From an uncultured virus (IMG/VR IMGVR_UViG_3300028886_001624) (lineage: Duplodnaviria; Heunggongvirae; Uroviricota; Caudoviricetes), in IMG/VR virus record IMGVR_UViG_3300028886_001624, positions 1 to 64,000 of that record: a stretch of 64,000 nucleotides of DNA; one strand, written 5' to 3'. Under the pieces are notes generated by a model that saw nothing but the letters and a program-made list of their open reading frames with translations, was not told the origin of the DNA and did no database searches. Of the stretch, positions 1 through 64,000 are shown piece by piece. How positions within the stretch are numbered: position 1 is the stretch's first letter; the number at the start of each line of letters is the position of its first letter. A program made the translations under genes and the position numbers.

Positions 1-139
1 GGGGGGGGGGGGGTGGAACATCCGGATTGTAGTGCATAGCACCATCGGCCACAACATAACTTACGTTTGGCTTCGGATAATCTGTGGCAACGTATGCTGT
101 ATAATCAGCGGCAGTTGCAAATTCTTTAACATACTTCAT
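1..139 (-). CDS. N-terminal leader of a BspA-like LRR gene, running off the window through a poly-C tract (partial)
   Basis: ATG at 139 reads MKYVKEFATAADYTAYVATDYPKPNVSYVVADGAMHYNPDVPPPPP; close paralogue of the leaders at 26066 and 47948. Confidence 0.8.
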   Translation of the reverse strand, partial: MKYVKEFATAADYTAYVATDYPKPNVSYVVADGAMHYNPDVPPPPP

Positions 140-232
140 AATTATTATTTTTTAAAGTTTTAAATTAAGTTATTTTAACAATAAATATTGAAATATATCA
201 TAAAATCATTTCGTTGTTTCAGATTTTTTTGG

Positions 233-240
233 TACTTTTG
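233..240 (+). promoter_or_regulatory. Bacteroidota-type -7 promoter element TAnnTTTG (also 4969, 21015, 34124, 39478, 44254, 48588, 49429, 52343, 58006, 62744)
   Basis: Same octamer, followed by CA and often preceded by TTTTATA, sits just upstream of gene or tRNA starts; matches the known Bacteroides primary-sigma -7 consensus. Confidence 0.75.
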
Positions 241-269
241 CACCGAAAATCAATCAAAAAACAAAAAAC

Positions 270-1004
270 ATGTGTAAAGTGAGTATTGAAATACCACAAG
301 AATTACTGAACTATTCGGATGGTATTGCAAGGGTAAATGTTAATGACAAGTTGAATTTCGTTAACAAGAACGGCGAACTTTTAAGCAAGGAGTGGCTCGA
401 TGATTGTTGGAATTTCCATGAAGGTTTTGCCAACGTTGAACTCAATGGTAAATATAACGTTATTAACAAGAACGGTGAACTCTTAAGCAAGGAGTGGTTT
501 GATGATTGTTGTGGTGATTTCTGTGAGGGTTTCAGTGGAGTTATACTTAATCATAAATATAATTATATTGACAAGGACGGAAACTATTTAAGTAAACAAT
601 GGTTTGACTATTGTGATGATTTCCATGAAGGTTTTGGAAAAGTTGAACTTAATAAAAAGTATAACTTCATCGACAAGAGTGGTAACTATTTAAGTAAACA
701 ATGGTTTGACTATTGTGATGATTTCAACGAAGGGTTTGCAAGGGTCACACTGAATGGAAAGTGGAATTATATTGGCAAGAAGGGTAACATTATAAGTGAG
801 CAGTGGTTTGATAATTGTCTTCGTTTTCATGAAGACTTTGGTGCTATCAAGGTTTATGATAAGTGGAATTTCATTGATAAGAATGGTAATATATTATCCA
901 AACTGTGGTTTGATGATTGCGGTGCTTTCTATGGGGGCTTTGCGATGGCTCAACTTAATGGAGAATGGAAATCTATCGACAAGAACGGTAAACTTTTAAA
1001 ATAG
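270..1004 (+). CDS. WG-repeat (KWG-like) protein
   Basis: ~35-aa repeats FxEGFAxVxLNGKxNxIDKxGxxLSxxWFD. Confidence 0.85.
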   Translation: MCKVSIEIPQELLNYSDGIARVNVNDKLNFVNKNGELLSKEWLDDCWNFHEGFANVELNGKYNVINKNGELLSKEWFDDCCGDFCEGFSGVILNHKYNYIDKDGNYLSKQWFDYCDDFHEGFGKVELNKKYNFIDKSGNYLSKQWFDYCDDFNEGFARVTLNGKWNYIGKKGNIISEQWFDNCLRFHEDFGAIKVYDKWNFIDKNGNILSKLWFDDCGAFYGGFAMAQLNGEWKSIDKNGKLLK

Positions 1005-1013
1005 AATGGAATC

Positions 1014-1652
1014 ATGAATGATAGTTTTTTAAACATGAGAATTCCAAGGAACCTCTTATCGTATAATGAAGGTGTCGCAAAGGTAAATCTTAACGGAAAG
1101 TGCAATTTCGTTAATGAGAATGGAGAACTCTTAAGTGAACAGTGGTTTCAATTTTGTGATGATTTCAACGAAGGTTTTGGTGGAGTTCAATTTAATGGAA
1201 GGTGCAATTTCGTTAACAAGAACGGTGAAATCTTGAGTGACCAATGGTTTGATAATTGTGGTAGTAAATTCAACGAAGGTTTTATATGGGTTGAACTTAA
1301 TTGCAGATGTAATTTCATTAACAAGAATGGTAATATCTTAAGCAAGCGGTGGTTTGACGATTGTTATGGTTTCCATGAAGGCTTTGCAATGGTTAAACTC
1401 AATGGTAAATGGAATTTCATTGATAATAATGGAAATATTTTAAGTGACCAATGGTTTGATAGTTGTTGGGATTTTATCAATGGTCTTGCAAAGGTTGAAC
1501 TTAATGATAAGTTTAATTTCATTGGCGAGGATGGTAACATCTTAAGCAAGCGGTGGTTTGACTATTGTTTGGACTTCAAAGAAGGTTTTGGAACGGTTAA
1601 GGTGAATGGTATGTTTTATAAAATTAACAAGAACGGTAAACTTTTAAAATAA
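1014..1652 (+). CDS. WG-repeat protein
   Basis: Same repeat; tandem paralogue. Confidence 0.85.
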   Translation: MNDSFLNMRIPRNLLSYNEGVAKVNLNGKCNFVNENGELLSEQWFQFCDDFNEGFGGVQFNGRCNFVNKNGEILSDQWFDNCGSKFNEGFIWVELNCRCNFINKNGNILSKRWFDDCYGFHEGFAMVKLNGKWNFIDNNGNILSDQWFDSCWDFINGLAKVELNDKFNFIGEDGNILSKRWFDYCLDFKEGFGTVKVNGMFYKINKNGKLLK

Positions 1653-1659
1653 AAGGGTT

Positions 1660-2604
1660 ATGAACAATGAATTTTTAAATCTTAGTGTACCAAAGGGTAT
1701 GTTACCTAGTGACGGGTCACTTACAAAAATTAAGTTTGGCAGCAAAGAGAATTTCGTTAAGTGTAACGGAGAACTCTTAAGCCACGAGTGGTTTGACAAG
1801 TTCGCTGCTTTCCATGAAGGTTTTGCAATGGTTAAGGCTAGTGGGAAGTATAACTTTATTAATGAGAATGGTGAACTCTTGAGTGAACGGTGGTTTGACG
1901 CTTGTGATAACTTCAAAGAAGGTTTTGCAATAGTTAAATTTAAACGTGAATTCAACTTCATCAATGAGAGGGGTGAACTCTTGAGTGAACAGTGGTTTGA
2001 TTGGTGTGATGACTTTAACGAAGGTTTTGGAACAGTTAAACTAAATGGAAAGTATAATTATATTGACAAAAATGGAAATTTCTTGAGTGAGCAATGGTTT
2101 GATAATTGTGGTGATTTCCATGAAGGCTTTATATGGGTTGAACTAAATGGAAAGTATAACTCTATTGACAAGGACGGAAACATCTTAAGTGAGACATGGT
2201 TTGACAATTGTGATGGTTTCCACGAAGGTTTTGCCGTTATTAGGCTTAATGGTAAGTGGAATTTCATTGATAAGAATGGAAATATATTAGCCAAAGTGTG
2301 GTTTGACCGTTGTTGGGACTTCAATCAAGGGTTCGGTAGGGTTGAAGTTGGTGATAGACGTAACTTTATTGACGAGGATGGTAACATCCTAAGTAACCAA
2401 TGGTTTGATTCGTGTGGTTATTTTGAGGAAGGCTTTGCGGTAGTTAAACTTGGCGGAAAATGGAATTATATTGACAAGAATGGTAACATTTTAAGTGACC
2501 AATGGTTTGATTGGTGTGATGACTTCATCAAAGGTTTTTCAAGTGTTAGACTTAATGGGGAATGGAAATCCATCGACAAGGACGGCAATCTCCATAATAA
2601 ATAA
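1660..2604 (+). CDS. WG-repeat protein
   Basis: Same repeat; tandem paralogue. Confidence 0.85.
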   Translation: MNNEFLNLSVPKGMLPSDGSLTKIKFGSKENFVKCNGELLSHEWFDKFAAFHEGFAMVKASGKYNFINENGELLSERWFDACDNFKEGFAIVKFKREFNFINERGELLSEQWFDWCDDFNEGFGTVKLNGKYNYIDKNGNFLSEQWFDNCGDFHEGFIWVELNGKYNSIDKDGNILSETWFDNCDGFHEGFAVIRLNGKWNFIDKNGNILAKVWFDRCWDFNQGFGRVEVGDRRNFIDEDGNILSNQWFDSCGYFEEGFAVVKLGGKWNYIDKNGNILSDQWFDWCDDFIKGFSSVRLNGEWKSIDKDGNLHNK

Positions 2605-2624
2605 AGTTAGCCAACCATATTAGA

Positions 2625-2655
2625 ATGAGCAACCGGAAAAAGGTTGCTCATTTTT
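2625..2655. terminator. Hairpin terminator between convergent genes
   Basis: ATGAGCAACC / GGTTGCTCAT inverted repeat followed by T run. Confidence 0.7.
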
Positions 2656-4027
2656 CATAAACCATTGAACCACAATCAAATATCCTAAAAACTTTTTTAT
2701 TTTTGGGTATTTTTCTAAAATCTTCCTTCGAAATTCTTTCGATTTTGTTTCCGTACCTAAAGGTATACGACGGCTGTTCTATTGAAACCAACTTAAAGCC
2801 AATTAACTTAAAAACATTTTCTTTGTTTGACCACCTCATATCAACATGAACGGTAAGTTTTTCGTGACTATAGTTTTTTTCAAGATATGATATTAGTTTT
2901 GAAACCAAACCTTGGAACCTATATTTGAGGCTAGTTGCTAACCTAATAACCTCTAGATTCTTACCATTTCTATTGAAAGATAGAACACCGACCAATTCTC
3001 CTTTGAAAAATGCCCCAAGAGTAATATTTGCCCTGCCATATCCTTCCAAACAGTTCTCTTCCAAAAACTTAATCGAGTCACCTCCATCAATCTCATGGAT
3101 TGAACATTTTCTAGCCGGTATCTTTTTTCCTTTATCCATCTGAAGAATGTGAAGCAGTTTTTTCTTGACAATTTCCTTCTTCAACAACCACTCATCTTCG
3201 AAGATATGAATTAGCCTTATTCCATTCTTTTCACAACCAATCGTCTTATTCAAATGGTAATTTGAGTCTTTGGTGAACTCGTCAGAATGCCATTTAAGAC
3301 CATCGTACTCGATTCCAATGTTGTATTTTGGCAGAAAAATATCAACCTCTTTCCTACTTCCCTTTATGAGGTTTCTTTTTCTTTCGACCACTTCAAGACC
3401 GTTTTCCTTAAGAAATTCAACAACCTCTTGTTCTTGACTTGAGACGGAAACACCACATTTCGGACATCCATGTCCACGCAGATGACTATCTATCTCTTGC
3501 TTGAACTCTCCATGTACCGGGCATATGATTGAAACTTTCTCCTTTTGATTCTTAATTGGTTGTTCAATGTACTTGTATTTGTCACCGTGAATCTTATTCG
3601 CTCTTTCAACAAAGTCTTCAAATTTGATGATTTTTCCCTTGTTCCTATTTTCATTTGCGCATTTTGGGCATCCTCTTCCGCTTAAGTGATTCTGTGGTGT
3701 TTGCCAAAATTCTCCGTGCCTTGAACATACAATGCAGACTTTTGTTTCACTATTCACATATTCGACTTTGGAATAATCATACTTGTCACCGTGTACGTTT
3801 TTAGCCTTATCAACAAATTCATCACTCGTATTTTTGTGCTTTCCGCCACATACCGCGCATCCGTTTCCCCTGCTCGTATGGCAGAACGGTATTTGCCAAA
3901 ACTCTCCATGCTTTGGGCATACAATGCAGACCTTGGTACGGTTGTTGACATAGTTTACCTTTGAGTAATCATACTTGTTTCCGTGTACAACCTTAGCCTT
4001 TTGAATGAATAAGTCTCGTTTTGCCAT
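2648..4027 (-). CDS. Zinc-ribbon repeat (DUF723-like) protein with PD-(D/E)XK/Vsr-like nuclease domain; homing-endonuclease-like
   Basis: Repeats HGxKYDYSKV..CPKHGEFWQ..H..GxGCPxC; EVDIFLP..IGIEYDGLKWH; LIHIFEDEW. Confidence 0.75.
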   Translation of the reverse strand: MAKRDLFIQKAKVVHGNKYDYSKVNYVNNRTKVCIVCPKHGEFWQIPFCHTSRGNGCAVCGGKHKNTSDEFVDKAKNVHGDKYDYSKVEYVNSETKVCIVCSRHGEFWQTPQNHLSGRGCPKCANENRNKGKIIKFEDFVERANKIHGDKYKYIEQPIKNQKEKVSIICPVHGEFKQEIDSHLRGHGCPKCGVSVSSQEQEVVEFLKENGLEVVERKRNLIKGSRKEVDIFLPKYNIGIEYDGLKWHSDEFTKDSNYHLNKTIGCEKNGIRLIHIFEDEWLLKKEIVKKKLLHILQMDKGKKIPARKCSIHEIDGGDSIKFLEENCLEGYGRANITLGAFFKGELVGVLSFNRNGKNLEVIRLATSLKYRFQGLVSKLISYLEKNYSHEKLTVHVDMRWSNKENVFKLIGFKLVSIEQPSYTFRYGNKIERISKEDFRKIPKNKKVFRIFDCGSMVYEK

Positions 4028-4032
4028 TCAGT

Positions 4033-4815
4033 CTACGTTAACAGATAAGTCTTCCTCGTTTCTTCCTTTCCCCAATACTTGACCAAATATTCAATCTCCT
4101 TGGAACCATTGTCAGATACCGTCTCATTCAGTATCTCGGTTGAGAATTCCAATTCACCATAACGTTTCTTGTTTATCCAAGCAAGCACACAAACGTAACT
4201 ATCACAAGCATCGAAATTTTCTTTTTTTAGTTCTCCCTTCTTGTCATACAGCCATTCAATATCCGGAAATTTTTCAGATACCTTTCCTTGAATTACTATT
4301 TTCTTATCAATCATCCAAGGATAACCCCCGAACAATACCAAGGAGCATTTCTTGATTTCACTGATAATCTTGGAATATATGTACTGTTTTCCGTTCTTGT
4401 CGTACTTTCTTATTGACATAAGTTCCGGGAATGCATACTTTCTTGCGTCGTATGACGATATGTATTCCGGTGCAATGCCCAATATGTTATAGACACAGTC
4501 CGACACCATTCCGTTGAACCTCAACAAGGTTGAAACAGTATATACATTCGTGCTTCTCATCAGAGGCTCCTCTATTATCACCTCCGATATGCCGATATTC
4601 TGATATTTCCTTATAAACTCCTCAAAAATTCTTTTCTTGAGATAAAGTTTTTCATTTTCATTTGTCTTTGAAGGTATTTTAGGATTAATGTGCGTGAGTT
4701 CTATTATTTTTCCGTACTCTGACCCATCGTCCTCCAAAAGGCATACACCAATACATTGTGTACTTACATCTAGTCCTAATATAATATTATTACTATTAAC
4801 TTTATTATCTTTCAT
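4033..4815 (-). CDS. RuvC-like Holliday junction resolvase
   Basis: ILGLDVST, VIIEE and C-terminal DACDS acidic motifs of the RNase H fold. Confidence 0.65.
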   Translation of the reverse strand: MKDNKVNSNNIILGLDVSTQCIGVCLLEDDGSEYGKIIELTHINPKIPSKTNENEKLYLKKRIFEEFIRKYQNIGISEVIIEEPLMRSTNVYTVSTLLRFNGMVSDCVYNILGIAPEYISSYDARKYAFPELMSIRKYDKNGKQYIYSKIISEIKKCSLVLFGGYPWMIDKKIVIQGKVSEKFPDIEWLYDKKGELKKENFDACDSYVCVLAWINKKRYGELEFSTEILNETVSDNGSKEIEYLVKYWGKEETRKTYLLT

Positions 4816-4993
4816 AACAATACTTAAGAATACATTATAAATATAATATTATTATATTATAATTATTATTTTAATAAAAAATAACATTTAATATAATATA
4901 TTAAATAAAAATAGATAATATAGTTAACATTTTTTATTAAAATACTTGTTTTTTTAACATTTTTTATATATATTTGCATTAAATAAACAATAT

Positions 4994-5350
4994 ATGTGCA
5001 AATTAAGTTTTAATAAAACTCTTGAAAAAACTATTAATGAATACTGCAAAGTTAACGGTATTGAAGATATAAATGCATTCGCAAACCGCTGCGCTTTGCA
5101 TGGACTGAATATTGTCAAGTTCGGAACTTCTCCGGCTGATAATATAGAAAGGGAAAATAACGGAATTAAAGATTTACCAAAGAATGGAAAGAGAAAAAAG
5201 AAAGAAGACATTGTTCCAACAAATGAAGGAGAACAGAATGAAGTCGCAGAACAAGGAAATGACAACAACACCAAAGAAGAAGGAAGTTTACAAGAGAAAA
5301 AAGGAGAATCAGTTAAGGTAAGAAAGATAAAGGTCATAAAGAAGGAATGA
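4994..5350 (+). CDS. Hypothetical protein
   Basis: ORF after promoter; ATGA overlap with next gene. Confidence 0.7.
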   Translation: MCKLSFNKTLEKTINEYCKVNGIEDINAFANRCALHGLNIVKFGTSPADNIERENNGIKDLPKNGKRKKKEDIVPTNEGEQNEVAEQGNDNNTKEEGSLQEKKGESVKVRKIKVIKKE

Positions 5351-6258
5351 AAAGAATAGGTTTTGATGAATTCAAGAAAAGAGCCATAGAAATACACGGA
5401 GAAAAATACCATTATAACGAATCCTCGTATAATGGAATGGCAAATAAAATTGAAATAACTTGTCCAATACATGGAACATTTCTTCAAAAAGCCAGATTAC
5501 ACATAAATGGTTGTGGATGTCCAAAATGTGCAATAGAACAATCTTCTGAAAAACAAAAATTCAAACAAGATTATATTATCAAGCGATTTATGGAAATCCA
5601 TAACAGTTTTTATTCATACGAGAAATTTAAATATAATGGTATGAATAAAAAGAGCGTAGTAACATGTCCAATACACGGGGATTTTGAAATAATGCCATCT
5701 AAACATATAAATGGCAGAGGTTGTTCAAAATGTAGTGGTAAAAGTAGGTTAACAACTGAGGAATTCATTAATAATGCTAAATCTGTTCATGGAGATAAAT
5801 ATGATTATTCGAAAGTAGATTACATAAATGCTATCACAAAGGTTTGTATAATATGTCCAATTCATGGTGAATTTTGGCAAATACCTCATAATCACGTAAA
5901 TGGTGAACAAGGGTGCCCAATATGTAATTTTAGTCATTTGGAATCTAAAGTTAAAAAATTCTTAGATGGACATAATATTAAATACGAGTTTCAAAAGAAA
6001 TTTCCATGGTTAGGTAGAAAAAGTTTGGATTTTTACTTGCCTGATTATAATTTAGCGATTGAATGTCAAGGTAAACAACATTTTGGCCTTGGCGGTTGGA
6101 ACAACAAAGATGCACTTAAATCTATATTAGAAAGAGATAAAATTAAAAAAAGGTTATGTATTGAAAATAATTTAAATATAATATACTTTTCAGATAAAAA
6201 ATATAGGAATGATGTTTTAACTGATGTAAACGATATTTTAAATGTTTTGAAAAAATGA
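5347..6258 (+). CDS. Zinc-ribbon repeat endonuclease (homing-endonuclease-like)
   Basis: Three CPIHG..GCPxC repeats; LDFYLPDYNLAIECQGKQH nuclease motif. Confidence 0.75.
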   Translation: MKRIGFDEFKKRAIEIHGEKYHYNESSYNGMANKIEITCPIHGTFLQKARLHINGCGCPKCAIEQSSEKQKFKQDYIIKRFMEIHNSFYSYEKFKYNGMNKKSVVTCPIHGDFEIMPSKHINGRGCSKCSGKSRLTTEEFINNAKSVHGDKYDYSKVDYINAITKVCIICPIHGEFWQIPHNHVNGEQGCPICNFSHLESKVKKFLDGHNIKYEFQKKFPWLGRKSLDFYLPDYNLAIECQGKQHFGLGGWNNKDALKSILERDKIKKRLCIENNLNIIYFSDKKYRNDVLTDVNDILNVLKK

Positions 6259-8624
6259 TAAATGTAAATAAAAAATCTAAGATTAACATACATTGGAACG
6301 TGTCCCCGTATGACTTCTCAAAGGAGAAGCAAGAATCAGTCGTTGCCAAGGCAAGTAATAAGTTCGGACTTCCAAAGGATAGGATTAAGGTAATCCCAAA
6401 CTTTATTATGAATGTTACGTCCGATGAGTTATCGACACCAAGCAACATAATTCAGAATATCCAAGACCCTTCATTCCAATTAAAGTTATTCAAGGATTAT
6501 CTTGAAATTAACGGTATTAATAACTATGATTTTGAATTAATTAAATCTATAGACTCAGAGATAAATGCAAACATTGACTACCAAGTTTATGACAAATATA
6601 GAAAATATTCAATTAAATGGATTAGATGGGATAATTTTCTGTCTTATGGAGCCAACAACTATATTGATTTTACAAATATCAAGAATCTTGTTCTGTTGAG
6701 CGGTGAACCAGCAAATCAGAGTGGTAAGACAGCGCTCTCAATCGACTTGCTGCATTTTCTTCTCTATGGTACAACCAACCGCTTCAAGACACAAGACAAG
6801 ATATTCAACAAGCATTTGAGGGAGTCAACGAATGTTGTTGTTGAGGGGTGCATTAGCATAGACGGTTCTGACTATATCATCAAGAGGACATTGTCACGCC
6901 CTTCCCTTCAGAAGAGGACTTCAAAGAGCAAGACAACGCAGAAGGTTGAATATTATAGGCTAGTCGGTGACTCAAAGGAAGAACTCGTGGAATATATCGA
7001 TAATCAGCAAGAGGAAAGCACCATACAGACCAACAAGGCCATAAAGGAGGCCATAGGGAGGGAAAGTGACTTTGACTTGATAATGTCCGTCACTGAGTCT
7101 ACACTAGACGAACTGATTGAAAAGAAGGAGGCTGAAAGAGGAAGACTGTTATCTAGATGGATTGGCTTGTTGCCGCTTGAGGAAAAGGATGTCTTGGCAA
7201 GGGAAAAGTTTAACTCTGAAATAAAGCCAAGGTTGTTGTCAAATCAGTTTAACGTTGAAACTCTCACACAAGAGATTGGGGCATATGAGATTAATATCAA
7301 GACATTGAGCGACGAAAATCAAAGGTATGCTGCCGAAAGCAAGAAGGTTGAGAAGGAGGTTGAGAATCTTGAAAAGACAAAATCGACGTTGCTTTCAACA
7401 AAGAGACAAATAGATGAGACACTTCTTAAGATTGACATAACCACGCTGAATGTCACCATAGAGGGCAATATAAGGGACGGGAAGAAGAAATCTGAGGAAC
7501 TAAAGGTAATCTCAGACGAGTTGAATGAAATCGGTGATGTGATGTTTTCAATTGAGGAATATGACTCATTGGTGAATGAGAAAATGAAGGTGAGCAGTGA
7601 AATTGCCGTGATAGGCGAGAAATACAAGAATATCGACCATAACATAAAACACTTGAAATCAAGTGAAATATGTCCAACTTGCCACAGAAAACTAGACAAC
7701 GTGGACAACTCGAAGAGGATTGCCGAACTTGAAGCAGAACTCAAGGGAGTTGTTGAGGATGGAAAGATAAAGAGGGCCATTGAGAGCGAACTCTCATCCA
7801 AGATTGAAAAACTTAAGGTGAATAGGGAACTCTATGAGAAGAAATCCAAGTTGAATGTCAAGAAGTCTGCTCTTGAGGTGAATATTGAAAAACTTAGAGG
7901 GGAATACAAGGAGAATTCCTCCCTTAAGAAAGAATATGAGAAGAACAGCGAGGCAATAGACAATAACAACAAGATAGACATTCAGATTAGGAATACGGAC
8001 TTCTTCATAAAGGAGAAGAGAAACACCCTAGAGACAAATACGGCGTACATTGCGAAGAATGAGGCCGATATAAAGAACCACAAGGAACAAATCGAGGCTA
8101 GGAATGAAATAATAAACAAAATAAAAGAAGAGGAAATCCTATTAAGGAATTGGAAGATATACTTGGAATTGGTTGGAAAGAACGGAATATCCAAGATGGT
8201 TCTCAGAAAGACACTTCCGGTCATCAATGCTAGGCTGTCACAGTTATTGGGTGATGTTTGTGACTTCGATGTTGAAGTCGGCATAAATGAAAAGAACGAG
8301 GTTACATTCTACCTTATTAAAGACGGTGTATATTCTGACTTGTACAGCGGAAGCGGTTTTGAGAAGACCGCATCAGCATTGGCCCTTAGGGCCGTACTAG
8401 CCGACATGTCAACGATACCTAGATGCAACGGTGTAATATGGGACGAGATATTCGGAAGGGTCGCAAAGGAGAACTATGACAACATAAAGCATCTATGCAA
8501 TAAGATTGCGGAATCATATGATTGGATTTTCATTATATCACACATTGACGAAATAAAAGATTGGTGTGATTCCCATATTATCGTGAAGAAAGAAAATAAT
8601 ATCTCGAAAATTGTTTTCGGATAA
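6255..8624 (+). CDS. SbcC/Rad50/gp46-like recombination ATPase
   Basis: Walker A NQSGKT, long coiled coil with CPTC zinc hook, SGSGFEK signature, WDE Walker B, ISH H-loop. Confidence 0.9.
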   Translation: MINVNKKSKINIHWNVSPYDFSKEKQESVVAKASNKFGLPKDRIKVIPNFIMNVTSDELSTPSNIIQNIQDPSFQLKLFKDYLEINGINNYDFELIKSIDSEINANIDYQVYDKYRKYSIKWIRWDNFLSYGANNYIDFTNIKNLVLLSGEPANQSGKTALSIDLLHFLLYGTTNRFKTQDKIFNKHLRESTNVVVEGCISIDGSDYIIKRTLSRPSLQKRTSKSKTTQKVEYYRLVGDSKEELVEYIDNQQEESTIQTNKAIKEAIGRESDFDLIMSVTESTLDELIEKKEAERGRLLSRWIGLLPLEEKDVLAREKFNSEIKPRLLSNQFNVETLTQEIGAYEINIKTLSDENQRYAAESKKVEKEVENLEKTKSTLLSTKRQIDETLLKIDITTLNVTIEGNIRDGKKKSEELKVISDELNEIGDVMFSIEEYDSLVNEKMKVSSEIAVIGEKYKNIDHNIKHLKSSEICPTCHRKLDNVDNSKRIAELEAELKGVVEDGKIKRAIESELSSKIEKLKVNRELYEKKSKLNVKKSALEVNIEKLRGEYKENSSLKKEYEKNSEAIDNNNKIDIQIRNTDFFIKEKRNTLETNTAYIAKNEADIKNHKEQIEARNEIINKIKEEEILLRNWKIYLELVGKNGISKMVLRKTLPVINARLSQLLGDVCDFDVEVGINEKNEVTFYLIKDGVYSDLYSGSGFEKTASALALRAVLADMSTIPRCNGVIWDEIFGRVAKENYDNIKHLCNKIAESYDWIFIISHIDEIKDWCDSHIIVKKENNISKIVFG

Positions 8625-8647
8625 AGTGTTTAACCCTTAAATTAAAT

Positions 8648-9355
8648 ATGAACCAATATGCGAATGACTTTACTAGAACTGTTGAAATATACTACGATGA
8701 CCTAAAAAGGTTTAAGCCGCTGACAAAGTCCATGGAAAGGACTTTGATAAGGAAATGCAAGAAAGGCGATGTTGCGGCAAAGAATAAACTATTGGAGGCG
8801 AACCTAAAGTTCGTTTTCGACATTGCAAAACACTATACCGGTCGAGGGCTTTCAATCTCAGAACTAATCTCAGACGGAAACATGGGCCTCATAAAGGCCA
8901 TAGACAAGTTTGATGAGAAACGTGACATCAAGTTCATATCCTATGCCGTTTGGTGGATAAGGCAATCCATTATGGAATCAATTAAGAAGAAAAACATAAT
9001 GAATTTTGTTGAATTGGCCCCGGATGAGACAATTGACACTAACTTTGATGATGTGGATGACATTGAGTTTGAGGAAAATCAAAGTGATTTTTCAAATGAC
9101 GGCGAATTGGAACGAGAAGAAAGGGCAAGTGAACAGATTGACATTGTCTCTTCGATAATATCAAAGTTGAATGATAGGGAAAGGGACATAATAGAGACAT
9201 ACTATGGATTAAACAACAAGGAAGAATTGACCTTGAGTGAGATAGGCGAAAAATACAATCTGAGCATTGAAAGGGTTCGCCAAATAAGAAACAAGAGTCT
9301 TAAGAAACTGAGAAGCGAACTTTTGTTGTTGTCTGATTTTGAGTATTGCAAGTAA
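8648..9355 (+). CDS. Sigma-70 family RNA polymerase sigma factor
   Basis: NLKFVFDIAKHY, GNMGLIKAIDKFD, KFISYAVWWIRQ; region 4 TLSEIG..SIERVRQI. Confidence 0.92.
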   Translation: MNQYANDFTRTVEIYYDDLKRFKPLTKSMERTLIRKCKKGDVAAKNKLLEANLKFVFDIAKHYTGRGLSISELISDGNMGLIKAIDKFDEKRDIKFISYAVWWIRQSIMESIKKKNIMNFVELAPDETIDTNFDDVDDIEFEENQSDFSNDGELEREERASEQIDIVSSIISKLNDRERDIIETYYGLNNKEELTLSEIGEKYNLSIERVRQIRNKSLKKLRSELLLLSDFEYCK

Positions 9356-9371
9356 AAAAATTATAAAAAAC

Positions 9372-9379
9372 TATTTATA
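9372..9379 (+). promoter_or_regulatory. Recurrent TATTTAT(A) motif, putative phage late promoter (also 10822, 12818, 24407, 26148 and others)
   Basis: On the coding strand shortly upstream of starts of structural-type genes; appears as ATAAATA ahead of minus-strand genes (181, 26108, 48557). Confidence 0.55.
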
Positions 9380-9398
9380 TATAAAAATTGAAAGAAAT

Positions 9399-9761
9399 AT
9401 GGCAAAGAAAGAGAATACTAAGAAAGTAACTAGTAAGAAGGGCACGAAGAAGGCCGTAAAGCCGTCAACCGTAAATAATGTGGTTGAGGTAAAGGAAGAT
9501 AATCTTTCCAACGATGTTTTGGAGGAGAAGAAAGAGATTGTTGCTGAAGAAGTTGATGCCGTTGTTGCCGAGGGTCATGAAGAAGTGAACGAAACGGTTG
9601 AAGAGGGTCACTTGGAGAATCTGAGTGCCGCAATCGATGAGAACGTAAAGGTAAATCAAGAGCAACAAAATATTAAGAGTGAACCCAAAAAGGTAAGCCT
9701 TAAGAAGAAAATAAGTAATTGGTTCGGTTATTTTTGGAACGGCCAAGAAATTGATTATTAA
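9399..9761 (+). CDS. Hypothetical Lys/Glu-rich protein
   Basis: ORF; start reassigned to MAKKENT after the TATTTATA motif. Confidence 0.65.
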   Translation: MAKKENTKKVTSKKGTKKAVKPSTVNNVVEVKEDNLSNDVLEEKKEIVAEEVDAVVAEGHEEVNETVEEGHLENLSAAIDENVKVNQEQQNIKSEPKKVSLKKKISNWFGYFWNGQEIDY

Positions 9762-9779
9762 AAAAATATTTCATAGATT

Positions 9780-10340
9780 ATGAGTGAAAATAGTATAACA
9801 AAGAAGATGCTCAACACCTTGAGGGAGGGCAGATACGCAAAGGAAATATCCGCCTCAAAGAATTTCCCGAAGGGTAAGGTTGAAGAGAATGATAACTTCT
9901 TGAGAAGGAGCATAGCATTGATGGAAGAGGCCGTAGATAAAAAAAAAGTCTTGACGGAAGACAGTGACGGTGACAGTGATAGTTTTGTCATTTCAAAGGA
10001 TACGCCACAATTCGGGGATATTGTCTCTTCACAAAGGGAAATGATTAAGAAGACAGTCAATGACAACGTGGAGTTCAAGGAAAACGCGCTAAAGTATTAT
10101 CCACATGAAAACGACATGACATTGGATGCCTCCATCCCTTCGCTTAACCTTAGTTTCCGGTTTAGGTATAACGACACGTCCACGGGGTGCTATATATGGT
10201 GCAACCAAACGGTATTGGACGATGAAAATACTAGAACAATAGGAAAAATAAGGGATGCATATGTTAATTGGAGAAATTCCATTACCGCTGAGGATGACCT
10301 AATGGCTAAACTTAAACAAGCCGCAACAAAGAATGGTTAA
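9780..10340 (+). CDS. Hypothetical phage protein
   Basis: 186-aa ORF in operon. Confidence 0.7.
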   Translation: MSENSITKKMLNTLREGRYAKEISASKNFPKGKVEENDNFLRRSIALMEEAVDKKKVLTEDSDGDSDSFVISKDTPQFGDIVSSQREMIKKTVNDNVEFKENALKYYPHENDMTLDASIPSLNLSFRFRYNDTSTGCYIWCNQTVLDDENTRTIGKIRDAYVNWRNSITAEDDLMAKLKQAATKNG

Positions 10341-10518
10341 GCATTGGACAACAAGCCTATTTATTGAGGAAGCCAAAGCCATACACGGTGACAAGTACGA
10401 CTATTCAAAAGCAAAATATGAGAAGAAAAAAACCAAAGTCTGTATAGTATGCCCCAAACATGGCGAATTTTGGCAAACGCCGGATGCCCAATTAATAAAA
10501 AAAATTAAGTTAAAATGA
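10333..10518 (+). pseudogene. Truncated zinc-ribbon endonuclease remnant
   Basis: One partial HGDKYDYSK..CPKHGEFWQTP unit, no nuclease domain. Confidence 0.65.
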
Positions 10519-10769
10519 ATTTTATGGAAAGAGTTGAAGAAATTGTTACGATTAAGGAACTTAGAAAAGAAATTGATGAGAAAATTCAAAAGGTAAGGTC
10601 ATTGGAACCATGCAAGGAGGTTGATTTGGCAACCATTAAACTTCAAGAGGCCGTAATGTGGTTAGGTATGGATTTGAAGAGGTTGAATGAACCTAATCCG
10701 TATCCTAATTCAAAGGACCCTAATACCGGTGACAAAATCGACCCGACGGCAGATGGTTTAAAATTTTAA
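10515..10769 (+). CDS. Acb2/Tad1-like helical-hairpin protein (candidate anti-defence nucleotide sponge)
   Basis: 84 aa; KEVDLATIKLQEAVMWL resembles the SLAxTKLEEAxMW motif of this family. Confidence 0.5.
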   Translation: MNFMERVEEIVTIKELRKEIDEKIQKVRSLEPCKEVDLATIKLQEAVMWLGMDLKRLNEPNPYPNSKDPNTGDKIDPTADGLKF

Positions 10770-10848
10770 AGAAAAAAATTAAAAAGGCATCGTTTTTTGG
10801 TGCCTTTTTATATTTTTTCGATATTTATTATAAAAATTGTTATTTAGT

Positions 10849-11058
10849 ATGATTTCCAATAATAGAATTGACCAAATAATCACGGAGGAAATAAACAAGA
10901 CAGACGTTGAGTCCATTGTTTCTAGAAGATTATCCTCATCATATGATTCAAAGGACTTCCAAAAGGCAGTCAAGGATGTTGTTGCCGACGTGATTGAAGA
11001 ACTGTTTAGGACGCTATGGAACAGAAGCAGCATGTGGAAGGGGGGTATAAAAAGATGA
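10849..11058 (+). CDS. Hypothetical protein
   Basis: ORF after TATTTAT motif. Confidence 0.65.
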   Translation: MISNNRIDQIITEEINKTDVESIVSRRLSSSYDSKDFQKAVKDVVADVIEELFRTLWNRSSMWKGGIKR

Positions 11059-11432
11059 AAATAGTCCATTTAAATGAGGCTAGGTTTGAATCATTGTTTA
11101 ATATAATTGAAGAAAATGCCGACAATTATATTCCATTTCAGACATTCTATGAGGATGCGATAGAATATATCAAGGGACTGCTTAATAAACCGTTTGATAC
11201 CAAGATTAGCGCAGCCATGTCATCAATGGGCGTAAGTGACGGTGAATTTAGGAATAAACTCTTGGATAATGGAATAATGACAAAGAAGAGTGATATACGC
11301 GAGCCATATGACGAGGAAAGCGGCAAGCCTACATCTAGATACTATGAGTCATATAAACTCAAAACAGACAACCTAAAGTCTAAACTTAGGGAAATATATA
11401 ACGAGTTAACTAATCAAGAAACTGAAGAATAA
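11055..11432 (+). CDS. Hypothetical protein
   Basis: ATGA overlap with previous gene. Confidence 0.65.
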   Translation: MKIVHLNEARFESLFNIIEENADNYIPFQTFYEDAIEYIKGLLNKPFDTKISAAMSSMGVSDGEFRNKLLDNGIMTKKSDIREPYDEESGKPTSRYYESYKLKTDNLKSKLREIYNELTNQETEE

Positions 11433-11454
11433 TATAAATAAAATACATAAGACA

Positions 11455-12024
11455 ATGAATAAGCAGCAGATAAGATTAACTGAGGAAGATTTGCATTTCC
11501 TCATTGAGAGTGCCGTTGAGAATTATCTAACGGAAAACGGAGAGACAGAGTTATTTGATGGATTTCGTGCCGGTATGAGAGGTATCGGCCAAAAACTTGG
11601 CCGTGACACTAGCGCCGTTTCAAGTAGGGCCATGGCTAACGTGAACGGTAAAATGAATAGGTTCGGCAATTATTTAAACAATAAGGTAACCGGTGCTAGA
11701 AATTATATGAACGATAAGGTAAGCGGTGCCAAGACATATATGAACAATAAGGGTCAGCAGATGAGGCAATACGGCCAAGACGTAAGGGACACCTATCAAA
11801 GGACGGCAATGGCCCAACAAGTTAAGGGTTATGTTGACCAATGTGTTAATGCACTGTCTAAATTATATAACGCCAATATGAACATGAAGAAATACAGCAT
11901 CAATGGCGTGTTACCAAAGGGTGTTGATGCAAAGATTGACGAACTTATAAATGTATTACAGTCTAGGAACGCTGTTACGGGTGTGTACGGCAAGGCTAGT
12001 GCAATACAGAATGCTAGAGGCTAA
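11455..12024 (+). CDS. Protein with IRLTE(S/E)DL N-terminal leader; internal 11-aa repeats
   Basis: MNKQQIRLTEEDLHFLIESAV; Y(L/M)N(N/D)K repeats. Confidence 0.7.
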   Translation: MNKQQIRLTEEDLHFLIESAVENYLTENGETELFDGFRAGMRGIGQKLGRDTSAVSSRAMANVNGKMNRFGNYLNNKVTGARNYMNDKVSGAKTYMNNKGQQMRQYGQDVRDTYQRTAMAQQVKGYVDQCVNALSKLYNANMNMKKYSINGVLPKGVDAKIDELINVLQSRNAVTGVYGKASAIQNARG

Positions 12025-12032
12025 TGGTTTTT

Positions 12033-12458
12033 CTAACCGAAAAGCATTTCAAGAAAAGTGTCGAATTTGGGTGCGTTGTCTAATTTCTTAAAGGATGACG
12101 CATCCACTTTTTTTGTTATATTCAAGCCATACTTTTCATTCATTTCATTCGCAATTCTCATGAATTCATTTCCGTGTTCCTTATTGTCCTTGATATTATT
12201 GAAGGCAATATAATAGTGAATCATTTCATGAACCATTAGGTTTATGAAGTCCTTTTCTTCAAAATCATAACAATCCGTGAATATTATTTCATTCACCAAG
12301 AATTTCTTTGGATTCTTCTTATCCTTTAGGTATTTATAAGTTGCTAGTGTGTGCAACTTGTTCATAAGTCCGAACTTTGGTGTCGGAAGTGAGTGGTTGA
12401 AATATTTGATGTTGCAATCACTGAACACTATCGGCATTGTATTGAAATCTGCTATCAT
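12033..12458 (-). CDS. SprT-like zinc metalloprotease domain protein
   Basis: YFNxxLP, HEMIH and HGxEF motifs. Confidence 0.8.
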   Translation of the reverse strand: MIADFNTMPIVFSDCNIKYFNHSLPTPKFGLMNKLHTLATYKYLKDKKNPKKFLVNEIIFTDCYDFEEKDFINLMVHEMIHYYIAFNNIKDNKEHGNEFMRIANEMNEKYGLNITKKVDASSFKKLDNAPKFDTFLEMLFG

Positions 12459-12801
12459 TTTTACGCATTTCTTCGTAATAATTAAACCATTTATCGTTTA
12501 GATTAAACCAAAAAGAACATTCTTTCGTACTCCAAATAAATGTAGGTATAAAAATCATATTTCCATTATTCCGGTCGAAATAATCGTAAATAAATTCTCC
12601 TAGTGAGATACGACGGCTACTAACCCAAGACCAACTTTTCTTATAGTATAAGTCTTTATATTTATGGTATGCATTATTTTCTTTGAGAAAGTCAATGAAT
12701 AGTTTCATAGAGTTTTCAATGTATTCATTTTTTGTCATCGCAAATTGAAATTTCATATTTTTTGGCAAAAGTATATAAAAATTTTGATATGCCAAAAACA
12801 A
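12418..12801 (-). CDS. Hypothetical protein
   Basis: ORF co-oriented with SprT gene; true start probably internal. Confidence 0.55.
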   Translation of the reverse strand: MFLAYQNFYILLPKNMKFQFAMTKNEYIENSMKLFIDFLKENNAYHKYKDLYYKKSWSWVSSRRISLGEFIYDYFDRNNGNMIFIPTFIWSTKECSFWFNLNDKWFNYYEEMRKNDSRFQYNADSVQ

Positions 12802-12844
12802 AAATGCACTATTTCAATATTTATAGGAAAATTTAACTTTTATT

Positions 12845-13135
12845 ATGAAAAGAATTATAAGACTTACGGAGAGTGATTTGCACAATATTATTAATAATGC
12901 TGTCATGCAAATATTAAAGGAAGAGGGTCCTCTTGGTGGTGCTCTTGGTGGTGCAAATTTAATGGTTGGCACTTCTGATGCGAGCGGTGATATTAAATGC
13001 CCTTTTGGTCCCGTAATAACCAAAGGAAACAATTTGGGTAAGAAAACAAGAAAAAAGGTTAAAGGTGTGGATATGGGTCCGGCACTTGAGAGAGGTGGTT
13101 CTATTTCTGTCAACCATGTCGGAAGCGATAAGTAG
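12845..13135 (+). CDS. Protein with IRLTESDL leader
   Basis: MKRIIRLTESDLHNIINNAV. Confidence 0.7.
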   Translation: MKRIIRLTESDLHNIINNAVMQILKEEGPLGGALGGANLMVGTSDASGDIKCPFGPVITKGNNLGKKTRKKVKGVDMGPALERGGSISVNHVGSDK

Positions 13136-13159
13136 ATAAAGGTGTTCAAATTTTGACAT

Positions 13160-13306
13160 ATGATAGACTATGAAGCAAATGCGGAAACCATCAAGAGAGT
13201 TGAAGAAATAAATGATAAACTTGAGCAAGAGAATGATGGTAAAAAAAGGACAAAGTTAATGTTTGAGCAATTATTAAGGGGTCTATACCTTAATAATTGG
13301 CAATAA
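13160..13306 (+). CDS. Small hypothetical protein (48 aa, not in ORF track)
   Basis: MIDYEANAETIKRVEE...NNWQ fills an intergenic gap. Confidence 0.5.
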   Translation: MIDYEANAETIKRVEEINDKLEQENDGKKRTKLMFEQLLRGLYLNNWQ

Positions 13307-13354
13307 CATAGAAGTTGACCCACAATAATTTATTAGAAAAAGTATGTATAGAAT

Positions 13355-13867
13355 ATGAATAAAAAACTTATAAGATTAACAGAAAGTGACCTTCATAGTA
13401 TCGTTAGAAAAGCGGTAAACAAAATCATTAGAGAATCACGAGGATATGTTCCTCATGATGGAAACGGAATGGTTGGAGGTTCTTGGGGTAGTAGAACATT
13501 ATCTGCCACATATTATTTATACAAATATATAGATGATGCTTTATATTATGCCGGTGCATTTGAAAATGAAGAAGAAGGCAACAAAATTGATGAATTTATT
13601 AAACGTTGTGATTCAAAAGGCATTTTCAATGTAAAAGTAGATGTTGTAGAATCGTATGACAATTCAGTTGGAATTGATTATGATGCAGAAATAGAAAATA
13701 TTGATTATGATGCAATTGATAGGGCTGAAGAGGTACTAAAAAATTTACCAACAAAAAATCTAAAATTCAAGAATGCGGCTTTGAATGGCCTTAAAACAGG
13801 AGTTGATAGACTTGAATCAGATGAATCAGTTATCGAAGATTTAGATATTGATTATGACGAATACTAG
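13355..13867 (+). CDS. Protein with IRLTESDL leader
   Basis: MNKKLIRLTESDLHSIVRKAV. Confidence 0.7.
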   Translation: MNKKLIRLTESDLHSIVRKAVNKIIRESRGYVPHDGNGMVGGSWGSRTLSATYYLYKYIDDALYYAGAFENEEEGNKIDEFIKRCDSKGIFNVKVDVVESYDNSVGIDYDAEIENIDYDAIDRAEEVLKNLPTKNLKFKNAALNGLKTGVDRLESDESVIEDLDIDYDEY

Positions 13868-14073
13868 TATTAGTAAAACATTTTGGGTCAACTTCTATGT
13901 TATTGCCTAATAATTTCCCTTTAACTTAACTATTTTTGTTGTTTTTCACAAAAAATTGAAAGTATTCTACTATTTATTATTAAAAATAACATAATAATTT
14001 TTCAACACTGTGAAAGGTGGGAAGTTCGTGTTCCCATAACAGTATTGGACTTAAAAGAAAAGATTATTAAACA

Positions 14074-14892
14074 ATGGAAGTAATTAAGATTAATGTCGGT
14101 GAACTCAGAAAGGTTATTTCTGAGGCTTCTGAATTTAAACCGGTGATGTTTGGTCACGAGGAAAGTAAGAAGATTAACGATAAGTCATATGCTGATACAA
14201 CAAAGGAGACTAGCAAGTATGACGGAGGTCTTTCCAAGCCATCAAAGAAACTTGGTGGCGGTATTTCTGCAACCGATAACAGAGGTATGCACGATTTGGA
14301 ATTTGACAATATAAACAAGCCATATAAGGACAAAGTAAAATCCCAAATGAAGGGATATGTGTCCAAGGATGCGGAAGACAAGCACAAGAATGATGAGTTC
14401 GGAAATGCAACCTTTGACAATGAAGGAAATATCTACAAGGCCGCAAAGGAGCATGCAAAGGCAGTAAAGCAAGGTAAAGACACTGCCGCAGAAATGGGGT
14501 TAACCGGCCGTGAACTTAATAAAAATGACATTGAAAAAAATACAGAGACAATGGAAGAATCCAAGAAGATAAAAATGTTGTCCTTCAAGAATACCAAATT
14601 TATTTCTGAGGGTCACATGATTTCGATGATACCGGATGAATACAAGACAGAAGGTCGCAAGTTCATAATGAAAGACAGCGCTAGCAACGAGTACCTTGTG
14701 GAATGGACCGACAAGGAACCAAATGTTAAGAAGAAAATCAATATGAACTTGGTGAATGAGGAGAAGAATAGGATAAAGGAACTTTGGGGATACAAGAGTC
14801 CGGAGGCAAACACATCAACTTCTAAATTCAGACTTAAGGAGGACAAGGATTTTGTCAATATGATTAATAAGGCAAGAAAACTTATGGACTAA
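14074..14892 (+). CDS. Hypothetical, possibly head-associated protein
   Basis: 272-aa ORF with divergent leader (IKINVGELRKVISE). Confidence 0.6.
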   Translation: MEVIKINVGELRKVISEASEFKPVMFGHEESKKINDKSYADTTKETSKYDGGLSKPSKKLGGGISATDNRGMHDLEFDNINKPYKDKVKSQMKGYVSKDAEDKHKNDEFGNATFDNEGNIYKAAKEHAKAVKQGKDTAAEMGLTGRELNKNDIEKNTETMEESKKIKMLSFKNTKFISEGHMISMIPDEYKTEGRKFIMKDSASNEYLVEWTDKEPNVKKKINMNLVNEEKNRIKELWGYKSPEANTSTSKFRLKEDKDFVNMINKARKLMD

Positions 14893-14917
14893 TTTTGCGG
14901 GGGTAAGAGAAAAAGAA

Positions 14918-15691
14918 ATGGAAAAGAATGACATAAACATTAATATCAATTCTACTGAAAAAAAAGAACCCATTTATACCCACACACTAAAGTTGTTCAC
15001 AAAAACTATTGCTGAAGCAAAATGGTCAAAGATTTTAAAAGTTTATTTCGTTGCGTTTTTCTCTATTGCTACATTATTGGGTGCATATTATGCGTATAGG
15101 GTCGTAAGTGATGCAGAATTGTTGAGGATTGCTACTAATAGAATGTCTAGTAGCACGGAAGGAGAGGATATTAGGGACTTTGTAGTCACACCAAAGATTC
15201 AGCATGAGTTGGAGATTTTGGTTTATACTTTGAACGCTGAGAGAGCGTTTATATTTGAATTACATAATGGAAAGAAAAACACTAGCGGTCTTCCGTTCCG
15301 GTTTGCCGACATGACATATGAGGTCGTTAACGATGAAAAGAAGGTAGACAAGGTTGCAATGCAATTCCAAGACATACCTCTTACATTGTATAAATATCCT
15401 CATTATCTTCAGAAACAGAAGACAATGATTGGTACCGTAGAGGAAATTGAAAACGTGGACGAAGACTATGCCGGTCATATAAAGGACATTGGCGGGAAAT
15501 ATCTAGGAATGACCTATATGAGCAGTGACGGGACCCCGATAGGGTTCTTGTGTGTGTCATATCATGACTTAAATGGTGTTCCGTCAAAGGACCTAATCAA
15601 TCAGAAGTTAAGCGAATATAGCAAGATGCTTACATCGTTGTTAGATTTGCGGACACATGCAGAAAAAAAACTCCTTAAACAAAATGATTAA
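14918..15691 (+). CDS. Single-TM membrane protein with GAF-like C-terminal domain; possible holin
   Basis: TM segment VYFVAFFSIATLLGAYYAY; FIFELHNG motif; next to other membrane genes. Confidence 0.4.
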   Translation: MEKNDINININSTEKKEPIYTHTLKLFTKTIAEAKWSKILKVYFVAFFSIATLLGAYYAYRVVSDAELLRIATNRMSSSTEGEDIRDFVVTPKIQHELEILVYTLNAERAFIFELHNGKKNTSGLPFRFADMTYEVVNDEKKVDKVAMQFQDIPLTLYKYPHYLQKQKTMIGTVEEIENVDEDYAGHIKDIGGKYLGMTYMSSDGTPIGFLCVSYHDLNGVPSKDLINQKLSEYSKMLTSLLDLRTHAEKKLLKQND

Positions 15692-16352
15692 AGAAAAATG
15701 TTTCCATTATGTGTTGGTATTGTTCCTAATCACCACCGCGTTGTTGGCATTCACCCACTATCAAGTCAATAAGTCAAGGAAGTTAATTGATGAAATTGAA
15801 TTCGTGGACAGTCTGAATCACTACAACAAAATCTACTATGAGAATTCATTCAAGAAACTCAAGAAGGAAAATGAACAACTGTATGACTCCTTGAAAGTGT
15901 ATAAGGATAAGATTTCATATCTTATTGAATTTACACACAAGAAGACATATAAGGTCGATACGGTGTTCATAAACAAGGAGTACCGTGATACTATATTCAC
16001 TGACAAGCCACTAGTGTCCAATACATTTGAATACAAGGGCGAACCCAATGATACTTTTCAATATAAACTTCTGATTAATTCACACACGGAGCCTAATTGG
16101 TATTCATTGGAGACATCGGTCAAGAATAAATTCACCATAGTGAACAAGGAAGACGGAAACGGTATGAACCAAATCACCATAGGTTCCGGAAACGGAGGTG
16201 ACATAAGCGACGTGACCGTATTCAAGAAGAAACGCTCGAATTGGAACAGAATTTCAGTCGGTCCTGCCGTAACAGCGGGGTATGACCCACTAAACAACAA
16301 GTTCGGTGTCATGGTCGGCGTAGCGGCCTCATACAATTTATTGAAAAATTAA
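15684..16352 (+). CDS. Membrane-anchored protein, possible spanin-like lysis protein
   Basis: N-terminal TM, coiled coil, C-terminal amphipathic beta strands. Confidence 0.4.
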   Translation: MIKEKCFHYVLVLFLITTALLAFTHYQVNKSRKLIDEIEFVDSLNHYNKIYYENSFKKLKKENEQLYDSLKVYKDKISYLIEFTHKKTYKVDTVFINKEYRDTIFTDKPLVSNTFEYKGEPNDTFQYKLLINSHTEPNWYSLETSVKNKFTIVNKEDGNGMNQITIGSGNGGDISDVTVFKKKRSNWNRISVGPAVTAGYDPLNNKFGVMVGVAASYNLLKN

Positions 16353-16414
16353 GTGAAAAAAAGTTTGACAACTATTTAATTTTGTCAAACTTTTATTATT
16401 TTTTATAAAAACAA

Positions 16415-16615
16415 ATGGTTATGATTTCAACAATATTATTGCAAATAAAAGTTTTTTTATTTATAATGGCAATGTTTGCCGTTGCAGCGGGCATTCTGCA
16501 TGCCGTTATCGTATTTGCCCTTAAGGAAGGCAAATTATTCGCGTCAGAAAGAGGAACTATTATATTCTTGGCTTCTCTTGCATACATAATAACAATGTTA
16601 GTCTGTGGGTTTTAA
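16415..16615 (+). CDS. Small two-TM membrane protein
   Basis: Two hydrophobic stretches. Confidence 0.6.
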   Translation: MVMISTILLQIKVFLFIMAMFAVAAGILHAVIVFALKEGKLFASERGTIIFLASLAYIITMLVCGF

Positions 16616-17094
16616 TGGGTATGGTATCTTTGGAAAGTAGAATGAATGACATGAAACCTTACTTCAGAGGCATTGAAATGTATAATGATGCCATTATGGT
16701 AAAGGTTTCCTTCCCAAATAATTGGAAAGTATATCCTAGTGATGATGAGAGGATTAAGACAACAAAGTCGGATGACGGTTTGCTGACATATTATTATGCG
16801 GACTCCAACAACACGTCATATGATGAAATGTTTGACTTAATAGAAGGAACAATCAAGTCAAACCAAGACATTATATTGAAACTTAAGTTGCTAAAGGATA
16901 AGGTTGAGGAACTTAAGGAGTTGTTCTCAAACAGCACCTATGAGGAACTTCTTGGGCTAGAGTTTGTGTTGAATAAGCAGCAGAAGCCAAAAAAGACCAA
17001 GAAAGCCACCAATAGAAAGAAGAATAAGAATTCTGAGGATGAGAAGGCTGCGGAAGAAGCGGTTAATAATAACTCTGAGGAAAAGGTAGATTAA
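16615..17094 (+). CDS. Hypothetical protein
   Basis: ORF in operon. Confidence 0.7.
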   Translation: MGMVSLESRMNDMKPYFRGIEMYNDAIMVKVSFPNNWKVYPSDDERIKTTKSDDGLLTYYYADSNNTSYDEMFDLIEGTIKSNQDIILKLKLLKDKVEELKELFSNSTYEELLGLEFVLNKQQKPKKTKKATNRKKNKNSEDEKAAEEAVNNNSEEKVD

Positions 17095-17096
17095 AA

Positions 17097-17453
17097 ATGG
17101 CGTTACAGATTTTCATATATATATGTTTTGCCTATGGACTAAGCAACTTGCTTGTCTATGGCATGGGTCCGTATGACTTTTTGGATTGGATTAGGAAGAT
17201 GGCGAAGAAGTTATTCGGAAGGTGGGGTGAAATGTTAGACTGTATGATGTGCACGTCTGCCAATATAGGAATGGTTGCATCTTTATTGAATTATTTCTTT
17301 GTTAACATACCGCTGACACCAATGATGATTCTATACAGTAATACGCTTCCATGGTATGTTATAGCATTCTGTGACTTGTGTATTACAAGTGGTATCGTTT
17401 GGTTAATAAATACCTTGCAAGAGGCGTTGGAGAGACTAGGAAACAATGGATAA
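17097..17453 (+). CDS. Membrane protein with CxxC (DUF1360-like)
   Basis: TM segments; EMLDCMMCTS. Confidence 0.5.
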   Translation: MALQIFIYICFAYGLSNLLVYGMGPYDFLDWIRKMAKKLFGRWGEMLDCMMCTSANIGMVASLLNYFFVNIPLTPMMILYSNTLPWYVIAFCDLCITSGIVWLINTLQEALERLGNNG

Positions 17454-17673
17454 GGCACTTAATAGAGAAATACAGACTCTTCATAGTGAAAAACGGATGG
17501 ACGAGTTGGCACTGAAGGGTCAGCAATTCCAAATATCGCAGATGCTGAACGGTTCGATGGGAAAGGACATGCTAGAAGTGCTTAACGGTGAAAAGACCGT
17601 TGAACTGAGCACCGGCGGAAAAATAAGGAACTTTTTAAGGAGGATGTTATGGAATTTAGGTTTGGTACGATAA
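17446..17673 (+). CDS. Hypothetical protein
   Basis: Overlapping operon ORF. Confidence 0.6.
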   Translation: MDKALNREIQTLHSEKRMDELALKGQQFQISQMLNGSMGKDMLEVLNGEKTVELSTGGKIRNFLRRMLWNLGLVR

Positions 17674-17903
17674 GTATTGTTGAATTGGGCAATAGTATTT
17701 CAAATAAGTTAAAGGAAGACGGAATAACAAACAAATCTGAACTGATAGTCTACTTGTCCGACAATGAATTCAGAAAGGTTGACGAGGACTTGTATTACAG
17801 AAACAGAAAGGATGATTCAGACGAATTTGTTCCGTCCGACAATGAAATCATAGTCAATTTTGAAATGGTCAAGATTATTGTCAAAAAAGAAGAGCGAGAA
17901 TGA
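17649..17903 (+). CDS. Hypothetical protein
   Basis: Overlapping operon ORF. Confidence 0.6.
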   Translation: MEFRFGTISIVELGNSISNKLKEDGITNKSELIVYLSDNEFRKVDEDLYYRNRKDDSDEFVPSDNEIIVNFEMVKIIVKKEERE

Positions 17904-17917
17904 CTCTCGCTCTTTTT
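17890..17917. terminator. Hairpin terminator between convergent genes
   Basis: AGAGCGAGA / TCTCGCTCT flanked by A and T runs. Confidence 0.7.
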
Positions 17918-17920
17918 ATA

Positions 17921-20230
17921 TTATGTAGTCTTTGTCCAATTGTATTTACCTAGGTAATAGTTTCCTAGTCCCATCCAAACATCATATCCACTGTTACCGC
18001 TTGGTACTGTCAGTGTACCGCCGGTCTTAACATTTTGGAACGTGGTGCTTGTTATTGTGGGTGCAACGACTGCCCTTGAGTTAATGCTAGCCAATTTTGA
18101 GCAATAATTGAATGCACCGGCACCGATGCTTGTAACACTTGAGCCAATTGTAACGGAGGTCAGATTACTATTATAGTAGAAAGCATTGGTTCCGATATAT
18201 GTAACGCTGTCCGGGATTGTAACGCTGCTCAACTTAGAGCATGACGCAAATGCTAAATCATTTATACTTGTAACGGAGTTAGGGATTGTTATTGCACTTA
18301 TTTGTTGGCTAGAATATGAATTTTCCCCTATTATTTGTATCGTGGACGGCAGTACAGTGTTCACAGAGCACCGCATTGTCTTATTCGTACTAGTCTCAAC
18401 AATTGCGTTACAGTTATTCCTTGAGTCATATACAGTATTTGCAGCATCAACCGTTATACTTGTAAACCCACTACAATTTCTGAACGAATCCGTTTCTATT
18501 AAAGTTACTGTCCTAGGAATATTTATCGATGTCAATTTGCCGCACAATTCGAATGCCCTCTTTCCAATTGAAACCAAACTATTCGACATGTTTATAGTTT
18601 GAAGTTTTGAACAATTCGAGAAACTAGTTTCTTCAATATATTTAACCGTATCCGGTATTGTACACGAAGTTAAGTTTGTACATCCGCTGAAGGTTGATTT
18701 TTTAATTGTATCAATTTCCGCATAGACTTTAACATTTGTTAATCCGGAACAGTTGGCGAAAGCACTAGTACCAATTGACTGTACACTGTTTGGTATTGTA
18801 ACTGAAGTTAAACCCGAACAGTTCCAAAAACAATTATTACCTATGGATAGCACACTTGACGGTATTACTACTGATGTTAGTTTACTGCAATATTCAAATG
18901 CTCTGTCACCAATACTCTTTACTGAGTTACCGATTGTCACACTAGTTATATTCCTTGTGGTAGAGAACATACTCCCGGAAATGCCGGACAGACTATTTCC
19001 AAGCACAACACTAGTAAGTCCGGTACAATTATAGAAGATGCCACTTTCAATTGTTGTAACACTATCCGGTATTATCATGCTCGTTAAAGAAGTGCAGTTA
19101 GTGAAAACAGAACTAGCCATTCTTGTGACGCTATTTGGGATAGTTACACTAGTTAAACTAGAACAACCCATAAAAGCACCGGTATTAATCACGGCAACTT
19201 TATTTCCAATGGTTAGAGACGTTAGGCTAGTACATCCGCTTAAAGCACCTTGACCAATATTAGTAACGTTGTTTGGTATTATTATCTTTGTTAAACTAGT
19301 ACAATTGCTTAAAGCATTCATACCAATGTCGGTTACAGTATTCGGGATTGTTATTCCGGCCAAATTAGAACATTGGCAATATGTATTCGATAGTATAGCC
19401 GTAACACCACTTGGTATGTTTGTGCTTGAAAGCGACGTACATCCACTGAATGCATTATATCCAATATATTTAACCGTACTAGGTATTGTTGCGCTTGTAA
19501 GACTAGTACATCCGGCAAATACCCCACCACCCAACGATACCGTACCTTCTTTAAACGATATTGATGAGATTGACTTATCAACACACTCGAACGCTATATT
19601 ATTTATATATATGACGTTATTGAACCTATGTGTCGTATCAGCAGAATAAGTTGTCCACCAAGGTACATTGTAAAACGAACCCGGGTTGATGACAGTAACA
19701 GTGTCCGGAATCGTTACGTTGGTTAAACTTGTACAATTTACAAATGCACTTTCGCCTATGGCCTCCAAACCAACCGGAAGCGTCACGCTAGACAAACTAG
19801 TGCATCCGCTGAAACAGCATGGGTCAAGCGTGTTTATTTTACCCTTGAATTCAATTTCCCTTAATTTCGTACAACCACCGAAAACAGAATACGGTATTTT
19901 TTCTAGATTACAGTATAGGACAAGTTTTTCTAAGTTTGTATAAGTCTCAAACTGCATACTTAAAAAACTAGTACACAATGTACCAACCTCCATTTTCACG
20001 ATTGTACTCTTGTATTGTAGTATCTCCGAACGTATTTTGGTTGTCATATTGCCCATTCCCTCAATTTCAACGATTGAATCGTCTGAAAGAGTCAGTCTAA
20101 CGAAGAATGCCGGTGTGTAATGGAAATCCGTCAGTTCATCACACACATAAAGACCAACTTCGTTGTACTCGTCACTGTTCAAGAAGTTTTCATATTCTGT
20201 CTTGGTTGCAAATCTTTTAATGTATTTCAT
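17921..20230 (-). CDS. BspA-type (LRR_5) leucine-rich repeat protein with leader fused in frame
   Basis: 23-aa repeats LTSxTIPxSVTxIGxxAFxxC; N-terminus MKYIKRFAT..FHYTPAFFVRLTL homologous to the poly-C leaders. Confidence 0.9.
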   Translation of the reverse strand: MKYIKRFATKTEYENFLNSDEYNEVGLYVCDELTDFHYTPAFFVRLTLSDDSIVEIEGMGNMTTKIRSEILQYKSTIVKMEVGTLCTSFLSMQFETYTNLEKLVLYCNLEKIPYSVFGGCTKLREIEFKGKINTLDPCCFSGCTSLSSVTLPVGLEAIGESAFVNCTSLTNVTIPDTVTVINPGSFYNVPWWTTYSADTTHRFNNVIYINNIAFECVDKSISSISFKEGTVSLGGGVFAGCTSLTSATIPSTVKYIGYNAFSGCTSLSSTNIPSGVTAILSNTYCQCSNLAGITIPNTVTDIGMNALSNCTSLTKIIIPNNVTNIGQGALSGCTSLTSLTIGNKVAVINTGAFMGCSSLTSVTIPNSVTRMASSVFTNCTSLTSMIIPDSVTTIESGIFYNCTGLTSVVLGNSLSGISGSMFSTTRNITSVTIGNSVKSIGDRAFEYCSKLTSVVIPSSVLSIGNNCFWNCSGLTSVTIPNSVQSIGTSAFANCSGLTNVKVYAEIDTIKKSTFSGCTNLTSCTIPDTVKYIEETSFSNCSKLQTINMSNSLVSIGKRAFELCGKLTSINIPRTVTLIETDSFRNCSGFTSITVDAANTVYDSRNNCNAIVETSTNKTMRCSVNTVLPSTIQIIGENSYSSQQISAITIPNSVTSINDLAFASCSKLSSVTIPDSVTYIGTNAFYYNSNLTSVTIGSSVTSIGAGAFNYCSKLASINSRAVVAPTITSTTFQNVKTGGTLTVPSGNSGYDVWMGLGNYYLGKYNWTKTT

Positions 20231-20248
20231 AGTTTTTTTTAATTTTTT

Positions 20249-20941
20249 TTACGGTCTAGTGTTGTCTCTTTTTATTTTTGAGAGCGTCCAATTTGTTAAT
20301 TTCTGTATTTTCTCCACAGTCTGATTTCTCGTGTTAATGTTCTCAAAGGCATCACCCAAGAAAGCGACATATTTCATTTTCTTCTCCACGCACCTTTTCT
20401 CACATAGGTTATAGAACCTCCTAGCGTCATCTTTATTCTTGCATATTACCATATTCAGTTCTCCGTTGCAATCTATCAGAATCTTGTTCTTATATAACTG
20501 TACGGTCTTGAACATATATTTGTTCTTATGGTCTTTTGCAATCATATTGTCAAATACCCAATCAAAGGTTTTCCTTTGGAGTTTCGGGTGATACCCGTAA
20601 ACCCAAAATGTTTCCTCGACGTTGAAACTTGCCCTATCCACTATAATCCAATCATCGTCTGATGATTCATAGTTTACAAACCTTCCGTATTCATCCCTAA
20701 TCTTGTTTATGGAACTGTCACCGTCTTGTTTGCATTTTATTATCACAATCTCATATTCTGCCTTTATCATATGATGATAGTGATTATTATACTCCATAGG
20801 GAACGATACCTTATTGCTTTCCTTTATTAACTCTCTGAACTTCTTATATATGCCTTTTTCAGTCCTTTCACTGCACAGCGTCTTTAATTGTTTCCCATGA
20901 TTAATGAGAACAATCACGTATATCTTGACCTTATTTTTCAT
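20249..20941 (-). CDS. Hypothetical phage protein
   Basis: ORF; start reassigned to MKNKVKIY to avoid overlap with the divergent gene. Confidence 0.65.
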   Translation of the reverse strand: MKNKVKIYVIVLINHGKQLKTLCSERTEKGIYKKFRELIKESNKVSFPMEYNNHYHHMIKAEYEIVIIKCKQDGDSSINKIRDEYGRFVNYESSDDDWIIVDRASFNVEETFWVYGYHPKLQRKTFDWVFDNMIAKDHKNKYMFKTVQLYKNKILIDCNGELNMVICKNKDDARRFYNLCEKRCVEKKMKYVAFLGDAFENINTRNQTVEKIQKLTNWTLSKIKRDNTRP

Positions 20942-21055
20942 AACATTTGGAAATTTTGCAAAACATTCATCCAATAAATATCTCCAAAATCTTGTTTTTT
21001 TAACATTTTTTATATATCTTTGCACAAATAAGATTCTTAAAAAACAAATTAAACT

Positions 21056-21529
21056 ATGAAATATTTTGATACAAGTGCCGACATTGCTGAAATGGCACAA
21101 GAGAAATTCGGTGATACCTCTTTGCAGCATATGGGTATCAACCTAAACCTAATCTCAATAAAGAAGAGCAAGAATATTCTTAAGATTAGCAAAACGAATG
21201 AAATCCTAAAACACCTTACGGATAAGGATTTGGTATTGACGGTCTACGAGGAAGCATTTGACCGTTTGCCGGATGAAATGAAATGGATTCTGTTGGAGGG
21301 ATGCTTGTCAAACGTATCATATGACACGGAGAAGGATAAACTCAACGTGGAATCCGACATTGCAAAGGAAATCTTCAGAATGAGGAAGAAGTATGCCAAC
21401 TATGTCGATATGTTGGAAACCGCATATCTTACGGTTCTCACCATTGAAGAGGAAGAAAAGCAAAGGAAGGAAGAGGAAAAACAGAGAAAGGCTGAGGAAA
21501 AGGCCGCAAAGAGAAGAAATAACGGATAA
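21056..21529 (+). CDS. Hypothetical protein
   Basis: ORF after -7 promoter. Confidence 0.7.
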   Translation: MKYFDTSADIAEMAQEKFGDTSLQHMGINLNLISIKKSKNILKISKTNEILKHLTDKDLVLTVYEEAFDRLPDEMKWILLEGCLSNVSYDTEKDKLNVESDIAKEIFRMRKKYANYVDMLETAYLTVLTIEEEEKQRKEEEKQRKAEEKAAKRRNNG

Positions 21530-21546
21530 TAATACATAATAGGACT

Positions 21547-22251
21547 ATGAGTAATGTAAACAACAAATGGATAAATCTATGCTTTATCATAGATGCTAGC
21601 GGCAGTATGTATTCCTCAAGGGAAGATGTTATTGGCGGCTTCAAAAAGGTTATTGATGAGCAGAAGGCCATCAAGGACGGAAAGGCTACAGTATCACTGT
21701 ACACATTCAATGATACCGTTACGGAGAAATATATCGGAGTGGATGTCAATGATATAGAGAAGTTTGAGTATGATGCCTCCGGACTCACTGCAATGAATGA
21801 CGGAATAGGTATCGCAATAACTAACATGGGGAAATGGCTCTATGAAAGAGACAAGAACAATGAGGAAATGCCCAGCAAGACACTTGTGGTTGTAATGACG
21901 GACGGAATGGAGAATTCATCCAAGGAATACACGCTTGAGCGAGTTAGGGAAATGATTAAGGAACAGAGTGAGAAGTATTCTTGGGAATTCATCTACATGG
22001 GAAGTGACATCACGACCTCGAATGCTGCCGATGAACTAGGCTTCAAATTCAAGACCTACGGTTCAAAGAAATCACTTTTTAAGAACTATAACATAATAAA
22101 TACCGTCACATCCTCATACAGAGCATCTGCAAATGCCGGTACCCCAATCAACACACTGAATGAGTCTCTTGCAATGATGCTAGAGGAAGAGGCGGAAGCC
22201 AATACGAAGGAATATGAAAGTGAAATCGGTAGAAAAATCACCTCTGTCTAA
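21547..22251 (+). CDS. von Willebrand factor A domain protein
   Basis: MIDAS motif DASGSM; T-AMND; VMTDG. Confidence 0.85.
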   Translation: MSNVNNKWINLCFIIDASGSMYSSREDVIGGFKKVIDEQKAIKDGKATVSLYTFNDTVTEKYIGVDVNDIEKFEYDASGLTAMNDGIGIAITNMGKWLYERDKNNEEMPSKTLVVVMTDGMENSSKEYTLERVREMIKEQSEKYSWEFIYMGSDITTSNAADELGFKFKTYGSKKSLFKNYNIINTVTSSYRASANAGTPINTLNESLAMMLEEEAEANTKEYESEIGRKITSV

Positions 22252-22287
22252 AATAAAGATAGGTGAAGAAGCCAAAGGAATATTAGG

Positions 22288-23700
22288 TTGTATTCTCTTG
22301 TTTATAATATTGACGTTGATATATCTCTGTTATATTGGATTGAACGGTTGATTACAGATAAGAAAGAACTTTTAAATAAAATATTGAAGACCAACGAAGA
22401 ATATATTAAGGACGCGATTGGAATACATGGGAATAAATATTCCTATGAGAAAACTGTTTATCTTGGGAGCAAAAAGAAAGTGTGTATAATTTGCCCCAAG
22501 CATGGGGAGTTTTGGCAAGAAGCAAATTCTCATTTAAAAGGGTGTGGGTGTCCCATGTGTTTTAGGGAAAAACGTAGTGAAGAAAATAAAACTACATTCG
22601 ATAAATTTATTCGTAAATGCAGAATGATACATGGTGAACTTTATCATTATGATGAGAGTACTTTTACCGATATGCATACTAAAACCAAAATAACTTGCCC
22701 GATTCATGGTGAGTTTTGGCAGACACCCGCTTCACACCTTAATGGTAAAGGTTGTCCAAAATGTTCAAGGGGTAGCAAATACACAACTGAGGATTGGATA
22801 GAGAAATCCAAAACGGTTCACGGTGAAACATACGACTATTCAAAATCAAATTATATTAGTACGAGAGAAAAAATATGTATCATCTGTCCTAAACATGGGG
22901 AGTTTTGGCAACTACCAAATAAACATTTGGAAGGTCAAGGATGTCCAAATTGCTCAAAAGAAAAAAGAAGATATACTATTGAACAATTCATCGAAATGGC
23001 AAAAAAAGTCCACGGTGATAAATATGATTATTCGAATTCTGAATATGTGAATAGTAGAACTAAAATTAAAATAATATGTCAAAAACACGGTGAATTTTGG
23101 ATGAAGCCAAATGACCATTTGAATGGTCAAGGGTGTCCAAAGTGTGGTGATGAAAAAATGGCCGATAAAAGTAGGTTAAATATTAATGAAATTTTAAATA
23201 GATTTTCAAAAATTTACAATGATAAATATTCCTATGAACTTTGGAATAATGATTATAAAAACATTGAAGATGTAATACCAATAATTTGTCCCAAACACGG
23301 GTTATTCCACAAGACCGTCCATCAACATTTGCAGGGCCAAGGGTGTCCGAAATGTAATTCTAGCATATTGGAGAATAATATGCGAAATTTCCTAAATGAG
23401 AATAGTATTACGTTCTCTGAACAGCAAAAATTTGATTGGTTGGGCAAAATGAGTTTTGATTTTTACCTATCAGATTATAAAATCGCAATTGAATGTCAAG
23501 GTGAACAGCATTTTAAACCCTTTGAGTATTTTGGTGGGGAGTTATCACTTGAAAAACAAATAAAAAGAGATAAGTTAAAAGAAAAACTTGCAACCGAGAA
23601 TGACATAGAAATATTGTATTATTCAAATAAAAAATATAACGATAATATCATTACAGATAAGAAAGAAATTTTAAATAAAATATTGAAAAATTATGAGTAG
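22288..23700 (+). CDS. Zinc-ribbon repeat endonuclease (homing-endonuclease-like); start uncertain
   Basis: Five CxxHG..GCPxC repeats; FDFYLSDYKIAIECQGEQH. Confidence 0.75.
   Translation: MYSLVYNIDVDISLLYWIERLITDKKELLNKILKTNEEYIKDAIGIHGNKYSYEKTVYLGSKKKVCIICPKHGEFWQEANSHLKGCGCPMCFREKRSEENKTTFDKFIRKCRMIHGELYHYDESTFTDMHTKTKITCPIHGEFWQTPASHLNGKGCPKCSRGSKYTTEDWIEKSKTVHGETYDYSKSNYISTREKICIICPKHGEFWQLPNKHLEGQGCPNCSKEKRRYTIEQFIEMAKKVHGDKYDYSNSEYVNSRTKIKIICQKHGEFWMKPNDHLNGQGCPKCGDEKMADKSRLNINEILNRFSKIYNDKYSYELWNNDYKNIEDVIPIICPKHGLFHKTVHQHLQGQGCPKCNSSILENNMRNFLNENSITFSEQQKFDWLGKMSFDFYLSDYKIAIECQGEQHFKPFEYFGGELSLEKQIKRDKLKEKLATENDIEILYYSNKKYNDNIITDKKEILNKILKNYE
22351..23687 (+). repeat. 38-bp direct repeat (22351-22388 and 23650-23687) bracketing the endonuclease gene
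   Basis: ATTACAGATAAGAAAGAA(C/A)TTTTAAATAAAATATTGAA, 37/38 identical. Confidence 0.9.
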
Positions 23701-24373
23701 CATTGGAACTTTTGAAGACTTTAGGAAGTTTGCGGTCAGCAACACTAAAGCGAATGGCGATGTCCTAGACGGCCAAGTTAAAAATTTCGTTTACCCAACC
23801 ATTGTTGAGGAAAGGTCGAGCAATATTAGGGCAAACGAAATGAATGTATTTTCTAGGTTAGTTCAAGACCGGATTATATTCCTCAGTGGTGAGGTGTCAA
23901 GTGAGTCTATGGATACCATTACCGCTCAGTTGCTTTATTTGGACTCCATTGACAACCGTGAGATAAATATATACATTAACAGTGTCGGCGGTGATTGCTA
24001 TAGTGGCTTGGAGTTGGTGTCTGTGATGAACTTTGTAAAGAGTGATGTGTCCACGACGGTTCTTGGACTTGCTGCGTCAATGGGTGCGGTCATATCATCT
24101 AGCGGTGCCAAAGGAAAGAGGTTCCTCTTGCCATATTCAAGGTTCATGATACATCAACCGTCTAGTTCAAGCGGTTATTTTGTAAAGTTCACCGATTCAA
24201 AGGTTGCCTTGAGGGAAATGGAGAGCGTTAGGGAGGACCTATATCACATCCTAGCCGACAACAGCGGAAAGCCTTTTGATGAAATCGTTGAACTCTGCGA
24301 GAACGGTGACAAGTGGTTTAAGGGTGAAGAGGCTGTCGAGAATGGTTTCGCGGATTCTGTAATAAGACGATAA
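23693..24373 (+). CDS. clpP: ATP-dependent Clp protease proteolytic subunit
   Basis: VFSRLVQDRIIFL, YINSVGG, GLAASMG (Ser), MIHQP (His). Confidence 0.93.
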   Translation: MSSIGTFEDFRKFAVSNTKANGDVLDGQVKNFVYPTIVEERSSNIRANEMNVFSRLVQDRIIFLSGEVSSESMDTITAQLLYLDSIDNREINIYINSVGGDCYSGLELVSVMNFVKSDVSTTVLGLAASMGAVISSSGAKGKRFLLPYSRFMIHQPSSSSGYFVKFTDSKVALREMESVREDLYHILADNSGKPFDEIVELCENGDKWFKGEEAVENGFADSVIRR

Positions 24374-24434
24374 AAAATATTTTTCATTTTTTTTATCTTT
24401 AGATGATATTTATAGGGGAAAAAAGATAAATAAC

Positions 24435-24902
24435 ATGAAAACTATAATAAGACTTACTGAATCAGAGTTGCATGGTCTAATCAGCAGGAGTGTCAAGAAA
24501 ATCATTAAAGAAGAGAATGAGTATAACAACACAATCCTGCTGAATACCATTGCACAGTGCATTGCTTCCGGTGATAAAATCACCGCAAAGAAAGGCTTTA
24601 ATGACACATATGTTATGGTTAACGGCGGTGAAGAGGCATATATCGGATTTACGTTGGAATCTGACCCGTATTTAATTGGCGGAATTAAGAGTAGTGACCG
24701 TGATGTTCCGGATGATGCGGATAAGGTTATCGACAATCCGACAGTGTATGTGGAAAGTATTAAAATATGGGACGATGAAAATGAAGAAGAAATCACCTTG
24801 AAAGATGACGGCACCGTTGCGGAAGCATTGGAAAACATGATTGAGGTTGATTATACCAACGATGACCTATTACCATATAGCAGATGGGAATACTACGACT
24901 AA
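24435..24902 (+). CDS. Protein with IRLTESEL leader
   Basis: MKTIIRLTESELHGLISRSV. Confidence 0.7.
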   Translation: MKTIIRLTESELHGLISRSVKKIIKEENEYNNTILLNTIAQCIASGDKITAKKGFNDTYVMVNGGEEAYIGFTLESDPYLIGGIKSSDRDVPDDADKVIDNPTVYVESIKIWDDENEEEITLKDDGTVAEALENMIEVDYTNDDLLPYSRWEYYD

Positions 24903-24928
24903 TTTTTTTAAAAATATATAGATAGAAT

Positions 24929-25060
24929 ATGGCTTGTGGATGTAGTAAGAACAAAACAGCCTCTTCTAACGCCATTAAGGTAACGGCACCAACTAGAGTG
25001 AGTAGGCCGTTAAGTGAGAGTGGCCGAGTAAGAAGGGCTGAAAAAAGAATTATACGATGA
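24929..25060 (+). CDS. Small MACGC protein (43 aa, not in ORF track)
   Basis: MACGCSK..LSESGRVRRAEKRIIR; paralogue at 53641. Confidence 0.75.
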   Translation: MACGCSKNKTASSNAIKVTAPTRVSRPLSESGRVRRAEKRIIR

Positions 25061-25467
25061 TACACGTTTATAACTCGCACGACGAAGACTTTACTAGTAA
25101 GGAGAATAACTTCTATTGCGGAAGACACAAGAACCCGAAGACAAAACAAAATGACAATCCTTTGGCAAACCCGTTTACATACAACGGTGTTAAGTCCAAC
25201 TTGGCGGCATTGTCATTCAAGACAAGGGACGAGGCGGTTGAAGCATATGAGAAGTATTTTGACAAAATGTACGGCAATGACGAAGACTTGACGGCTGCGT
25301 TTGACGAAATATATGAACACTATAAAAATGGTGAGGACATCTATCTCCAATGTTTCTGCAAACCGAACAAATGCCACTGCGACATCATTGCGGACAGATT
25401 GCAGCGCAAATTAATAAAAGAGAAAATGCTTGAGAGAAAATTAAGTAAAATAAAGGCAACCAAGTGA
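25057..25467 (+). CDS. DUF4326-like protein
   Basis: YCGR, LANPF, LQCFCKPNKCHCD. Confidence 0.7.
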   Translation: MIHVYNSHDEDFTSKENNFYCGRHKNPKTKQNDNPLANPFTYNGVKSNLAALSFKTRDEAVEAYEKYFDKMYGNDEDLTAAFDEIYEHYKNGEDIYLQCFCKPNKCHCDIIADRLQRKLIKEKMLERKLSKIKATK

Positions 25468-25486
25468 TTTTGGTTGCCTTTTGTTA

Positions 25487-26066
25487 TTATATGTCACAAT
25501 TAAGTGCATTTTGATTAATTGCAGATATTGCCGCCCTGCTTGCGGCATCTAAAGCCCAACATCCACAGAAAGCATAATCACCGATGCTTGTAACACCACT
25601 GCCAAGTGTGCAAGTTGTCATGGCAGAACAACCATCGAAAGCACCACCACTAATACTTGTAACACTATCCGGAATTGTTATACTTGTTAAACCAGTACAA
25701 CTCCAAAAAGTCACATAACCAATGCTTGTAACACCACTACTAATGGTACAACTTGTCATTGCGGGAAAATAATAAAAAGCCCAATCGCCAATACTTGTGC
25801 AAAGTGTACCAACTTCGGCATTGACACAAGTTGCGCTGTATGGATTTGTCATTGCACTTGTCAGTTCTCCACTGCCTTGCAGTTCAACAACTTCACCATT
25901 GTTAAGTGTTAATTTACAGAAGAAAGGTGGGGGGGGGGGGTAAAACGTCCGGATTATAGTGCATAGCACCATCGGCCACGACGTAACTTACGTTTGGCTT
26001 TGGGTAGTCCGTGGCAGTATAAGCAGTATAGGCTGCATTATCTGCAAATTCTTTAACGTACTTCAT
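25487..26066 (-). CDS. Short BspA-type LRR gene, frameshifted at C12 tract (25929-25940)
   Basis: Leader from ATG 26066 stops at 25914 (50 aa); LRR body is in the +1 frame after the tract. Confidence 0.85.
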
Positions 26067-26211
26067 AATTATTATTTTTAAAGTTTTAAATATAGTTATT
26101 TTCTTTATAAATATTTTTGAAAAAACAAAAAAACAAATTTATCATGATATTTATAGGGAAATAACATATTGATGAGTAGATACTCATCATAAACTTTAAA
26201 TATTAAATAAT

Positions 26212-28935
26212 ATGAGTAAAGACAGAAAAAAACTTTTGCACATTCATAGTAGCGTGAATGACAAACAGCCAACGCCGGAAACACTTGAGTTCGGTGAACT
26301 TGGCGTAAACATTGCTGAGGGCAATGCTTTTATTTCAACTAAGAATATTGGCGGTGAAGTCGTAAGATTTTCTGAGGACGGCACAATCATCGATTGGATG
26401 GAGTACAAGGAAGTATTCCCCTATGAGGCATACGTTAGGGGTTCCAATGCTGCCTCAAGCGGTGTGACCGAATCAGACTTAGTCAACAACAAGTCCAACA
26501 TTATCGTTAAACTCAACCAAGTTGTCGCAAAGAACACCGAATATGACGAAAAGGTTAACGGTGCCAAGGATATCTATGGCAATTTAATCAATCCAATCGG
26601 TACTGACAATTATCGTGACGGTGCCGGTCTTGCAATTGATATGTCTAGGTATGCCATGATAGGTGCAAATCCATCATTCAGTTCTCTCACAACCACTTGC
26701 AATACGACACTGCAAGGTCAGACAACCATCAGCGGAAGCACTTCATCTTCTTGCGGCAACGGTTTGAATGTCAATGTTCAGAATGTGTGCATCGAGGCAA
26801 CGTCTGAATTAAACGAATATGGTGTTGAGAAGACCAATGTCGGTAAGAGTTGTAACGGAAACTCCGTATCCAATAATACTAGCGTCAATGGTAAGAAGAT
26901 ACTGATTTCTGCCACCAACGGCGATAACACCGTTGATATTGATGGATGCAGCCGGATAAGCGGAAGGACAAACGACTTTGTCATCACGGAGTGTACCAAC
27001 AATGCCGGTAAGGTAGAGATAGATACGACAAACGTAAATGTAAGCGCGTCTACATCTATCGTAAAGTCTTGTGATAAGATTTCACTGCATTCAACAAATA
27101 TTACACTCTCTGACAGTGGCTGCTCCGATAACGGACAAGTTACCGTTGAGACGAACGACCTCTGCCTTGTCGGAGAAACAAAGGCTACTTTGTACGGTAA
27201 CACAACCAACGTGGGTGTTGATTGCGACGGTTCGGCAAAGGCTAGTGAGACAAACGTGAACGGTACAACCATTAACATTACCGGCAACACGATTAATGAA
27301 AGTGCTGTCACAATCAATGAGAGTGCAACGACCATCAATGAAATTGCAAACAACTACGTTGTAAGCGGTGCAAATGCTTGTATTGCCACTAGCAGCAATG
27401 TCTCTATCGGCGGTGACGCATCTACAAAGATAGGTACCGACTGTAACGGCAACGTAATCTCAAACGTGACTGAGATTAATGCGACTAGTTCAATTACCAT
27501 CAATTCTCCAATTACCAATATAACCGGTGATACCCATATCGGCGGAAATACATATATAAGCGGAACTACCATCATAAGTGGTGACACCACGATAAGCGTA
27601 AACTGCCCATCACTCACGAACAACACTCTTGATGAGGCACTATGCGAGGCATTCAACCGTTCTGTTGTAAGCGTAACGGCTTCTACTGCGACTCCGGCCG
27701 GTACAAACTATCAGAAATATACGGTAAGACAAGATAGCACCAACCGGTCCGTTGACATTGCAATCCCAAATGTTACAATAAGTTCTACAACAAGCGGGTT
27801 GGGAGACAATATTCTTAAGAGTTATGACATTATGTACGATGGTGTCAGCCGTGGTAAAATCGACATTCCAAAGGACTTCCTCGTTAAATCCGGCTCCGTC
27901 AAGGTCGTTGAAAGGCCGGATGACCCATACAGCGGGGCACAAGTTGGTGACAAGTATATTGACTTGGTATTGAATGTCTTGAGTGGAAGTTCGGAACCCG
28001 ACCAACACGTTTATATACCAATTAAGGACTTGGTTTCCAACATGGAGTTTAAGTCGACTAGCGGCTCAATCTCGATTGCAACGGCAACAACACAAGGAAG
28101 TGAGTCTGTTGACTTGAACGTTGCACACCCGCTCAAGTGGAGTGCCGGTGCATTTACCGCAGATACTACGGGGTATGACGGTTCGTCAGAGAAGACAATC
28201 ACCGTACCGACTAGTCTTTCACACCTCACTCACGGTAACTTAACCTTGACACACAATGGCACTAGTGTTACTTATGACCCATCTACGGCAACTTCTGCAA
28301 CATTGGCCCACAGTGCATTGACCGCAACATATGAAGCAACTAGCGGAAAGACCGGAAGTGTGACATATAATACATCAGCCGCCACCGGTATCTCAATCCC
28401 GACTTGTGTGAACCATCTTGGCCGTTCGACGCTTGCTTGGAACTATGGAAGCACCACAACCGCAACAAATGGTACCTATGACCCCGGAGCAAACTGTAAC
28501 GGTACGAGTTCTAGTACGGTTATCATCCCTAAAACAATAGGCAACATCACGGATGATGTAATCACAATCAATCCTTCGGATTCTTGTATTACCGTAAACG
28601 GTGACATCAACTCCAACAACGTAATTAAGGGCACTGCCTTCTACGCTAGTTCAGACTTGAACCTTAAGGAGAACATCAACGACATATCGTCTGAGGACAT
28701 TGACAAGGTTTCAAATGTTAATCTTAAGGAATTCAACTTCAAGTCCGATGAGAACAAGGAAAAGAAGTACGGTGTAATAGCACAAGACCTTCAAGTTGCC
28801 GGACTCGGTAATATCGTGGAGAAGGGAAGCGACGGTTTCTTAAGTGTTGACTACACATCATTCTTGCTACTTAAGATTGCAAGCCTAGAGAAGAAAATCG
28901 ATGAACTCACAAACAAGATTGAAGGAATTAAGTAG
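26212..28935 (+). CDS. Tail fibre/spike with C-terminal peptidase S74 chaperone domain
   Basis: Thr/Ser/Asn-rich body; SSDLNLKENI, YGVIAQDL and terminal coiled coil. Confidence 0.8.
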   Translation: MSKDRKKLLHIHSSVNDKQPTPETLEFGELGVNIAEGNAFISTKNIGGEVVRFSEDGTIIDWMEYKEVFPYEAYVRGSNAASSGVTESDLVNNKSNIIVKLNQVVAKNTEYDEKVNGAKDIYGNLINPIGTDNYRDGAGLAIDMSRYAMIGANPSFSSLTTTCNTTLQGQTTISGSTSSSCGNGLNVNVQNVCIEATSELNEYGVEKTNVGKSCNGNSVSNNTSVNGKKILISATNGDNTVDIDGCSRISGRTNDFVITECTNNAGKVEIDTTNVNVSASTSIVKSCDKISLHSTNITLSDSGCSDNGQVTVETNDLCLVGETKATLYGNTTNVGVDCDGSAKASETNVNGTTINITGNTINESAVTINESATTINEIANNYVVSGANACIATSSNVSIGGDASTKIGTDCNGNVISNVTEINATSSITINSPITNITGDTHIGGNTYISGTTIISGDTTISVNCPSLTNNTLDEALCEAFNRSVVSVTASTATPAGTNYQKYTVRQDSTNRSVDIAIPNVTISSTTSGLGDNILKSYDIMYDGVSRGKIDIPKDFLVKSGSVKVVERPDDPYSGAQVGDKYIDLVLNVLSGSSEPDQHVYIPIKDLVSNMEFKSTSGSISIATATTQGSESVDLNVAHPLKWSAGAFTADTTGYDGSSEKTITVPTSLSHLTHGNLTLTHNGTSVTYDPSTATSATLAHSALTATYEATSGKTGSVTYNTSAATGISIPTCVNHLGRSTLAWNYGSTTTATNGTYDPGANCNGTSSSTVIIPKTIGNITDDVITINPSDSCITVNGDINSNNVIKGTAFYASSDLNLKENINDISSEDIDKVSNVNLKEFNFKSDENKEKKYGVIAQDLQVAGLGNIVEKGSDGFLSVDYTSFLLLKIASLEKKIDELTNKIEGIK

Positions 28936-28995
28936 AAAAATTAAAATAAATGGGGCAATCCGAACATTGCCCCATACTTTAATAAAAACCTAACA

Positions 28996-30054
28996 ATGGC
29001 AAATTGCTTTGAAATAATAGAATGTAACGAACTTGCCACCATAAAGTATATGAGAAACTTAATACCTAGCAGTATTGGTTCTTGTACTAGTGTGTCTGCC
29101 GGTACGGTTATCCCAACTACTTGCGGCGGTAACCCATTGGAGGAAAACTACATCCCTAAGTATTCGGAGTTGGATAATGAGACGTTCGCACCTAAGAGGG
29201 CCACGAATGACAGCGACCCTAGCCAAGACGTGAACGGGTTCATCATTTCGGCACCGACAGTTGTGAGTTCTTCTTGCGGAAGCGTGGCACAAGGTGACGA
29301 GGCACTTATGAAATCACAGATTTCATTCGGTGCAACCTCTGCAAGCAGCGTTTCTCATAATAATATATCAATGCCTAGTGCATGTAATACTTCTTGGTCT
29401 TTGGACATTGTTAAGACGTGGGACAGAGTAACATATTCATGTAACAACGGCTCCATAACACCTTCAACACAATCAATCACTAAAAATGAAAGCAATAGTG
29501 GTGAGTTGAGTAAGTCCTATTCACCCACTTTCAGCAGTGGTTCCACATCGGCAAAGACAACTTGGGATGTTTCCTTTGGTTCACATGTTGAGACAACTAC
29601 TATAAGTGACAGATGCGGCGGTACGGTATCAACATCTACGACCTTTAGTGTAAGCAGTTATAATATAAGCGGGTTGGTTGAATGGCCGAGTGGTATGGTT
29701 CCATGTAATCCGGGTACCGCAAAGATAGATTTTACAATCAGCAACGGTGACTGCCCGGATGAAATACAATTAGAAGTTACCGCCTCGACCATAGACGGAA
29801 TCACTGCCGGTACGATAATATCTAATACTACTAGCATTAACATAGGAAGAAATGAACGGAATGTCACTAGAGAGGAAATGACAATCGTTCCAATTGTAAA
29901 TGGTTCTAGAAAGAGTAGTGACGAGTTTACGGTGGAGATTCAAAGAGGTACTTGCGGATATTCTTCCATACCAAGTTTCTATGGGTGTAGCCCGTTTGCA
30001 ACAATAGAGAACACTTGGGAGAACCTACCGGACCAAGAAGAACACCCGTATTAA
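28996..30054 (+). CDS. Cys/Ser/Thr-rich putative virion protein
   Basis: Follows tail fibre; N-terminus paralogous to 53902 ORF. Confidence 0.55.
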   Translation: MANCFEIIECNELATIKYMRNLIPSSIGSCTSVSAGTVIPTTCGGNPLEENYIPKYSELDNETFAPKRATNDSDPSQDVNGFIISAPTVVSSSCGSVAQGDEALMKSQISFGATSASSVSHNNISMPSACNTSWSLDIVKTWDRVTYSCNNGSITPSTQSITKNESNSGELSKSYSPTFSSGSTSAKTTWDVSFGSHVETTTISDRCGGTVSTSTTFSVSSYNISGLVEWPSGMVPCNPGTAKIDFTISNGDCPDEIQLEVTASTIDGITAGTIISNTTSINIGRNERNVTREEMTIVPIVNGSRKSSDEFTVEIQRGTCGYSSIPSFYGCSPFATIENTWENLPDQEEHPY

Positions 30055-30107
30055 GGTATGTGATTCTGTAATTTTATACTAAGCAAAGAAAAATAAATCA
30101 TTATAAT

Positions 30108-32366
30108 ATGGCATATAAATATAAAGTTGCATATTGTGGCGGACTAATGGGCAGCAATGGCTATATTCAACCCAATAAAATGAACATTCCAAATATCACT
30201 AGCGGAGACTCCGCTACCACAACTACGGAATGGGATGACTTCAATCTATATGGTAAAAATGAAACAGATGCTGATGCATTTGTTTTTGAAATAGATGATA
30301 GTGATACAAGTGCCAACTATCGTCCGAAATTACATGTATTTAAGTCAAAGTGTTCCCCAACAATGAAATGTTACTATAGTTACCAAAATAATGGTGGAAG
30401 ACTTATCTCTGACAAAACACATGTTTGGGCAAAGAAAGTTCAATACGGGAATGATAAGGAAATTTTCGTAATGACCCAATATGATGATTGGAATGACCCA
30501 AATAACAAATATCGTCTAGCAGATAACTATTATAGTAACGATTCTCCATATAGCGGATTTGCAAGCCCGGTATCTATAGAATATCTGTTCACCAATAATG
30601 GTACAACCGAACCGCAAAGTCTTGATATACCGGATTCAACAAACGTTGGTATGTTTAGCGGATGTACCGGTATAACAAAATGTGAATTGCCTTGTCAAAT
30701 GAGGAACATATCCACGGCCACATTCAGCGGGTGTACCTCCCTTATGAGTTATAGCGAAACACCGGATTTTGTTGATACCATCAATGCTAGTGCATTTACA
30801 AACTGCTCATCCATGACAAATATAGTTATTGGTAAATATGCTAGTTTGAGTGGTATGAGTATTTTTACGAATTGCAGCAACGCAACATCAATAGAATGGA
30901 GCGGCTTGAATTCCGGAGACACTAAAGAACGAATGACCGAAATTCCGGCAAATTGCTTTAATGGATGCAGTAATTTATCTACAACAAAATTCAAAAATGG
31001 AGATGTTAACGAAATCTTTATCCCTAATGGAATAACAACCATTGGAGGCAGTGCCTTTACGGATTGCACAGAAATTAAGGATTTAGATTTAAATGGTGTG
31101 ACAACCATTGGTGCTAACGCTTTCCTAAATTGCACTAAATTAAGTGGCATTACTAATTTATCTAATGCTGTAACTATTGGTGGTTATGCCTTCACAGATT
31201 ATGGTTGGAACCCTAAGAGCATTAATATTGGGAGTTATAATCTTGTTGATGTTCAGAATATTGGGGAATATGCTTTCAAATTAATAAATATAATAAATGG
31301 TTCGCAAGGTGTTTTTATAAATGCTACATGCGAGGTTGGTAATTATGCGTTTCTTGGTTCCAATATAAACGGTGATGTTGACGTTAAGGGTATTATTAAT
31401 GAAGGCACATTTTCACAATCAAACATCAATGGTGATGTTAATGTTCATCATAACCTTAATGTAAATAGTGCCTTTTATTCCTCAACTATAGACGGCAATG
31501 TTAGTGTTAGTGGTGACGTGAATAATAACAGCAATTATGACTACGCCTTCAATAGGGCATCAATAAGCGGAAATGTTACTATTAGTGGTAATGTTGGTTA
31601 TCATGCTTTTGAAGATGCTAAAATAGGTGGTAATATTAATGTTTATAGCAGAGCCTCTTCTTCTGCTTTCACGAGTGCTTCAACAAGTGGTAGCGTTACA
31701 ATTGGTGATGATGTTGCAGATTCTGCCTTTGAGAGTTCACGAATAAGTGGGGATGTTATTGTTAATGGTAGTGTTGGCAGTTATGGTTTTACATTGGCAC
31801 AAATTAGTGGCAGTGTTACTATTAATGGCGATGTTAGTAACTATGCCTTTTCGTCAGCAAACACAACTACCGGAAGTGTGGTATTTTCCGGTAATACTAT
31901 TGGTTGGGGTGCCTTTACTTATTGTGACATCAATGGTTTAAACAACACCTCAGATTCCACAACAATGGATTTATCAAATATCTCTAATTACGGAATCGGT
32001 CAAGATGCATTTCATACCGCAAATATTGGGCAGATTGATAAAATCATTTTTGGAAAAGATAACAGCGAACTTACAATACCAATTGGTTCTAGGGCATTTT
32101 ATAATTTTAATCGCAATATCACAAGTTTAACGTTAGAAATTAATGGCAAAACCAAATTACAAGTAGAAGACGACACATTTTCCGGCACTTCAAAAACAAT
32201 AACTGTTAAGTTTAATCAATACACGGATGGTCAACCAATAGAGGATTGGATGAGATATTATTTTGGAGTTGGAGATAATAGTAAATGGTGTAATGTTAGG
32301 GCTTTTAATGTAGTTACGTTCGTTGATAAGAATGGTACTCAAATACAAAATGTACCATCATGTTAG
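30108..32366 (+). CDS. BspA-type LRR protein with degenerate repeats
   Basis: IPNGITTIGGSAFTDC repeats, then AFxxxxIxGxVxI repeats. Confidence 0.8.
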   Translation: MAYKYKVAYCGGLMGSNGYIQPNKMNIPNITSGDSATTTTEWDDFNLYGKNETDADAFVFEIDDSDTSANYRPKLHVFKSKCSPTMKCYYSYQNNGGRLISDKTHVWAKKVQYGNDKEIFVMTQYDDWNDPNNKYRLADNYYSNDSPYSGFASPVSIEYLFTNNGTTEPQSLDIPDSTNVGMFSGCTGITKCELPCQMRNISTATFSGCTSLMSYSETPDFVDTINASAFTNCSSMTNIVIGKYASLSGMSIFTNCSNATSIEWSGLNSGDTKERMTEIPANCFNGCSNLSTTKFKNGDVNEIFIPNGITTIGGSAFTDCTEIKDLDLNGVTTIGANAFLNCTKLSGITNLSNAVTIGGYAFTDYGWNPKSINIGSYNLVDVQNIGEYAFKLINIINGSQGVFINATCEVGNYAFLGSNINGDVDVKGIINEGTFSQSNINGDVNVHHNLNVNSAFYSSTIDGNVSVSGDVNNNSNYDYAFNRASISGNVTISGNVGYHAFEDAKIGGNINVYSRASSSAFTSASTSGSVTIGDDVADSAFESSRISGDVIVNGSVGSYGFTLAQISGSVTINGDVSNYAFSSANTTTGSVVFSGNTIGWGAFTYCDINGLNNTSDSTTMDLSNISNYGIGQDAFHTANIGQIDKIIFGKDNSELTIPIGSRAFYNFNRNITSLTLEINGKTKLQVEDDTFSGTSKTITVKFNQYTDGQPIEDWMRYYFGVGDNSKWCNVRAFNVVTFVDKNGTQIQNVPSC

Positions 32367-32404
32367 TTTTATAATAAGTTATTAAATATTTGTAATATAA
32401 TAGT

Positions 32405-34033
32405 ATGGCAGGATGGAATTTAAATAACGGCAATGCAGATGTTCACCAAAACAGTGGTGCATTAACATATCTGTTAGGGAGGGGTGGTTATGTCGGTTAT
32501 CTCTGTAGTGGTGCGCCAACCTCAGAATGCGGTAATCCGTCACAACAAACCGTTACTCTTGAATTGGGTGAAGATAGTAGTAATTTTCACCCGTTTCATA
32601 CAATGTGTGGTGAGATAACCCAAACATTCGTCTGTGAACCTTGCAATAGGGACGCTCTAACGATGTGGTTTAATGACGGTACTAGTAATGGTAACCAAAG
32701 ATATGATAATATATTATATTATAATAATTGGAACGATGCCAAAACATACATTGATTCAAAAAATGTCGATGAATGTAGAATAATTGTCTTGGATAATTCT
32801 GACACGCATGATGGAATACATGTTGGCGGTCAGAGATTTGATACTAGTGCATATACTGACAGTACCTATCCGTTTATTGCCAAATTAAACGATAAGGGCG
32901 AGCCAATTAGCAGCGGTACCGTATCCGGTAAAACGGTATATTACCCGGAAAATAAATACAAGTCACAGAAATATAATGGACACAAGATAAAATATCACGT
33001 TAAAGGAAACACCATACCGAATAATTTCTTCAGTGGAAACAGCACCAATCAGTTCAATAAGGATTTGGTTGAAGTTTATTTCCAAGGAAGCATTAAGGAG
33101 ATTGAAGACGGTGATATCAATAATGGTGCCTTCAGTAAATGTTATGGTCTAAGTGCATTAACCCTAAACAATGTTGAGAAGATTGGCACTAGCGCATTTA
33201 ACGGATGTACTGCCTTAACATATGTCGATTTCGGTCATTGGTGCAGCAGTGGAAGGACTAGCACCAACTTAAGAGAAATCGGTGCATACGCATTTAAGAA
33301 TTGTCAAAGTCTAAAGGGTATCACAATATTACCCGGATTAAAGACAATTGACATTGCCGCCTTTGATTCATGTGATGGTTTGAAAGATGTGGTGCTGCCG
33401 AATACCGTTAGGAAATTAGGCAATAGTGCTTTCCGTGGTTGTACAAGTTTATCAAGTATAACAATTTCTAGTGGTATAACTGAAGTTGGCAACACTGTTT
33501 TTGAAGATACCCCGTGGTATCAAGGGATTAGCGGAAGTTCAATCAGCGGACATATCGTATATGTTGAGGATATTGCTTATATTTGTGAAAATGAATCAAT
33601 AACTTCAGCCACGTTTGCAAATAATACGAAATGTATAGCCGGTACTGCTTTTATGGGCTGTAGCAATTTGACAAATATTGTTATCCCCAATAGCGTTGTG
33701 AGCGTTGGTAATAGTGCTTTTAGAGACTGTACCGGAATTACAAGTTGCACTATCGGAAACAGTGTTAAGACTATTGGAAATTATAGTTTTGGTGATTGTT
33801 CTAGTTTAACATCCATAACAATACCAAGCAGTGTTGAAACAATTGGTAGTGGTGCTTTTAGTAGTTGTTCCAACCTAACAAGAATAACCTCACTTTCCAT
33901 GACCGCACCGACAATAGAAAATAATACTTTCGCCAACGTAGGGTCTAATGGTACCCTTTACGTTCCAAGTGGCAGTAGTGGCTATGATGTTTGGATTGCC
34001 CAATTAAATAATTGGACAATTATTGAACAGTAA
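32405..34033 (+). CDS. BspA-type LRR protein
   Basis: LRR_5 repeats; APTI..GTLYVP..GYDVW C-terminal cap. Confidence 0.85.
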   Translation: MAGWNLNNGNADVHQNSGALTYLLGRGGYVGYLCSGAPTSECGNPSQQTVTLELGEDSSNFHPFHTMCGEITQTFVCEPCNRDALTMWFNDGTSNGNQRYDNILYYNNWNDAKTYIDSKNVDECRIIVLDNSDTHDGIHVGGQRFDTSAYTDSTYPFIAKLNDKGEPISSGTVSGKTVYYPENKYKSQKYNGHKIKYHVKGNTIPNNFFSGNSTNQFNKDLVEVYFQGSIKEIEDGDINNGAFSKCYGLSALTLNNVEKIGTSAFNGCTALTYVDFGHWCSSGRTSTNLREIGAYAFKNCQSLKGITILPGLKTIDIAAFDSCDGLKDVVLPNTVRKLGNSAFRGCTSLSSITISSGITEVGNTVFEDTPWYQGISGSSISGHIVYVEDIAYICENESITSATFANNTKCIAGTAFMGCSNLTNIVIPNSVVSVGNSAFRDCTGITSCTIGNSVKTIGNYSFGDCSSLTSITIPSSVETIGSGAFSSCSNLTRITSLSMTAPTIENNTFANVGSNGTLYVPSGSSGYDVWIAQLNNWTIIEQ

Positions 34034-34148
34034 TTAAAATTGGTATTATCCAATTTATACAATGCAGTCAGCGATGGCTGCATTTTTCTTTTTATAAAAC
34101 TTGTTTTTTTAACTTTTTTTATATATCTTTGCAAAAAAGCATAAATAT

Positions 34149-35036
34149 ATGTTAAATATTGATGATATAAGAAAAAGAATCAAAAATAACCCGGAGCCAC
34201 AAGAGGTCAAGGAAATAAGAGAAAATATTATCTCTAGTTTCTCTGACTTGGAGTTCATAGAAGACGGGCATAAGTACTATCTCCATAAGAATGGCAAGAC
34301 AAAGGAAATGGAAAGCGTTTCCTCTGTATGTCATATGTTTGAACCGTATGTCGATTGGGAGGAGATATTGGAGAGAAAGAGCCTTAAATTGGGTATTGAC
34401 AAAGAAGTCCTTAGGAGAGAATGGCACGAAAACAATATCTGTTCCACGTCCAACGGAAGCCTAACACATTTATTCGCGGAAGCATATATGTATTTCTTTA
34501 TGGGGGACGTTGAGTCAATGCCAAGCATAATAAAGGATATGCAATACGAGGACGGGTTCCTCATACCATATGGCGAGAAACAGAAGGCCATAGCCAAATA
34601 TTACGAGGACTTATATTCAATAGATAGTTTTTGGCCGGTTATGCCGGAAGCAAAGATATATATTGATTCAGACGATAATCCTTACGGGATTAAGAAAAAC
34701 ATAAGCGGAACGTTCGATGCCTTGTTTGCGTTTAGGAACAAGAAGGGTGAACTTAGTCTTTCCGTTAGGGATTGGAAGACCAACAAATCATTATACAATG
34801 ACTATAATTCCAACTTCGGCAATACCCTTTTGCCCCCATTTGACAATAATGACTTTATCAATCAGCCGTTATCCATATATACCATTCAGTTAAGCCTATA
34901 CCAACTTGGGGTAGAGCAGTTGGGGTATTCTGTCAGTGACCGAAAACTTCTTTGGCTCACGGATGATGCCGAATATCATAAGATAAACGTCCAAGATGTT
35001 AGGGATAAATTAATAAGCACATTAAATCAGCAATAG
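34149..35036 (+). CDS. PD-(D/E)XK family nuclease
   Basis: GSLTH, E..ISGTFD..DWKT, YxIQLSLY. Confidence 0.75.
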   Translation: MLNIDDIRKRIKNNPEPQEVKEIRENIISSFSDLEFIEDGHKYYLHKNGKTKEMESVSSVCHMFEPYVDWEEILERKSLKLGIDKEVLRREWHENNICSTSNGSLTHLFAEAYMYFFMGDVESMPSIIKDMQYEDGFLIPYGEKQKAIAKYYEDLYSIDSFWPVMPEAKIYIDSDDNPYGIKKNISGTFDALFAFRNKKGELSLSVRDWKTNKSLYNDYNSNFGNTLLPPFDNNDFINQPLSIYTIQLSLYQLGVEQLGYSVSDRKLLWLTDDAEYHKINVQDVRDKLISTLNQQ

Positions 35037-35040
35037 AATA

Positions 35041-35601
35041 ATGAGAATATTAAAGACAATACTTGACGGTGTCCTCATAATAGAGCCGACGTTACATTAT
35101 GACGATAGGGGCTATTTCATGGAAAGTTTCAACAACAAGGAGTTTAACGAAGAAATCGGACAAGAAATAACCTTCGTACAAGACAATGAATCAAAATCTT
35201 CAAAGAACGTCCTAAGAGGCTTGCATTTCCAATCTCCGCCGTATGCACAGTCAAAGTTGGTAAGGTGCGTCAACGGGGCCGTATTGGACATCGCGCTTGA
35301 TATCAGAAATGGAAGCCCGACATACGGAAAGGCCACCTCTATCATACTAACACAAGACAACCATACACAGTTTTTCATCCCAAAGGGATTCGCACACGGT
35401 TTCATGGCATTAACTGACGGTGCGATATTCCAATACAAATGTGATGAATACTATCATAAGGAATCAGAGGGAGGCATTAATATATTGGATGACTCCATAG
35501 ATATTGGATTTGATTTTGGGAACGATTTCATATTAAGCGAAAAGGATAAGTTACATCCTTTGTTAAAAGATTTCAATTCTCCGTTCACTTATAACCAATA
35601 A
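35041..35601 (+). CDS. rmlC: dTDP-4-dehydrorhamnose 3,5-epimerase
   Basis: DDRGYFMESF, VQDNES, VLRGLHFQ, IPKGFAHGF, YKC, LSEKD. Confidence 0.95.
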   Translation: MRILKTILDGVLIIEPTLHYDDRGYFMESFNNKEFNEEIGQEITFVQDNESKSSKNVLRGLHFQSPPYAQSKLVRCVNGAVLDIALDIRNGSPTYGKATSIILTQDNHTQFFIPKGFAHGFMALTDGAIFQYKCDEYYHKESEGGINILDDSIDIGFDFGNDFILSEKDKLHPLLKDFNSPFTYNQ

Positions 35602-35603
35602 CA

Positions 35604-36200
35604 ATGATGAAAGAAATTACCATAGAGGTCTTGTCGCACAAACTGTTCGAGGAACGTTGTCTTGCAGATGGTTTGAATGATAATAATGTTGATGCTTGTG
35701 ATACCGCATTCATAGACATTATAGGAACAGACGAATGTCTGAAATACTACCTCAATGAAGGAGACACAAAGCATTATTTCTCACAAGGACATGATAACGT
35801 GATGAATTTGGAGTTTGATGACTTGACAACGAATGTATTATATGACGGGCACATATTTAAGGCCATGACAATATTTCAAGCGGAAGTGTTGCTTGACTTT
35901 ATTGAGCGCAATATGAACAACTGCAATATCACAAAGTTTAGGATATGTTGCAGGGCAGGAATTTCAAGAAGTCGTGCGGTCGGTGAATTCATCTACAGAT
36001 ACTGTGTTGATAACGGAATATTGGTAAACTATAATGAAAGGGAACAATATGTCACATTATACAATGTATATATACTGTCACTTTTAAACAATGTCTATTG
36101 GAAGAAATACAGCATAAACGGATATTCTGTTGGAATGGACTATCCGGAATATATCAGAAACATTCCATTGGTTAAAGTTGAAAAGGAAGAAGAAAAATAA
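35604..36200 (+). CDS. Protein-tyrosine/dual-specificity phosphatase-like protein
   Basis: LEFDD and CX5R loop CRAGISRS. Confidence 0.7.
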   Translation: MMKEITIEVLSHKLFEERCLADGLNDNNVDACDTAFIDIIGTDECLKYYLNEGDTKHYFSQGHDNVMNLEFDDLTTNVLYDGHIFKAMTIFQAEVLLDFIERNMNNCNITKFRICCRAGISRSRAVGEFIYRYCVDNGILVNYNEREQYVTLYNVYILSLLNNVYWKKYSINGYSVGMDYPEYIRNIPLVKVEKEEEK

Positions 36201-36217
36201 CTAAAATTAAATTAACT

Positions 36218-36727
36218 ATGAAGAGGTATGACGGGATAATAGACGAGGTTCTGTATTACAGTGAGAAAAGTGAAGACGGAAGGTGGATAATCCCAATTGA
36301 GGTTGATTGGGACTATACCTTGACGAAATGTTCATCATGGGAAACCGGGGAAATGGTTTTAAACCATGAAGCGTTCGATATAATGAAAGAATGGACCGAT
36401 AAATACAATGTAGGTTGGATTCTGAATTCCATGAGAACGAACCATTTGCTCAAGGAACCGTTGGAAATACTCCATAAGGAAGGTGTCAGATTATATGGGG
36501 TGCGCAAGAACCCGATGCAATACACTGACGGCTCTAGTGACGAGGTCAACAAGGTATTTGCCGTTATGTGCATTGATGACAGAAATGTATGTACGCCGCA
36601 TGAATGGTATGAAGACTGTACGAGACCGCATGTCAATTGGAAGGCTGTAAATGAAAGGATGTCCCCGGTATTGGCATATATGTCGGAACAGTTGACACAA
36701 AGGGAGGCAAATAAGACACATAACTAA
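36218..36727 (+). CDS. HAD-superfamily hydrolase-like protein
   Basis: DWDYTL, LNSMR, K..CIDDRN. Confidence 0.65.
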   Translation: MKRYDGIIDEVLYYSEKSEDGRWIIPIEVDWDYTLTKCSSWETGEMVLNHEAFDIMKEWTDKYNVGWILNSMRTNHLLKEPLEILHKEGVRLYGVRKNPMQYTDGSSDEVNKVFAVMCIDDRNVCTPHEWYEDCTRPHVNWKAVNERMSPVLAYMSEQLTQREANKTHN

Positions 36728-36742
36728 TAAAAAAAAAACAAT

Positions 36743-36943
36743 ATGGATAAAAAATATGTTTTGATTAAGCCGTATGACTGCAAATACGGAAAATTGGCAG
36801 AGGGAACCGAGATTATTTTCTTCAGAGGTGCGTTCTATGTTAACGGCGGACTAGTTCCCACGTCATTCAACGACATACTTGCAGACTTGATTGAAGACAA
36901 GGACTACGTAAAAGTTGTTAAGATTGTGAAAAATGAATTTTGA
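36743..36943 (+). CDS. Hypothetical protein
   Basis: ORF in operon. Confidence 0.6.
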   Translation: MDKKYVLIKPYDCKYGKLAEGTEIIFFRGAFYVNGGLVPTSFNDILADLIEDKDYVKVVKIVKNEF

Positions 36944-36963
36944 GAAAAAAAATACATAATGTT

Positions 36964-37362
36964 ATGAAAGATAAAGTTTTTAGCGCTTGGGCAAAGGCCA
37001 CCGATAGTAGCGGACAAGCCCATTATGTCACGGTTGTTGGCATATTTTCGAAGAGGAGAGAGGGAAACGTTGTTGAGGAGAATGTTTATTTGGATGATTT
37101 CAACACAAATGGAACACTCAAATACAATTTTAAGAAGTTAAGACGCAGACTTACTGTCGGAATGTCAATATGTCATCCGGAAGACAGATTTGATGAGCAA
37201 GTCGGCATAGACGTGGCAGTCAAGAGGATTGCAAAAGGCGAATTCATTGGTCAACTTGAAACCTCCCATGCAACAATGCTGACAAAGGATGCCATTATGG
37301 CAGAAATTTTGGTTAAACTTAACCATATCTGTCAGAACATTGACAAATATCTGCCAAATTGA
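36964..37362 (+). CDS. Hypothetical phage protein
   Basis: SICHPEDRFDEQVG motif typical of small phage proteins. Confidence 0.65.
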   Translation: MKDKVFSAWAKATDSSGQAHYVTVVGIFSKRREGNVVEENVYLDDFNTNGTLKYNFKKLRRRLTVGMSICHPEDRFDEQVGIDVAVKRIAKGEFIGQLETSHATMLTKDAIMAEILVKLNHICQNIDKYLPN

Positions 37363-37536
37363 CACTCATGTTGTGTAATTTTTTGATTTTACTGTGAAAA
37401 TTGGGTTAATTTTTCATTAATCCAATTTTTTTGTGTGAATTTTATGGTTTGGCACGGATTTTGTTATATCAAAGATAAAATACAAATAATAAAAAAAAAA
37501 GAAAATAACATATTATTAACGTTTAAAAATTTGATT

Positions 37537-39423
37537 ATGAGTAAAGTAATTGGAATCGACTTAGGCAGCACACTTTCGGAATGTGCGGTCATTGAAGGCG
37601 GAAAGGCAACGGTTGTTGCAAACGAGGACGGAAGTTACACCACTCCTTCCGTCGTATCAATCATGGACGGTGAAAGAAAGGTTGGCTCTTCTGCAAAGAG
37701 ACAGCAGATTGTTAACCCCAAGAACACGGTCTACCTCATCAAGAGGTTCATGGGAAGCACCTATGATGAGTCTAGCGAGGCAATCAAGCATGTACAATAT
37801 GACGTAGTCAATGATGGGGGACACCCAAGGGTAAGTGTTGACGGAAGAAAATTCTCCCCGGAAGAAATATCTTCATACATCTTGGGCAAGATGAAGAAAA
37901 TAGCAGAAGACTATGTGGGAGAGGAGGTAAAGGATGCCGTCATAACGGTTCCGGCTTTCTTCAACGACCAAGCGCGTCAAGCCACAAAGACGGCAGGAGA
38001 ACTTGCCGGTCTCAACGTGTTGAGAATCATCGCAGAGCCTACCGCTGCAATCCTTTCGTCAAACATTGACATGCAGAAGGGCGGAAAATACATGGTAGTG
38101 GACTTTGGCGGTTCTACGCTAGACAATTCCGTTGCCGATATTTCAGACGGTGTCGTTGAGATTCTGTCAACAAACGGTGACGTATATCTTGGCGGTAGCG
38201 ACATAGACAAACTCGTTGCCGATTACGTAGTCGGGGAATTCAAGAAAGAAAACGGCGTTGACATCACGTCGGATGCTCAAGCAATGACTAGGATTCTAGA
38301 TGCCGTTGAAAAGGCCAAGATTGAACTTACCAACTCAACCTCAACAGACCTTAATATTCCTTATATCACAATTAAGGACAATACACCCCTACACTTGAAC
38401 ATGACCATTTCAAGGGCAAAGTTCGAGCAACTTATCCATCCTATCATTGACAAACTCATAGGGTGTGCCAAGAAAGCGGTTGAGGCTGCAAACATCGAAT
38501 ACAAGGAACTCGACGGCATCCTCCTCATCGGTGGTAGTTGCAGAATTCCTGCCGTGCAAGAAGCATTGAGCAAGGAATTCGGAGTACAACTCCTTAAGAG
38601 TTCAAACATGGACTTGGCGGTAGCGGAAGGTGCTGCAATACAAGCCAACAACATAGTCGGCGGCGAAGGCTCAAACGATATATTGTTAGTCGACGTTTGT
38701 CCAATTGCATTGGGTATTGAAACCATGGGAGGAGTTTTTACAAAACTCATAGAAGCCAATACGACCATACCTTGTACAAAGAAGGAAACCTTCAGCACGG
38801 CATCCGACAATCAGACGGTAGTATCCATACATGTCCTACAAGGAGAACGCCCAATGGCAAAGGATAACAAATCATTGGGTCAATTCAACCTAGAAGGAAT
38901 AATCCCCGCGCCTAGGGGCATTCCTAAAGTGGATGTGTCATTCGACTTAGATGTCAATGGCATTTTGAAGGTGTCTGCAAAGGACCAAGCAACCGGAAAG
39001 GAGCAGTCAATCAGAATCGAGGGTGGCAACAAGTTGTCGGAAGAGGAGATTAACCGCATTAAGGCTGAGGCAGAAAAATATGCAGAGGCCGACAAGAAGG
39101 TAAAGGAAGAGGCTGATGCCGTCAACAAGGGTGACTCGATTGTGTTTGCGCAAGAGAAGATGCTCGAGGAACAGAAGGGCAACCTCATGGATGCCGAAAA
39201 AACGGCTTTGGAGGGCCTTGTGGCGCAGATGAAGGACGCGGTCAAGGAAAGGAACGTCTCCAAGATTAACGACCTTGAGAAGGCCATTAACGACAAATGG
39301 AACGAGGTTTCACAGAGGGTCTACAGCCAACAGCAGACCACGCAGCAGACCACCAATCAAGGCGGAAGCAATGATTCCGGAAGCGAAGACGTTCAAGACG
39401 CAGACTTTGAGGAAGTGAAATAA
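37537..39423 (+). CDS. dnaK: Hsp70 chaperone DnaK
   Basis: MSKVIGIDLG, TTPSVV, AVITVPAFF, EPTAA, LGIETMGG, C-terminal DADFEEVK. Confidence 0.97.
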   Translation: MSKVIGIDLGSTLSECAVIEGGKATVVANEDGSYTTPSVVSIMDGERKVGSSAKRQQIVNPKNTVYLIKRFMGSTYDESSEAIKHVQYDVVNDGGHPRVSVDGRKFSPEEISSYILGKMKKIAEDYVGEEVKDAVITVPAFFNDQARQATKTAGELAGLNVLRIIAEPTAAILSSNIDMQKGGKYMVVDFGGSTLDNSVADISDGVVEILSTNGDVYLGGSDIDKLVADYVVGEFKKENGVDITSDAQAMTRILDAVEKAKIELTNSTSTDLNIPYITIKDNTPLHLNMTISRAKFEQLIHPIIDKLIGCAKKAVEAANIEYKELDGILLIGGSCRIPAVQEALSKEFGVQLLKSSNMDLAVAEGAAIQANNIVGGEGSNDILLVDVCPIALGIETMGGVFTKLIEANTTIPCTKKETFSTASDNQTVVSIHVLQGERPMAKDNKSLGQFNLEGIIPAPRGIPKVDVSFDLDVNGILKVSAKDQATGKEQSIRIEGGNKLSEEEINRIKAEAEKYAEADKKVKEEADAVNKGDSIVFAQEKMLEEQKGNLMDAEKTALEGLVAQMKDAVKERNVSKINDLEKAINDKWNEVSQRVYSQQQTTQQTTNQGGSNDSGSEDVQDADFEEVK

Positions 39424-39537
39424 AAATTCTTTCAAAAAAAAGTTAAGATAAAGTTTGTTTTTCTCAGATATTTTATATATCTTTGCAAAAATAATAAAAA
39501 GAAATAAAAATAATCGTTTTAATAAATAAGAAGAAAG

Positions 39538-39801
39538 ATGGAATTTCAGAACAATCAAGTGGTAAAACTGCGCAACGGAAAGTTTGGTGTTGTGGCAAGT
39601 TTTAATGAGAAACCATTCCAACTCGTGTTTACGGCGTTTACCACTCCTATTAGGAGGTATGACGAGAACTTCAAGAATGCGAATAACGACTACGACGTTG
39701 TTGCCGTGTATGACGGTGCAAAGTTAGCAGTGGTTACTGACGTGTTCAAGAAGAACTTCAACCCAAGTGGTTTGGATTTGGTTTGGGAAAGACAAGACTA
39801 G
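39538..39801 (+). CDS. Hypothetical protein
   Basis: VVKLRNG..LVWER small phage protein after promoter. Confidence 0.7.
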   Translation: MEFQNNQVVKLRNGKFGVVASFNEKPFQLVFTAFTTPIRRYDENFKNANNDYDVVAVYDGAKLAVVTDVFKKNFNPSGLDLVWERQD

Positions 39802-39808
39802 TCCCTTG

Positions 39809-39986
39809 AAGTGGGAAAATCAACTGAATAGGTTGGTGAATAGAAGAGGGAAAGCCGTTTCGTGGCCCACATGGTGAACGGCGGCGCAAGATAAGTAACT
39901 TGCGACGGGGGAGTGCCAAAAAAGTTTACGTACAACACTAAACCTTGGTGACAAGGTGATAGATGCAAATCTCCCCCACTTTTTTA
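39809..39986 (+). ncRNA. Candidate structured RNA or cis-regulatory switch
   Basis: GC-rich intergenic island with several perfect stems and alternative closing helices. Confidence 0.5.
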
Positions 39987-40025
39987 TTAGAATGTATGGT
40001 TTTACATAAAAAACAATAATATATA

Positions 40026-41114
40026 ATGATTGAGTGCGTAAAATATACTCCAAACGAGAATGATTTGGAGCATGTTCAAGAAATAAGGGACTTTCTCAAT
40101 GAGGAAAGTATTCCCTACACTGAAGATGAAGAGGTGTTTGGGTTGTTTTATGTTAATGATAAGACAACCCAACTTCGTTATGTTAACTCACTGTATCACA
40201 AAATGGATAATTCCAAGAGGTTCGGGCCTAGCCATGTCGGTATTCGTCACAGTTATTTCATAGACATATCGCATGAGAACTATAATAATGGTGTGCGGAC
40301 CATTTGGATATTCGACTTTGAAATGGAGCAGCGCAACAAGCCCTACTATTTCGAGGGTAAGTTAATGGAAGGTTTCAGAAGACAATGGGAAGTAATCAAG
40401 AACACGATAAGGACCGCTTGTGGAAGGATACACTACCGGTTCTATGCAAGGGATTGTGAGGTAAAGGAAATATCCAACAGCGAACTGAGGCCATTCTTGG
40501 ACACCAACTGTTTCTATGGCTATCGTTCGGCCAATAAAAACTTGGGACTTTTCCTAAAGAAGGACAAGAACGGATTCAAGAAGGGTACCCTTTTATTCTG
40601 CTATACCTTCGGAATGAATTTCTATGGGAACAAGAAGCACCAAGAGAATCCCAAGGTTGAGGTAATACGCGCTAGCACAAGGCTTGAATGCCAAGTCATA
40701 GGCGGCATAAGCAAATGCATTAAGTATTTCTGTGAGCATTATCCTACACTTAAAATCGGTGCGGAGCAAAGGGAAGTTGAGGTTGATAGAATAGTATTCT
40801 ATGTTGATGCATCGCACAATGATTCTAGGGGCATGACAAATTCGAACAGTTCGTTTAAGTTTGTGTCTTGGGATGGTGTTGGGTTTATGAACATGTTCAC
40901 GGAGGACTTCAATGACGGACAAGGTCTTAAGTGAGAAAAGAATGAGGTGTTCATGAGAAGGCCCATGTTCCATAAGCAAATCATGAAAGCCATTGAGGAA
41001 GGCAAGATAATCTCGATTGCAAATGCCGGAACCATCGTGTTTGAAATGTCACGTAAGGAGTTCATGGAAGGCTTGCAGAAGGGAACCGCAAGTGTTGGTG
41101 ATATACATATATAA
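40026..41114 (+). pseudogene. Endonuclease-related gene interrupted by in-frame TGA at 40932
   Basis: Frame stays open 59 codons after the TGA; homologous to the C-terminal half of the 2648-4027 protein (ARxC.., terminal IANAGTIVFE vs IFDCGSMVYE). Confidence 0.65.
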
Positions 41115-41129
41115 TAATAATGTAATAAT

Positions 41130-42224
41130 ATGGAAAAAGATTGCTATAAAATTCTTGGAATAAGCGAGGAAGAGAAGAAACTAAAGGGAGAGGACTTCGA
41201 AAAAATTCTGAAAAAGAAATTCAGAAACATTGCCATGCAAGCCCATCCGGACCGTCAGAACGGAAAATCAGAGGGAGAGAAGAAGAAGGCCGAGGAAAAG
41301 TTCAAGGAGGCTTCCGAGGCTTATGACACGCTGTTGAACCATAGGGAAGAGTATGACAATCCCTCAAAGAAGTTCACGTATTCCGGGTCACCGTTTGATG
41401 ATATGGGCTTTGCGGATATATTCAGCCGATTCGGTATGGATATGGGAGGCTTCGGCTTTGATTTCAACGGCGGAGGAAGCAAGGGTGAGGCTAGAGGAAG
41501 CAGCATAAGGATAAACCTTGGAATAAGTTTGGAGGATGCCTATAAGGGCGCCGTCAAGAAGATAAAATATAAGAGACTTGAAATATGTGAAAACTGTAAC
41601 GGAAGCGGAATGGTTGAAAACAGCAAGAGAAAGACTTGTAAGACTTGCGGGGGCAGCGGAACATATTTCAATATCAACAGTTTCATAAAAATGGCGCAGA
41701 CTTGCCCGACTTGCGGAGGACAAGGACAGTTTATCGAGAATCCTTGTCCAAAGTGTAACGGACACGGGATTAGGCAGAAGACAACCGACGAGGTTGAAGT
41801 GAAGATTGACAAAGGCGTTATAAGCGGAATGTATATCACCTTGCAAGGAATGGGTAATTTCCCGCCAAAGGGAAATGGTGTACCCGGTGATTTGATTATC
41901 AACATTGAGATAGTGAATACCGGCAAGTATGAGATAATCGGTAACAATGTAATCGTTCCCATTGAGGTTAATGTGTTGGATGCCATATTGGGGTGCGAGG
42001 CTGAATTGGACACCGTTGACGGTAAACATCTGACCGTCAAGATTCCTAGAGGTACCACTGACGGCTATAAGATGAAATTCAAAGGGTATGGTATTCCGGT
42101 ATATGGCACGAATAACAGCGGAGACATCATAGGTGTTATTAAGGTGGTAATGCCAAAGAAATTAAATAACAAGGAAATAAAACTCATTAACGAACTCAAA
42201 GAACAAGACGATTTTAAATTTTAA
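41130..42224 (+). CDS. dnaJ: DnaJ co-chaperone
   Basis: J domain with HPD, G/F region, four CxxCxGxG, C-terminal domain. Confidence 0.95.
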   Translation: MEKDCYKILGISEEEKKLKGEDFEKILKKKFRNIAMQAHPDRQNGKSEGEKKKAEEKFKEASEAYDTLLNHREEYDNPSKKFTYSGSPFDDMGFADIFSRFGMDMGGFGFDFNGGGSKGEARGSSIRINLGISLEDAYKGAVKKIKYKRLEICENCNGSGMVENSKRKTCKTCGGSGTYFNINSFIKMAQTCPTCGGQGQFIENPCPKCNGHGIRQKTTDEVEVKIDKGVISGMYITLQGMGNFPPKGNGVPGDLIINIEIVNTGKYEIIGNNVIVPIEVNVLDAILGCEAELDTVDGKHLTVKIPRGTTDGYKMKFKGYGIPVYGTNNSGDIIGVIKVVMPKKLNNKEIKLINELKEQDDFKF

Positions 42225-42229
42225 ATGTT

Positions 42230-43225
42230 ATGGAAAATAACTATCAAGCATTTTTGAAAACTGATGATTCATATGAACCGGTCGGTGAAATGATAACAAC
42301 CCTCCCTAGCGGTTTTTATACACCCTACTGCAACCCATATAACGGAAAATATTATTTGAGGGCAAAAAATGTCATCCAACCCAAACTCTATACCTTCCAT
42401 AATGGGGTGCAAGAGACTATATTGAATGATATATATAAGTTTTGGGATTCTGAGGAGATTTATAGGAGGTTCGGTTCCGTGTATAAAAGAAATATCTTGC
42501 TGTACTCCGTCCCGGGTAATGGTAAGACATCGCTTATAAACATCATAACAAATAAATTGATAAGCGAATATAACGGAATAGTGATATTCATAGACTCTGC
42601 CGACCAACTCAGATGGTATTCAACCGTTATGGGAAGATTCAGACAAATTGAACCCAATCGTAAGGTTGTAACCGTAGTAGAGGATTTTGAGGAAATGGCC
42701 AATAACTCATCATTAATCACTTTGCTATTACAGACATTGGACGGTAATTCGCAGTTTGACAATGTTGTTACGATTGCCACCACAAATTATCCGGAACAAT
42801 TGGACAAGAGGTTCACTAGCAGACCTAGCAGATTCAATTTGGTTGTTGAATACAAGAAGCCGGATGCAGACATTAGGAGAGAATATATTACGATGAAACT
42901 TTCGGAGGGTGGCGTTGATGTGAATGACCCAAAGACCGCACGTGACATTGAGAAATACGTAGCCTTGACGGAAAACTATACATTTGACTTCTTGAAAGAA
43001 TTCATTCAAGGAATATACATTGACGGACTTAACGAGAATACCGTAAATACCCGTCTTAGGAAATTGATTAGTGAAGGCGGAAACGTTAAGGTGACGGATG
43101 ACAGTGATAAAAAAATCGGATTTACTTGTAATGAATTTTCAGTAGATAGTGTTCTCGAACATGCCGAAAGCCCCGCTCAACTCAGAGGCGATAGAAACGA
43201 TAAAGTAACGATAAAACCATTATGA
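42230..43225 (+). CDS. AAA+ ATPase
   Basis: VPGNGKT, VVEDFE, ATTN, RPSRF. Confidence 0.85.
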   Translation: MENNYQAFLKTDDSYEPVGEMITTLPSGFYTPYCNPYNGKYYLRAKNVIQPKLYTFHNGVQETILNDIYKFWDSEEIYRRFGSVYKRNILLYSVPGNGKTSLINIITNKLISEYNGIVIFIDSADQLRWYSTVMGRFRQIEPNRKVVTVVEDFEEMANNSSLITLLLQTLDGNSQFDNVVTIATTNYPEQLDKRFTSRPSRFNLVVEYKKPDADIRREYITMKLSEGGVDVNDPKTARDIEKYVALTENYTFDFLKEFIQGIYIDGLNENTVNTRLRKLISEGGNVKVTDDSDKKIGFTCNEFSVDSVLEHAESPAQLRGDRNDKVTIKPL

Positions 43226-43830
43226 TTAGCATAATTAAAGATGTCGATTTGTATCACCATTTCGACGAGTATGACGTAATACTGATTGGTACCAACCTTT
43301 ATTCTACCATGTCCCAAGGGATTCAGTTGAAGGTTATGTTAAACTATCCGTTCGTATTCAATAAGAACTTGGAGACCAAGTATGGTGACTTTGAGAAACT
43401 AGGTACGATATTGGATTGCCAAAAGGAGGGTGAACCTAGGTTCTGTCTCTGTTTCATCTGTGAGGGATTTAACTTCAGACCGGATATTCAGAAAGACTAC
43501 CTCTCCTATGAGGCATTGGAGAAATGCCTAAAACTTGTCAATGCCCTTTATAACGGCAAGAGGATTGCTTGCCCCTTGTTGGGTGCAAGCAGATTCGACG
43601 GGAACGGGGACAGAGAAAGGGTAATGGAGATTTTCAACAAATGCCTTACAGATGTTGACTGCACCATCTATGACTATTATCAGAAATCTAGGGACGAGGA
43701 AATGAAGGAGGTTAGGGAAATGGAACTAGAGGTGAAGAAAAGGAACCGTGAGGAGTATTATAAGATGGTTGCCGAGAGAAAGAGAATTGCTGATGAAAGA
43801 TACAAGAAAAACGGACACAGAAGATACTAA
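43222..43830 (+). CDS. Macro-domain-like protein
   Basis: N..TMSQGI, YEALEKCL, IACPLLGA..GD. Confidence 0.55.
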   Translation: MISIIKDVDLYHHFDEYDVILIGTNLYSTMSQGIQLKVMLNYPFVFNKNLETKYGDFEKLGTILDCQKEGEPRFCLCFICEGFNFRPDIQKDYLSYEALEKCLKLVNALYNGKRIACPLLGASRFDGNGDRERVMEIFNKCLTDVDCTIYDYYQKSRDEEMKEVREMELEVKKRNREEYYKMVAERKRIADERYKKNGHRRY

Positions 43831-43851
43831 TTTTTTATTAAATAAGTAAAT

Positions 43852-44220
43852 ATGATTATACATTTGAATTTAACAGAAGACCACTTGAAGTTGGTGAGAT
43901 TCTTAAACATCGAGGATGTTGACGATGATTTTCTCAAGATTAACAAGAAGGAAATGCTGACAATGAGGACCCACATATTGGATGACATTGCAATGATATT
44001 GGGGCTGCGTGACAAGGCAATTGACGGGACTGACGGCGATGCGGACGGCAGGGCATACGATGACGAGAGTGAAAAGTATATGCTCGACACATATCACTAC
44101 GTCTCAGATAACCTATATTATATTGAGACATTATTGCACCAAATGGTAATGGAAGGTGTTAAACCCGGAGAATATATTGCCAAAGACAATGAGTTAATTT
44201 GGTCTCTTAAGGAAAATTAA
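43852..44220 (+). CDS. Hypothetical protein
   Basis: ORF in operon. Confidence 0.65.
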   Translation: MIIHLNLTEDHLKLVRFLNIEDVDDDFLKINKKEMLTMRTHILDDIAMILGLRDKAIDGTDGDADGRAYDDESEKYMLDTYHYVSDNLYYIETLLHQMVMEGVKPGEYIAKDNELIWSLKEN

Positions 44221-44312
44221 CTTAAATAATTTTGTCATTATAAATAAAAACGGTACCTTTGCAAACGTATTTCGTTAAAATTGAATTATGTGTATTAAAA
44301 CATTATAGATAG

Positions 44313-44840
44313 ATGGCTAAAGTTAAGAATGACAATTTTGCCTTTAGATTTAGGGTGAATGATGAAATAAGGGTATCATCCGAAGTAAGGGTTGTTGGTG
44401 AAGGAATTGAAAGCAAGGTCGTACCATTTTCAGAGGCTAGGCGAATTGCCAATGAAATGGGTCTTGACATGGTTGAGTTGCAGACAAAGGGTGCAAACCC
44501 CATCATAAAGATATGCAACTATGAGAAGATGATTTATGAACTAAAGAGGAATGCCAAGAAAAACAAGCACCAATCGAAGCCGCTAAAGGAAATACAACTC
44601 AGTGTAAATATCGCCAAGCATGACTTGGAGACCAAGGCAAACAATGCCAAGAGATTCTTGGATGATGGAAGCAAGGTAAAGGTCGTGCTGACCATGAAGG
44701 GCAGAGAATTGTCTAGAAGGGAAGAGAATAAGAAATCCATATTGGAGTTCATTGTTATGCTAGAGGATGTGGCTGTTCCGGAATTCACTCCCAAAGATGA
44801 GGGCAATAAGACATATGTCATCTTGAAAAAGAAAGCATAA
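44313..44840 (+). CDS. infC: Translation initiation factor IF-3
   Basis: VNDEIR..EVRVV, GLDMVE, KEIQL..I..HDLETK, KVKVVL..KGRE. Confidence 0.92.
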   Translation: MAKVKNDNFAFRFRVNDEIRVSSEVRVVGEGIESKVVPFSEARRIANEMGLDMVELQTKGANPIIKICNYEKMIYELKRNAKKNKHQSKPLKEIQLSVNIAKHDLETKANNAKRFLDDGSKVKVVLTMKGRELSRREENKKSILEFIVMLEDVAVPEFTPKDEGNKTYVILKKKA

Positions 44841-44876
44841 AACTTAAAATATTAACTAATAACATTTTTTCAAACA

Positions 44877-45830
44877 ATGGGGTTTGTAATCAATCTGAAA
44901 GCGGAAACCGGCCTAGTTGACCGTTCTGAAAACACCGCTAGGTTCTACAAAGACGTTAAAGACTATAAACCTTTCTCGAAAGAGGAAGAGGTCAAGTGGT
45001 TCACCATGCTAGATGCTTGTAGGAAAAAGATGGCTGCATGTAAGAAAAACGGAGACAAGGAGGAATATCTTAAGGCAAACAAAGAATATGAGTCAGTCAG
45101 AGAAAGAATAATATTGTGTAATCAGCGATTGGTCATCGCCGCTGCAAAGAATTATTCCACGACCGATACGCTCACTGACTTCATAAGTGAGATTAACTTC
45201 GGATTAATTGAAGCCGTGGACAAATACGATGTAACCAAGGGGGTCAAGTTTGCAAGTTACGCCATGTGGTATATAATAAGGGCAATCAACTTGTTTAAAT
45301 ACGGTGAAATGGAAATGGTTCAGAGAAGCAACGGGTTCAAGACATTCCACGTCATGTCAAAGGCTAGGAACAAGTTCATACAAGAGAACGAACGGGAACC
45401 GACAAACGATGAACTGTTGGAGATTCTTAACAATATATACGGAAAGGACATTAAAGACAAGAATGACTTGTTGGATATGAACTATTCTAGTATTGACTTG
45501 GACACATCTAGTGAAGATGACGGGTTGGGTATGAATGAGATTGCAGAATACAATAGAATAAGCGCCTCACAAAACGATTATGTCAAAAAGGCTTCAGACG
45601 AATTCAATTCGGCACTGATTTCATCTTTAATTACCGTATTGAACCCAAAAGAGAAACAAATTATCGAAATGAGATTCGGGCTAACCAAAGACAACGGGCT
45701 TCAGCGTGAACTCGAACTGACTGAAGTTTCCGATAGAATCGGAATTTCATCAGAGCGCGTCAGACAATTGGAATGCAGTGCAATAGAAAAACTTAGGAAA
45801 GAATATGAAAGACGTATAAAGAAAATGTAA
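44877..45830 (+). CDS. Second sigma-70 family sigma factor
   Basis: NQRLVIAAAKNY, GLIEAVDKYD, KFASYAMWYI, EREPT, SSERVRQLE. Confidence 0.9.
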   Translation: MGFVINLKAETGLVDRSENTARFYKDVKDYKPFSKEEEVKWFTMLDACRKKMAACKKNGDKEEYLKANKEYESVRERIILCNQRLVIAAAKNYSTTDTLTDFISEINFGLIEAVDKYDVTKGVKFASYAMWYIIRAINLFKYGEMEMVQRSNGFKTFHVMSKARNKFIQENEREPTNDELLEILNNIYGKDIKDKNDLLDMNYSSIDLDTSSEDDGLGMNEIAEYNRISASQNDYVKKASDEFNSALISSLITVLNPKEKQIIEMRFGLTKDNGLQRELELTEVSDRIGISSERVRQLECSAIEKLRKEYERRIKKM

Positions 45831-45836
45831 AAAAAG

Positions 45837-45866
45837 AAAGGTGGTCAGATATTGACCACCTTTTTT
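45837..45866. terminator. Hairpin terminator between convergent genes
   Basis: AAAGGTGGTCA / TGACCACCTTT. Confidence 0.75.
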
Positions 45867-45877
45867 ATTGTTAAGTA

Positions 45878-47948
45878 TTATTGTTCAACCTTGGTCCAAT
45901 TAGGCAATTGGTTCATCCAAGTGTTATAACCACTGCTACCTTGTGGAACTGTTAAAGTACCACCGGTCTTAACACTATAAAAAGTAGAATTTTGTATTGT
46001 TGGTGCTGTTGTTGCAAGTGAAGTTATTGCTGATAAATTAGAACAATTTTGGAAAGCACTACCACCAATACTTGTAACACCACTACCAATTGTACAAGTT
46101 GTCATAGCAGAACACCGATAGAAAGTATTATTACCAATACTTGTAACACTGCCCGGAATTGTTATGCTTGATAAACTTGTACATTGATAGAAAGCATCAC
46201 TACCAATGCTTGTAACACCGTCCGGAATTGTTATGCTTGATAAACTAGAACAATTATTGAAAGTGTTACTACCAATGCTTGTAACACTGCCCGGAATTGT
46301 TATACTTGATAAACTTGTGCAACCACTGAAAACATAACTACCAATGCTTGTAACACTGCCCGGAATTGTTATACTTGATAAACTTGTACAACTAGCGAAA
46401 GCATAGTCATAAATGCTTGTAACAGTGTTTGGTATAATAGTTGTCTTACAGCCAACAACTAAAGTGTTCGTACTTGTTTGAATAATCGCATTGCAATTGT
46501 TTCTTGAGTCATAGGTTGTATTTGCACCATCAACAGTTATACTTGATAAACTAGAACAACTAGCGAAAGCACCATTACCAATGCTTGTAACACTGTCCGG
46601 AATTGTTATACTTGTTAAACTAGTACAATTTCGGAAAGTAGCACCGTCAATGAATTTTGTATCATTTTTAAGCATATAAGTTGCTAAGGTTTTGTTAACT
46701 ACTTCAACAGCACAAGTGTCAGCATATCTGATATCATCAACAACCGGAAGACTTGTACATTCGGTGAAAGCACTATCACCAATGCTTGTAACACCACTTC
46801 CAATATGACATGTTGTCATGGCACTACACTTTCTGAAAGCACTATTACCAATACTTGTAACGCTGTCCGGAATTGTTATGCTTGATAAACTACGACAACC
46901 ATTGAAAGCATAGTCATCAATGCTTGTAACACCGTCCGGAATTGTTATGCTTGATAAACTACGACAATTATTGAAAGCATAGTCATCAATGCTTGTAACG
47001 CCACTTCCAATGTGGCAACTTGTCATAGCAGAACAAGTATCGAAAGCATTATCACCAATACTTGTAATACCATTTCCAATTGTACAAGTTGTCATAGCAG
47101 AACATCTATTGAAAACACCAATACCAATGCTTGTAACGCTGTCCGGGATTGTTATGCTTGTTAAACTACGGCATTGAGCGAAAGCACTATCACCAATGCT
47201 TGTAACACTGTCCGGTATTGTTATGCTTGATAAACTAGAACAATTATTGAAAGCACCATTACCAATGCTTGTAACACTGCCCGGAATTGTTATACTTGAT
47301 AATTTAGAACAATTTCGGAAAGCATTGAAACCAATGGCTGTAATATTATCACCAATGACATATTCTTTCACTTGAACACCAAAAATATTTGAGCATGCAG
47401 TGTTATTATTAAGAATTGTATTAGAGTTGATTGTTACACTTGTTAAATTAGAACAATTATAGAAAGCATTAGTACCAATAGTTGTGACACCACTGCCAAT
47501 GGTACAAGTTGTCATGGCAGAACACCGATAAAAAGCCTGTCCACCAATACCTGTAACACTGTCCGGAATTGTTATGCTTGATAAACTAGTACATTGGGCG
47601 AAAACATTATTACCAATACTTGTAACACCACTTCCGATTGTACAAGTTGTCATGGCAGAACACCTAGTAAAAGCACTAGCACCAACGCTTGTGCAAAGTG
47701 TACCAACTTCAGCACTGACACAAGTTGCGCTGTAACCGCTTGTCATTGCTCTTGTAAGTTCTCCGCTACCTTCAATCTCAACAACTTCACTGTTGTTAAG
47801 GGTTAACTTACAGAAGAAAGGTGGGGGGGGTAGGATTATAATGAATACCACTCTCAGCCACGACATAACTTACGTTTGGCTTTGGATAGTCCGTGGCAAC
47901 ATATGCTGTATAATCGGCAACAGTTGCAAACTTTTTTAAATACCACAT
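45878..47948 (-). CDS. Long BspA-type LRR gene, frameshifted at C8 tract (47823-47830)
   Basis: Leader from ATG 47948 stops at 47808 (46 aa); LRR body is in the +1 frame; near-identical 69-bp repeats. Confidence 0.85.
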
Positions 47949-48064
47949 AATGTTTTTAAATAAAGATTTTAATTAAGTTATTTTAACAATAATTATTACA
48001 AATATTTGATAAAATCATTTTGTTAATTCAGATTTTTGAGGAATCTAATCCTCGCTTTATTGTT

Positions 48065-48544
48065 TTACTTTCCGAATTTTTCTTTTAGGAAACTTGAAAA
48101 TGTCTTGTTTTTACGGTGATTCAGATAATAATCCTTTGCCATTTCCTTTAGGTCCTTCTTTGGAATCTTCTCAAATTTTTTCCATTGGATTGCACTCTTT
48201 GAGGAGTAAGACCAATTATCTTGATTTAGATAAGCCTCCATTTCCATCGGCATGAACTTATAAGGCATATTTCTACTAATGGTAATCAATGACAGATTAC
48301 AAATCCATTCCCATATATACCTTATATAATATAATAGCCAAGAATCATTGGTACTCTCCGCTTGGCGGACATGGATTAGTTCGTGGTTTTTGAAATTGGA
48401 GTCAACGAATTCATTCTTATTGAGTTCGTCAGCATCCTCTTTCCTTTGGCAATAAACCGTTCCAAACAAGGTAATCCCTTTAAAGTTTGACGGTAAAAAT
48501 AAGGCTTTTTTACCCTTAATGGTTTTAATTTTACTTGGTTTCAT
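48065..48544 (-). CDS. HExxH-containing protein
   Basis: GITLFG, NHELIHVRQ, EMEAY. Confidence 0.65.
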   Translation of the reverse strand: MKPSKIKTIKGKKALFLPSNFKGITLFGTVYCQRKEDADELNKNEFVDSNFKNHELIHVRQAESTNDSWLLYYIRYIWEWICNLSLITISRNMPYKFMPMEMEAYLNQDNWSYSSKSAIQWKKFEKIPKKDLKEMAKDYYLNHRKNKTFSSFLKEKFGK

Positions 48545-48626
48545 CTTTTTTTATGTATAAATATTTGGAAATTTAACATTTTTTATATATCTTTGCAACG
48601 TAAATAAAGTAAAAAAATTAAATGTT

Positions 48627-48896
48627 ATGGTAAATTTGGAGAAAGTAAGAGAAATGTTTCCGGATGATAAGATTTCCTATGCATCGATTAGCATTGAGGA
48701 ACTGTCCGAAATAATGGAGAATGTGGATGTGTCGTTTGAAATAGATAGAGACACTCTAGACTATTATTACTCAATTGAAATTGCTGATTTGGTTGAGTCA
48801 AACGTGAGTGATGAAACCCTTCAGAAAATGGCTGACAAGGGGTGGTCATTTGATGCAAGCGGAACTGAACTGATTATATATTTGAAGAACGAATAA
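48627..48896 (+). CDS. Hypothetical acidic protein
   Basis: ORF after promoter. Confidence 0.65.
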   Translation: MVNLEKVREMFPDDKISYASISIEELSEIMENVDVSFEIDRDTLDYYYSIEIADLVESNVSDETLQKMADKGWSFDASGTELIIYLKNE

Positions 48897-48923
48897 TATT
48901 AATTTATAACCATATTTAAAATT

Positions 48924-49349
48924 ATGATTTACTCAGAAGTTACCGGAAGACTTGGCGCAGATTGCGAAGTCAAAGTATCGAAAAGTGATAATAAATACAT
49001 TACGATGCGGATTGCATCAAATGATTTCTACAATGGGGAACCAACGACAACATGGATTCGCGTATTTTGGAGTGGTGACCGCGCCATTAAGATGAGCGAA
49101 CACCTAAAGAAGGGCTGTCTAGTAAGTGTTAGGGGTGTGTTGAGGACTTCATTGTATGAAAGGAATGGTGAAAAGGCAATATCCATTGAGATATTTGCAG
49201 ACCGGGTTGATTTTGTTAGCGTTGGCTCCGGGTCAACTCAAACCACGGAAGCGGTGGTTGAGGAGGCACCGAAGGTTGAACCAAGTGTAAGTGTTGTGCC
49301 AAATGCTGAAGTGGCTTCTGCCACAGATGATGATGATTTACCATTCTAA
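48924..49349 (+). CDS. ssb: Single-stranded DNA-binding protein
   Basis: GRLGAD, TTWI, LKKG..V.G OB fold; DDDDLPF tail. Confidence 0.92.
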   Translation: MIYSEVTGRLGADCEVKVSKSDNKYITMRIASNDFYNGEPTTTWIRVFWSGDRAIKMSEHLKKGCLVSVRGVLRTSLYERNGEKAISIEIFADRVDFVSVGSGSTQTTEAVVEEAPKVEPSVSVVPNAEVASATDDDDLPF

Positions 49350-49464
49350 ATAAGATGAGGGGCCACTAATTTTAGTGGCCTTTAATCTTTTTTAACACCA
49401 ATATTTTTGTTATTCCAATTTTTTTCCATACTTTTGCAAAAAATATTCTAAAGAAAAAGATAAA

Positions 49465-50649
49465 ATGGCAAAAGAAAATGTTACCCCAACTACTGAAATC
49501 ATAGAATCAGTTAAAGAAAGAGGTGTTACAAAATTTAAAATTGGTGATAACGGTGAAATGGATTTAAGCACCATTCCACAAGATAAGTTGACTTATTATA
49601 AAGAAATATCAAAGTCCCTCAATGAAAAGGACTTGTCTAGCGTAATGTCCTATGGGGCCGACTTGCAAGAAGCCATGGGGTCATACTCCAATGACTTCCT
49701 CAAACAGACGTTTTCGTCAAATTCTAGTATAGAATCTGCAAGATTAGTTAGCAGACTCCTTAATAAATTGAAGGAAGTGGACGTGGATGAACTCAAGGCA
49801 CCCACAAAACTCAAGTCGGTTATTAACAGAATACCCTTGTTAAACAAACTGATATATTCGGTTGATAAGATTAAAACCAAATATCAAGCCATTCAAACGA
49901 ATATTGACGGCATAATCTCTGAATTGGAAACCGCTAGGCAAATAGCAATCAGAGACAATAATCTCTTACAGAATCAATTTGAGGGTAATGTCGACTATAT
50001 CGACCAAGTAACAGACTTAATCGTTGCCGGAAAATTAAAAATACAAGAACTAGATTCTGAGATAGGGACCATGAAGGCCAACCCGGACCAATATGAGAGT
50101 TATGAGTTGAGTGACATACAAGAGTATAAGGGCTATTTGGAGAAAAGAATTAACGACTTGCTCCTCTTGAGATTCGCCTTCAAGAAGTCTTTGATGGACA
50201 TCAGAATCATACAGCGGACAAATATCTTAAGCGCAAACAACACTGAACAGCACATTAAGATGACCATTCCATTTTGGAAGAATCAACTTTCCGTTGCTGT
50301 GGCCTTGTATGACCAAAAAAAGATAATTGACATGAACTCAATGATGAGCAATGCAACAAATGAAATGCTCACAAAGAATTCACAAATGATTAAAACCCAA
50401 TCCGTTGAGGCAATTAAACAGAATACCCGTTCAATATTGGATATTGAATCCCTCAGAAAGGCCACGCAAGATTTAATTGAGACCGTTGAGGGTATTCGCA
50501 AAGTGCAAGAAGAGAGCACTCAGAAACAGATTAACGCTGAAAATGAGTTGAGGCAATTGGAGGAAACAATGACCAAGACCATATGCGGCATGAAGGCAAT
50601 CCCTTCACACGTTGTATCAAGAGAACTAGAAACTGTAGAATCTAGGTGA
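49465..50649 (+). CDS. Toxic anion resistance (TelA-like) protein
   Basis: YGA..Q, KYQ....ID.I, RDN, TIPFWKNQL coiled-coil pattern. Confidence 0.75.
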   Translation: MAKENVTPTTEIIESVKERGVTKFKIGDNGEMDLSTIPQDKLTYYKEISKSLNEKDLSSVMSYGADLQEAMGSYSNDFLKQTFSSNSSIESARLVSRLLNKLKEVDVDELKAPTKLKSVINRIPLLNKLIYSVDKIKTKYQAIQTNIDGIISELETARQIAIRDNNLLQNQFEGNVDYIDQVTDLIVAGKLKIQELDSEIGTMKANPDQYESYELSDIQEYKGYLEKRINDLLLLRFAFKKSLMDIRIIQRTNILSANNTEQHIKMTIPFWKNQLSVAVALYDQKKIIDMNSMMSNATNEMLTKNSQMIKTQSVEAIKQNTRSILDIESLRKATQDLIETVEGIRKVQEESTQKQINAENELRQLEETMTKTICGMKAIPSHVVSRELETVESR

Positions 50650-51512
50650 TGAATTCGTATAAAGAACTTTTTGAAATACATGAATTTGACATCAAAAAAG
50701 AAGGGATTGGTGGCAGTTCCTTCTTTTTGCCCGGTGAACTCATAGAAGCCATTGATTTCACTTCTTTGGGTGTTGTGCGTGAATCATCATGCCTACCCAC
50801 TTATATTGAAGGTGAGAATTACGCCATTATGAATAAAGTTGGCGGTATTACCATCGAGAATAAGATATATAAGTTAATCAAGGTGGTGGATGAATTTAAC
50901 GGAAGCAAGATAGATTCACTTATTGTTAAGCAAATCTCCGGTCCGGTCAGTAAGATATATGCGCTGTCTCCACATGATTGTGAATGCCACAAGATACCAT
51001 TTCAAGAAGGGTTGCAATTGTTCCCTAAGGGGTTGCCTTGGTATAGGGTAAAGGAAAGGGTTAGGTTTAATCCATACGATATGTCAACCACACCTTTGAG
51101 TGACGTGGATAATACCATAAGACACATATTATTAAAACTGAACGGATTCGGGGACTATTATGACAATTACATTATAACCCCTAGCGGTAGACTATTGGAT
51201 GAGGAAGAATTCAAAAATACCCTAACGATTTATTCTAGGGACTCTCTACCATACGGCAATGGGTTTGTTTGGAAGGCAAACAAAAACTTTAACGCCTCCA
51301 TAGTCTACCCCAATACATTCTTGTTTAACCACGGTAACTTTATATCCTCAAACGGAGAGATATTTCTTAGGATTGACCTATTGGTCCGTGGACTTGATAA
51401 CACCACCATTGACGGATTCTTCGGTGTTGAACCGATATATCTGAAAAACATCAATCCTAGTAAGTTCTTCAAGATTGTGTGGGATGAAAGGAGTTCAAAG
51501 AAAATAAAATAA
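50649..51512 (+). CDS. Hypothetical protein
   Basis: ORF overlapping the TelA stop. Confidence 0.7.
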   Translation: MNSYKELFEIHEFDIKKEGIGGSSFFLPGELIEAIDFTSLGVVRESSCLPTYIEGENYAIMNKVGGITIENKIYKLIKVVDEFNGSKIDSLIVKQISGPVSKIYALSPHDCECHKIPFQEGLQLFPKGLPWYRVKERVRFNPYDMSTTPLSDVDNTIRHILLKLNGFGDYYDNYIITPSGRLLDEEEFKNTLTIYSRDSLPYGNGFVWKANKNFNASIVYPNTFLFNHGNFISSNGEIFLRIDLLVRGLDNTTIDGFFGVEPIYLKNINPSKFFKIVWDERSSKKIK

Positions 51513-51564
51513 GGTAACTATAAACAATTAGACCATACTAAATTTATTTAAAATAAAAAAAGAT

Positions 51565-51732
51565 ATGAAACTAAAAAGAAAAATTGAATTGCAGAAAAAA
51601 GCAAAAGAAATGGCAAATTATGCGGAAAAACACCCCAACGCATCCTTATTTAGTGGATTTATGCCATCAGAAGAATACGACTATTTAGTAAAATGCTTGG
51701 AAGAAATAGACAAACGTGCCAAGATTGCATAA
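51565..51732 (+). CDS. Small hypothetical protein (55 aa)
   Basis: MKLKRKIEL..RAKIA; not in ORF track. Confidence 0.5.
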   Translation: MKLKRKIELQKKAKEMANYAEKHPNASLFSGFMPSEEYDYLVKCLEEIDKRAKIA

Positions 51733-51768
51733 TTACTGAAAATTTTAAGAATTTAACATTAATAACGT

Positions 51769-51906
51769 ATGAAACATTTCATTTATTGGAACCAAACTGC
51801 TAAAAAAAGCAAAGAGGAGATTAAATCCATCATGGATAAACAAGCAAATGGTGAAGAATATAAGTACGCAATAGTCGACACTGACCGCATAACAATTCAG
51901 AATTAA
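51769..51906 (+). CDS. Small hypothetical protein (45 aa)
   Basis: MKHFIYW..TIQN; not in ORF track. Confidence 0.45.
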   Translation: MKHFIYWNQTAKKSKEEIKSIMDKQANGEEYKYAIVDTDRITIQN

Positions 51907-51913
51907 AATAATT

Positions 51914-52315
51914 ATGGATAAAGAAAAAAGATTTGTTGGTGATGTAGACAACATTGACGGAGTTAGGGTAGTTCAAGATTATGATGACATTTACCGTGCC
52001 ATGCAGAACGGTGAAACCGTGCTCCATTGGGAATACGGCAATTCCCTCGCACCGTTGATTAATAACGGCGAATTCTGCAAAATTAAACCTTGTGTTCCCG
52101 CAGAGGTAAAGAGAGGCGATGTTGTCTTTTGTGTCTTAGGCGGTCAATACCCGATGGTTCATCAAGTGACAGAAATATCAAATGCTAGTTACACCGGAGA
52201 ACTTTGGTTCAAGATTGGTGATACGCACGATACAACCTATGGTTGGACCAAGGAAGTATATGGAATTGCTGTCGGCACAAACATTTTTTATGAAGAGGTG
52301 AAAAAATGGATGTAA
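51914..52315 (+). CDS. S24/S26 peptidase-like protein
   Basis: GNSLAPLI..G, GDVVF, H..IGD pattern. Confidence 0.55.
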   Translation: MDKEKRFVGDVDNIDGVRVVQDYDDIYRAMQNGETVLHWEYGNSLAPLINNGEFCKIKPCVPAEVKRGDVVFCVLGGQYPMVHQVTEISNASYTGELWFKIGDTHDTTYGWTKEVYGIAVGTNIFYEEVKKWM

Positions 52316-52376
52316 AGACTTGTCATTTTCAAGATTTTTATATATCTTTGCACTGAAAAATTTGTTGCTCATTGTT

Positions 52377-52448
52377 TGGAATATAGTATAAGTGGTAATA
52401 CGTCAGATTTTGGTTCTGAAGTTACGAGTTCGAGTCTTGTTATTCCAA
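52377..52448 (+). tRNA. tRNA-Gln(TTG)
   Basis: Acceptor TGGAATA/TATTCCA, anticodon stem TCAGA/TCTGA, TTCGA loop. Confidence 0.9.
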
Positions 52449-52467
52449 CAAAAATATTAATGGACAT

Positions 52468-52860
52468 ATGGAAGATTTTAACCACAAGGAGATTCACTCT
52501 AAAAAATTCTATCAATCGATAACTGAAATTGTTTTCGAGGCAGTAAAAGAAGTGCCATTTGAAAAGGTGGCAACAAAAGGCTCAAAAGAGATTTGGAAAC
52601 TATTTTGGCTTTTTCCGATTACTTTGGAAACCCATAAGCAAGACGTTTATTCTATTAATGACAGTGATTATACGGAGAGCCAATTGAATAGCAGTCTCAC
52701 GTATTTCTTCTCAGAGGGAAAGATAATGAGGAGGGCGATTGTCAAAATATATTGCGGCTCGCAAAATACTACTTATAAATTCAAAACAAATCGAGAAGCA
52801 TTGGATTTTTTGGATAATGTTAAGAAGGCATGTAAAGAATGCGGAAACGAATTACTGTAG
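52468..52860 (+). CDS. Hypothetical protein
   Basis: ORF between tRNAs. Confidence 0.65.
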   Translation: MEDFNHKEIHSKKFYQSITEIVFEAVKEVPFEKVATKGSKEIWKLFWLFPITLETHKQDVYSINDSDYTESQLNSSLTYFFSEGKIMRRAIVKIYCGSQNTTYKFKTNREALDFLDNVKKACKECGNELL

Positions 52861-52863
52861 GAT

Positions 52864-52937
52864 GGTCCCATAACTCAATTGAATAGAGTAACTGACTTCT
52901 AATCAGTAAGTTGGGAGTTTGAATCTCCCTGGGACTA
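52864..52937 (+). tRNA. tRNA-Arg(TCT)
   Basis: Cloverleaf, ACTGA-CTTCTAA-TCAGT; atypical D loop (no GG) and T loop TTTGAAT. Confidence 0.8.
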
Positions 52938-53008
52938 CTTGGAAAAAAATGTACGATTTTTCGTACATTTTTTCTTTTTTACTGTATTTATTGTAAAAAA
53001 GAAAGAAA

Positions 53009-53602
53009 ATGCAGTGGAAAACACAGAAAGAAACGTTGGAACAACTGATAAATGTTGACCACATTTCCTATGAAGAAATTGGAAGGAGGTACGGCCTAAG
53101 CGGACAAGCGGTCAAGAAAGCGGCGCAAAGGTTAGGTATCACCCTCCCAAGAAGGAGAAGAATTAATCCGTCAGAACATTTCAACAAGGGAACCGCAGAA
53201 ACGGCTGTTTGTGAAAATTGTGGAACTGAGTTCACAAAGTATACCGGACACAATGGAAGATTCTGTTCACTTGATTGTTACAATGAGTTCAAGCACAAGG
53301 AGGCTTACAGAGATTTCTTGGAAAACAATGACAAATACTGTCGCGCAAACTACAGTCCAAGAACGTTTAAGAAAGAAATATCGAAGGAACAAGGCGATAT
53401 ATGTGCCATATGTGGGGGTGGACAAGAGCACAACGGAAAACCGTTGGTCTTTATTCTAGACCACATTGACGGCAACGCTGCAAATAATAAGAGGGAAAAT
53501 CTCAGATGCGTTTGTCCGAACTGTGACAGTCAGTTGCCGACATACAAATCAAAGAACAAGAACGGCGCAAGAAGTTACTATCGATATCACAAAGAAAAGT
53601 AA
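53009..53602 (+). CDS. HNH endonuclease
   Basis: CAICG..LDHIDG...NN...NLRCVCPNC; N-terminal HTH and zinc finger. Confidence 0.88.
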   Translation: MQWKTQKETLEQLINVDHISYEEIGRRYGLSGQAVKKAAQRLGITLPRRRRINPSEHFNKGTAETAVCENCGTEFTKYTGHNGRFCSLDCYNEFKHKEAYRDFLENNDKYCRANYSPRTFKKEISKEQGDICAICGGGQEHNGKPLVFILDHIDGNAANNKRENLRCVCPNCDSQLPTYKSKNKNGARSYYRYHKEK

Positions 53603-53640
53603 CTTTAAAAAAATAAAAAAAAAAATAAAGAAAAACGATT

Positions 53641-53790
53641 ATGGCTTGTGGATGTAAAAAGAAAGCAGAAAATGCAGCCAACACCAATGTTTCACAACAA
53701 GTAAAGATTACAAATGTAAATACAAATGCTTTGAGTGAAAGTGGAAGGACTAGAAGGGCTGAAAAAAGAATTATTCTAACCGAAGAATAA
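53641..53790 (+). CDS. Small MACGC protein (49 aa, not in ORF track)
   Basis: MACGCKK..LSESGRTRRAEKRIILTEE; followed by terminator hairpin. Confidence 0.75.
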   Translation: MACGCKKKAENAANTNVSQQVKITNVNTNALSESGRTRRAEKRIILTEE

Positions 53791-53901
53791 TGAACCAATT
53801 CCATCAATTCCTAAATTGATGGAATTTTTTGTTTGAAAAACATAATCATTGAACTATTTATGGTTAACAAATACTAACCTAAGATAAAAAAATATATTGA
53901 A

Positions 53902-55341
53902 ATGCCAACAATGAACTGTTGCTCAGAATTTCAGACCGAATGTCTCAAAGTTGTCACAATAGGCTACCTTAAGACATTTATAGGGAACAATATACAAGAT
54001 TCAAACGGTAATATCGTTACCATTTCACAATCTGATGATACGTATTGCCCTAGTTATACTGAATTGACGAACGGTAGCATCATACCTAGCCATGTACAAG
54101 GGAGTACACCCAATTCTGACGTAGACGGTGTAATCATATCTACGGCAACTACACCATACAGTGGGACGCAACTTGTGGACCAAAGAGACCTATCCATTAT
54201 ATGGACTAGGCATAATGGATTGAACATCAGTGCATCATCTACTGAAATAGGTGCTTGTGGCGGTACGTCACAATTGAGCGTTGCCAATACCTACATCAGA
54301 TATAAAAAATATATGAATGAGGCATGTGAGATTCCTTCCAACCCAAGTTCAAGCACGGTGAGCGACACTAGCACATCTGAGTTGACTTGGTACAAGGAAT
54401 TGGCTGATGCAACCATCAATACAACAACTTTGGTCTATTCTCTTCCGAAGAACGAGGATGAGACCACCCCAATCAGATATGACCACATATCTGCCCATAC
54501 CGTGTTTAGGACCGCCGTAAAGGGCAGCAATGTGATTACAATGACACAATCTGAAACCGGAGGCGACTACACCGAACATGATGCATATTACTACATAACT
54601 ACTGCCGCCACTGCGGAAGCAACGACCGACACAACGTTCGTTTCGTGCGGTGCAATAACATACGGTGCCAAGTTCACGCTCAACCAAGACAGATGGGAGA
54701 CACGACATTGGAAAGACTCTTGCGGTACTGAAGACCCGACAAGGACAAAGGACTTCAATGTTGGGCCTACTGCCTCAACCGTATATTCATCCGTCACTAG
54801 GAATTGGAGTGCAGTAGAATGTCCGGTAAGTTCAAGCGCAAACTCAGATACAATAGCGTTTACGTACACGGACCCGAAAACATCTGAGGTGTTCAACGGC
54901 TCGGTTAATTTCTCTAGGACGTGTACGCAGAGTTGCTGCTCTTCCTATGAATATAGGATAACTTCACCAACCCCAAGCGATGTTACGGGTATTGATAACT
55001 GCGGCGTTCAAGGAAACTTCATAGTAACAATGCAATATAAGTGCGCAGACGGTGGTATGCCAAGTGAATGGGAACCTTATACCGGATTTACCGTTACAAC
55101 TGCATTTGTGTCCGGCCAAGACTTCGTATCGTTTAATGAACTTGCCTATGATGCTGCCGCAAATTGTACAACTGACGCTAGAAGCGGCACTTATGCAATA
55201 AGGGTACAAGCGGGTAGTGCCGGTGACGTTATATTGGATACAACGTTTAACGTGGTATTCTCTCAAGATGCCGGTCGTTGTGCTGATTGCGGATGCGGCT
55301 GCGAATCATTGATATTCGATGAGCCGGTATTACAGCCCTAA
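53902..55341 (+). CDS. Cys/Thr-rich putative virion protein
   Basis: N-terminus paralogous to 28996 ORF (YCPSYTEL/YIPKYSEL, DVDGVII/DVNGFII). Confidence 0.6.
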   Translation: MPTMNCCSEFQTECLKVVTIGYLKTFIGNNIQDSNGNIVTISQSDDTYCPSYTELTNGSIIPSHVQGSTPNSDVDGVIISTATTPYSGTQLVDQRDLSIIWTRHNGLNISASSTEIGACGGTSQLSVANTYIRYKKYMNEACEIPSNPSSSTVSDTSTSELTWYKELADATINTTTLVYSLPKNEDETTPIRYDHISAHTVFRTAVKGSNVITMTQSETGGDYTEHDAYYYITTAATAEATTDTTFVSCGAITYGAKFTLNQDRWETRHWKDSCGTEDPTRTKDFNVGPTASTVYSSVTRNWSAVECPVSSSANSDTIAFTYTDPKTSEVFNGSVNFSRTCTQSCCSSYEYRITSPTPSDVTGIDNCGVQGNFIVTMQYKCADGGMPSEWEPYTGFTVTTAFVSGQDFVSFNELAYDAAANCTTDARSGTYAIRVQAGSAGDVILDTTFNVVFSQDAGRCADCGCGCESLIFDEPVLQP

Positions 55342-55372
55342 AATAAAATAAAAAAAAAAGAGAAAGTTATAT

Positions 55373-57883
55373 ATGACAAGTGTATTTTTCCCACCGGAAG
55401 GTGGAACAATAGTTCTTGGATACTCGATAGAACCTTGTGAAGGAGAAAAAAACGTAACATTCCAAAAGAGTGACGATGATTGGTTTTCAATCACCGTCGC
55501 ACCGACTAGTTTAACACTGACGGCAACTGCCGGTTCTTCAAGAGAGGGGTATGTTACACCCCTTTTTAACGGGAATGCTTGCAGCAACATCATTGTGAGC
55601 CAAGGTTCTTGTGACTGTAGCAGTTTCATTGTCAGCGGGGTCAGCACCATAGCGTTCAACTATATAATACCCGCTTCCGGTTCACCGGTCGGTACGGTCA
55701 TGGGTACATACACCCTTGAGGGGTGCAGTGACAGTGAGATAAGGTTTGACAGTGACTTGGGGCTTGTCGCTGAGAACGGTGAAATCAAACTTACGAGAGC
55801 CATTGCCGAATCGCAAGAATCAGCGTTCACGGAATATGACGTAGACATATATTACGGCCAAAGCAACGAGAAATGTTACAGTGACACCATCTTCCAAGAA
55901 GGTACGCTTGTAAAGTGTGACTGTAGCGGTGTTGAGTATTTCGTAGAATCATTCAAGAAATCATATCCGCTGAGTGGTACGAGTGAATATGTCATGATTG
56001 CTAGCGGAAGCACGCATAACTGCGGTGTATTGTCAGCCATAACTAGTTCTGAGATTTTCGAAGACGAGAATATTGATTGTAGATACAGCCAAGATAATAC
56101 GAAATTTGAGTTTTGGGGAAAACTGTTACCCACAACCGCAAACCGTTCCGGCGGTCTCCGATTATATTACTTGGACAATGAGGGGGTGGAACAAGAGTGT
56201 GACAAGTCACTTATCGTAACACAAACTAGAACTTATTGTAACTGTGATAACCAAACGTCTTGGATAACGTTCGAAGAAGGATTCTCAGATGACGGTTGGG
56301 TTGATGATAACCACATTGTATTTTTCAACAGTTATCAAGATTATTTGGACGGCGCACAAGCCATTGGAAATAGGTTGGAGGGAAGCATACAAGATATTAT
56401 AAACCATGAATATTTTATATTAAATCAGTTAGAATATAATTGGATGACTCCAATCAATATACTGAAACCTAGCAATAATACCTCAACTTGCCGCGTGATA
56501 TGGCCTTCAAGCAGTGACGTGGATTGGATTTATCCGGCTTGCGACAATAATCACACATGGACTGACTGCGGATTCTATTGGAAACCAAATGAAACGAACG
56601 AACCACGAATTGCCCACATTACATTTGACCTTTATATTGATTTTGATTCCACAAGCAGTATTTCATTTGAGACATCAACTGAAGATGAAGATGAGTACAG
56701 AATCATATCCTATGACATCAGAGGTTGTTCAAAATGTGAGAAGCAGTTCAAATTTACCGTGTTACAACTTCCTAAATATGCACCACTGACTTGTTATACC
56801 AACCATAAACTAGATTCTTGTGTATCACTTGTCTCGTTAAACGATTATGTATTGCAAAAATATTATTATGGGTGGTATGATACATACTTTGTACCGGCAA
56901 ACCCGGCTCAACAATTTAGACAAGCAATTGACAAAGACACCATCGCAAATGAGGCGGTAATATCTGCCGATACTAGCAGTGCCGATTGGGTATATATATG
57001 TGAATATAACTATGATAAGTATCTCTGCATTGATGACAATAATTCTTCCTCTGACCGTTCTGCAACCGTGACACTTCAAGTCCAAACAGAAAGCGGTGAT
57101 GTCTGTTGTGATAAAGTATATGAATTTAAGCAACATCCGTTAATAACTGACTGTGCTTCGTTCAAGGAATCGTTTGGATATTATCTGTATTGTCAAGCCA
57201 TAGATGACCACGGAGAATATGTCAGATATATTTCAGCCGACGGAGACACAACCTTAAATATGTATTTCTTCGGAGATTCTAGGGGTTGGAAAATGAGTGC
57301 CGTAACTTGTGATGCTAGCGGTGTTGATACACCCTCAAATATTGTCAACAGAATAGAATACTATGTTCCGTCTGAAACGAAATATCTTGGTGGATATAGA
57401 ATGGACATTATTTATAATGACAATATATATTCAGACAGAAGGACTCAGTATCTTAAATTCTTCTACGTTGACGATAATGGGAACCAAGTCGGAGGAAGCG
57501 ACTGTTTTACCATCTTGAAGACCATCCAATACGAACCCCAGACACCTACTTGTTATTGTCAGAGAATGGAGTTCAACCAAGCGGAAATCCAAACATCATA
57601 TCCTTCTAACTATGGTGAGATATTTATCGGAACGGCCACGGTCAGCCAAGGTGCACCATATTGTAACAGCGTCAGTGCCTCAACCACACACTCTGACCTA
57701 TTGTCTTGCAGAGTAGTCGAGACGGTCACGCACACAACATATGAGGTATATGCAACCATTGGAAGGAACACTAGTTCCACGACACAGACAGTTACCGTGG
57801 ACATTAACTTGATAACTAGCGAGCCTAGGACATGTGACCAATACTATAGGTATGTAAGTTTCAACGTACTACCGGAAACATAG
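55373..57883 (+). CDS. Large Cys-rich protein with BACON/Ig-like modules; putative adhesin or virion protein
   Basis: Repeated DW..N...R.A.(I/V)T..Q patterns. Confidence 0.55.
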   Translation: MTSVFFPPEGGTIVLGYSIEPCEGEKNVTFQKSDDDWFSITVAPTSLTLTATAGSSREGYVTPLFNGNACSNIIVSQGSCDCSSFIVSGVSTIAFNYIIPASGSPVGTVMGTYTLEGCSDSEIRFDSDLGLVAENGEIKLTRAIAESQESAFTEYDVDIYYGQSNEKCYSDTIFQEGTLVKCDCSGVEYFVESFKKSYPLSGTSEYVMIASGSTHNCGVLSAITSSEIFEDENIDCRYSQDNTKFEFWGKLLPTTANRSGGLRLYYLDNEGVEQECDKSLIVTQTRTYCNCDNQTSWITFEEGFSDDGWVDDNHIVFFNSYQDYLDGAQAIGNRLEGSIQDIINHEYFILNQLEYNWMTPINILKPSNNTSTCRVIWPSSSDVDWIYPACDNNHTWTDCGFYWKPNETNEPRIAHITFDLYIDFDSTSSISFETSTEDEDEYRIISYDIRGCSKCEKQFKFTVLQLPKYAPLTCYTNHKLDSCVSLVSLNDYVLQKYYYGWYDTYFVPANPAQQFRQAIDKDTIANEAVISADTSSADWVYICEYNYDKYLCIDDNNSSSDRSATVTLQVQTESGDVCCDKVYEFKQHPLITDCASFKESFGYYLYCQAIDDHGEYVRYISADGDTTLNMYFFGDSRGWKMSAVTCDASGVDTPSNIVNRIEYYVPSETKYLGGYRMDIIYNDNIYSDRRTQYLKFFYVDDNGNQVGGSDCFTILKTIQYEPQTPTCYCQRMEFNQAEIQTSYPSNYGEIFIGTATVSQGAPYCNSVSASTTHSDLLSCRVVETVTHTTYEVYATIGRNTSSTTQTVTVDINLITSEPRTCDQYYRYVSFNVLPET

Positions 57884-58021
57884 TCTGTTCATTTTTGTTT
57901 TTTTTTTTACCAACTTTGCCGAATGCGTTTTTCCATTCGGCAAAATTTTTTATTGTTAATATGCATTTTTTTCCATGAAAATTTGTTATTTCAAAAAACT
58001 TTTTATATCTTTGCAAAAAAT

Positions 58022-58094
58022 CGCGGGATGGTAGGAGTGGTTTCCTCGGTGGTCTCATAAGCCACAGACGTTGGTTCGAACCCAACTCCCGCAA
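58022..58094 (+). tRNA. tRNA-Met(CAT), initiator-like
   Basis: CGCGGGA/TCCCGCA with C1:A72 mismatch; CTCATAA loop. Confidence 0.85.
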
Positions 58095-58102
58095 CAAAGG
58101 TT

Positions 58103-58229
58103 CACCACTTAGCGCAGATGGTAGAGCAACGTAATGAATGTTTTCAATGGATAACTGAAGGAAACTCACAGCAATTTAAAAAGTTGATTAGTAATCCGTA
58201 GGTCATAAGTTCGAGTCTTATAGTGGTGA
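58103..58229 (+). tRNA. tRNA-like gene (AGT anticodon, Thr) with 54-nt insertion in the anticodon stem
   Basis: Perfect acceptor and T stems; removing 58132-58185 gives ACGGA-TTAGTAA-TCCGT. Confidence 0.7.
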
Positions 58230-58263
58230 ACCTATTTTAATTTAATAAAAAGTTAACATTACG

Positions 58264-58617
58264 ATGGAAAAATATATTTTAAAGGTAACTATTTCATACA
58301 ACGAGAAGCCGGAAAACGACAAAAAAGAGCACGAAAGGGTGAATACCTTAACGCACTCAATTTGTGAGACATCGATAGATGATGCAATCAATGAAGCCAA
58401 TCATTTAATTGGTGAGTTGGAAGAGAAATTCGGCTTCAACTTTCCAAAGAGGTTTGAGGTGTCAAGCATGAAAAAGGGATATGAAACCATTTGTTCATAT
58501 GTAGATTATGTCATAGTTGGTGTAAGTTTAACTACTTTATATTTCTCTGACATTAATGCTGCACTTGAACACGCATTCAAATCTCAGAAAGAATATGAGG
58601 AATGGGAGAAAAATTAG
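58264..58617 (+). CDS. Hypothetical protein
   Basis: ORF in tRNA region. Confidence 0.6.
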   Translation: MEKYILKVTISYNEKPENDKKEHERVNTLTHSICETSIDDAINEANHLIGELEEKFGFNFPKRFEVSSMKKGYETICSYVDYVIVGVSLTTLYFSDINAALEHAFKSQKEYEEWEKN

Positions 58618-58648
58618 ATAATTATATACAATTAAACCCCAAAAAAAT

Positions 58649-58987
58649 ATGAGTTTAAGAAATAAAGAATCATTAGAGAAATACTTTGCAGAAAGTAGGG
58701 AAAGGATGGCTAAAAGAAAAATTAAAAAAGCCGAACATAGGAAGAATTCTAATAAACAACAAAAAAAAATGATTGAAACTGAAAAAAGAAAAGAAAAAAT
58801 GTGGACGAAATCTTTCTTAAATGCCATAAAAGATGATTCTGAATGGTATGAGCATTGGAATTCTATGGATATTTCTATACATTCAGTTGAAATCATTAGC
58901 ATATTAAGCAACAAAAAAACGTTAAATGATAACGAAAAAAGCGTGCTTGATTTTGCCTTTGAATTGGCTTATCCAAATGGTTTATAG
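58649..58987 (+). CDS. Hypothetical basic protein
   Basis: ORF in tRNA region. Confidence 0.55.
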   Translation: MSLRNKESLEKYFAESRERMAKRKIKKAEHRKNSNKQQKKMIETEKRKEKMWTKSFLNAIKDDSEWYEHWNSMDISIHSVEIISILSNKKTLNDNEKSVLDFAFELAYPNGL

Positions 58988-59054
58988 GACCAAATAATAT
59001 ATAATCACCAAAAATTAAACAATAATATAGCAGTTGACATAAAAATAAAATAGT

Positions 59055-59417
59055 ATGAATATAAGTGAATCATATAAGAAACTATCAGAATATTCTGATT
59101 TAGTAGAAACCATAACAAGTGGTAATACTAGTCGTATAGTATGTTTAAGAGGTATTAATGGAGTACAAACAGAAGAAATCACGTTTCACCCAAATGGAAA
59201 ATGTGGCTCTATAGAATTAAATGATGAGGAAATGTTTGGAATTCGCTGCAATCATTTAATGTGGGCAGAAGGATTCGTTGAAGGCACGGAATCATTTATG
59301 CAAGGAATAAAGGGAAACGAGGCTATATTGATTTATGGAAACCATAAAGGCAGTCTTGAAGTTGAATTGTTAACTTGTTCTGATAAAGAAGATACAAGGT
59401 CATATGTTACACCATAA
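59055..59417 (+). CDS. Hypothetical protein
   Basis: ORF in tRNA region. Confidence 0.6.
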   Translation: MNISESYKKLSEYSDLVETITSGNTSRIVCLRGINGVQTEEITFHPNGKCGSIELNDEEMFGIRCNHLMWAEGFVEGTESFMQGIKGNEAILIYGNHKGSLEVELLTCSDKEDTRSYVTP

Positions 59418-59454
59418 TGTGCCATCTTCTATATCATTACCAAAAATTAACATT

Positions 59455-59524
59455 GCAGCCTTAGTGTAACGGTGGCACGGGACGCTTCCAGCGTTCAAGA
59501 GTGGTTCGACTCCATGGGCTTGCT
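59455..59524 (+). tRNA. tRNA-Gly(TCC), imperfect acceptor/T stems (possibly degenerate)
   Basis: GGACG-CTTCCAG-CGTTC anticodon arm; GGTTCGACTCC. Confidence 0.7.
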
Positions 59525-59548
59525 CATATATGGTCTTTTCATACTTAC

Positions 59549-59613
59549 GAGGAAACTAACAGCAATTCAATTTTTTTGTTTCTCATAGGCTTTACACGAT
59601 TAAATGTTTCCTC
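59549..59613 (+). ncRNA. ACAGCAA-motif hairpin RNA candidate
   Basis: GAGGAAAC/GTTTCCTC terminal stem then TAACAGCAATT; motif shared with the tRNA insertion at 58160. Confidence 0.55.
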
Positions 59614-59636
59614 TAAAAAAAAAATTAAAGAAAAAA

Positions 59637-59930
59637 ATGAAGAAAGATGTTGATTTACCAAGGTACTCCTTGTTTTTCATTAAGGAAATACAAGAAAGTA
59701 TAAATGAATACAACATAGTCAATGAGGGTGACTCAATCTCTATTGAGATATGTACCCAATCACACCCGTATTCCTATGATGGACTCAAGACCGTTGTATC
59801 CACTTTCATTAGAAAGGGGTATAAAACTAGATTGCCGGATTTTAAAATGGTAAAGGACGGTGATGAAAAGAACTATGTTTATTCATGGAACCTTGCTAAA
59901 GCAGAACCCGGAGACGATTTACCTTTTTAA
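59637..59930 (+). CDS. Hypothetical protein with SSB-like C-terminal tail
   Basis: Ends GDDLPF. Confidence 0.65.
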   Translation: MKKDVDLPRYSLFFIKEIQESINEYNIVNEGDSISIEICTQSHPYSYDGLKTVVSTFIRKGYKTRLPDFKMVKDGDEKNYVYSWNLAKAEPGDDLPF

Positions 59931-59962
59931 CTAAATTTTACATATAAAATAAATTTTAAAAA

Positions 59963-60982
59963 ATGAAAAAGTTAATTTTGTTTTTGGCACTTATCTGTGC
60001 CACAGTTTCGATGAGGGCACAGATTGCCACTCAGAACAGTAATGCCTTGGATAATATCGGTGTAGGTGTTACGGTTGGTGCAACGGCACCGTTGGATTTC
60101 AATGACGTTCTGCCATTAAACACAAACTTCGGTCTTAAACTGACAAAGGACATCAGTCCCAAGTTCGGCTTGCAGTTGGAAGCGTTAGGATTTTTGAACG
60201 ACAATCACTTCAGCAATGTCAAGACCGCAATCAAGGCTACGAATGTAGGACTTAATGGTGTGACAAACCTATCTAACTTATTTGGTGGGTACAAGGGAAC
60301 ACCTAGATTATTTGAAGTTGGCCTAGTTGGTGGCCTCGGATGGTTACACACTTGGAATTCCGCCAATAATTTCCTTTCTGCAAAAACCGGCCTCGACCTT
60401 TCATTTAACATGGGCAAGAAGAAGGCACACAGTTTGGTCTTAACACCGGCAGTATATTGGAATCTGAACAAGTTTAATAAAATCCAATTCAACAAGAATG
60501 GTTCACAGTTGGCCCTTAACGTAACTTATGTATATCACTTCAAGACTAGCAACGGCACACACCATTTTAAGACATATGATATTGGTGCGATGAACGATGA
60601 AATCAATTATCTGAAGGGTCGCTTGGATGAATGTGAGAAGCAGAGTCCAAAGATTATCCAAAAGATTGTTGAACGCCAAGTTGAAAAGAAGGTTTCACAG
60701 CCAACACCAATGCAATGGTTAGTACAGTTTGCAAAAGGCAATGCGGACCTCAGCATCAAGGGCATGGAAACTCTGAACACCATCAAGGAAGGCACTGTTG
60801 TTGAAATTGTCGGTATGGCTTCTCCGGAAGGTTCACATGACTTCAATATGACATTGTCTAACAGACGCGCAAAGGTTGTGGCTGATTATCTTGAGACACG
60901 CGGCGTCAAGGTGAAGTCTTGTCGTGGAATCGACACGTCCAAGGATACGAACAGACTTGCAATTGTCACGATTGCAGAGTGA
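59963..60982 (+). CDS. OmpA-family outer membrane protein
   Basis: Signal peptide, beta-barrel, then G.ASPEG...N..LS..RA..V..YL peptidoglycan-binding motif. Confidence 0.85.
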   Translation: MKKLILFLALICATVSMRAQIATQNSNALDNIGVGVTVGATAPLDFNDVLPLNTNFGLKLTKDISPKFGLQLEALGFLNDNHFSNVKTAIKATNVGLNGVTNLSNLFGGYKGTPRLFEVGLVGGLGWLHTWNSANNFLSAKTGLDLSFNMGKKKAHSLVLTPAVYWNLNKFNKIQFNKNGSQLALNVTYVYHFKTSNGTHHFKTYDIGAMNDEINYLKGRLDECEKQSPKIIQKIVERQVEKKVSQPTPMQWLVQFAKGNADLSIKGMETLNTIKEGTVVEIVGMASPEGSHDFNMTLSNRRAKVVADYLETRGVKVKSCRGIDTSKDTNRLAIVTIAE

Positions 60983-61212
60983 GATATTAACAACTCAAAT
61001 ACAGAAGAGGAGGGGGATAATATCTAAAAAAAAATCCAATTTAACCGATAGTGTTTTTCAACGTCCATATGTCTACATTCTCCTTTAATTTGGTTGAATT
61101 GGTGGTTACTGCGACAAGTAAACAGTTCACGACGGATACCAATCTAGGCAAAACAGAGCCAATAAGTCCGTCACTTTTTACCTAACAGATAGAAAAAAAA
61201 AAATAATTCATT

Positions 61213-61431
61213 ATGGAAAAATGCATGCGGTGTGAGCACGACTTGATATTGACATCTAATTTTATGCTAAGTGAGGTTAGCGGGGTGGATTTGGATGAAG
61301 ATGATGATGCAATAGTGACATATGCAGAGTGTCCATATTGCGGTGCCAAATATGAATTGACCGATACTCCGGAATCAGAGAAGAAAAATTACCCCTATTG
61401 GAATGGAAACCATTCCATAGTTTACGAATAA
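61213..61431 (+). CDS. Small zinc-ribbon protein
   Basis: CMRC..CPYCG. Confidence 0.65.
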   Translation: MEKCMRCEHDLILTSNFMLSEVSGVDLDEDDDAIVTYAECPYCGAKYELTDTPESEKKNYPYWNGNHSIVYE

Positions 61432-61432
61432 A

Positions 61433-61982
61433 ACATAAGATGGACTCGTAACTCAGTTACAGTGAGGTTTAATCTCCACCAACTAAAGTTGAAATTTAGT
61501 AAATCAGCGGCATAAGTTCTTAATTGAATTGCGCAGGAGAGAATGGAGGTTTACTATCTTGCAAGAATTTCAATATGGTACTGATACAGTGAGGTTTAAT
61601 CTCCACCAACTAATGCACACATAAAAACCTCCGAGGGCGAAGATTAATTCTTCGATGGGCATACTGGATTGACAGTTGAAAGACCTTGTAGTGGCAAACA
61701 CGTGATTGAGGTCAGTGTGATACGTAAAGCAACGTGATGGAGACTGTGAAAGAGAAAAGCAGTGAGAATCTGCACTTTAGTAGAATCCTTAAGTGGATTG
61801 AAGGAGTTAATTGCTCTAAGACAGATGTAGGAGGTTTTACATTAGTTTAGTGCTGCTAGACCACAACAAACAAACAATCGCTGAAGGTAACATAGTGACT
61901 ATCGTAGTTACAAGGCAAATCTTGTAAGTCAAAAGCCTAAGCCTTCTTAGGGATGGACATAAAATGGACTCGTAACTCAGTT
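61433..61982 (+). ncRNA. ORF-less structured element flanked by a 26-bp duplication of a tRNA 5' end
   Basis: Direct repeats 61433-61458/61957-61982 and 61458-61486/61585-61613; multiple long stems. Confidence 0.6.
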
Positions 61983-62039
61983 GGTTAGAGTAGCAGACTC
62001 ATAATCTGAAGGTCGTAGGTTCAATTCCTACCGGGTCCA
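61966..62039 (+). tRNA. tRNA-CAT (Ile2 or elongator Met)
   Basis: GGACTCG/CGGGTCC acceptor; CAGA-CTCATAA-TCTG; GGTTCAATTCC. Confidence 0.9.
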
Positions 62040-62098
62040 CAATTTTTTCTTTTTTTTTTTTCTTGTTATATATATTTATAAAGAAAAAAGTGATTATT

Positions 62099-62440
62099 AT
62101 GACAGAAAAAAGAATTAAAGAAATAATAAGGGAATGTATAAACGAAATTACAGACAACGCGAATGACGATAGAATTAAATTTAACCCTAATCAATTTAGT
62201 AGTCTTACACAACGAATAAAAGAATTATACCCTAACGGTACTGGGGGGTTTCATCCCTACAAACCGGAAGAAAGGATAAGGAACTTTGAAGGATTATTTA
62301 AGGCTGATAATCCGGATTATAGAAATTTTAAGAAATGGAGGGAAAGGAAAATAAACGTGGAGCATTGGGATTCAATAAACGCAAATTGGGAGAATTACTG
62401 GAAAGAACTAGAACAACAAAAAACTTATAAAAAAATATAA
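62099..62440 (+). CDS. Hypothetical protein
   Basis: After TATTTATA motif; leader-like IKEIIRECINE. Confidence 0.6.
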   Translation: MTEKRIKEIIRECINEITDNANDDRIKFNPNQFSSLTQRIKELYPNGTGGFHPYKPEERIRNFEGLFKADNPDYRNFKKWRERKINVEHWDSINANWENYWKELEQQKTYKKI

Positions 62441-62512
62441 AGAAAAAGATACTTTTTGAAAAGTATGTTATATTTATATTAAAAAAATCAGAAATTTTAT
62501 TTGAAACATATT

Positions 62513-62608
62513 ATGGATAAAAAGTATATCACGACATCATTTTTCACATCGGTAGCCGCAAATAACTTTTGTGGTTGTTGTTGCGTGTCCGTTTCTTTAA
62601 AGGTTTGA
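62513..62608 (+). CDS. Putative leader peptide (31 aa, Cys/Phe-rich)
   Basis: MDKKYITTSFFTSVAANNFCGCCCVSVSLKV followed by terminator. Confidence 0.45.
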   Translation: MDKKYITTSFFTSVAANNFCGCCCVSVSLKV

Positions 62609-62663
62609 GACAGTCGTGAGAATACATAAATATCTATAGGCACTTACTTCAATATATATTCCC

Positions 62664-62709
62664 AAAAAGGCTGTTGAAAACTGTAAAATGTATTCAGCAG
62701 TCTTTTTTT
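62664..62709 (+). terminator. Intrinsic terminator hairpin
   Basis: AAAAAGGCTGTTGAA / TTCAGCAGTCTTTTT plus T run. Confidence 0.7.
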
Positions 62710-62765
62710 ATGGAAATAATTTTGAAAATTGAAAATTTTTATATATTTTTGCATTGAAAAAAATT

Positions 62766-62837
62766 GGTCCCTTTGCTGAGTGGTTTAGGCGGCGGTCTGC
62801 AAAACCGTATACATTGGTTCGATTCCAATAGGGGCCT
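62766..62837 (+). tRNA. tRNA-Cys(GCA)
   Basis: GGTCCCT/AGGGGCC, U73, GCGGT-CTGCAAA-ACCGT. Confidence 0.92.
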
Positions 62838-62842
62838 CAATT

Positions 62843-62915
62843 GGAATCTTAGCATAGAAGGTTCATGCGTGAGACTGAAAATCTTGAGAACGTAGTTCGA
62901 TTCCACGAGATTCCA
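62843..62915 (+). tRNA. tRNA-Phe(GAA)
   Basis: GGAATCT/AGATTCC; TGAGA-CTGAAAA-TCTTG. Confidence 0.88.
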
Positions 62916-63126
62916 CAAACATTTTTTTCCAAGGTAATAACAATGTTTTTAACAAAACAAGCAACTCTGTGCGTAACTACCGATAAGAGCGGTGACCTTG
63001 GAAAAATTTTGGCTCGATAGTTTAAGGGTATATAACTGTTAACACATATTCTAATAAAATCTAATAAAAATATTATTGATTTTATGACAAAAATCGTTAT
63101 TTTTTAAATGTTAATGATATTTATAT

Positions 63127-63348
63127 ATGAATAGCAAAATAAATAATACGAAAAAATCATTACAGAATATGCAGTTAAAAGTTGTTGAGGTCACAAAGAC
63201 AAACTATACTCTTGAGAATGGCGATGTATATGAACATACATTCGATATTGATGAGGACATTACAGTAGATGAATTTCAGAAACTACTTGATAATGCGAAG
63301 AACACAATCATCGAAACACTAAATAAGATTGAAAAAGATGAGATATAA
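63127..63348 (+). CDS. Hypothetical protein
   Basis: ORF coupled to the HTH gene. Confidence 0.6.
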   Translation: MNSKINNTKKSLQNMQLKVVEVTKTNYTLENGDVYEHTFDIDEDITVDEFQKLLDNAKNTIIETLNKIEKDEI

Positions 63349-63665
63349 TGGGCAAGTTACTAAAGATAGAAGAAGCGGCCCAATATCTCAATGTGTCACA
63401 AGATTGTCTTCGCAAATGGGATAGGGCAAATAAACTCAAACCACTTAAAACCGTTGGTGGGCATAGACGTTACAGCACAGATGTTCTTGACGAATTATTA
63501 GGAAAGAAAAATATTGTGAATTATGGAAATCTGTATGAACATCTTTGTTCCGCTAGTTACATTTCACAAATGATTGGTGACGATAATGCAGAAGAAATTG
63601 AAAAGATAAGAGTTGATGTGGGTGATAAACTACTTAAACTACACGAAAAAGAAATAGAATGTTAA
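63348..63665 (+). CDS. MerR/excisionase-type HTH protein (IS607 TnpA N-domain-like, no serine recombinase domain)
   Basis: EAAQYLNVSQDCLRKWD..KTVGGHRRY. Confidence 0.75.
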   Translation: MGKLLKIEEAAQYLNVSQDCLRKWDRANKLKPLKTVGGHRRYSTDVLDELLGKKNIVNYGNLYEHLCSASYISQMIGDDNAEEIEKIRVDVGDKLLKLHEKEIEC

Positions 63666-64000
63666 GGGCAATTAAGATAAGGTTATATCCAAATAAGGAA
63701 CAAGAACTGAAACTAAACAAGGTTTTGGGCTGCTACCGATTTGTCTATAACCAAATGCTTGCTCTCAAACAACAAGAATACAACGAGAATAAGAAATCAT
63801 TAGGGCTTACAGACCTTTCAAAATACTTTCACGGAACATTGCTGAAAGACGAACAATATGAATGGTTGAAGGAACAGAACACAAAGGTGATGAAGCAGTC
63901 AATAAGGCAGATGCTTTCAGCCTATGACAAGTTCTTCAAACAACATAACGGATTTCCAAAGTTCAAGTCAAAGAAGGACAAACAATCAGCATTGTTCCCA
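63659..64000 (+). CDS. tnpB: TnpB RNA-guided nuclease family protein (partial)
   Basis: MLRAIKIRLYPNKEQ..GCYRFVYN..WLKE..GFPKFKSKK. Confidence 0.9.
   Translation, partial: MLRAIKIRLYPNKEQELKLNKVLGCYRFVYNQMLALKQQEYNENKKSLGLTDLSKYFHGTLLKDEQYEWLKEQNTKVMKQSIRQMLSAYDKFFKQHNGFPKFKSKKDKQSALFP

What the first reader, a model, noticed from the sequence alone, without database searches (positions are those of the whole stretch)
1..47948. Dispersed LRR gene family switched by poly-C tracts (phage phase variation or programmed frameshift)
Seen: three minus-strand cassettes (ATG at 139, 26066, 47948) share a ~40-codon leader (..DYPKPNVSYVVA..HYNP) and similar upstream sequence, each followed by a C run (>=13, 12, 8). 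In both complete copies the leader frame reads CCC ACC TTT CTT CTG TAA and stops, while the BspA-LRR body (CCA CCT TTC TTC TGT AA = PPFFCK) is in the +1 frame. C11/C14 and C7/C10 respectively would restore the frame. The paralogue 17921-20230 has the same leader fused in frame with no tract (FHYTPAFFVRLTL), so the leader belongs to the protein. Known: homopolymer slippage drives ON/OFF switching in bacterial contingency loci, and CCC-C is a +1 slippery context. Inference: the phage switches a repertoire of LRR binding modules (receptor binding or counter-defence) stochastically, or uses one shared +1 recoding event, since both copies have the same offset.
Basis: partly seen in the sequence, partly recalled or inferred. 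Interest (0 to 1): 0.9.

Follow-up and report, generated by a model that had tools for sequence, protein, structure and literature searches.

The report
Poly-C on/off switches in phage adhesin genes
A giant phage from the cattle gut carries over a dozen related binding-protein genes, each with a slippage-prone run of C's that puts about half of them out of frame, which looks like a set of random on/off switches of a kind known in a few other phages.

Summary
The 135.8-kb record is a fragment of a ~366.7-kb rumen phage that closes on itself. That phage holds 14 cassettes with the same leader motif.

- **Cassette layout:** a 39-codon N-terminal module, then a C run, then a BspA-type LRR body.
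- **States:** of 12 uninterrupted runs (C8-C12), 6 are in frame and 6 are out. Four need +1 and two need +2, so one shared +1 recoding event is not supported.
- **Homopolymer is dispensable:** a sister paralogue encodes the same PPP with CCT CCA CCA.
- **Non-random placement:** every G run of 8 or more in the record lies in a cassette, and none has length 7.
- **Off copies look maintained:** out-of-frame bodies stay open for 148-650 codons.
- **Length varies between assemblies:** one cassette is C11 (on) in one assembly and C10 (off) in another that differs by 2 SNPs in 3 kb. Another reads 9, 11 or at least 13, and six contig ends fall at runs.
- **The leader is portable:** it heads 1,577 protein clusters with LRR, Ig-like or unknown payloads, so it is probably a docking tag.

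Best reading is DNA slipped-strand phase variation of a phage adhesin repertoire (0.65). No raw reads were served, so switching within a population is unproven. The scan flagged the same phage before on other fragments. The mechanism is known from Campylobacter and T-even phages; the multi-locus layout is new.

The parts
1..13 (-). Poly-C run of cassette 1 (13 or more; the record starts inside it). The body lies outside the record. In the 366.7-kb contig the same cassette has C11 and a 564-aa in-frame product.
14..139 (-). N-terminal module (leader) of cassette 1, MKYVKEFATAADYTAYVATDYPKPNVSYVVADGAMHYNPDV
140..200 (-). Conserved 5' untranslated region of cassette 1, with the cassette-specific motif AAAATAACTTAATTTAAAA at 158-176
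25941..26066 (-). Leader of cassette 2
25929..25940 (-). C12 run of cassette 2. It is out of frame with the body in +1; C11 or C14 would be in frame. The leader-frame stop is at 25914-25916.
25487..25928 (-). Short LRR_5 body of cassette 2 (about 150 codons after the run). It lacks the family's C-terminal cap.
47831..47948 (-). Leader of cassette 3
47823..47830 (-). C8 run of cassette 3. It is out of frame with the body in +1; C7 or C10 would be in frame. The leader-frame stop is at 47808-47810.
45878..47822 (-). Full-length LRR_5 body of cassette 3 (650 codons after the run, with the C-terminal cap ..WTKVEQ)
45837..45863 (-). Terminator-like hairpin (11 pairs plus a T run) just after the cassette 3 stop. 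The cassette is its own transcription unit.
17921..20230 (-). Run-less paralogue (769 aa). The leader is fused in frame to the LRR_5 body.
26212..28935 (+). Tail-fibre-like gene (Peptidase_S74 chaperone domain; phrog_1980), divergent from cassette 2
30108..34033 (+). Two LRR_5 proteins (30108-32366 and 32405-34033) in the tail-fibre gene block, without leader or run. The second shares 43% identity and the same C-terminal cap with the cassette bodies.

Best explanation
These are contingency loci of a phage. Each cassette is its own transcription unit. It encodes a 39-residue portable N-terminal module, then a proline linker written as a run of C's, then a BspA-type LRR binding body.

During phage DNA replication the run gains or loses a C by slipped-strand mispairing. 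The body then falls in or out of the leader's frame. Each of about 13 loci switches independently and heritably, so a burst yields progeny that make different subsets of the LRR proteins.

Shown here: the anatomy, the mix of frames, the dispensability of the homopolymer for the protein, and run-length differences between near-identical assemblies.

Inferred: that slippage is frequent and reversible within a population, that the N-terminal module docks the payload on the virion, and that the payloads bind host surface structures.
For: 1. **Position and number.** 14 leader-motif cassettes lie in the 366,743-bp contig that contains this record at 100% identity. The run always sits after codon ~40.
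2. **Mixed states.** Of 12 uninterrupted runs, 6 are in frame (C10 or C11). Six are out of frame (C8, C9, C10, and three of C12), each one or two steps from an in-frame length.
3. **Off bodies are maintained.** They stay open for 148-650 codons in a 37% GC genome. Those of cassette 3, L008 and L021 keep the C-terminal cap.
4. **The homopolymer is not needed for the protein.** Sister paralogue L016 writes IPPPLCKL as CCT CCA CCA and L018 uses CCA CCA CCA. CCC is 13.9% of Pro codons. Most of the 60 homologues have only P or PP at this site.
5. **Length polymorphism.** L015 has G11 (517 aa, on) and its counterpart L030 in another assembly has G10 (off), with 2 SNPs over 3,021 nt. Cassette 1 reads C11, C9 or at least 13 in three contigs.
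6. **A/T runs are stable by comparison.** Over 47,142 nt compared between assemblies, 0 of 10 A/T runs of 8 or more differ, against 2 of 9 G/C runs.
7. **Other alleles.** Leader-only peptides from further assemblies imply other off states of cassette-2-like and cassette-4-like alleles.
8. **Assemblies break at the runs.** Six contig ends fall at runs.
9. **Binding role.** The bodies match LRR_5 at E 1e-97 to 1e-162. The model has pLDDT 95.8 and its best fold matches are BspA-type LRR proteins. A paralogous LRR_5 protein sits in the tail-fibre block.
10. **Portable leader.** It is N-terminal in 1,577 clusters. Of 98 examined, 43 carry LRR_5, 4 carry Ig-like domains or DUF7507 without LRR_5, and 51 carry no Pfam family.
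Against: - **No raw reads.** All 21 runs listed were served as contigs only. In the four laid, the only bridging contigs shown (a 193-nt piece in each of X1 and X2, one sample, possibly the source) give the reference G10 at 88637. The other two runs were not bridged in the rows shown.
- **The assemblies may not be independent.** Five of the six runs of this record are identical in the 366.7-kb contig.
- **Contig ends are weak evidence.** Two of the three lengths for cassette 1 come from contig ends, which are error-prone.
- **Small numbers.** 2 of 9 against 0 of 10 is not significant.
- **Long runs may be off by one.** Runs of C12-C13 are hard to sequence.
- **Inferred alleles.** The allele states are inferred from peptides, not seen as DNA.
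- **Some copies look dead.** Cassette 2 lacks the C-terminal cap. L012 has an interrupted run (C5TC4) yet is out of frame. Some copies may therefore be decaying rather than switching.
- **No location data.** Nothing shows that the proteins are in the virion. No match to the leader was found in 50,697 GenBank phage records.
Confidence: 0.65

Rival explanations
1. Expression-level slippage. The DNA run is fairly stable. RNA polymerase stutters on the C run, or ribosomes slip +1 on CCC-C during a polyproline stall. 'Off' copies would then still yield some full-length protein, and run length would set the dose rather than on/off.
For: Four of the six out-of-frame uninterrupted runs need exactly +1. 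The run encodes 3-5 consecutive CCC prolines. From recall, not from any call here: CCC-C is a known +1-prone site when tRNA-Pro modification or EF-P is limiting. Runs of 9 or more are the length class where transcriptional slippage is known (recalled, mainly for A/T runs). This can coexist with DNA slippage.
Against: Six cassettes need no shift and two need +2. One orthologue differs at the DNA level between assemblies. The 0-frame stop lies 4-5 codons after the run, so there is no pause codon at the site. No stimulatory element was looked for. The record's tRNA-Pro (UGG) is reported by ARAGORN as an ordinary tRNA with its anticodon at position 35. No RNA reads could be laid.
Confidence: 0.15
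2. Sequencing or assembly artefact. All runs are really in frame and the out-of-frame lengths are homopolymer miscalls.
For: G/C runs of 12-13 are error-prone. Six contig ends fall at runs, and sequence near those ends is visibly noisy. The two differences between assemblies could be miscalls.
Against: Cassettes 3 and 5 are out of frame with runs of only 8 and 9, lengths that short-read consensus calls reliably (general knowledge). The same off lengths recur in the 366.7-kb contig. The same off-state gene products are on record from a second source. No A/T run differs. An artefact would not explain why the run exists at one codon of 13 paralogues while a sister copy avoids it.
Confidence: 0.07
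3. Decay. The out-of-frame copies are young pseudogenes of an over-duplicated family, and the run is just a mutational weak spot.
For: Cassette 2 is short and lacks the C-terminal cap. L012 has an interrupted run and is out of frame. Jumbo phages carry many redundant paralogues.
Against: Off bodies of 230-650 codons carry no second lesion. The run is kept as pure C in 12 of 13 run-bearing copies, although synonymous codons would stabilise it. Every off length is within two steps of an on length.
Confidence: 0.06
4. Isoform toggle. Out of frame, the body is still translated from an ATG in the +1 frame inside the leader. The run would then switch each payload between a leader-tagged form and an untagged form, not between on and off.
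For: Gene callers did call such bodies from internal ATGs (161, 348/360 and 662 aa). Bacteroidota translation does not depend on a Shine-Dalgarno site (recalled).
Against: The internal ATGs follow from Tyr-Val codons (TAT GTN) of the leader and are present in in-frame copies too. The two +2 copies have no such start before the body. The model shows residues 1-80 as confidently structured, with strands on both sides of the PPP.
Confidence: 0.05

Closest known systems
Hypermutable polyG tracts of Campylobacter Fletchervirus phages (Sorensen et al. 2021, Cell Rep 35:109214). Only the title was seen, in the reference list of PMC10877375. The paper itself is not held.
   Same: A lytic-phage genome carries G/C homopolymers inside genes. 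By its title, these create phenotypic diversity and help evade bacterial resistance.
   Different: Here about 13 paralogous loci share one leader module and one run position, in a ~367-kb rumen phage with BspA-type LRR payloads. Details of the Campylobacter case (which genes, how many) are recalled, not read.
Contingency loci of coliphages T2/T4 (Gomez, Barrick and Waters, bioRxiv 10.1101/2025.10.21.683753). The abstract and section 8 were read.
   Same: Polymerase slippage at simple repeats gives reversible frameshifts and bet-hedging in phage progeny.
   Different: Their survey counts repeats of 6 bases or more scattered over unrelated genes. [quoted passage not shown] Here long runs (8-13) are concentrated in one binding-protein family at a fixed site.
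Neisseria opa gene family (recalled, no call): about 11 dispersed paralogues, each switched by CTCTT repeats in the leader-peptide coding region
   Same: A dispersed multigene adhesin family. Each locus has its own promoter and its own frame-setting repeat in the 5' leader-coding part. Switching is independent and gives combinatorial display.
   Different: Opa is bacterial, uses a pentamer repeat, and its leader is a cleaved signal peptide. Here the organism is a phage, the repeat is a homopolymer, and the leader is a folded N-terminal module with no hydrophobic signal.
BspA-type LRR surface proteins (Pfam LRR_5; structures 4fs7, 6mlx TpLRR, 4cp6 PcpA)
   Same: The repeat family and fold are the same.
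   Different: The bacterial members are secreted surface proteins. The phage copies have no signal peptide by inspection and carry a phage-specific N-terminal module.
Other phage tropism switches: Mu Gin/G-segment inversion and diversity-generating retroelements (recalled)
   Same: They generate receptor-binding diversity among the progeny of one phage.
   Different: Those use site-specific inversion or mutagenic retrohoming. No invertase or reverse transcriptase was sought or seen beside the cassettes, and the variable element here is run length.

Membership tests
Simple-sequence-repeat contingency locus (slipped-strand phase variation) | Long homopolymer inside the 5' part of the coding region | tested here: met
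   C8-C13 after codon ~40 in 6 cassettes of the record and 12 of the whole phage
Simple-sequence-repeat contingency locus (slipped-strand phase variation) | Run length sets the frame, and a change of one or two units restores a long open frame | tested here: met
   Frame analysis of every cassette
Simple-sequence-repeat contingency locus (slipped-strand phase variation) | Run length differs between otherwise near-identical genomes | tested here: met
   L015 G11 against L030 G10 with 2 SNPs in 3,021 nt. Cassette 1 reads 9, 11 or at least 13. Only 2 of 9 runs differ, and the independence of the assemblies is unknown.
Simple-sequence-repeat contingency locus (slipped-strand phase variation) | The repeat is over-represented and not dictated by the protein | tested here: met
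   7 G/C runs of 8 or more against 0.73 in shuffles, and no run of length 7. A sister paralogue uses mixed Pro codons.
Simple-sequence-repeat contingency locus (slipped-strand phase variation) | High-frequency, reversible length change within a clonal population | not testable with these tools
   Only contigs were served, no raw reads
Programmed +1 ribosomal frameshift | The same shift is required in all members and conserved in orthologues | tested here: not met
   6 in frame, 4 at +1, 2 at +2. One orthologue is on or off depending on the assembly.
Programmed +1 ribosomal frameshift | Stop or slow codon in the A site at the shift site | tested here: not met
   The 0-frame stop lies 4-5 codons after the run (ACC TTT CTT CTG TAA). 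Slow-codon status of ACC was not assessed.
Programmed transcriptional slippage | mRNA run lengths are more varied than those of the DNA | not testable with these tools
BspA-type LRR (Pfam LRR_5) | Profile match above the curated cut-off, and an LRR solenoid fold | tested here: met
   321-531 bits against a cut-off of 27.7. Model pLDDT is 95.8, and the top fold matches are 4fs7, 6mlx and 4cp6.
BspA-type LRR (Pfam LRR_5) | Secreted or surface-anchored via a signal peptide, as in the bacterial members | tested here: not met
   By inspection only. The first 40 residues (MKYVKEFAT..DYPKPNVSYVVA..) have no hydrophobic stretch. No signal-peptide predictor was run.
Phage receptor-binding protein with a conserved N-terminal virion anchor | One N-terminal module is shared by different C-terminal payloads | tested here: met
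   1,577 clusters at E of 0.001 or better, with the match at residues ~1-40. Of 98 of the top 150 that were scanned (those of 140 aa or more), 43 carry LRR_5, 4 carry Big_2, Big_3_5 or DUF7507 without LRR_5, and 51 carry no family.
Phage receptor-binding protein with a conserved N-terminal virion anchor | Presence in the virion and binding to a tail or baseplate partner | not testable with these tools
   No proteomics is available and no partner is known. The only context is a paralogous LRR_5 gene in the tail-fibre block.

The most novel reading that the evidence does not exclude
A single ~367-kb phage runs an Opa-like repertoire. About 13 independently switching loci each fuse, or fail to fuse, a common 39-residue docking tag to a different LRR adhesin. 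Every burst would then release virions displaying different random subsets, up to 2^13 combinations. This would be a bet-hedging answer to the phase-variable capsules and surface layers of rumen Bacteroidota. The proline linker between tag and payload would be the spot that evolution turned into the switch, because it tolerates any in-frame length.
Probability: 0.3. Interest if true: 0.8.

Novelty: new variant of a known kind. Interest (0 to 1): 0.6.

Why it matters
Homopolymer switches in phages have been shown by experiment in very few systems, and there in single or scattered genes. A phage that keeps a whole family of binding proteins, each under its own switch, would show that viruses can use the multi-locus combinatorial phase variation known from bacterial pathogens.

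It would also bear on three practical points:
- how host range is predicted from a metagenomic phage genome, since half the adhesin genes look 'broken';
- how gene callers treat such genes, since they are split into a 45-50-aa leader and a start-shifted body;
- why assemblies of such phages break, since six contig ends here fall at the runs.

The portable 39-residue leader, present on 1,577 protein clusters, is also a handle for finding phage display proteins in gut viromes.

Tried and rejected
- **Reads.** Only Logan contigs were served. Laying X1-X4 on L005 (three runs) gave one bridged run, at 88637, with G10 in X1 and X2, which are the same sample and possibly the source. Nothing was usable at the other two runs, and no indel rows fell at runs among the rows shown. 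Within-sample heterogeneity is therefore untested.
- **GenBank phages.** There was no match to 10 kb of the window and none to the 39-aa leader at E of 0.01 or better.
- **Other run-bearing phages.**
  - C8 or more followed by FCKLT in viral contigs found only this phage's contigs.
  - HYNP followed by C8 or more gave 3 loci, 2 of them chance.
  - C7 or more followed by FCKLT in genome contigs gave 39 loci; 4 passed a first body-motif filter and none of these had the leader or an LRR body.
  - The looser leader pattern in viral contigs gave 15 loci. Only the 6 from this phage's contigs were true.
- **Inversion idea.** The record's 3' end looked like a cassette promoter pointing outward. The 366.7-kb contig shows it is simply the next cassette (L009) on the + strand.
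- **Upstream motif TGCAAAGATATATAAAAA.** It is not cassette-specific. It has 27 copies in the record and is the reverse complement of a Bacteroidota-type promoter of neighbouring genes.
- **Literature.** Searches for BspA/LRR phage tail proteins and for homopolymer phase variation in metagenomic phages listed nothing on this family (listings only).

Full report
**1. Observation**

- Each has a conserved 5' region and a leader of about 40 codons (MKYVKEFAT..DYPKPNVSYVVA..HYNP), followed by a run of C's: 13 or more at the start of the record, 12 at 25929-25940 and 8 at 47823-47830.
- In the two complete copies the leader frame stops 4-5 codons after the run, and the LRR body is open in the +1 frame.
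- The paralogue at 17921-20230 has the leader fused in frame without a run.

This is not chance.
- All six G runs of 8 or more in the 135,815-bp record lie in such cassettes.
- G-run lengths fall from 121 (length 4) to 6 (length 6) and 0 (length 7), then reappear at 8, 9, 10, 10, 12 and 13.
- Block shuffles give a mean of 0.73 G/C runs of 8 or more, against 7 observed.

**2. The system is larger than the finding**

The record holds six run-bearing cassettes. The three outside the window are at 69667 (C10), 81940 (C9) and 88637 (C10). Two of the six are in frame, giving 247 and 428 aa. A second run-less paralogue lies at 99174-99860.

The record is a phage. PHROG hits include a head maturation protease, a tail fibre, sigma factors and several homing endonucleases. 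The sequencing runs that hold it are labelled bovine gut or rumen metagenomes.

It is only a fragment.
- A 366,743-bp metagenome contig (Ga0310695_10000021) is 100% identical over every shared locus.
- Three further IMG/VR contigs (G001-G003) tile the rest.
- The end of the big contig and the start of G003 fall in the same cassette. G003's start lies about 26 nt before the big contig's start. The genome therefore closes at about 366.7 kb.

That genome has 14 cassettes with the leader motif. Twelve have uninterrupted runs, one has an interrupted run (C5TC4) and one has none.

| State | Cassettes |
|---|---|
| In frame (6) | C10 x3, C11 x3 |
| Out of frame, +1 (4) | C8, C9, C12, C12 |
| Out of frame, +2 (2) | C10, C12 |

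Every out-of-frame length is one or two steps from an in-frame length.

**3. What the parts are**

*Bodies.*
- They are BspA-type LRR, matching Pfam LRR_5 at 321-531 bits against a cut-off of 27.7.
- An AlphaFold model of the 247-aa member has pLDDT 95.8. Its best fold matches are BspA-type LRR proteins 4fs7, 6mlx and 4cp6.
- Residues 1-80 are confidently structured, with strands on both sides of the PPP, so the leader is part of the protein.

*Leader.*
- A profile of 11 leaders (39 positions) matches 1,577 cluster representatives at E of 0.001 or better, nearly always at residues 1-40.
- I scanned the 98 of the top 150 that were at least 140 aa long. Forty-three carry LRR_5, four carry Big_2, Big_3_5 or DUF7507 without LRR_5, and 51 carry no Pfam family.
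- The leader is therefore a portable N-terminal module. The junction behind it is commonly proline-rich.
- This agrees with an earlier scan note (e1-5633525) that reads such a module as a virion anchor. That remains an inference.

*Context.*
- Cassette 2 is divergent from a tail-fibre gene carrying a Peptidase_S74 domain.
- Two LRR_5 genes follow in that block. One shares 43% identity and the same C-terminal cap with the cassette bodies.
- Cassette 3 has its own terminator.

**4. Why the run looks selected as a switch**

- Sister paralogue L016 encodes the same junction (IPPPLCKL) with CCT CCA CCA, and L018 uses CCA CCA CCA.
- CCC makes up only 13.9% of proline codons.
- Most of the 60 homologues found with residues 1-95 have just P or PP at this site. 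No other phage in IMG/VR or in the GTDB genomes shows the run. The run is thus a lineage-specific expansion of a linker that tolerates any in-frame length.
- Out-of-frame bodies remain open for 148-650 codons. Those of cassette 3, L008 and L021 keep the C-terminal cap.

**5. Does the length vary?**

There is some direct evidence.
- Cassette L015 has G11 (in frame, 517 aa) in the big contig. Its counterpart L030 in IMG/VR contig G001 has G10 (out of frame). Only two SNPs separate them over 3,021 nt, and both copies are mid-contig.
- Cassette 1 reads C11 in the big contig, C9 at the end of G002 (flanked on both sides) and at least 13 at the start of this record.
- Over 47,142 nt compared between assemblies, 0 of 10 A/T runs of 8 or more differ, against 2 of 9 G/C runs. 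The only other indel lies 5 nt from a contig end.
- Six contig ends fall at runs.
- Leader-only peptides from other assemblies imply further states. A cassette-2-like allele reads PPPH.., two C's shorter than here. A cassette-4-like allele is out of frame, whereas cassette 4 is in frame here. These states are inferred from peptides, not seen as DNA.

There are limits.
- The assemblies may share data, and five of the six runs are identical between them.
- Contig ends are noisy.
- No raw reads were served. The laid contigs bridged only one run, which had the reference length.

**6. Mechanism and rivals**

| Reading | Confidence | Main points |
|---|---|---|
| DNA slipped-strand phase variation at about 13 independent loci | 0.65 | See sections 4 and 5 |
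| RNA polymerase or ribosome slippage on the run | 0.15 | Could add leaky expression and is not excluded |
| Pure sequencing artefact | 0.07 | Unlikely for the C8 and C9 copies; does not explain why the run exists |
| Decay into pseudogenes | 0.06 | May apply to single copies: cassette 2 lacks the cap and L012 has an interrupted run |
| Isoform toggle from internal ATGs | 0.05 | Possible but unsupported |

A single shared +1 recoding event is not supported. Six copies need no shift and two need +2. One orthologue changes state between assemblies. No stop sits at the shift site.

**7. Comparison with what is known**

- Phage homopolymer switches are in print for Campylobacter Fletchervirus phages. 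I saw only the title, because the paper is not held.
- They are also reported for T2/T4, where I read the abstract and section 8. [quoted passage not shown]
- The layout most resembles the Neisseria opa family (recalled): dispersed paralogues, each with a frame-setting repeat in the leader-coding part.
- Two literature searches listed nothing on this LRR family in phages.
- The scan has flagged the same ~366-kb phage before, on other fragments (e1-5709573, e1-5709579), with the same reading.

**8. Verdict**

This is a real, non-random feature. The mechanism is a known kind, in a new multi-locus, leader-tagged layout. Switching itself is not yet shown.

Noticed in passing
window 1-64000 and the whole record G000: The 135.8-kb 'genome' is a fragment of a ~366.7-kb jumbo phage. 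It is 100% identical to parts of a 366,743-bp metagenome contig that closes on itself at one cassette. Six contig ends in the assemblies fall at poly-C runs.
   Followed up: yes
27 sites in G000, e.g. window 34116-34133, 21007-21024, 48580-48597, 52335-52352: The motif TTTTTATATATCTTTGCA (+ strand sense) lies about 15 nt upstream of many + strand genes and contains TAtcTTTG. From recall this matches the Bacteroidota -7 promoter box (TAnnTTTG), which suggests a Bacteroidota host and use of the host sigma factor.
   Followed up: partly
window 2648-4027, 5347-6258, 22288-23700, 40026-40934, 53009-53602: At least five HNH or homing-endonuclease genes lie in 64 kb; the first four match phrog_559 and relatives, and 53009-53602 matches other HNH PHROG families.
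   Followed up: no
window 37435-39423, 44313-44840, 8648-9355, 44877-45830, 23693-24373: The phage encodes a full-length Hsp70 (DnaK-like, PF00012 at 664 bits), a translation-initiation-factor-like protein, two sigma factors and a ClpP-like head maturation protease.
   Followed up: no
window 52377-62916; G000 64992-65079 and 121034-121108: The phage carries nine tRNA genes: Gln, Arg, Met x2, Gly, Cys and Phe in the window, and Ser and Pro(UGG) outside it.
   Followed up: no
G000 123790-123860 (outside the window): A C-rich intergenic stretch holds several C runs (C8, C6, C5, C6) separated by TATA-like spacers. This is the only C run of 8 or more on the + strand, and it is not a cassette.
   Followed up: no
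protein P0004 (from a 366,366-bp contig of another source) against L015: The orthologue of the 517-aa L015 protein is 369 aa in another assembly, with the same leader and PPPP. This suggests that the number of LRR repeats also varies between strains.
   Followed up: no
window 270-1004: A WG_beta_rep (PF14903) protein is encoded divergently from cassette 1.
   Followed up: no
window 35041-35601, 36218-36727, 49465-50649: Auxiliary-type genes are present: dTDP-4-dehydrorhamnose 3,5-epimerase, a phosphoheptose-isomerase-like protein and a tellurite-resistance-like protein.
   Followed up: no

Follow-up and report, generated by a model that had tools for sequence, protein, structure and literature searches.

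Archaea, some algae and one algal virus have been reported to carry permuted and stem-interrupted tRNA genes, which are explained there by a bulge-helix-bulge (BHB) endonuclease. The non-canonical tRNA introns and split tRNAs of archaea (Thermoproteales, Nanoarchaeum) are BHB-dependent, and the intron, split and permuted forms of archaeal tRNAs are interchangeable in evolution. To our knowledge, bacteria and their phages do not possess BHB endonuclease machinery. Group I introns in the anticodon loops of bacterial and phage tRNAs have a conserved catalytic core (P3-P8) and a length of about 200 nt or more. Phages answer anticodon nucleases by repair of tRNA-Lys, as with Pnk/Rnl1 of T4, or with spare tRNAs, as in T5-like phages.

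Permuted tRNA genes of Cyanidioschyzon merolae, Mamiellophyceae and Thermofilum pendens (Soma 2007, Maruyama 2010, Chan 2011) are listed in a passage of bioRxiv 10.1101/312249, and an excerpt of PMC3673656 names a circularly permuted tRNA gene in the prasinovirus BpV1. Passages of the same preprint describe Y RNAs as having a long stem formed from the 5' and 3' ends and conserved in its 5' strand only, together with a tRNA-like module comparable to a tRNA that has been circularly permuted and whose acceptor stem is closed. For YrlA, an excerpt of PMC4201824 gives the motif GNCGAAN0-1G in the 5' strand of the terminal stem. The locus analysed here shares features with both groups. It lies in a stretch of 64,000 nucleotides (positions 1 to 64,000 of IMG/VR record IMGVR_UViG_3300028886_001624, from an uncultured virus), referred to below as the window.

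The window hairpin and the interrupted tRNA-Thr gene

An earlier note on this DNA described positions 59549-59613 as two motif halves of a tRNA insert, set in the opposite order and closing an 8-bp stem around anticodon-like loops. Reading of both sites confirmed the opposite order. The closing stem is a perfect 8-bp inverted repeat on the plus strand, with GAGGAAAC as the 5' strand of P1 (59549-59556) and GTTTCCTC as its 3' strand (59606-59613), as seen by direct reading and by alignment to the paired positions of covariance model R1. The 5' strand is followed by a 2-nt spacer, TA (59557-59558), by the unpaired core ACAGCAA (59559-59565) and by a cargo of 40 nt (59566-59605), which alignment A4 with the syntenic unit of the sister phage G001 marks as the remnant of a tRNA-like gene. 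Both heptamers named in the earlier note are present in the cargo, CTCATAG at 59582-59588 and TTTACAC at 59591-59597. Their proposed character as anticodon-like loops had to be given up: by direct reading the bases flanking them do not pair, neither heptamer lies in a stem-loop, and TTTACAC is a residue of the loop of the tRNA-like cargo. The minimum free energy fold consists of the closing stem and weak AU pairs, without a stable inner hairpin, and is unexceptional (z = -1.27; 23 of 200 shuffles fold equally well).

The hairpin starts 23 nt downstream of an ordinary tRNA-Gly(UCC) gene (59455-59525, plus strand, ARAGORN). On its 3' side an A-rich tract is followed by the ATG, at 59637, of an ORF of 97 aa without family match (59637-59930, plus strand), in whose 5' leader the hairpin is located. 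It is thus placed within a mixed tRNA and ORF transcription unit, directly ahead of the A-rich leader. No Pfam or PHROG family was found for the neighbouring small ORFs. An intrinsic terminator was considered and rejected: the stem is followed by an A run with no T run on the plus strand, and is absent from a terminator scan of 57800-60100. A conserved protein of 133 aa (51914-52315), S24/LexA-like by eye, was dropped as a candidate. Judged by its genes, the phage has a bacterial host: the window genome encodes sigma-70 factors, IF3, DnaK/DnaJ and ClpP, and tmRNA genes occur in relatives. Among deposited phages no close relative was found for 57800-61000 of the window, and 3000-9000 of the related locus L135 matched them with tRNA and HNH pieces and nothing else; there is therefore no cultured model. 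Sequence words of this DNA were found in 24 listed sequencing runs; the two best-matching runs, labelled bovine gut, may be the source sample, and one RNA run shares 0.34 of the words, shares that support no claim on habitat or expression.

The tRNA insert belongs to a tRNA-Thr(AGU) gene at 58103-58229 on the plus strand (58102-58232 in ARAGORN with introns allowed; limits from hand parsing). It comprises 54 nt, 58132-58185, between tRNA positions 29 and 30 (ARAGORN and direct reading). Its order is a flank x (58132-58139), GTTTTC (58140-58145), a 14-nt loop, GGAAAC (58160-58165), TC, ACAGCAA (58168-58174) and a flank y (58175-58185); the core is identical to that of the window hairpin. According to ARAGORN the tRNA is canonical once 58132-58185 is removed, and the hand parse gives the acceptor stem CACCACT/AGTGGTG, the anticodon stem ACG+GA / TC+CGT and the loop TTAGTAA. 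Relatives have tRNA genes with the same insert layout. With a loop capping its stem, the conserved element, called the handle below, interrupts the 5' strand of the anticodon stem in these predicted genes. The boundary element thus doubles as an intron in ordinary tRNA genes, as it does in the permuted-tRNA systems. In the earlier note the hairpin was also imagined as an exchangeable anticodon cassette for the split tRNA. No sign of such an exchange was seen: the handle flanks one side of the anticodon arm only, and a cassette would therefore be without a second joining site.

Archaeal non-canonical introns and the handle inserts are both short and occupy unusual positions, including the anticodon stem; we know of no conserved primary-sequence core like ACAGCAA in archaeal tRNA introns. 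A group I intron was rejected, since the insert is far shorter than such introns, lies in the stem and not in the loop, and has no match to an Rfam intron family at E<=1.

Occurrence and structure of the ACAGCAA handle

The handle consists of a closing stem of 7-8 bp, nearly always ending in C-G, two nucleotides, an invariant single-stranded ACAGCAA and a U-rich stretch, and it lies on the tRNA-sense strand. Its conserved 5' strand reads (A)GGAAAC-NN-ACAGCAA, and the core (A10-A16) is invariant in alignment A2 of 22 units. Membership was taken to require, on the tRNA-sense strand, an unpaired ACAGCAA set two nucleotides behind a closing stem that has 6-7 bp or more and ends in C-G. The window hairpin has a stem of 8 bp, the spacer TA and the core ACAGCAA on the strand of seven tRNAs, with a remnant only, lacking an inner anticodon hairpin, in place of the tRNA-derived cargo of the family. 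A closing stem downstream in the 2-nt register accompanies 32 of the 54 tRNA-strand occurrences of ACAGCAA, and 38 of the 54 have either a closing stem (7 bp or more) or, in fixed register, a hairpin upstream. Such a stem or hairpin was found at 2/16 opposite-strand occurrences and, for four scrambled heptamers, at 3/19, 1/21, 6/46 and 5/29.

Further copies of stem plus ACAGCAA, which the earlier note had advised searching for, were found in the same genome and in related ones. Covariance model R1, with a seed of 22 units of other phages and no window sequence, finds 59550-59612 at 36.6 bits (E=3.1e-5; search of 142.8 kb) and a third unit of the same genome, beyond the window at 68945-69005, at 34 bits (E=1.1e-4). 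All other matches are weaker, the best of them with E=0.72. The bare motif GGAAACTNACAGCAA with at most two mismatches gives 2 matches and is not significant alone, as 12 of 100 shuffles reach 2. The window hairpin is a member of the ACAGCAA handle family and not a chance resemblance.

An exact-stem pattern yielded 52 short-cargo loci in IMG/VR, against 1 for the reversed short-cargo control, and 48 loci with cargo of tRNA size; contigs of at least 100 kb carry 25 of the 52. A scan with the insert pattern gave 31 loci, 19 of them distinct, of which 3 are in tRNAs. Terminal-stem forms therefore far outnumber inserts, an observation that counts against cutting and joining and is the reverse of systems in which permuted genes derive from intron-bearing ones. 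Bacterial genomes contain 10 matches to a 21-base pattern; by inspection two of these (L146, L147), and perhaps a third (L149), are located among tRNAs, and their contigs within MAGs are probably of phage origin. With so few bacterial matches among tRNAs, the handle family is not a host-chromosome feature. Rfam searches returned tRNAs and sub-threshold noise only for window positions 51000-64000 (E<=1), and tRNA and tmRNA only for 139 kb with more than 30 units (gathering score). No description of the handle was found by literature searches or in Rfam 15, and it is regarded as a previously undescribed RNA element of large phages. Readings of ACAGCAA as an Hfq (ARN)n motif, CsrA site, ECF -35 box, hammerhead or hairpin ribozyme were rejected because the motifs misfit or the spacer base varies.

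Stem covariation, the absence of which was to speak against the idea of the earlier note, is present. P1 is paired in 95.2%, with compensatory changes in 3/6 pairs (24 cells), which none of 500 shuffles reaches, and RNAalifold predicts P1 unaided. Divergent stems keep pairing, e.g. AAAAGCC/GGCTTTT, GGAAGCGT/ACGCTTCC, AGGGAGC/GCTCCCT and AGGAGTC/GACTCCT. MAFFT misplaces the 3' strands of units with such divergent stems, and those rows were excluded from the model seed. G-U pairs occur in the stems, as in GUUUUC/GGAAAC of the window tRNA-Thr insert.

Inverted repeats around a variable cargo, with both ends co-varying between sub-families, would also agree with a DNA-level element, in which the two strands of the stem would be terminal inverted repeats bounding a small, mobile, MITE-like element with tRNA fragments, and ACAGCAA would be a transposase-binding site. 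Transposases are close by, namely TnpB (63659-64858) and an IS1595 adjoining the third unit (68945-69005), and the tRNA regions contain several copies of HNH endonuclease genes. Such an element is nonetheless highly improbable: ACAGCAA shows a strict strand bias with respect to the tRNA genes (54 vs 16 occurrences, 38 vs 2 with stems), G-U (T-G) pairs are present in the stems, canonical tRNAs can be rebuilt from the cargos, which are exactly complementary tRNA halves, and an unsystematic inspection of flanks by eye revealed no target-site duplications.

Cargos of the handle and the state of the window copy

The syntenic counterpart of the window hairpin in G001 encloses a whole tRNA-like gene. 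A permuted tRNA-Gly(UCC) is located just upstream of it (hand parse), and a homologue of the 97-aa ORF comes after it (tblastn). In alignment A4 both flanks of the two units align, deletions of 10 and 32 columns take most of the tRNA-like body, and TTTAC of the window hairpin corresponds to the G001 loop ATTTTAC. The window hairpin is, as far as this comparison goes, a worn-down, cargo-depleted copy of the handle. The P1 of G001, AGGAGTC/GACTCCT, differs from that of the window by two compensatory pairs, and selection on the window stem has therefore continued since the split from G001.

One reading of the window copy is that of a relic, in which handle and stem outlive the deleted tRNA-like cargo and act today, at the very most, as an unspecialised stable hairpin for processing or stability, placed between tRNA-Gly and the mRNA downstream. 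The two deletions that remove the tRNA body, the missing inner anticodon hairpin, the unexceptional fold and the position before an A-rich leader inside a mixed transcription unit all agree with it. We hold it to be quite unlikely: P1 (8/8 bp), spacer and core are all intact, P1 has undergone compensatory substitutions since the G001 split, and nearly empty units with 18-19 nt of cargo recur in other phages (L079, L134), so that cargo-poor handles may be a functional class.

In relatives the handle encloses almost nothing, a bare anticodon stem-loop, a complete tRNA-like gene, or a tRNA that is circularly permuted, with its 3' half ahead of a short linker and the 5' half. Joining the ends gives a strict canonical tRNA in 15/43 distinct cargos of tRNA size, against 0/43 for the reversed and 0/43 for the shuffled control; strict criteria and controls were applied because unfiltered ARAGORN is too permissive. 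Thr(UGU) with junction 29/30 accounts for 12 of the 15 rejoinable cargos, and these 12 have 7/7 acceptor pairs in six different stem sequences. Linkers closing the acceptor stem measure only 5-7 nt. Hand parses place the junctions at 26/27 to 31/32 and, with encoded CCA, at 65/66, with no tRNA nucleotide missing or repeated. The joining of halves to a canonical tRNA, as in the BHB systems, is thus seen in relatives and in the window tRNA-Thr, and does not apply to 59549-59613. Some units enclose a tRNA in normal order and therefore have no need of end-joining, and some cargos are non-decoding mimics with loops of 5 or 6 nt.

Among 44 short-cargo units, 17 contain a bare Y-U-NNN-R anticodon loop on a stem of at least 4 bp, against 1.4 +/- 1.2 (maximum 6) in 200 shuffles, and the anticodon is UUU in 8 of the 17. 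The enrichment of anticodon loops that the earlier note had proposed to look for is thus borne out in the family. Its suggestion that the motif halves act as boundary signals stands at family level, where they bracket permuted tRNAs and are inserted in anticodon stems.

Like the permuted tRNAs of algae, archaea and BpV1, handle units have the 3' half upstream of the 5' half, a short linker closing the acceptor stem, leader-trailer pairing and variable junction positions. Those systems use a BHB and the archaeal/eukaryal splicing endonuclease, whereas the handle has a bacterial host, by gene content, and a sequence-conserved stem with ACAGCAA. At 16 inspected junctions a bulge-helix-bulge (two 3-nt bulges 4 bp apart) could not be drawn; the anticodon hairpin directly adjoins the 3' boundary, and the flanks make up a single AU helix whose length varies. 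Constrained folds of junctions gave a second helix in 1/8 only. In duplex folding, the last bases of the 5' flank and the first of the 3' flank pair beside the junction, over 8-9 bp in 9/12 permuted Thr units and over 5 bp in the remaining 3/12, and all 12 helices are weak and AU. The flanks vary in length (y 10-19 nt, x 8-15 nt); cut sites would therefore be at no fixed distance from the conserved core, which argues against a small self-cleaving ribozyme.

Possible roles of the handle

We see slightly less than an even chance that the handle is an excision-and-joining signal, the reading preferred here. It would bring together the two ends of a tRNA-derived cargo and label the RNA to be excised and joined end to end. 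A structure-specific endonuclease would cleave the AU-rich helix between handle and cargo at its base, and a ligase, host RtcB or phage-encoded, would then seal the cargo ends. Insert-bearing tRNAs would thereby be spliced, permuted precursors would become circles to be opened at the acceptor stem by RNase P and 3' processing, and short units would yield small circular anticodon hairpins. The logic is the same as in group I introns and the engineered permuted intron-exon (PIE) circularisation, where a tRNA-splicing intron circularises the exon if the halves are permuted. For the window copy, which forms a stable hairpin in the interval from tRNA-Gly to the next ORF, any further role is conjectural.

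The splicing endonuclease family tRNA_int_endo (PF01974) was found in 0/5 related phage records (the search control matches only 4 archaea), RtcB in 1/5 and RNA_ligase in 2/5. None of these three was found in a Pfam scan of the 164 ORFs of the window genome, which is a 45% fragment. No enzyme among RtcB, tRNA_int_endo, RNA_ligase and TROVE is common to all related records, which counts against excision and joining; in a search of these records for RNA_lig_T4_1, the control itself was silent.

A Y-RNA-like modular small RNA is the main alternative. Here the handle would be kept because it binds a host or phage protein, the cargo would be bait or mimic, acting as a decoy or as a held-together, repairable substrate for anticodon nucleases or tRNA-modifying enzymes, and the window copy would be a handle with decayed bait. 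We rate this as rather unlikely, with points on both sides. The architecture agrees with that of Y RNAs as described in passages of bioRxiv 10.1101/312249: YrlA and handle have in common an end-formed terminal stem, conservation of its 5' strand only, a permuted-tRNA-like module and presence in phages. A terminal stem with a closed-acceptor tRNA-like module is found in relatives, and the module is deleted in the window copy. Terminal-stem forms dominate (52 + 48 loci vs 3 tRNA inserts among 19 distinct matches), acceptor-closing linkers are short, and the enriched bare anticodon hairpins are unable to decode, as are the mimics with 5- or 6-nt loops. G001 also has ordinary Thr(tgt), Gly(tcc) and Lys(ttt) tRNA genes (ARAGORN), and its handle-bearing copies are therefore not needed for decoding. 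The TROVE/Ro60 family was detected in the Bacteroides thetaiotaomicron control genome.

On the other side, YrlA stands beside a Ro60 (TROVE) gene and is without an anticodon loop, whereas handle units have complete anticodon arms; TROVE was found in 0/5 related phage records and not among the ORFs of the window genome. The YrlA motif GNCGAAN0-1G, as given in the excerpt of PMC4201824, differs from the ACAGCAA core, and no Rfam Y-RNA match was obtained (E<=1 for window positions 51000-64000; gathering score for the 139 kb with more than 30 units). The tRNAs that carry the insert resemble decoding tRNAs in having a free acceptor end and a canonical anticodon loop. The ribosome contacts the tRNA anticodon stem, and a 50-nt arm there should clash with it. 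The CCA encoded in two independent 65/66-permuted units (hand parse) points to a 3' end that is used.

Like the known phage answers to anticodon nucleases, the handles favour tRNA-Lys(UUU)-type loops (8/17 bare anticodon hairpins). Phages are known to respond with repair enzymes or replacement tRNAs, whereas the handles present free anticodon hairpins in a conserved scaffold, a putative decoy. The decoy for host anticodon nucleases proposed in the earlier note may exist in relatives whose anticodon hairpins are intact. An extended form of the excision-and-joining reading, which we regard as unlikely, is a non-BHB, protein-dependent phage RNA cut-and-join pathway addressed by the ACAGCAA handle. 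In large phages of bacteria it would splice tRNAs, mature permuted tRNAs via circles and turn out tiny circular anticodon stem-loops in large numbers, most of them Lys-UUU, to weaken the anticodon nucleases of the host, with the window hairpin as a spent cassette.

The handle recurs in about a hundred IMG/VR loci, where it brackets exact tRNA halves. Such exact halves would indicate either an unknown RNA excision and ligation route in phage-infected bacteria or a new class of tRNA-mimicking small RNAs, and the sequence comparisons suggest that, with the handle, phages of bacteria have a means of their own to tether tRNA-like RNAs or to cut and rejoin them. The enrichment of bare Lys-type anticodon hairpins connects the handle family with the contest over tRNAs between phages and the defence nucleases of their hosts. 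Either reading would provide a compact natural scaffold for circular or tethered RNAs.

The window hairpin and its sister-phage counterpart

The genome is a 135.8-kb IMG/VR record, the window being its first 64 kb, with a CheckV completeness of 45% and a G+C content of 38%. Pfam searches of its 164 ORFs matched three sigma-70-type factors, DnaK/DnaJ, IF3, ClpP, TelA, SSB, BspA-type LRR proteins, CCA-adding-type nucleotidyltransferase, TnpB and IS1595 transposase, a content that points to a large bacteriophage; the host was deduced from gene content and promoter boxes. An 84-aa ORF (10515-10769) resembles the Acb2/Tad1 hairpin domain below threshold (25.7 bits, cut-off 27; E=1.3e-5) and is a possible anti-CBASS/Thoeris sponge. 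An HNH endonuclease gene (53009-53602), assigned to PHROG HNH families, is multi-copy in the tRNA regions of the related phages G001, G002 and G004. A 133-aa protein (51914-52315) that carries a GNSLAP motif and looks S24/LexA-like by eye is found again in those of G001-G004.

The hairpin (59549-59613, + strand) lies in a run of tRNA genes and small ORFs that begins 3' of a terminator at 57915-57944. Upstream of tRNA-Met in this run is a TAnnTTTG box of the Bacteroidetes promoter type. The hairpin is located 23 nt 3' of an ordinary tRNA-Gly(UCC) gene (59455-59525, +) and 24 nt 5' of the ATG at 59637. Direct reading of the + strand gives a closing stem, P1, formed by GAGGAAAC (59549-59556) and GTTTCCTC (59606-59613), a perfect inverted repeat of 8 bp. 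Inside it, after a TA spacer, stands the core ACAGCAA (59559-59565), and a 40-nt cargo contains CTCATAG (59582-59588) and TTTACAC (59591-59597). Stem, spacer and core are here called the handle, and handle plus cargo a unit. The earlier note placed the stem, core and heptamers correctly, but neither heptamer is a hairpin loop: there is no pairing between the bases that flank them, and beyond the closing stem the MFE fold holds just a few AU pairs (z = -1.27). An intrinsic terminator was ruled out by sequence reading and a terminator scan.

The sister phage G001 is syntenic, with tblastn matches for IF3, sigma factor, SSB, TelA and the ORFs 3' of the hairpin. Its unit, AGGAGTC-TA-ACAGCAC ... 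GACTCCT, precedes the homologue of the 59637 ORF, and its cargo is a 71-nt tRNA-like gene whose 6-nt loop reads ATTTTA (ARAGORN label '???(tt)'). In the pairwise alignment both flanks are retained, P1 differs at two positions per strand with pairing intact, and the window cargo has two deletions, of 10 and 32 columns. Opposite GGCTTTAC of the window stands GGATTTTAC of G001; TTTACAC is therefore a vestige of an anticodon-type loop rather than the exchangeable cassette that had been proposed. This alignment marks the window hairpin as a decayed member of the handle family. For this particular copy, the reading as a mere relic that acts at most as a generic hairpin is improbable.

Handle copies and the closing stem

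Three copies of the motif are present in the genome, each on the + strand. One copy interrupts a tRNA-Thr(agt) gene, predicted by ARAGORN with introns allowed at 58102-58232 with a 54-nt insert. By hand parse the insert (58132-58185) lies between tRNA positions 29 and 30, and its removal leaves the anticodon arm ACGGA-TTAGTAA-TCCGT. It holds the same motif halves as the hairpin in reversed order, as the earlier note had stated: GTTTTC (58140-58145), a 14-nt loop, GGAAAC (58160-58165), TC and ACAGCAA (58168-58174), all +. The third copy (68945-69005; 5945-6005 of stretch L129), outside the window, is also closed by GGTTTCCT. It encloses a small hairpin, lies 3' of a coding stretch and directly 5' of a strong terminator hairpin, and has an IS1595-type transposase gene ~250 nt away. 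Another tRNA gene, with acceptor GGCTCGA/TCGAGCC, is split between 63011-63045 (5' end, D arm) and ~64940-64984 of the genome (L129 ~1940-1984; 3' end, T arm). The ~1.9 kb between the halves carries an HTH/MerR-like ORF (63348-63665) and TnpB (63659-64858; OrfB_IS605 and Cas12f-like TNB); ARAGORN -i gave tRNA-Val(aac) with a 1882-nt intron.

A 15-base motif search of IMG/VR returned 95 loci, many of them chance matches within coding sequence; roughly two dozen are situated among tRNA genes, with GTTTCC closure or a tRNA 3' half downstream. A census covered 255.5 kb, comprising the tRNA regions of five related records (G001-G005) and the window genome. On the tRNA strand ACAGCAA was found 54 times, in 32 cases with a downstream closing stem of 7 bp or more, always in the same 2-nt register, and in six with an upstream hairpin. 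Such a stem or hairpin accompanied 2 of 16 opposite-strand copies and, for four scrambled heptamers, 3/19, 1/21, 6/46 and 5/29. An exact-stem pattern matched 52 IMG/VR loci with 15-45 nt cargo (25 on contigs of at least 100 kb) and 48 with 88-118 nt cargo; the reversed short-cargo pattern matched one. A 21-base version gave 10 matches in 185,579 prokaryote genomes, of which only 2-3 were judged real, all among tRNAs. Raw locus counts are inflated by near-duplicate contigs, and distinct counts are given where used; unit lists came from scripts that required pairing. The further copies that the earlier note proposed to look for in this genome and its relatives exist, as the third unit and at many IMG/VR loci.

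A covariance model built from an alignment of 22 units of other phages matched the window hairpin (59550-59612; 36.6 bits, E=3.1e-5) and the third unit (34 bits, E=1.1e-4), with no other match below E=0.7 in 142.8 kb, these E-values being rough because calibration was short. Across 36 distinct matches P1 pairing was 95.2%. In an alignment fitted to the model, whose seed units had been chosen for pairing, three of six P1 pairs showed compensatory change (24 cells), reached by none of 500 shuffles; the stem covariation on which the earlier reading had been made to depend is present. The signal dropped when the partner strand was slid, and RNAalifold on a MAFFT alignment predicted the same helix and none besides. 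Pairing is kept in stems far from GGAAAC, namely AAAAGCCTT/AAGGCTTTT, GGAAGCGT/ACGCTTCC, AGGGAGC/GCTCCCT, TATGAAGCA/TGCTTCATG and, in G001, AGGAGTC/GACTCCT. P1 is read as an RNA-level stem because of strand bias, G-U pairs and covariation, and comparison of the units shows the handle to be such a stem with an invariant unpaired core.

Cargos of the handle

Some handles enclose circularly permuted tRNA genes. At locus L027 (= L222) the handle is followed by 13 nt, tRNA-Thr(UGU) positions 30-76, a 7-nt linker, positions 1-29, 11 nt and GTTTCC, in that order. Cargo ends were trimmed and joined in silico, and a tRNA was accepted with a 5-bp anticodon stem, at least 6/7 acceptor pairs, U33, R37, a TTCRA T-loop and no more than 78 nt. 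A tRNA was found across the junction in 15 of 43 distinct tRNA-size cargos, and in none of 43 reversed or 43 shuffled ones. Twelve of the 15 are Thr(UGU) joined at 29/30, with 7/7 acceptor pairs, six different stem sequences, 5-7-nt linkers and no encoded CCA. The remaining 28 of 43 failed the strict test, some having other arrangements and some not being parsed. Other junctions, all parsed by hand, are 26/27 (Tyr, Cys), 31/32 (Gly) and 65/66 with encoded CCA. Cargo ends abut exactly. The flanks are AU-rich and variable (10-19 nt 5' and 8-15 nt 3' of the cargo), and in 9 of the 12 permuted Thr genes they pair beside the cargo, 5' flank end with 3' flank start, over 8-9 bp.

Handle inserts also occur in ordinary tRNA genes, among them the window Thr(AGU), Lys(UUU) twice and Ile(GAU), at 28/29 or 29/30 by hand parse; the exact-stem form is rare there (3 of 19 distinct matches of the insert pattern inside tRNAs). 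A second class of tRNA insert in related phages (L135 7700-7874; L137 15020-15195, 15305-15482 and 7666-7816) is ~70-105 nt long, lies in the anticodon loop, starts with ATACRG, lacks ACAGCAA and matched no Rfam family at gathering score.

Other cargos are bare anticodon stem-loops: in 17 of 44 distinct short cargos a 7-nt Y-U-NNN-R loop is closed by a stem of 4 bp or more, vs 1.4 +/- 1.2 (maximum 6) in 200 shuffles, an enrichment in anticodon loops such as the earlier note had suggested seeking. Their anticodons are UUU (8), GUC (2) and seven others once each. The look-alike units L016 and L083 differ by a compensatory pair in the inner stem and in the anticodon. A same-strand tRNA follows 20 of the 44 short cargos at 5-19 nt, and several bare anticodon units are directly 3' of a promoter-like box. 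Whole tRNA-like genes in normal order, GGG-loop hairpins and near-empty units (18-19 nt cargo) complete the cargo types. Handles also enclose tRNA mimics unable to decode, at L134 3696-3807 (-), at L135 ~13801-13935 (+) and in an L137 counterpart. In one the loop is 6 nt long (ATTTTA). In a conserved pair it measures 5 nt, the T stem is weak, the break falls at 65/66, CCA is encoded and the acceptor stem shows compensatory changes between the two phages. The tRNA clusters of two related large phages also hold tmRNA genes (L135 9028-9435 and L139 12425-12750; Rfam RF00023, 100 and 69 bits), and between two tRNA-Glu genes of G001 lie ~300 nt without genes or Rfam match at gathering score (L134 5300-5600, -).

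Possible action of the handle

In architecture the handle units come nearest to the BHB-dependent permuted tRNA genes known from algae, one archaeon and one prasinovirus (bioRxiv 10.1101/312249; PMC3673656) and to the YrlA Y RNAs (bioRxiv 10.1101/312249; PMC4201824); defining features of both were looked for and proved absent. Permuted tRNA genes or the ACAGCAA motif in bacteriophages were not described in the literature searched, which covered subscription journals only in part.

The main rival reading is Y-RNA-like: the handle would be retained and bind a protein, with the cargo as bait or decoy. The predominance of terminal-stem forms, the ordinary Thr, Gly and Lys genes also present in G001, the non-decoding mimics and the bare anticodon hairpins speak for it, and it is considered rather unlikely. 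The reading put forward here, tentatively and at just short of an even chance, is that the handle would direct its own excision and the end-joining of the cargo. The distance from core to junction varies, which argues against a small self-cleaving ribozyme and for a structure-reading protein. Among five related phage records a splicing-endonuclease homologue was found in none, RtcB in one and an Rnl2-type ligase in two; a Pfam scan of the 164 ORFs of the window's own genome fragment found none of the three. The control genome of Bacteroides thetaiotaomicron gave matches for both RtcB and TROVE, and host enzymes are therefore possible agents of the cut-and-join. The tRNA-Gly(UCC) gene upstream of the unit is permuted in G001 (hand parse) and ordinary in the window; thus the two layouts replace one another within short evolutionary distances.

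Follow-up and report, generated by a model that had tools for sequence, protein, structure and literature searches.

A conserved structured RNA nested in the remnant of a putative tRNA group I intron in a jumbo-phage tRNA array

In the 64,000-nt window analysed here, which opens an IMG/VR virus record of 135,815 nt with a CheckV completeness estimate of 45%, an element of ~500 nt adjoining a tRNA-Met(CAT) gene is not one RNA but a composite of an intron remnant and a nested RNA. The stretch 61433–61982 is probably the scar of a dead tRNA-Met group I intron that holds one live RNA gene. The nested RNA, hereafter the core, is, as judged from its homologues, a structured RNA family that has no match in Rfam 15 and that we found in no paper. 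The outcome is a strongly covarying and unusually conserved family of ~200–300 nt with variable arms, for which over 40 distinct sequences and a covariance model are available, and whose host phages are abundant in rumen and gut samples.

The element lies in a tRNA array, in which ARAGORN called seven tRNAs between 52.3 and 62.9 kb, all seven on the + strand, including an intact intron-less tRNA-Met(CAT) at 61966–62040 (Rfam tRNA model, 70.2 bits). No ORF longer than 43 aa was found in 61433–61965, in agreement with the first-pass annotation of this DNA, which had described the element as ORF-less. A search of the full window with Rfam at gathering thresholds matched tRNAs only, and at E ≤ 10 the element gave chance-level matches only (CRISPR-DR25, lncRNA fragments), with none to HEARO, ROOL, GOLLD or group I introns, the models against which the first pass had proposed to compare it. 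When the element was compared with the GenBank phage collection by blastn, the best 30 of 205 matching records aligned to the tRNA alone, and a search of IMG/VR for relatives of two flanking proteins confirmed none. A metagenome contig of 366,743 nt (L058) was identical to the window across 1,226 nt around the element, the complete relatives nearest to the window record were 174–376 kb long, and the element sequence was found in runs recorded as bovine gut or rumen metagenomes. Contigs of four runs from four studies were compared across 60900–62500, and stretches that had no cover in some runs were not counted as evidence. Because contigs from two other studies span both junctions of the element (run X6, 61092–61515 and 61756–61965; run X4, 61758–62237), the arrangement is real and common to close relatives rather than an artefact of assembly.

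The two direct repeats of the element, one of 26 nt and one of 29 nt, were both as previously described (Table 1), the latter being exact. A scan of the entire 135,815-nt record with 14-mers located both repeats at these sites and nowhere else, so the element is single-copy, and the exact 29-mer had 0 matches in IMG/VR. The first 26-nt copy stops after tRNA position 17 and the second, as noted in the first pass, runs into the intact CAT tRNA; the 26-nt repeat arises because the leader and 5' end of the stub are the same as those of the downstream intron-less tRNA-Met. The first 29-nt copy ends on CTAA, the start point of the intron hairpin, and the CAAC-TAAA-GTTG motif that had been likened to an IS200/IS605 end is actually the junction of this copy with that hairpin. 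The helices named earlier do exist. TTGAAATT/AATTTCAA forms the stem of the intron hairpin, and AACTAATG/CATTAGTT together with AAAACCTCC/GGAGGTTTT correspond to the stem of a carrier and to the closing helix P1 of the core.

Table 1. Parts of the composite locus and the comparisons behind each assignment.
Feature	Position	Strand	Evidence
First copy of the 26-nt repeat: 9-nt leader and tRNA-Met nt 1–17 (5' exon stub, breaking off within the D loop)	61433..61458	+	Alignment with 61957–61982, 25/26 identical
First copy of the 29-nt repeat: duplicate of the intron J8/7–P7' end (ACAGT) and of the 5' carrier part	61458..61486	+	Native junctions in L042, L052 and L091 compared
Putative group I intron remnant: P8 hairpin GTTGAAATT/AATTTCAAT, then ATGGTACTGATACAGT (J8/7 and start of P7')	61487..61590	+	Identity with L091; RF00028 alignment of L097
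Second copy of the 29-nt repeat: native intron/carrier junction	61585..61613	+	Sequence comparison
Carrier, 5' half: small hairpin GAGGTTTAATCTC and 5' strand of the long stem	61591..61623	+	L042 and L052/L028/L054; core-less in L105
Core: nested conserved structured RNA, 221 nt	61621..61841	+	Model R1, alignment A1, covariation
Carrier, 3' half: CATTAGTT... pairing with ...AACTAATG	61839..61855	+	
Putative group I intron remnant: rest of P7', start of P9 AGACCACAACAAACAAA, terminal GGTAACATAGTG...GTAG	61856..61907	+	Identity with L091; comparison of L090–L110
Stretch of 49 nt forming two short hairpins, which may be spacer or a decayed 3' exon	61908..61956	+	Kept in related X4 and X6 contigs
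Second copy of the 26-nt repeat, leading into the intact intron-less tRNA-Met(CAT) at 61966–62040	61957..62040	+	ARAGORN, Rfam; halves align to the L091 exons

The sequences flanking the core in the window were shared with two other IMG/VR loci, L042 and L052, where they are extended by a conserved motif, and this 26-nt intron motif was present at 21 IMG/VR loci. With introns allowed, ARAGORN reported at 14 of the 21 loci a tRNA with an anticodon-loop intron of 417–776 nt spanning the motif; the intron-split tRNAs were called Arg, Leu, Met, Thr and tta/tca suppressors, and two calls were distrusted (L091, called Pro and read as Met; L105, called Phe(aaa)). In L042 a tRNA-Leu-like 3' exon comes after the intron, and L052 is rearranged. 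The hosts of the intron family are related jumbo phages, and the introns have long extensions after P7'. Regarding the type of these introns, a 671-nt slice of the L097 tRNA-Met gene aligned with the Rfam model RF00028 (Intron_gpI) over the full model, positions 1–253 (E = 2.2e-7), at 35.6 bits, which is below the gathering score of 50 and comes from one slice only. When six intron loci were searched together at E ≤ 0.01, RF00028 gave no match, and L042 and L052 had no group I match at E ≤ 1. We call the family putatively group I from this one sub-threshold match together with the anticodon-loop position, the U at position −1 and the terminal G.

An orthologous counterpart of the window gene is L091, an intron-split tRNA-Met whose exons 1 and 2 align to the intron-less tRNA-Met of the window at 87.5% and 85%, respectively, and whose 487-nt intron is preceded by T (position −1) and has G as its last base. 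Window positions 61555–61590 were 97% identical to positions 423–458 of this intron, and 61858–61874 were 100% identical to positions 461–477. In the Rfam alignment of L097, the TTGAAATT/AATTTCAA hairpin takes the place of P8 and the following ...AGAGACAG that of the J8/7 consensus, and from this placement ACAGTCC is read as probably running into P7'. The remnant thus comprises roughly the 3' third of the intron, namely P8, J8/7, P7' and a part of P9, the middle of P9 being deleted in 61856–61907. Of the exons, a 17-nt stub stands ahead of the remnant, and there is no 3' exon after the GTAG at 61904–61907. RF00028 did not match the window at E ≤ 10, the catalytic-core consensus (P3–P9) is not present in it, and no other pieces of the intron family were found in the 135.8-kb record. 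Since the catalytic core P1–P7 is missing, the intron in the window is dead and predicted to be unable to splice.

Within the P7' segment, the inserted carrier separates ACAGT from CC. In 19 of the 21 introns the corresponding site is empty, reading ACAG(T/C)CCAGACC or a close variant without insert; at L105 the carrier occurs alone as 33 nt with two hairpins and no core, and L092 is without the segment. A carrier with the core at its tip was found in the window (and L058), in L042 and in L052/L028/L054. In addition, contigs of runs X3 and X4 link 61590 straight to CCAGACCACAAC, a sequence resembling that at 61856, so that the empty-site alleles that the first pass had proposed to look for exist both among the related introns and among the contigs. 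Over ~120 nt in the middle of the insert (61655–61775) the summed depth was far above that of the phage itself, and other sequence contexts were present as well. This excess depth and these contexts, together with the contigs joining 61590 to the 61856-like sequence, indicate that the centre is a widespread module and that a core-less allele exists. The nested cores represent two different subtypes of the family, which suggests that nested cores may have been exchanged by recombination through the conserved centre. Two joints in contigs of run X6 (61086>61966 and 61314>62468) were also considered as empty sites and rejected as unreliable, their sides being only 21 nt long.

With the window included, 58 elements of the core family carry both sequence anchors. 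The family is closed by a helix, P1, with GTAG before and GAGG after it, an arrangement present in the window, where P1 consists of 9 bp formed by 61624–61632 with 61830–61838. At least five contiguous P1 pairs were present in 57 of the 58 elements in spite of widely differing sequences, the exception being L067 with two, and all nine pairs were changed on both sides. Of 43 distinct sequences, 34 were placed in an alignment (A1), from which L067 and eight sequences with long inserts in one arm were left out. RNAalifold on A1 predicted nine helices with 44 pairs; among the 34 distinct sequences 99.0% of the paired cells could pair, vs 34–44% when the partners were slid by 1–3 columns. Compensatory changes occurred in 16 of the 44 pairs, and the covariation score was reached by 0 of 500 shuffles; the first pass had regarded homologues free of covariation as speaking against a structured element, and on this point the core stands. 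Support from covariation extends to P1, to two hairpins in the interior and to the foot of one variable arm; it is silent on five of the nine helices because those five never vary. Folding energy was near chance (z = −1.46 for 61433–61965, z = −1.19 for 61586–61860); as single-sequence folding was no better than that of shuffles, the case for the core structure rests on covariation among homologues and not on energy.

Several identities of the core were considered and rejected. Short look-alike motifs had prompted RNase P RNA, tmRNA, SRP RNA, a T-box and a cobalamin riboswitch as candidates; no Rfam model of these matched, and the order of helices misfits. The core was also considered as a group I intron with an exon-formed P1. 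In this case, the base ahead of GAGG is usually C and not U, the flanks covary mutually, and RF00028 did not match. A pseudoknot between an AATTGAC loop and GTTAATT, which could form in principle, was discarded as well, since both strands show almost no variation, one of the pairs is broken in four sequences, and a covarying helix is incompatible with it.

A covariance model (R1) matched the window core over model positions 1–227 with 233.4 bits (E = 6.8e-75), a score that is partly so by construction because the window is in the seed, and independent family members scored 207–241 bits. These values bear on the proposal that everything at the locus, the core included, is functionless and decaying in this phage. 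The host intron is clearly broken and the single-sequence folding is unremarkable, as such a proposal would have it. However, the window core scored on par with the cores of other phages (218–241 bits), keeps every invariant column of A1 and is the sole copy in the record, and it has stayed intact while the surrounding intron lost about two thirds of its length. We regard wholesale decay as extremely improbable, and read the locus as a dead intron around a living RNA gene.

Homologues were gathered by exact words of 18–26 nt, a procedure that inflates the apparent conservation and misses distant relatives. Exact core words were found at 9 IMG/VR loci and 57 metagenome loci, in rumen-type records almost throughout, with one labelled human gut, and at 0 of 185,579 species in a prokaryote genome collection. 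A looser 18-nt word gave 18 IMG/VR loci, of which 7 were new: two (L117 and L119) were members by R1 and five were chance matches; a further locus obtained with an 18-nt word (L127) was again the weak copy of record G007 described below. Pairwise identity of the cores was 84–99% with a mean of 91.4% over 150 conserved columns, values biased upward by the exact-word gathering. Among proteins of the same genomes, a 662-aa phage protein was 51–62% identical and an SbcC-like protein 38%. Words of the core were absent from the papers searched but for one unrelated chance match. They were likewise absent from the portion that was searched of the supplements to a catalogue of phage structured-RNA candidates (PMC10690425), which may still hold the family.

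The core is mostly free-standing and single-copy, and located in tRNA arrays. R1 gave exactly one strong match each in the genome records G000 and G002–G006, and BLAST gave one in G001. Among 22 further records, five had one strong match each, a sixth, G007, had a weak and divergent copy at 325892–326146 (20 bits), and the other 16 had none; five of these 22 are at least 90% complete, of which two carried the core, one the weak copy and two no copy. All 86 tRNAs called by ARAGORN in core flanks were co-oriented with the core. A tRNA lay inside the available flank at 42 of the 57 loci and no more than 10 nt away at six loci, some at 2–8 nt; in the window the tRNA-Met starts 125 nt downstream of the core on the same strand. 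The position in tRNA arrays and the occasional residence in tRNA introns point to a role connected with tRNA, translation or introns.

One alternative is that the entire ~500 nt is a single large ornate ncRNA of the ROOL/GOLLD kind in which the intron-like parts are integral domains. ROOL and GOLLD are reported to be RNAs of rumen or phage origin that lie next to tRNAs and whose function is unknown (10.1101/2024.12.08.627333), and the element resembles them in its rumen origin, its phage context and its adjacency to tRNA; its arrangement is, moreover, kept in related contigs from two other studies. Against this, neither the window nor L042 nor L052 matched ROOL or GOLLD, stretches retained in all intact introns are missing from the window, and the parts have separate histories, as the core is free-standing at most loci and the flanks have their homologues in the 3' third of tRNA introns. 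In addition, the core itself has no Rfam match to either RNA and is less than half their size. We consider a single large RNA very improbable. The suggestion in the first pass of a new tRNA-associated large ncRNA holds for the central 221 nt, which belong to a tRNA-array RNA family, and fails for the full 500 nt, which are not one RNA.

The other reading offered in the first pass was a non-autonomous IS200/IS605 element, or an omegaRNA-like guide serving TnpB or IscB in trans. A 399-aa TnpB is indeed encoded at 63659–64858 (PHROG 506, E = 5.6e-120) with a MerR-type HTH ORF ahead of it, 1.7 kb downstream of the element with two tRNA genes and one ORF intervening, and the insertion of the carrier with its core falls on a single exact position within conserved intron sequence. 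The element also resembles the omegaRNAs of IS200/IS605 and the HEARO RNAs of IscB in being an ORF-less structured RNA near tnpB. It differs from them in that the element is single-copy in the record and the core single-copy in G000–G006, in that neither HEARO nor another Rfam model matched at E ≤ 10, and in that TnpB does not co-occur with the core: one of five other core-bearing records had a TnpB relative, of 25% identity, and the 98%-complete G004 had none. Furthermore, the terminal helix of the core is variable and its interior conserved, which is the reverse of transposon ends, and most core copies stand between tRNAs with no adjoining transposase. A mobile element or guide RNA of this kind is almost certainly not what the locus contains.

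The core could also be a peripheral domain, detachable from group I introns, that aids their folding or splicing, in cis when nested and in trans when free. Activation in trans by a separated peripheral domain has a precedent in P5abc of Tetrahymena. The core occurs inside the intron in the window, L042 and L052, and free-standing near intron-bearing tRNA genes at a distance of a few hundred nt in G006 and of ~2 kb in G021, and a helper of this kind would explain why a single-copy RNA is highly conserved in intron-rich phages. Group I introns in protein genes are reported to be numerous in Jug gut jumbo phages of 360–402 kb, and Jug-type phages to have an average of 18.5 group I introns per genome (PMC12880540); neither 'tRNA' nor 'transfer RNA' occurs in the text of that paper. 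However, G004 (98% complete) has the core and no BLAST match to the intron family, and G011 (100% complete) and G013 (98%) have the intron and no core, so that the core is not universal and the idea of an intron helper is weakened from both sides. The intron in the window is dead while its core is intact, and no base pairing that would link the core to the intron was detected. We judge an intron helper unlikely.

For the reading of a dead intron with a live passenger, we propose the following history. The tRNA-Met(CAT) gene of an ancestral gut/rumen phage lineage of ~370 kb would have been split in its anticodon loop by a group I intron of 420–600 nt, and the orthologous tRNA-Met gene at L091 may be taken as a surviving picture of this split state. 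Of that copy, the leader, a 5' exon stub of 17 nt and the intron's 3' third are still there, and P1–P7 are lost. The 29-nt repeat probably arose when the intron/carrier junction was duplicated locally, and it has its inner end on the CTAA that the joined sequences share; tandem duplication and a subsequent deletion would account for the first 29-nt copy lying between the stub and P8, although the events may have taken place in another order. The passenger, the 221-nt core on its carrier stem inside P7', is intact.

As to how the locus may work, the stretch would be transcribed along with the tRNA array, and the limits of the core would be set by the processing of tRNA ends, with RNase P acting on the 5' side of tRNA-Met, and by the long carrier/P1 stem, after which the core would fold compactly and act in trans. 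The dead intron may be kept because it bears the only copy of the core seen in the 135.8 kb of this 45%-complete record. In our working model the core would be a stable RNA that acts in trans and is matured by the machinery that processes tRNA. A guess of low confidence is that it serves as a ribozyme or RNA scaffold whose targets would be tRNA, translation or the metabolism of intron RNA. The broader proposition, that the core is a novel kind of phage RNA that acts in trans, either as a ribozyme or as a scaffold docking to tRNA, ribosome or intron RNA, kept as a single copy in tRNA arrays of gut and rumen jumbo phages and able to ride in group I introns, is one that we advance tentatively and think somewhat improbable as a whole. 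If it were true, phage introns would serve as vehicles by which small RNA genes pass from genome to genome, and ~91% nucleotide identity would have been held in the core while the phage proteins drifted to 40–60%.

The intron family and its passenger each have likenesses among known systems. The introns of cyanobacterial tRNA-Leu(UAA) and Azoarcus tRNA-Ile are examples of the IC3 type. For bacteria, 5,292 cases of group I introns in tRNA anticodon loops have been mapped (10.1101/2020.01.27.920355). The phage family resembles the bacterial introns in splitting many different tRNAs at the anticodon loop and in its U at −1 and final G, and differs from them in its jumbo-phage hosts, its length of 420–780 nt and its long extensions after P7'; the window copy differs further in having lost P1–P7 and exons and in bearing a foreign RNA on a stem set into P7'.

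The peripheral loops of group I introns can house passengers such as homing-endonuclease ORFs. In twin-ribozyme introns the passenger is the GIR1 ribozyme (ref. 31 of PMC12880540). Like both, the core with its carrier is a self-contained folded unit on a stem projecting from a putative group I intron; unlike them, it has no ORF and no Rfam match (GIR1 included, at E ≤ 10), is mostly free-standing, and is inserted within P7' and not in a terminal loop. The locus is in this respect a worked example of the death of a phage tRNA intron, with a stub and a truncated ribozyme beside a clean gene and the passenger intact, and it bears on the idea that group I introns of large phages carry small RNA genes.

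Among free-standing phage RNAs, RNAC and RNAD of T4 lie within the T4 tRNA gene cluster and mature alongside the tRNAs. They are small stable RNAs whose function is still unknown (PMC9697503). The core is set apart from them by description, being larger (~200–300 nt) and having a covarying closing helix, variable arms and hosts among Bacteroidota-type gut and rumen jumbo phages.

Finally, run X3 is an RNA library, and its contigs cover 61657–61821 of the core, with ends and strand not visible in them and with other phages or DNA as possible sources. In the same run, the depth over the intron segment 61548–61601 of some relative reached 12,216, compared with 6–81 in three DNA runs, a signal of which DNA may likewise be the source.

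Long inserts occurred in the variable arm of the core, the conserved RNA nested in the element (the composite at 61433-61982, with the remnant of a probable group I tRNA-Met intron as its flanks). Five locus slices (L039, L061, L062, L077 and L078) shared one such insert, conserved and roughly 80 nt long, and in L079 the arm held a long insert that differed from the one shared by those five; all six loci were left out of the core-family alignment A1 for these inserts. In L077, the core word was matched at 78-103 and 353-378 of the same contig, spaced by 275 nt; these matches possibly represent tandem cores, and the second is truncated by the locus end. The sole divergent family member found was a 20-bit covariance-model match in another phage record (G007 325892-326146; L116 1501-1755, minus strand), which retained the motifs AUGG.CAUACU, UGACAG, AAGAGAAAA.CAGUGAGA and CUCUAUG, and seems to have a different pairing in place of one of the invariant helices.

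In several phages the core was flanked by two more conserved non-coding blocks. The one upstream gave weak matches to Rfam DUF2693-RNA (E about 0.1), and the one downstream resembled, at its end, the T arm and acceptor of a tRNA. The ORF immediately 5' of the element was without match to any PHROG family.

Suppressor-type tRNAs (anticodons tta, tca) were predicted by ARAGORN in related phages (L103 1216-1902, L093 981-1602 and L015 481-585), hinting at stop-codon recoding in some of them. Two of the three were interrupted by introns of 599 and 535 nt belonging to the intron family of the element flanks. Unlike this 420-780-nt family, the anticodon-loop insert of a tRNA-Ala(tgc) (L018 1413-1594, = L003, G001) was only 107 nt.

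Downstream of the element, tnpB was preceded by a 105-aa ORF with a MerR-type HTH, and no full serine-recombinase gene lay alongside the two (window 63348 to G000 64858). Within 135 nt past the tnpB stop, a partial, weak tRNA-like match (18.5 bits) was followed by tRNA-Ser. By its look, we take the 331-aa ORF farther on to be a putative IS1595-type transposase. The two HNH/homing-endonuclease genes in the window fit an intron-rich jumbo phage.

Coordinates of genes and non-coding blocks (G000, the whole 135,815-nt record; L, locus slices, local coordinates)
Feature	Sequence	Position	Strand	Remark
HNH or homing-endonuclease gene	window	2648-4027	-	PHROG 559, E 1.8e-97
HNH or homing-endonuclease gene	window	22288-23700	+	PHROG 559, E 1.1e-90
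72-aa ORF, two CxxC pairs	window	61213-61431		immediately 5' of element
MerR-type HTH ORF + tnpB	window; G000	63348-64000; 63659-64858		= L002 1349-2859
TnpB, 399 aa	G000	63659-64858		PHROG 506
331-aa ORF	G000	about 67706-68701	minus	L002 5707-6702; ~3 kb beyond tnpB
Conserved non-coding blocks flanking core	L015	590-770 and 1020-1200		
Conserved non-coding blocks flanking core	L017	1127-1223		
Conserved non-coding blocks flanking core	L020
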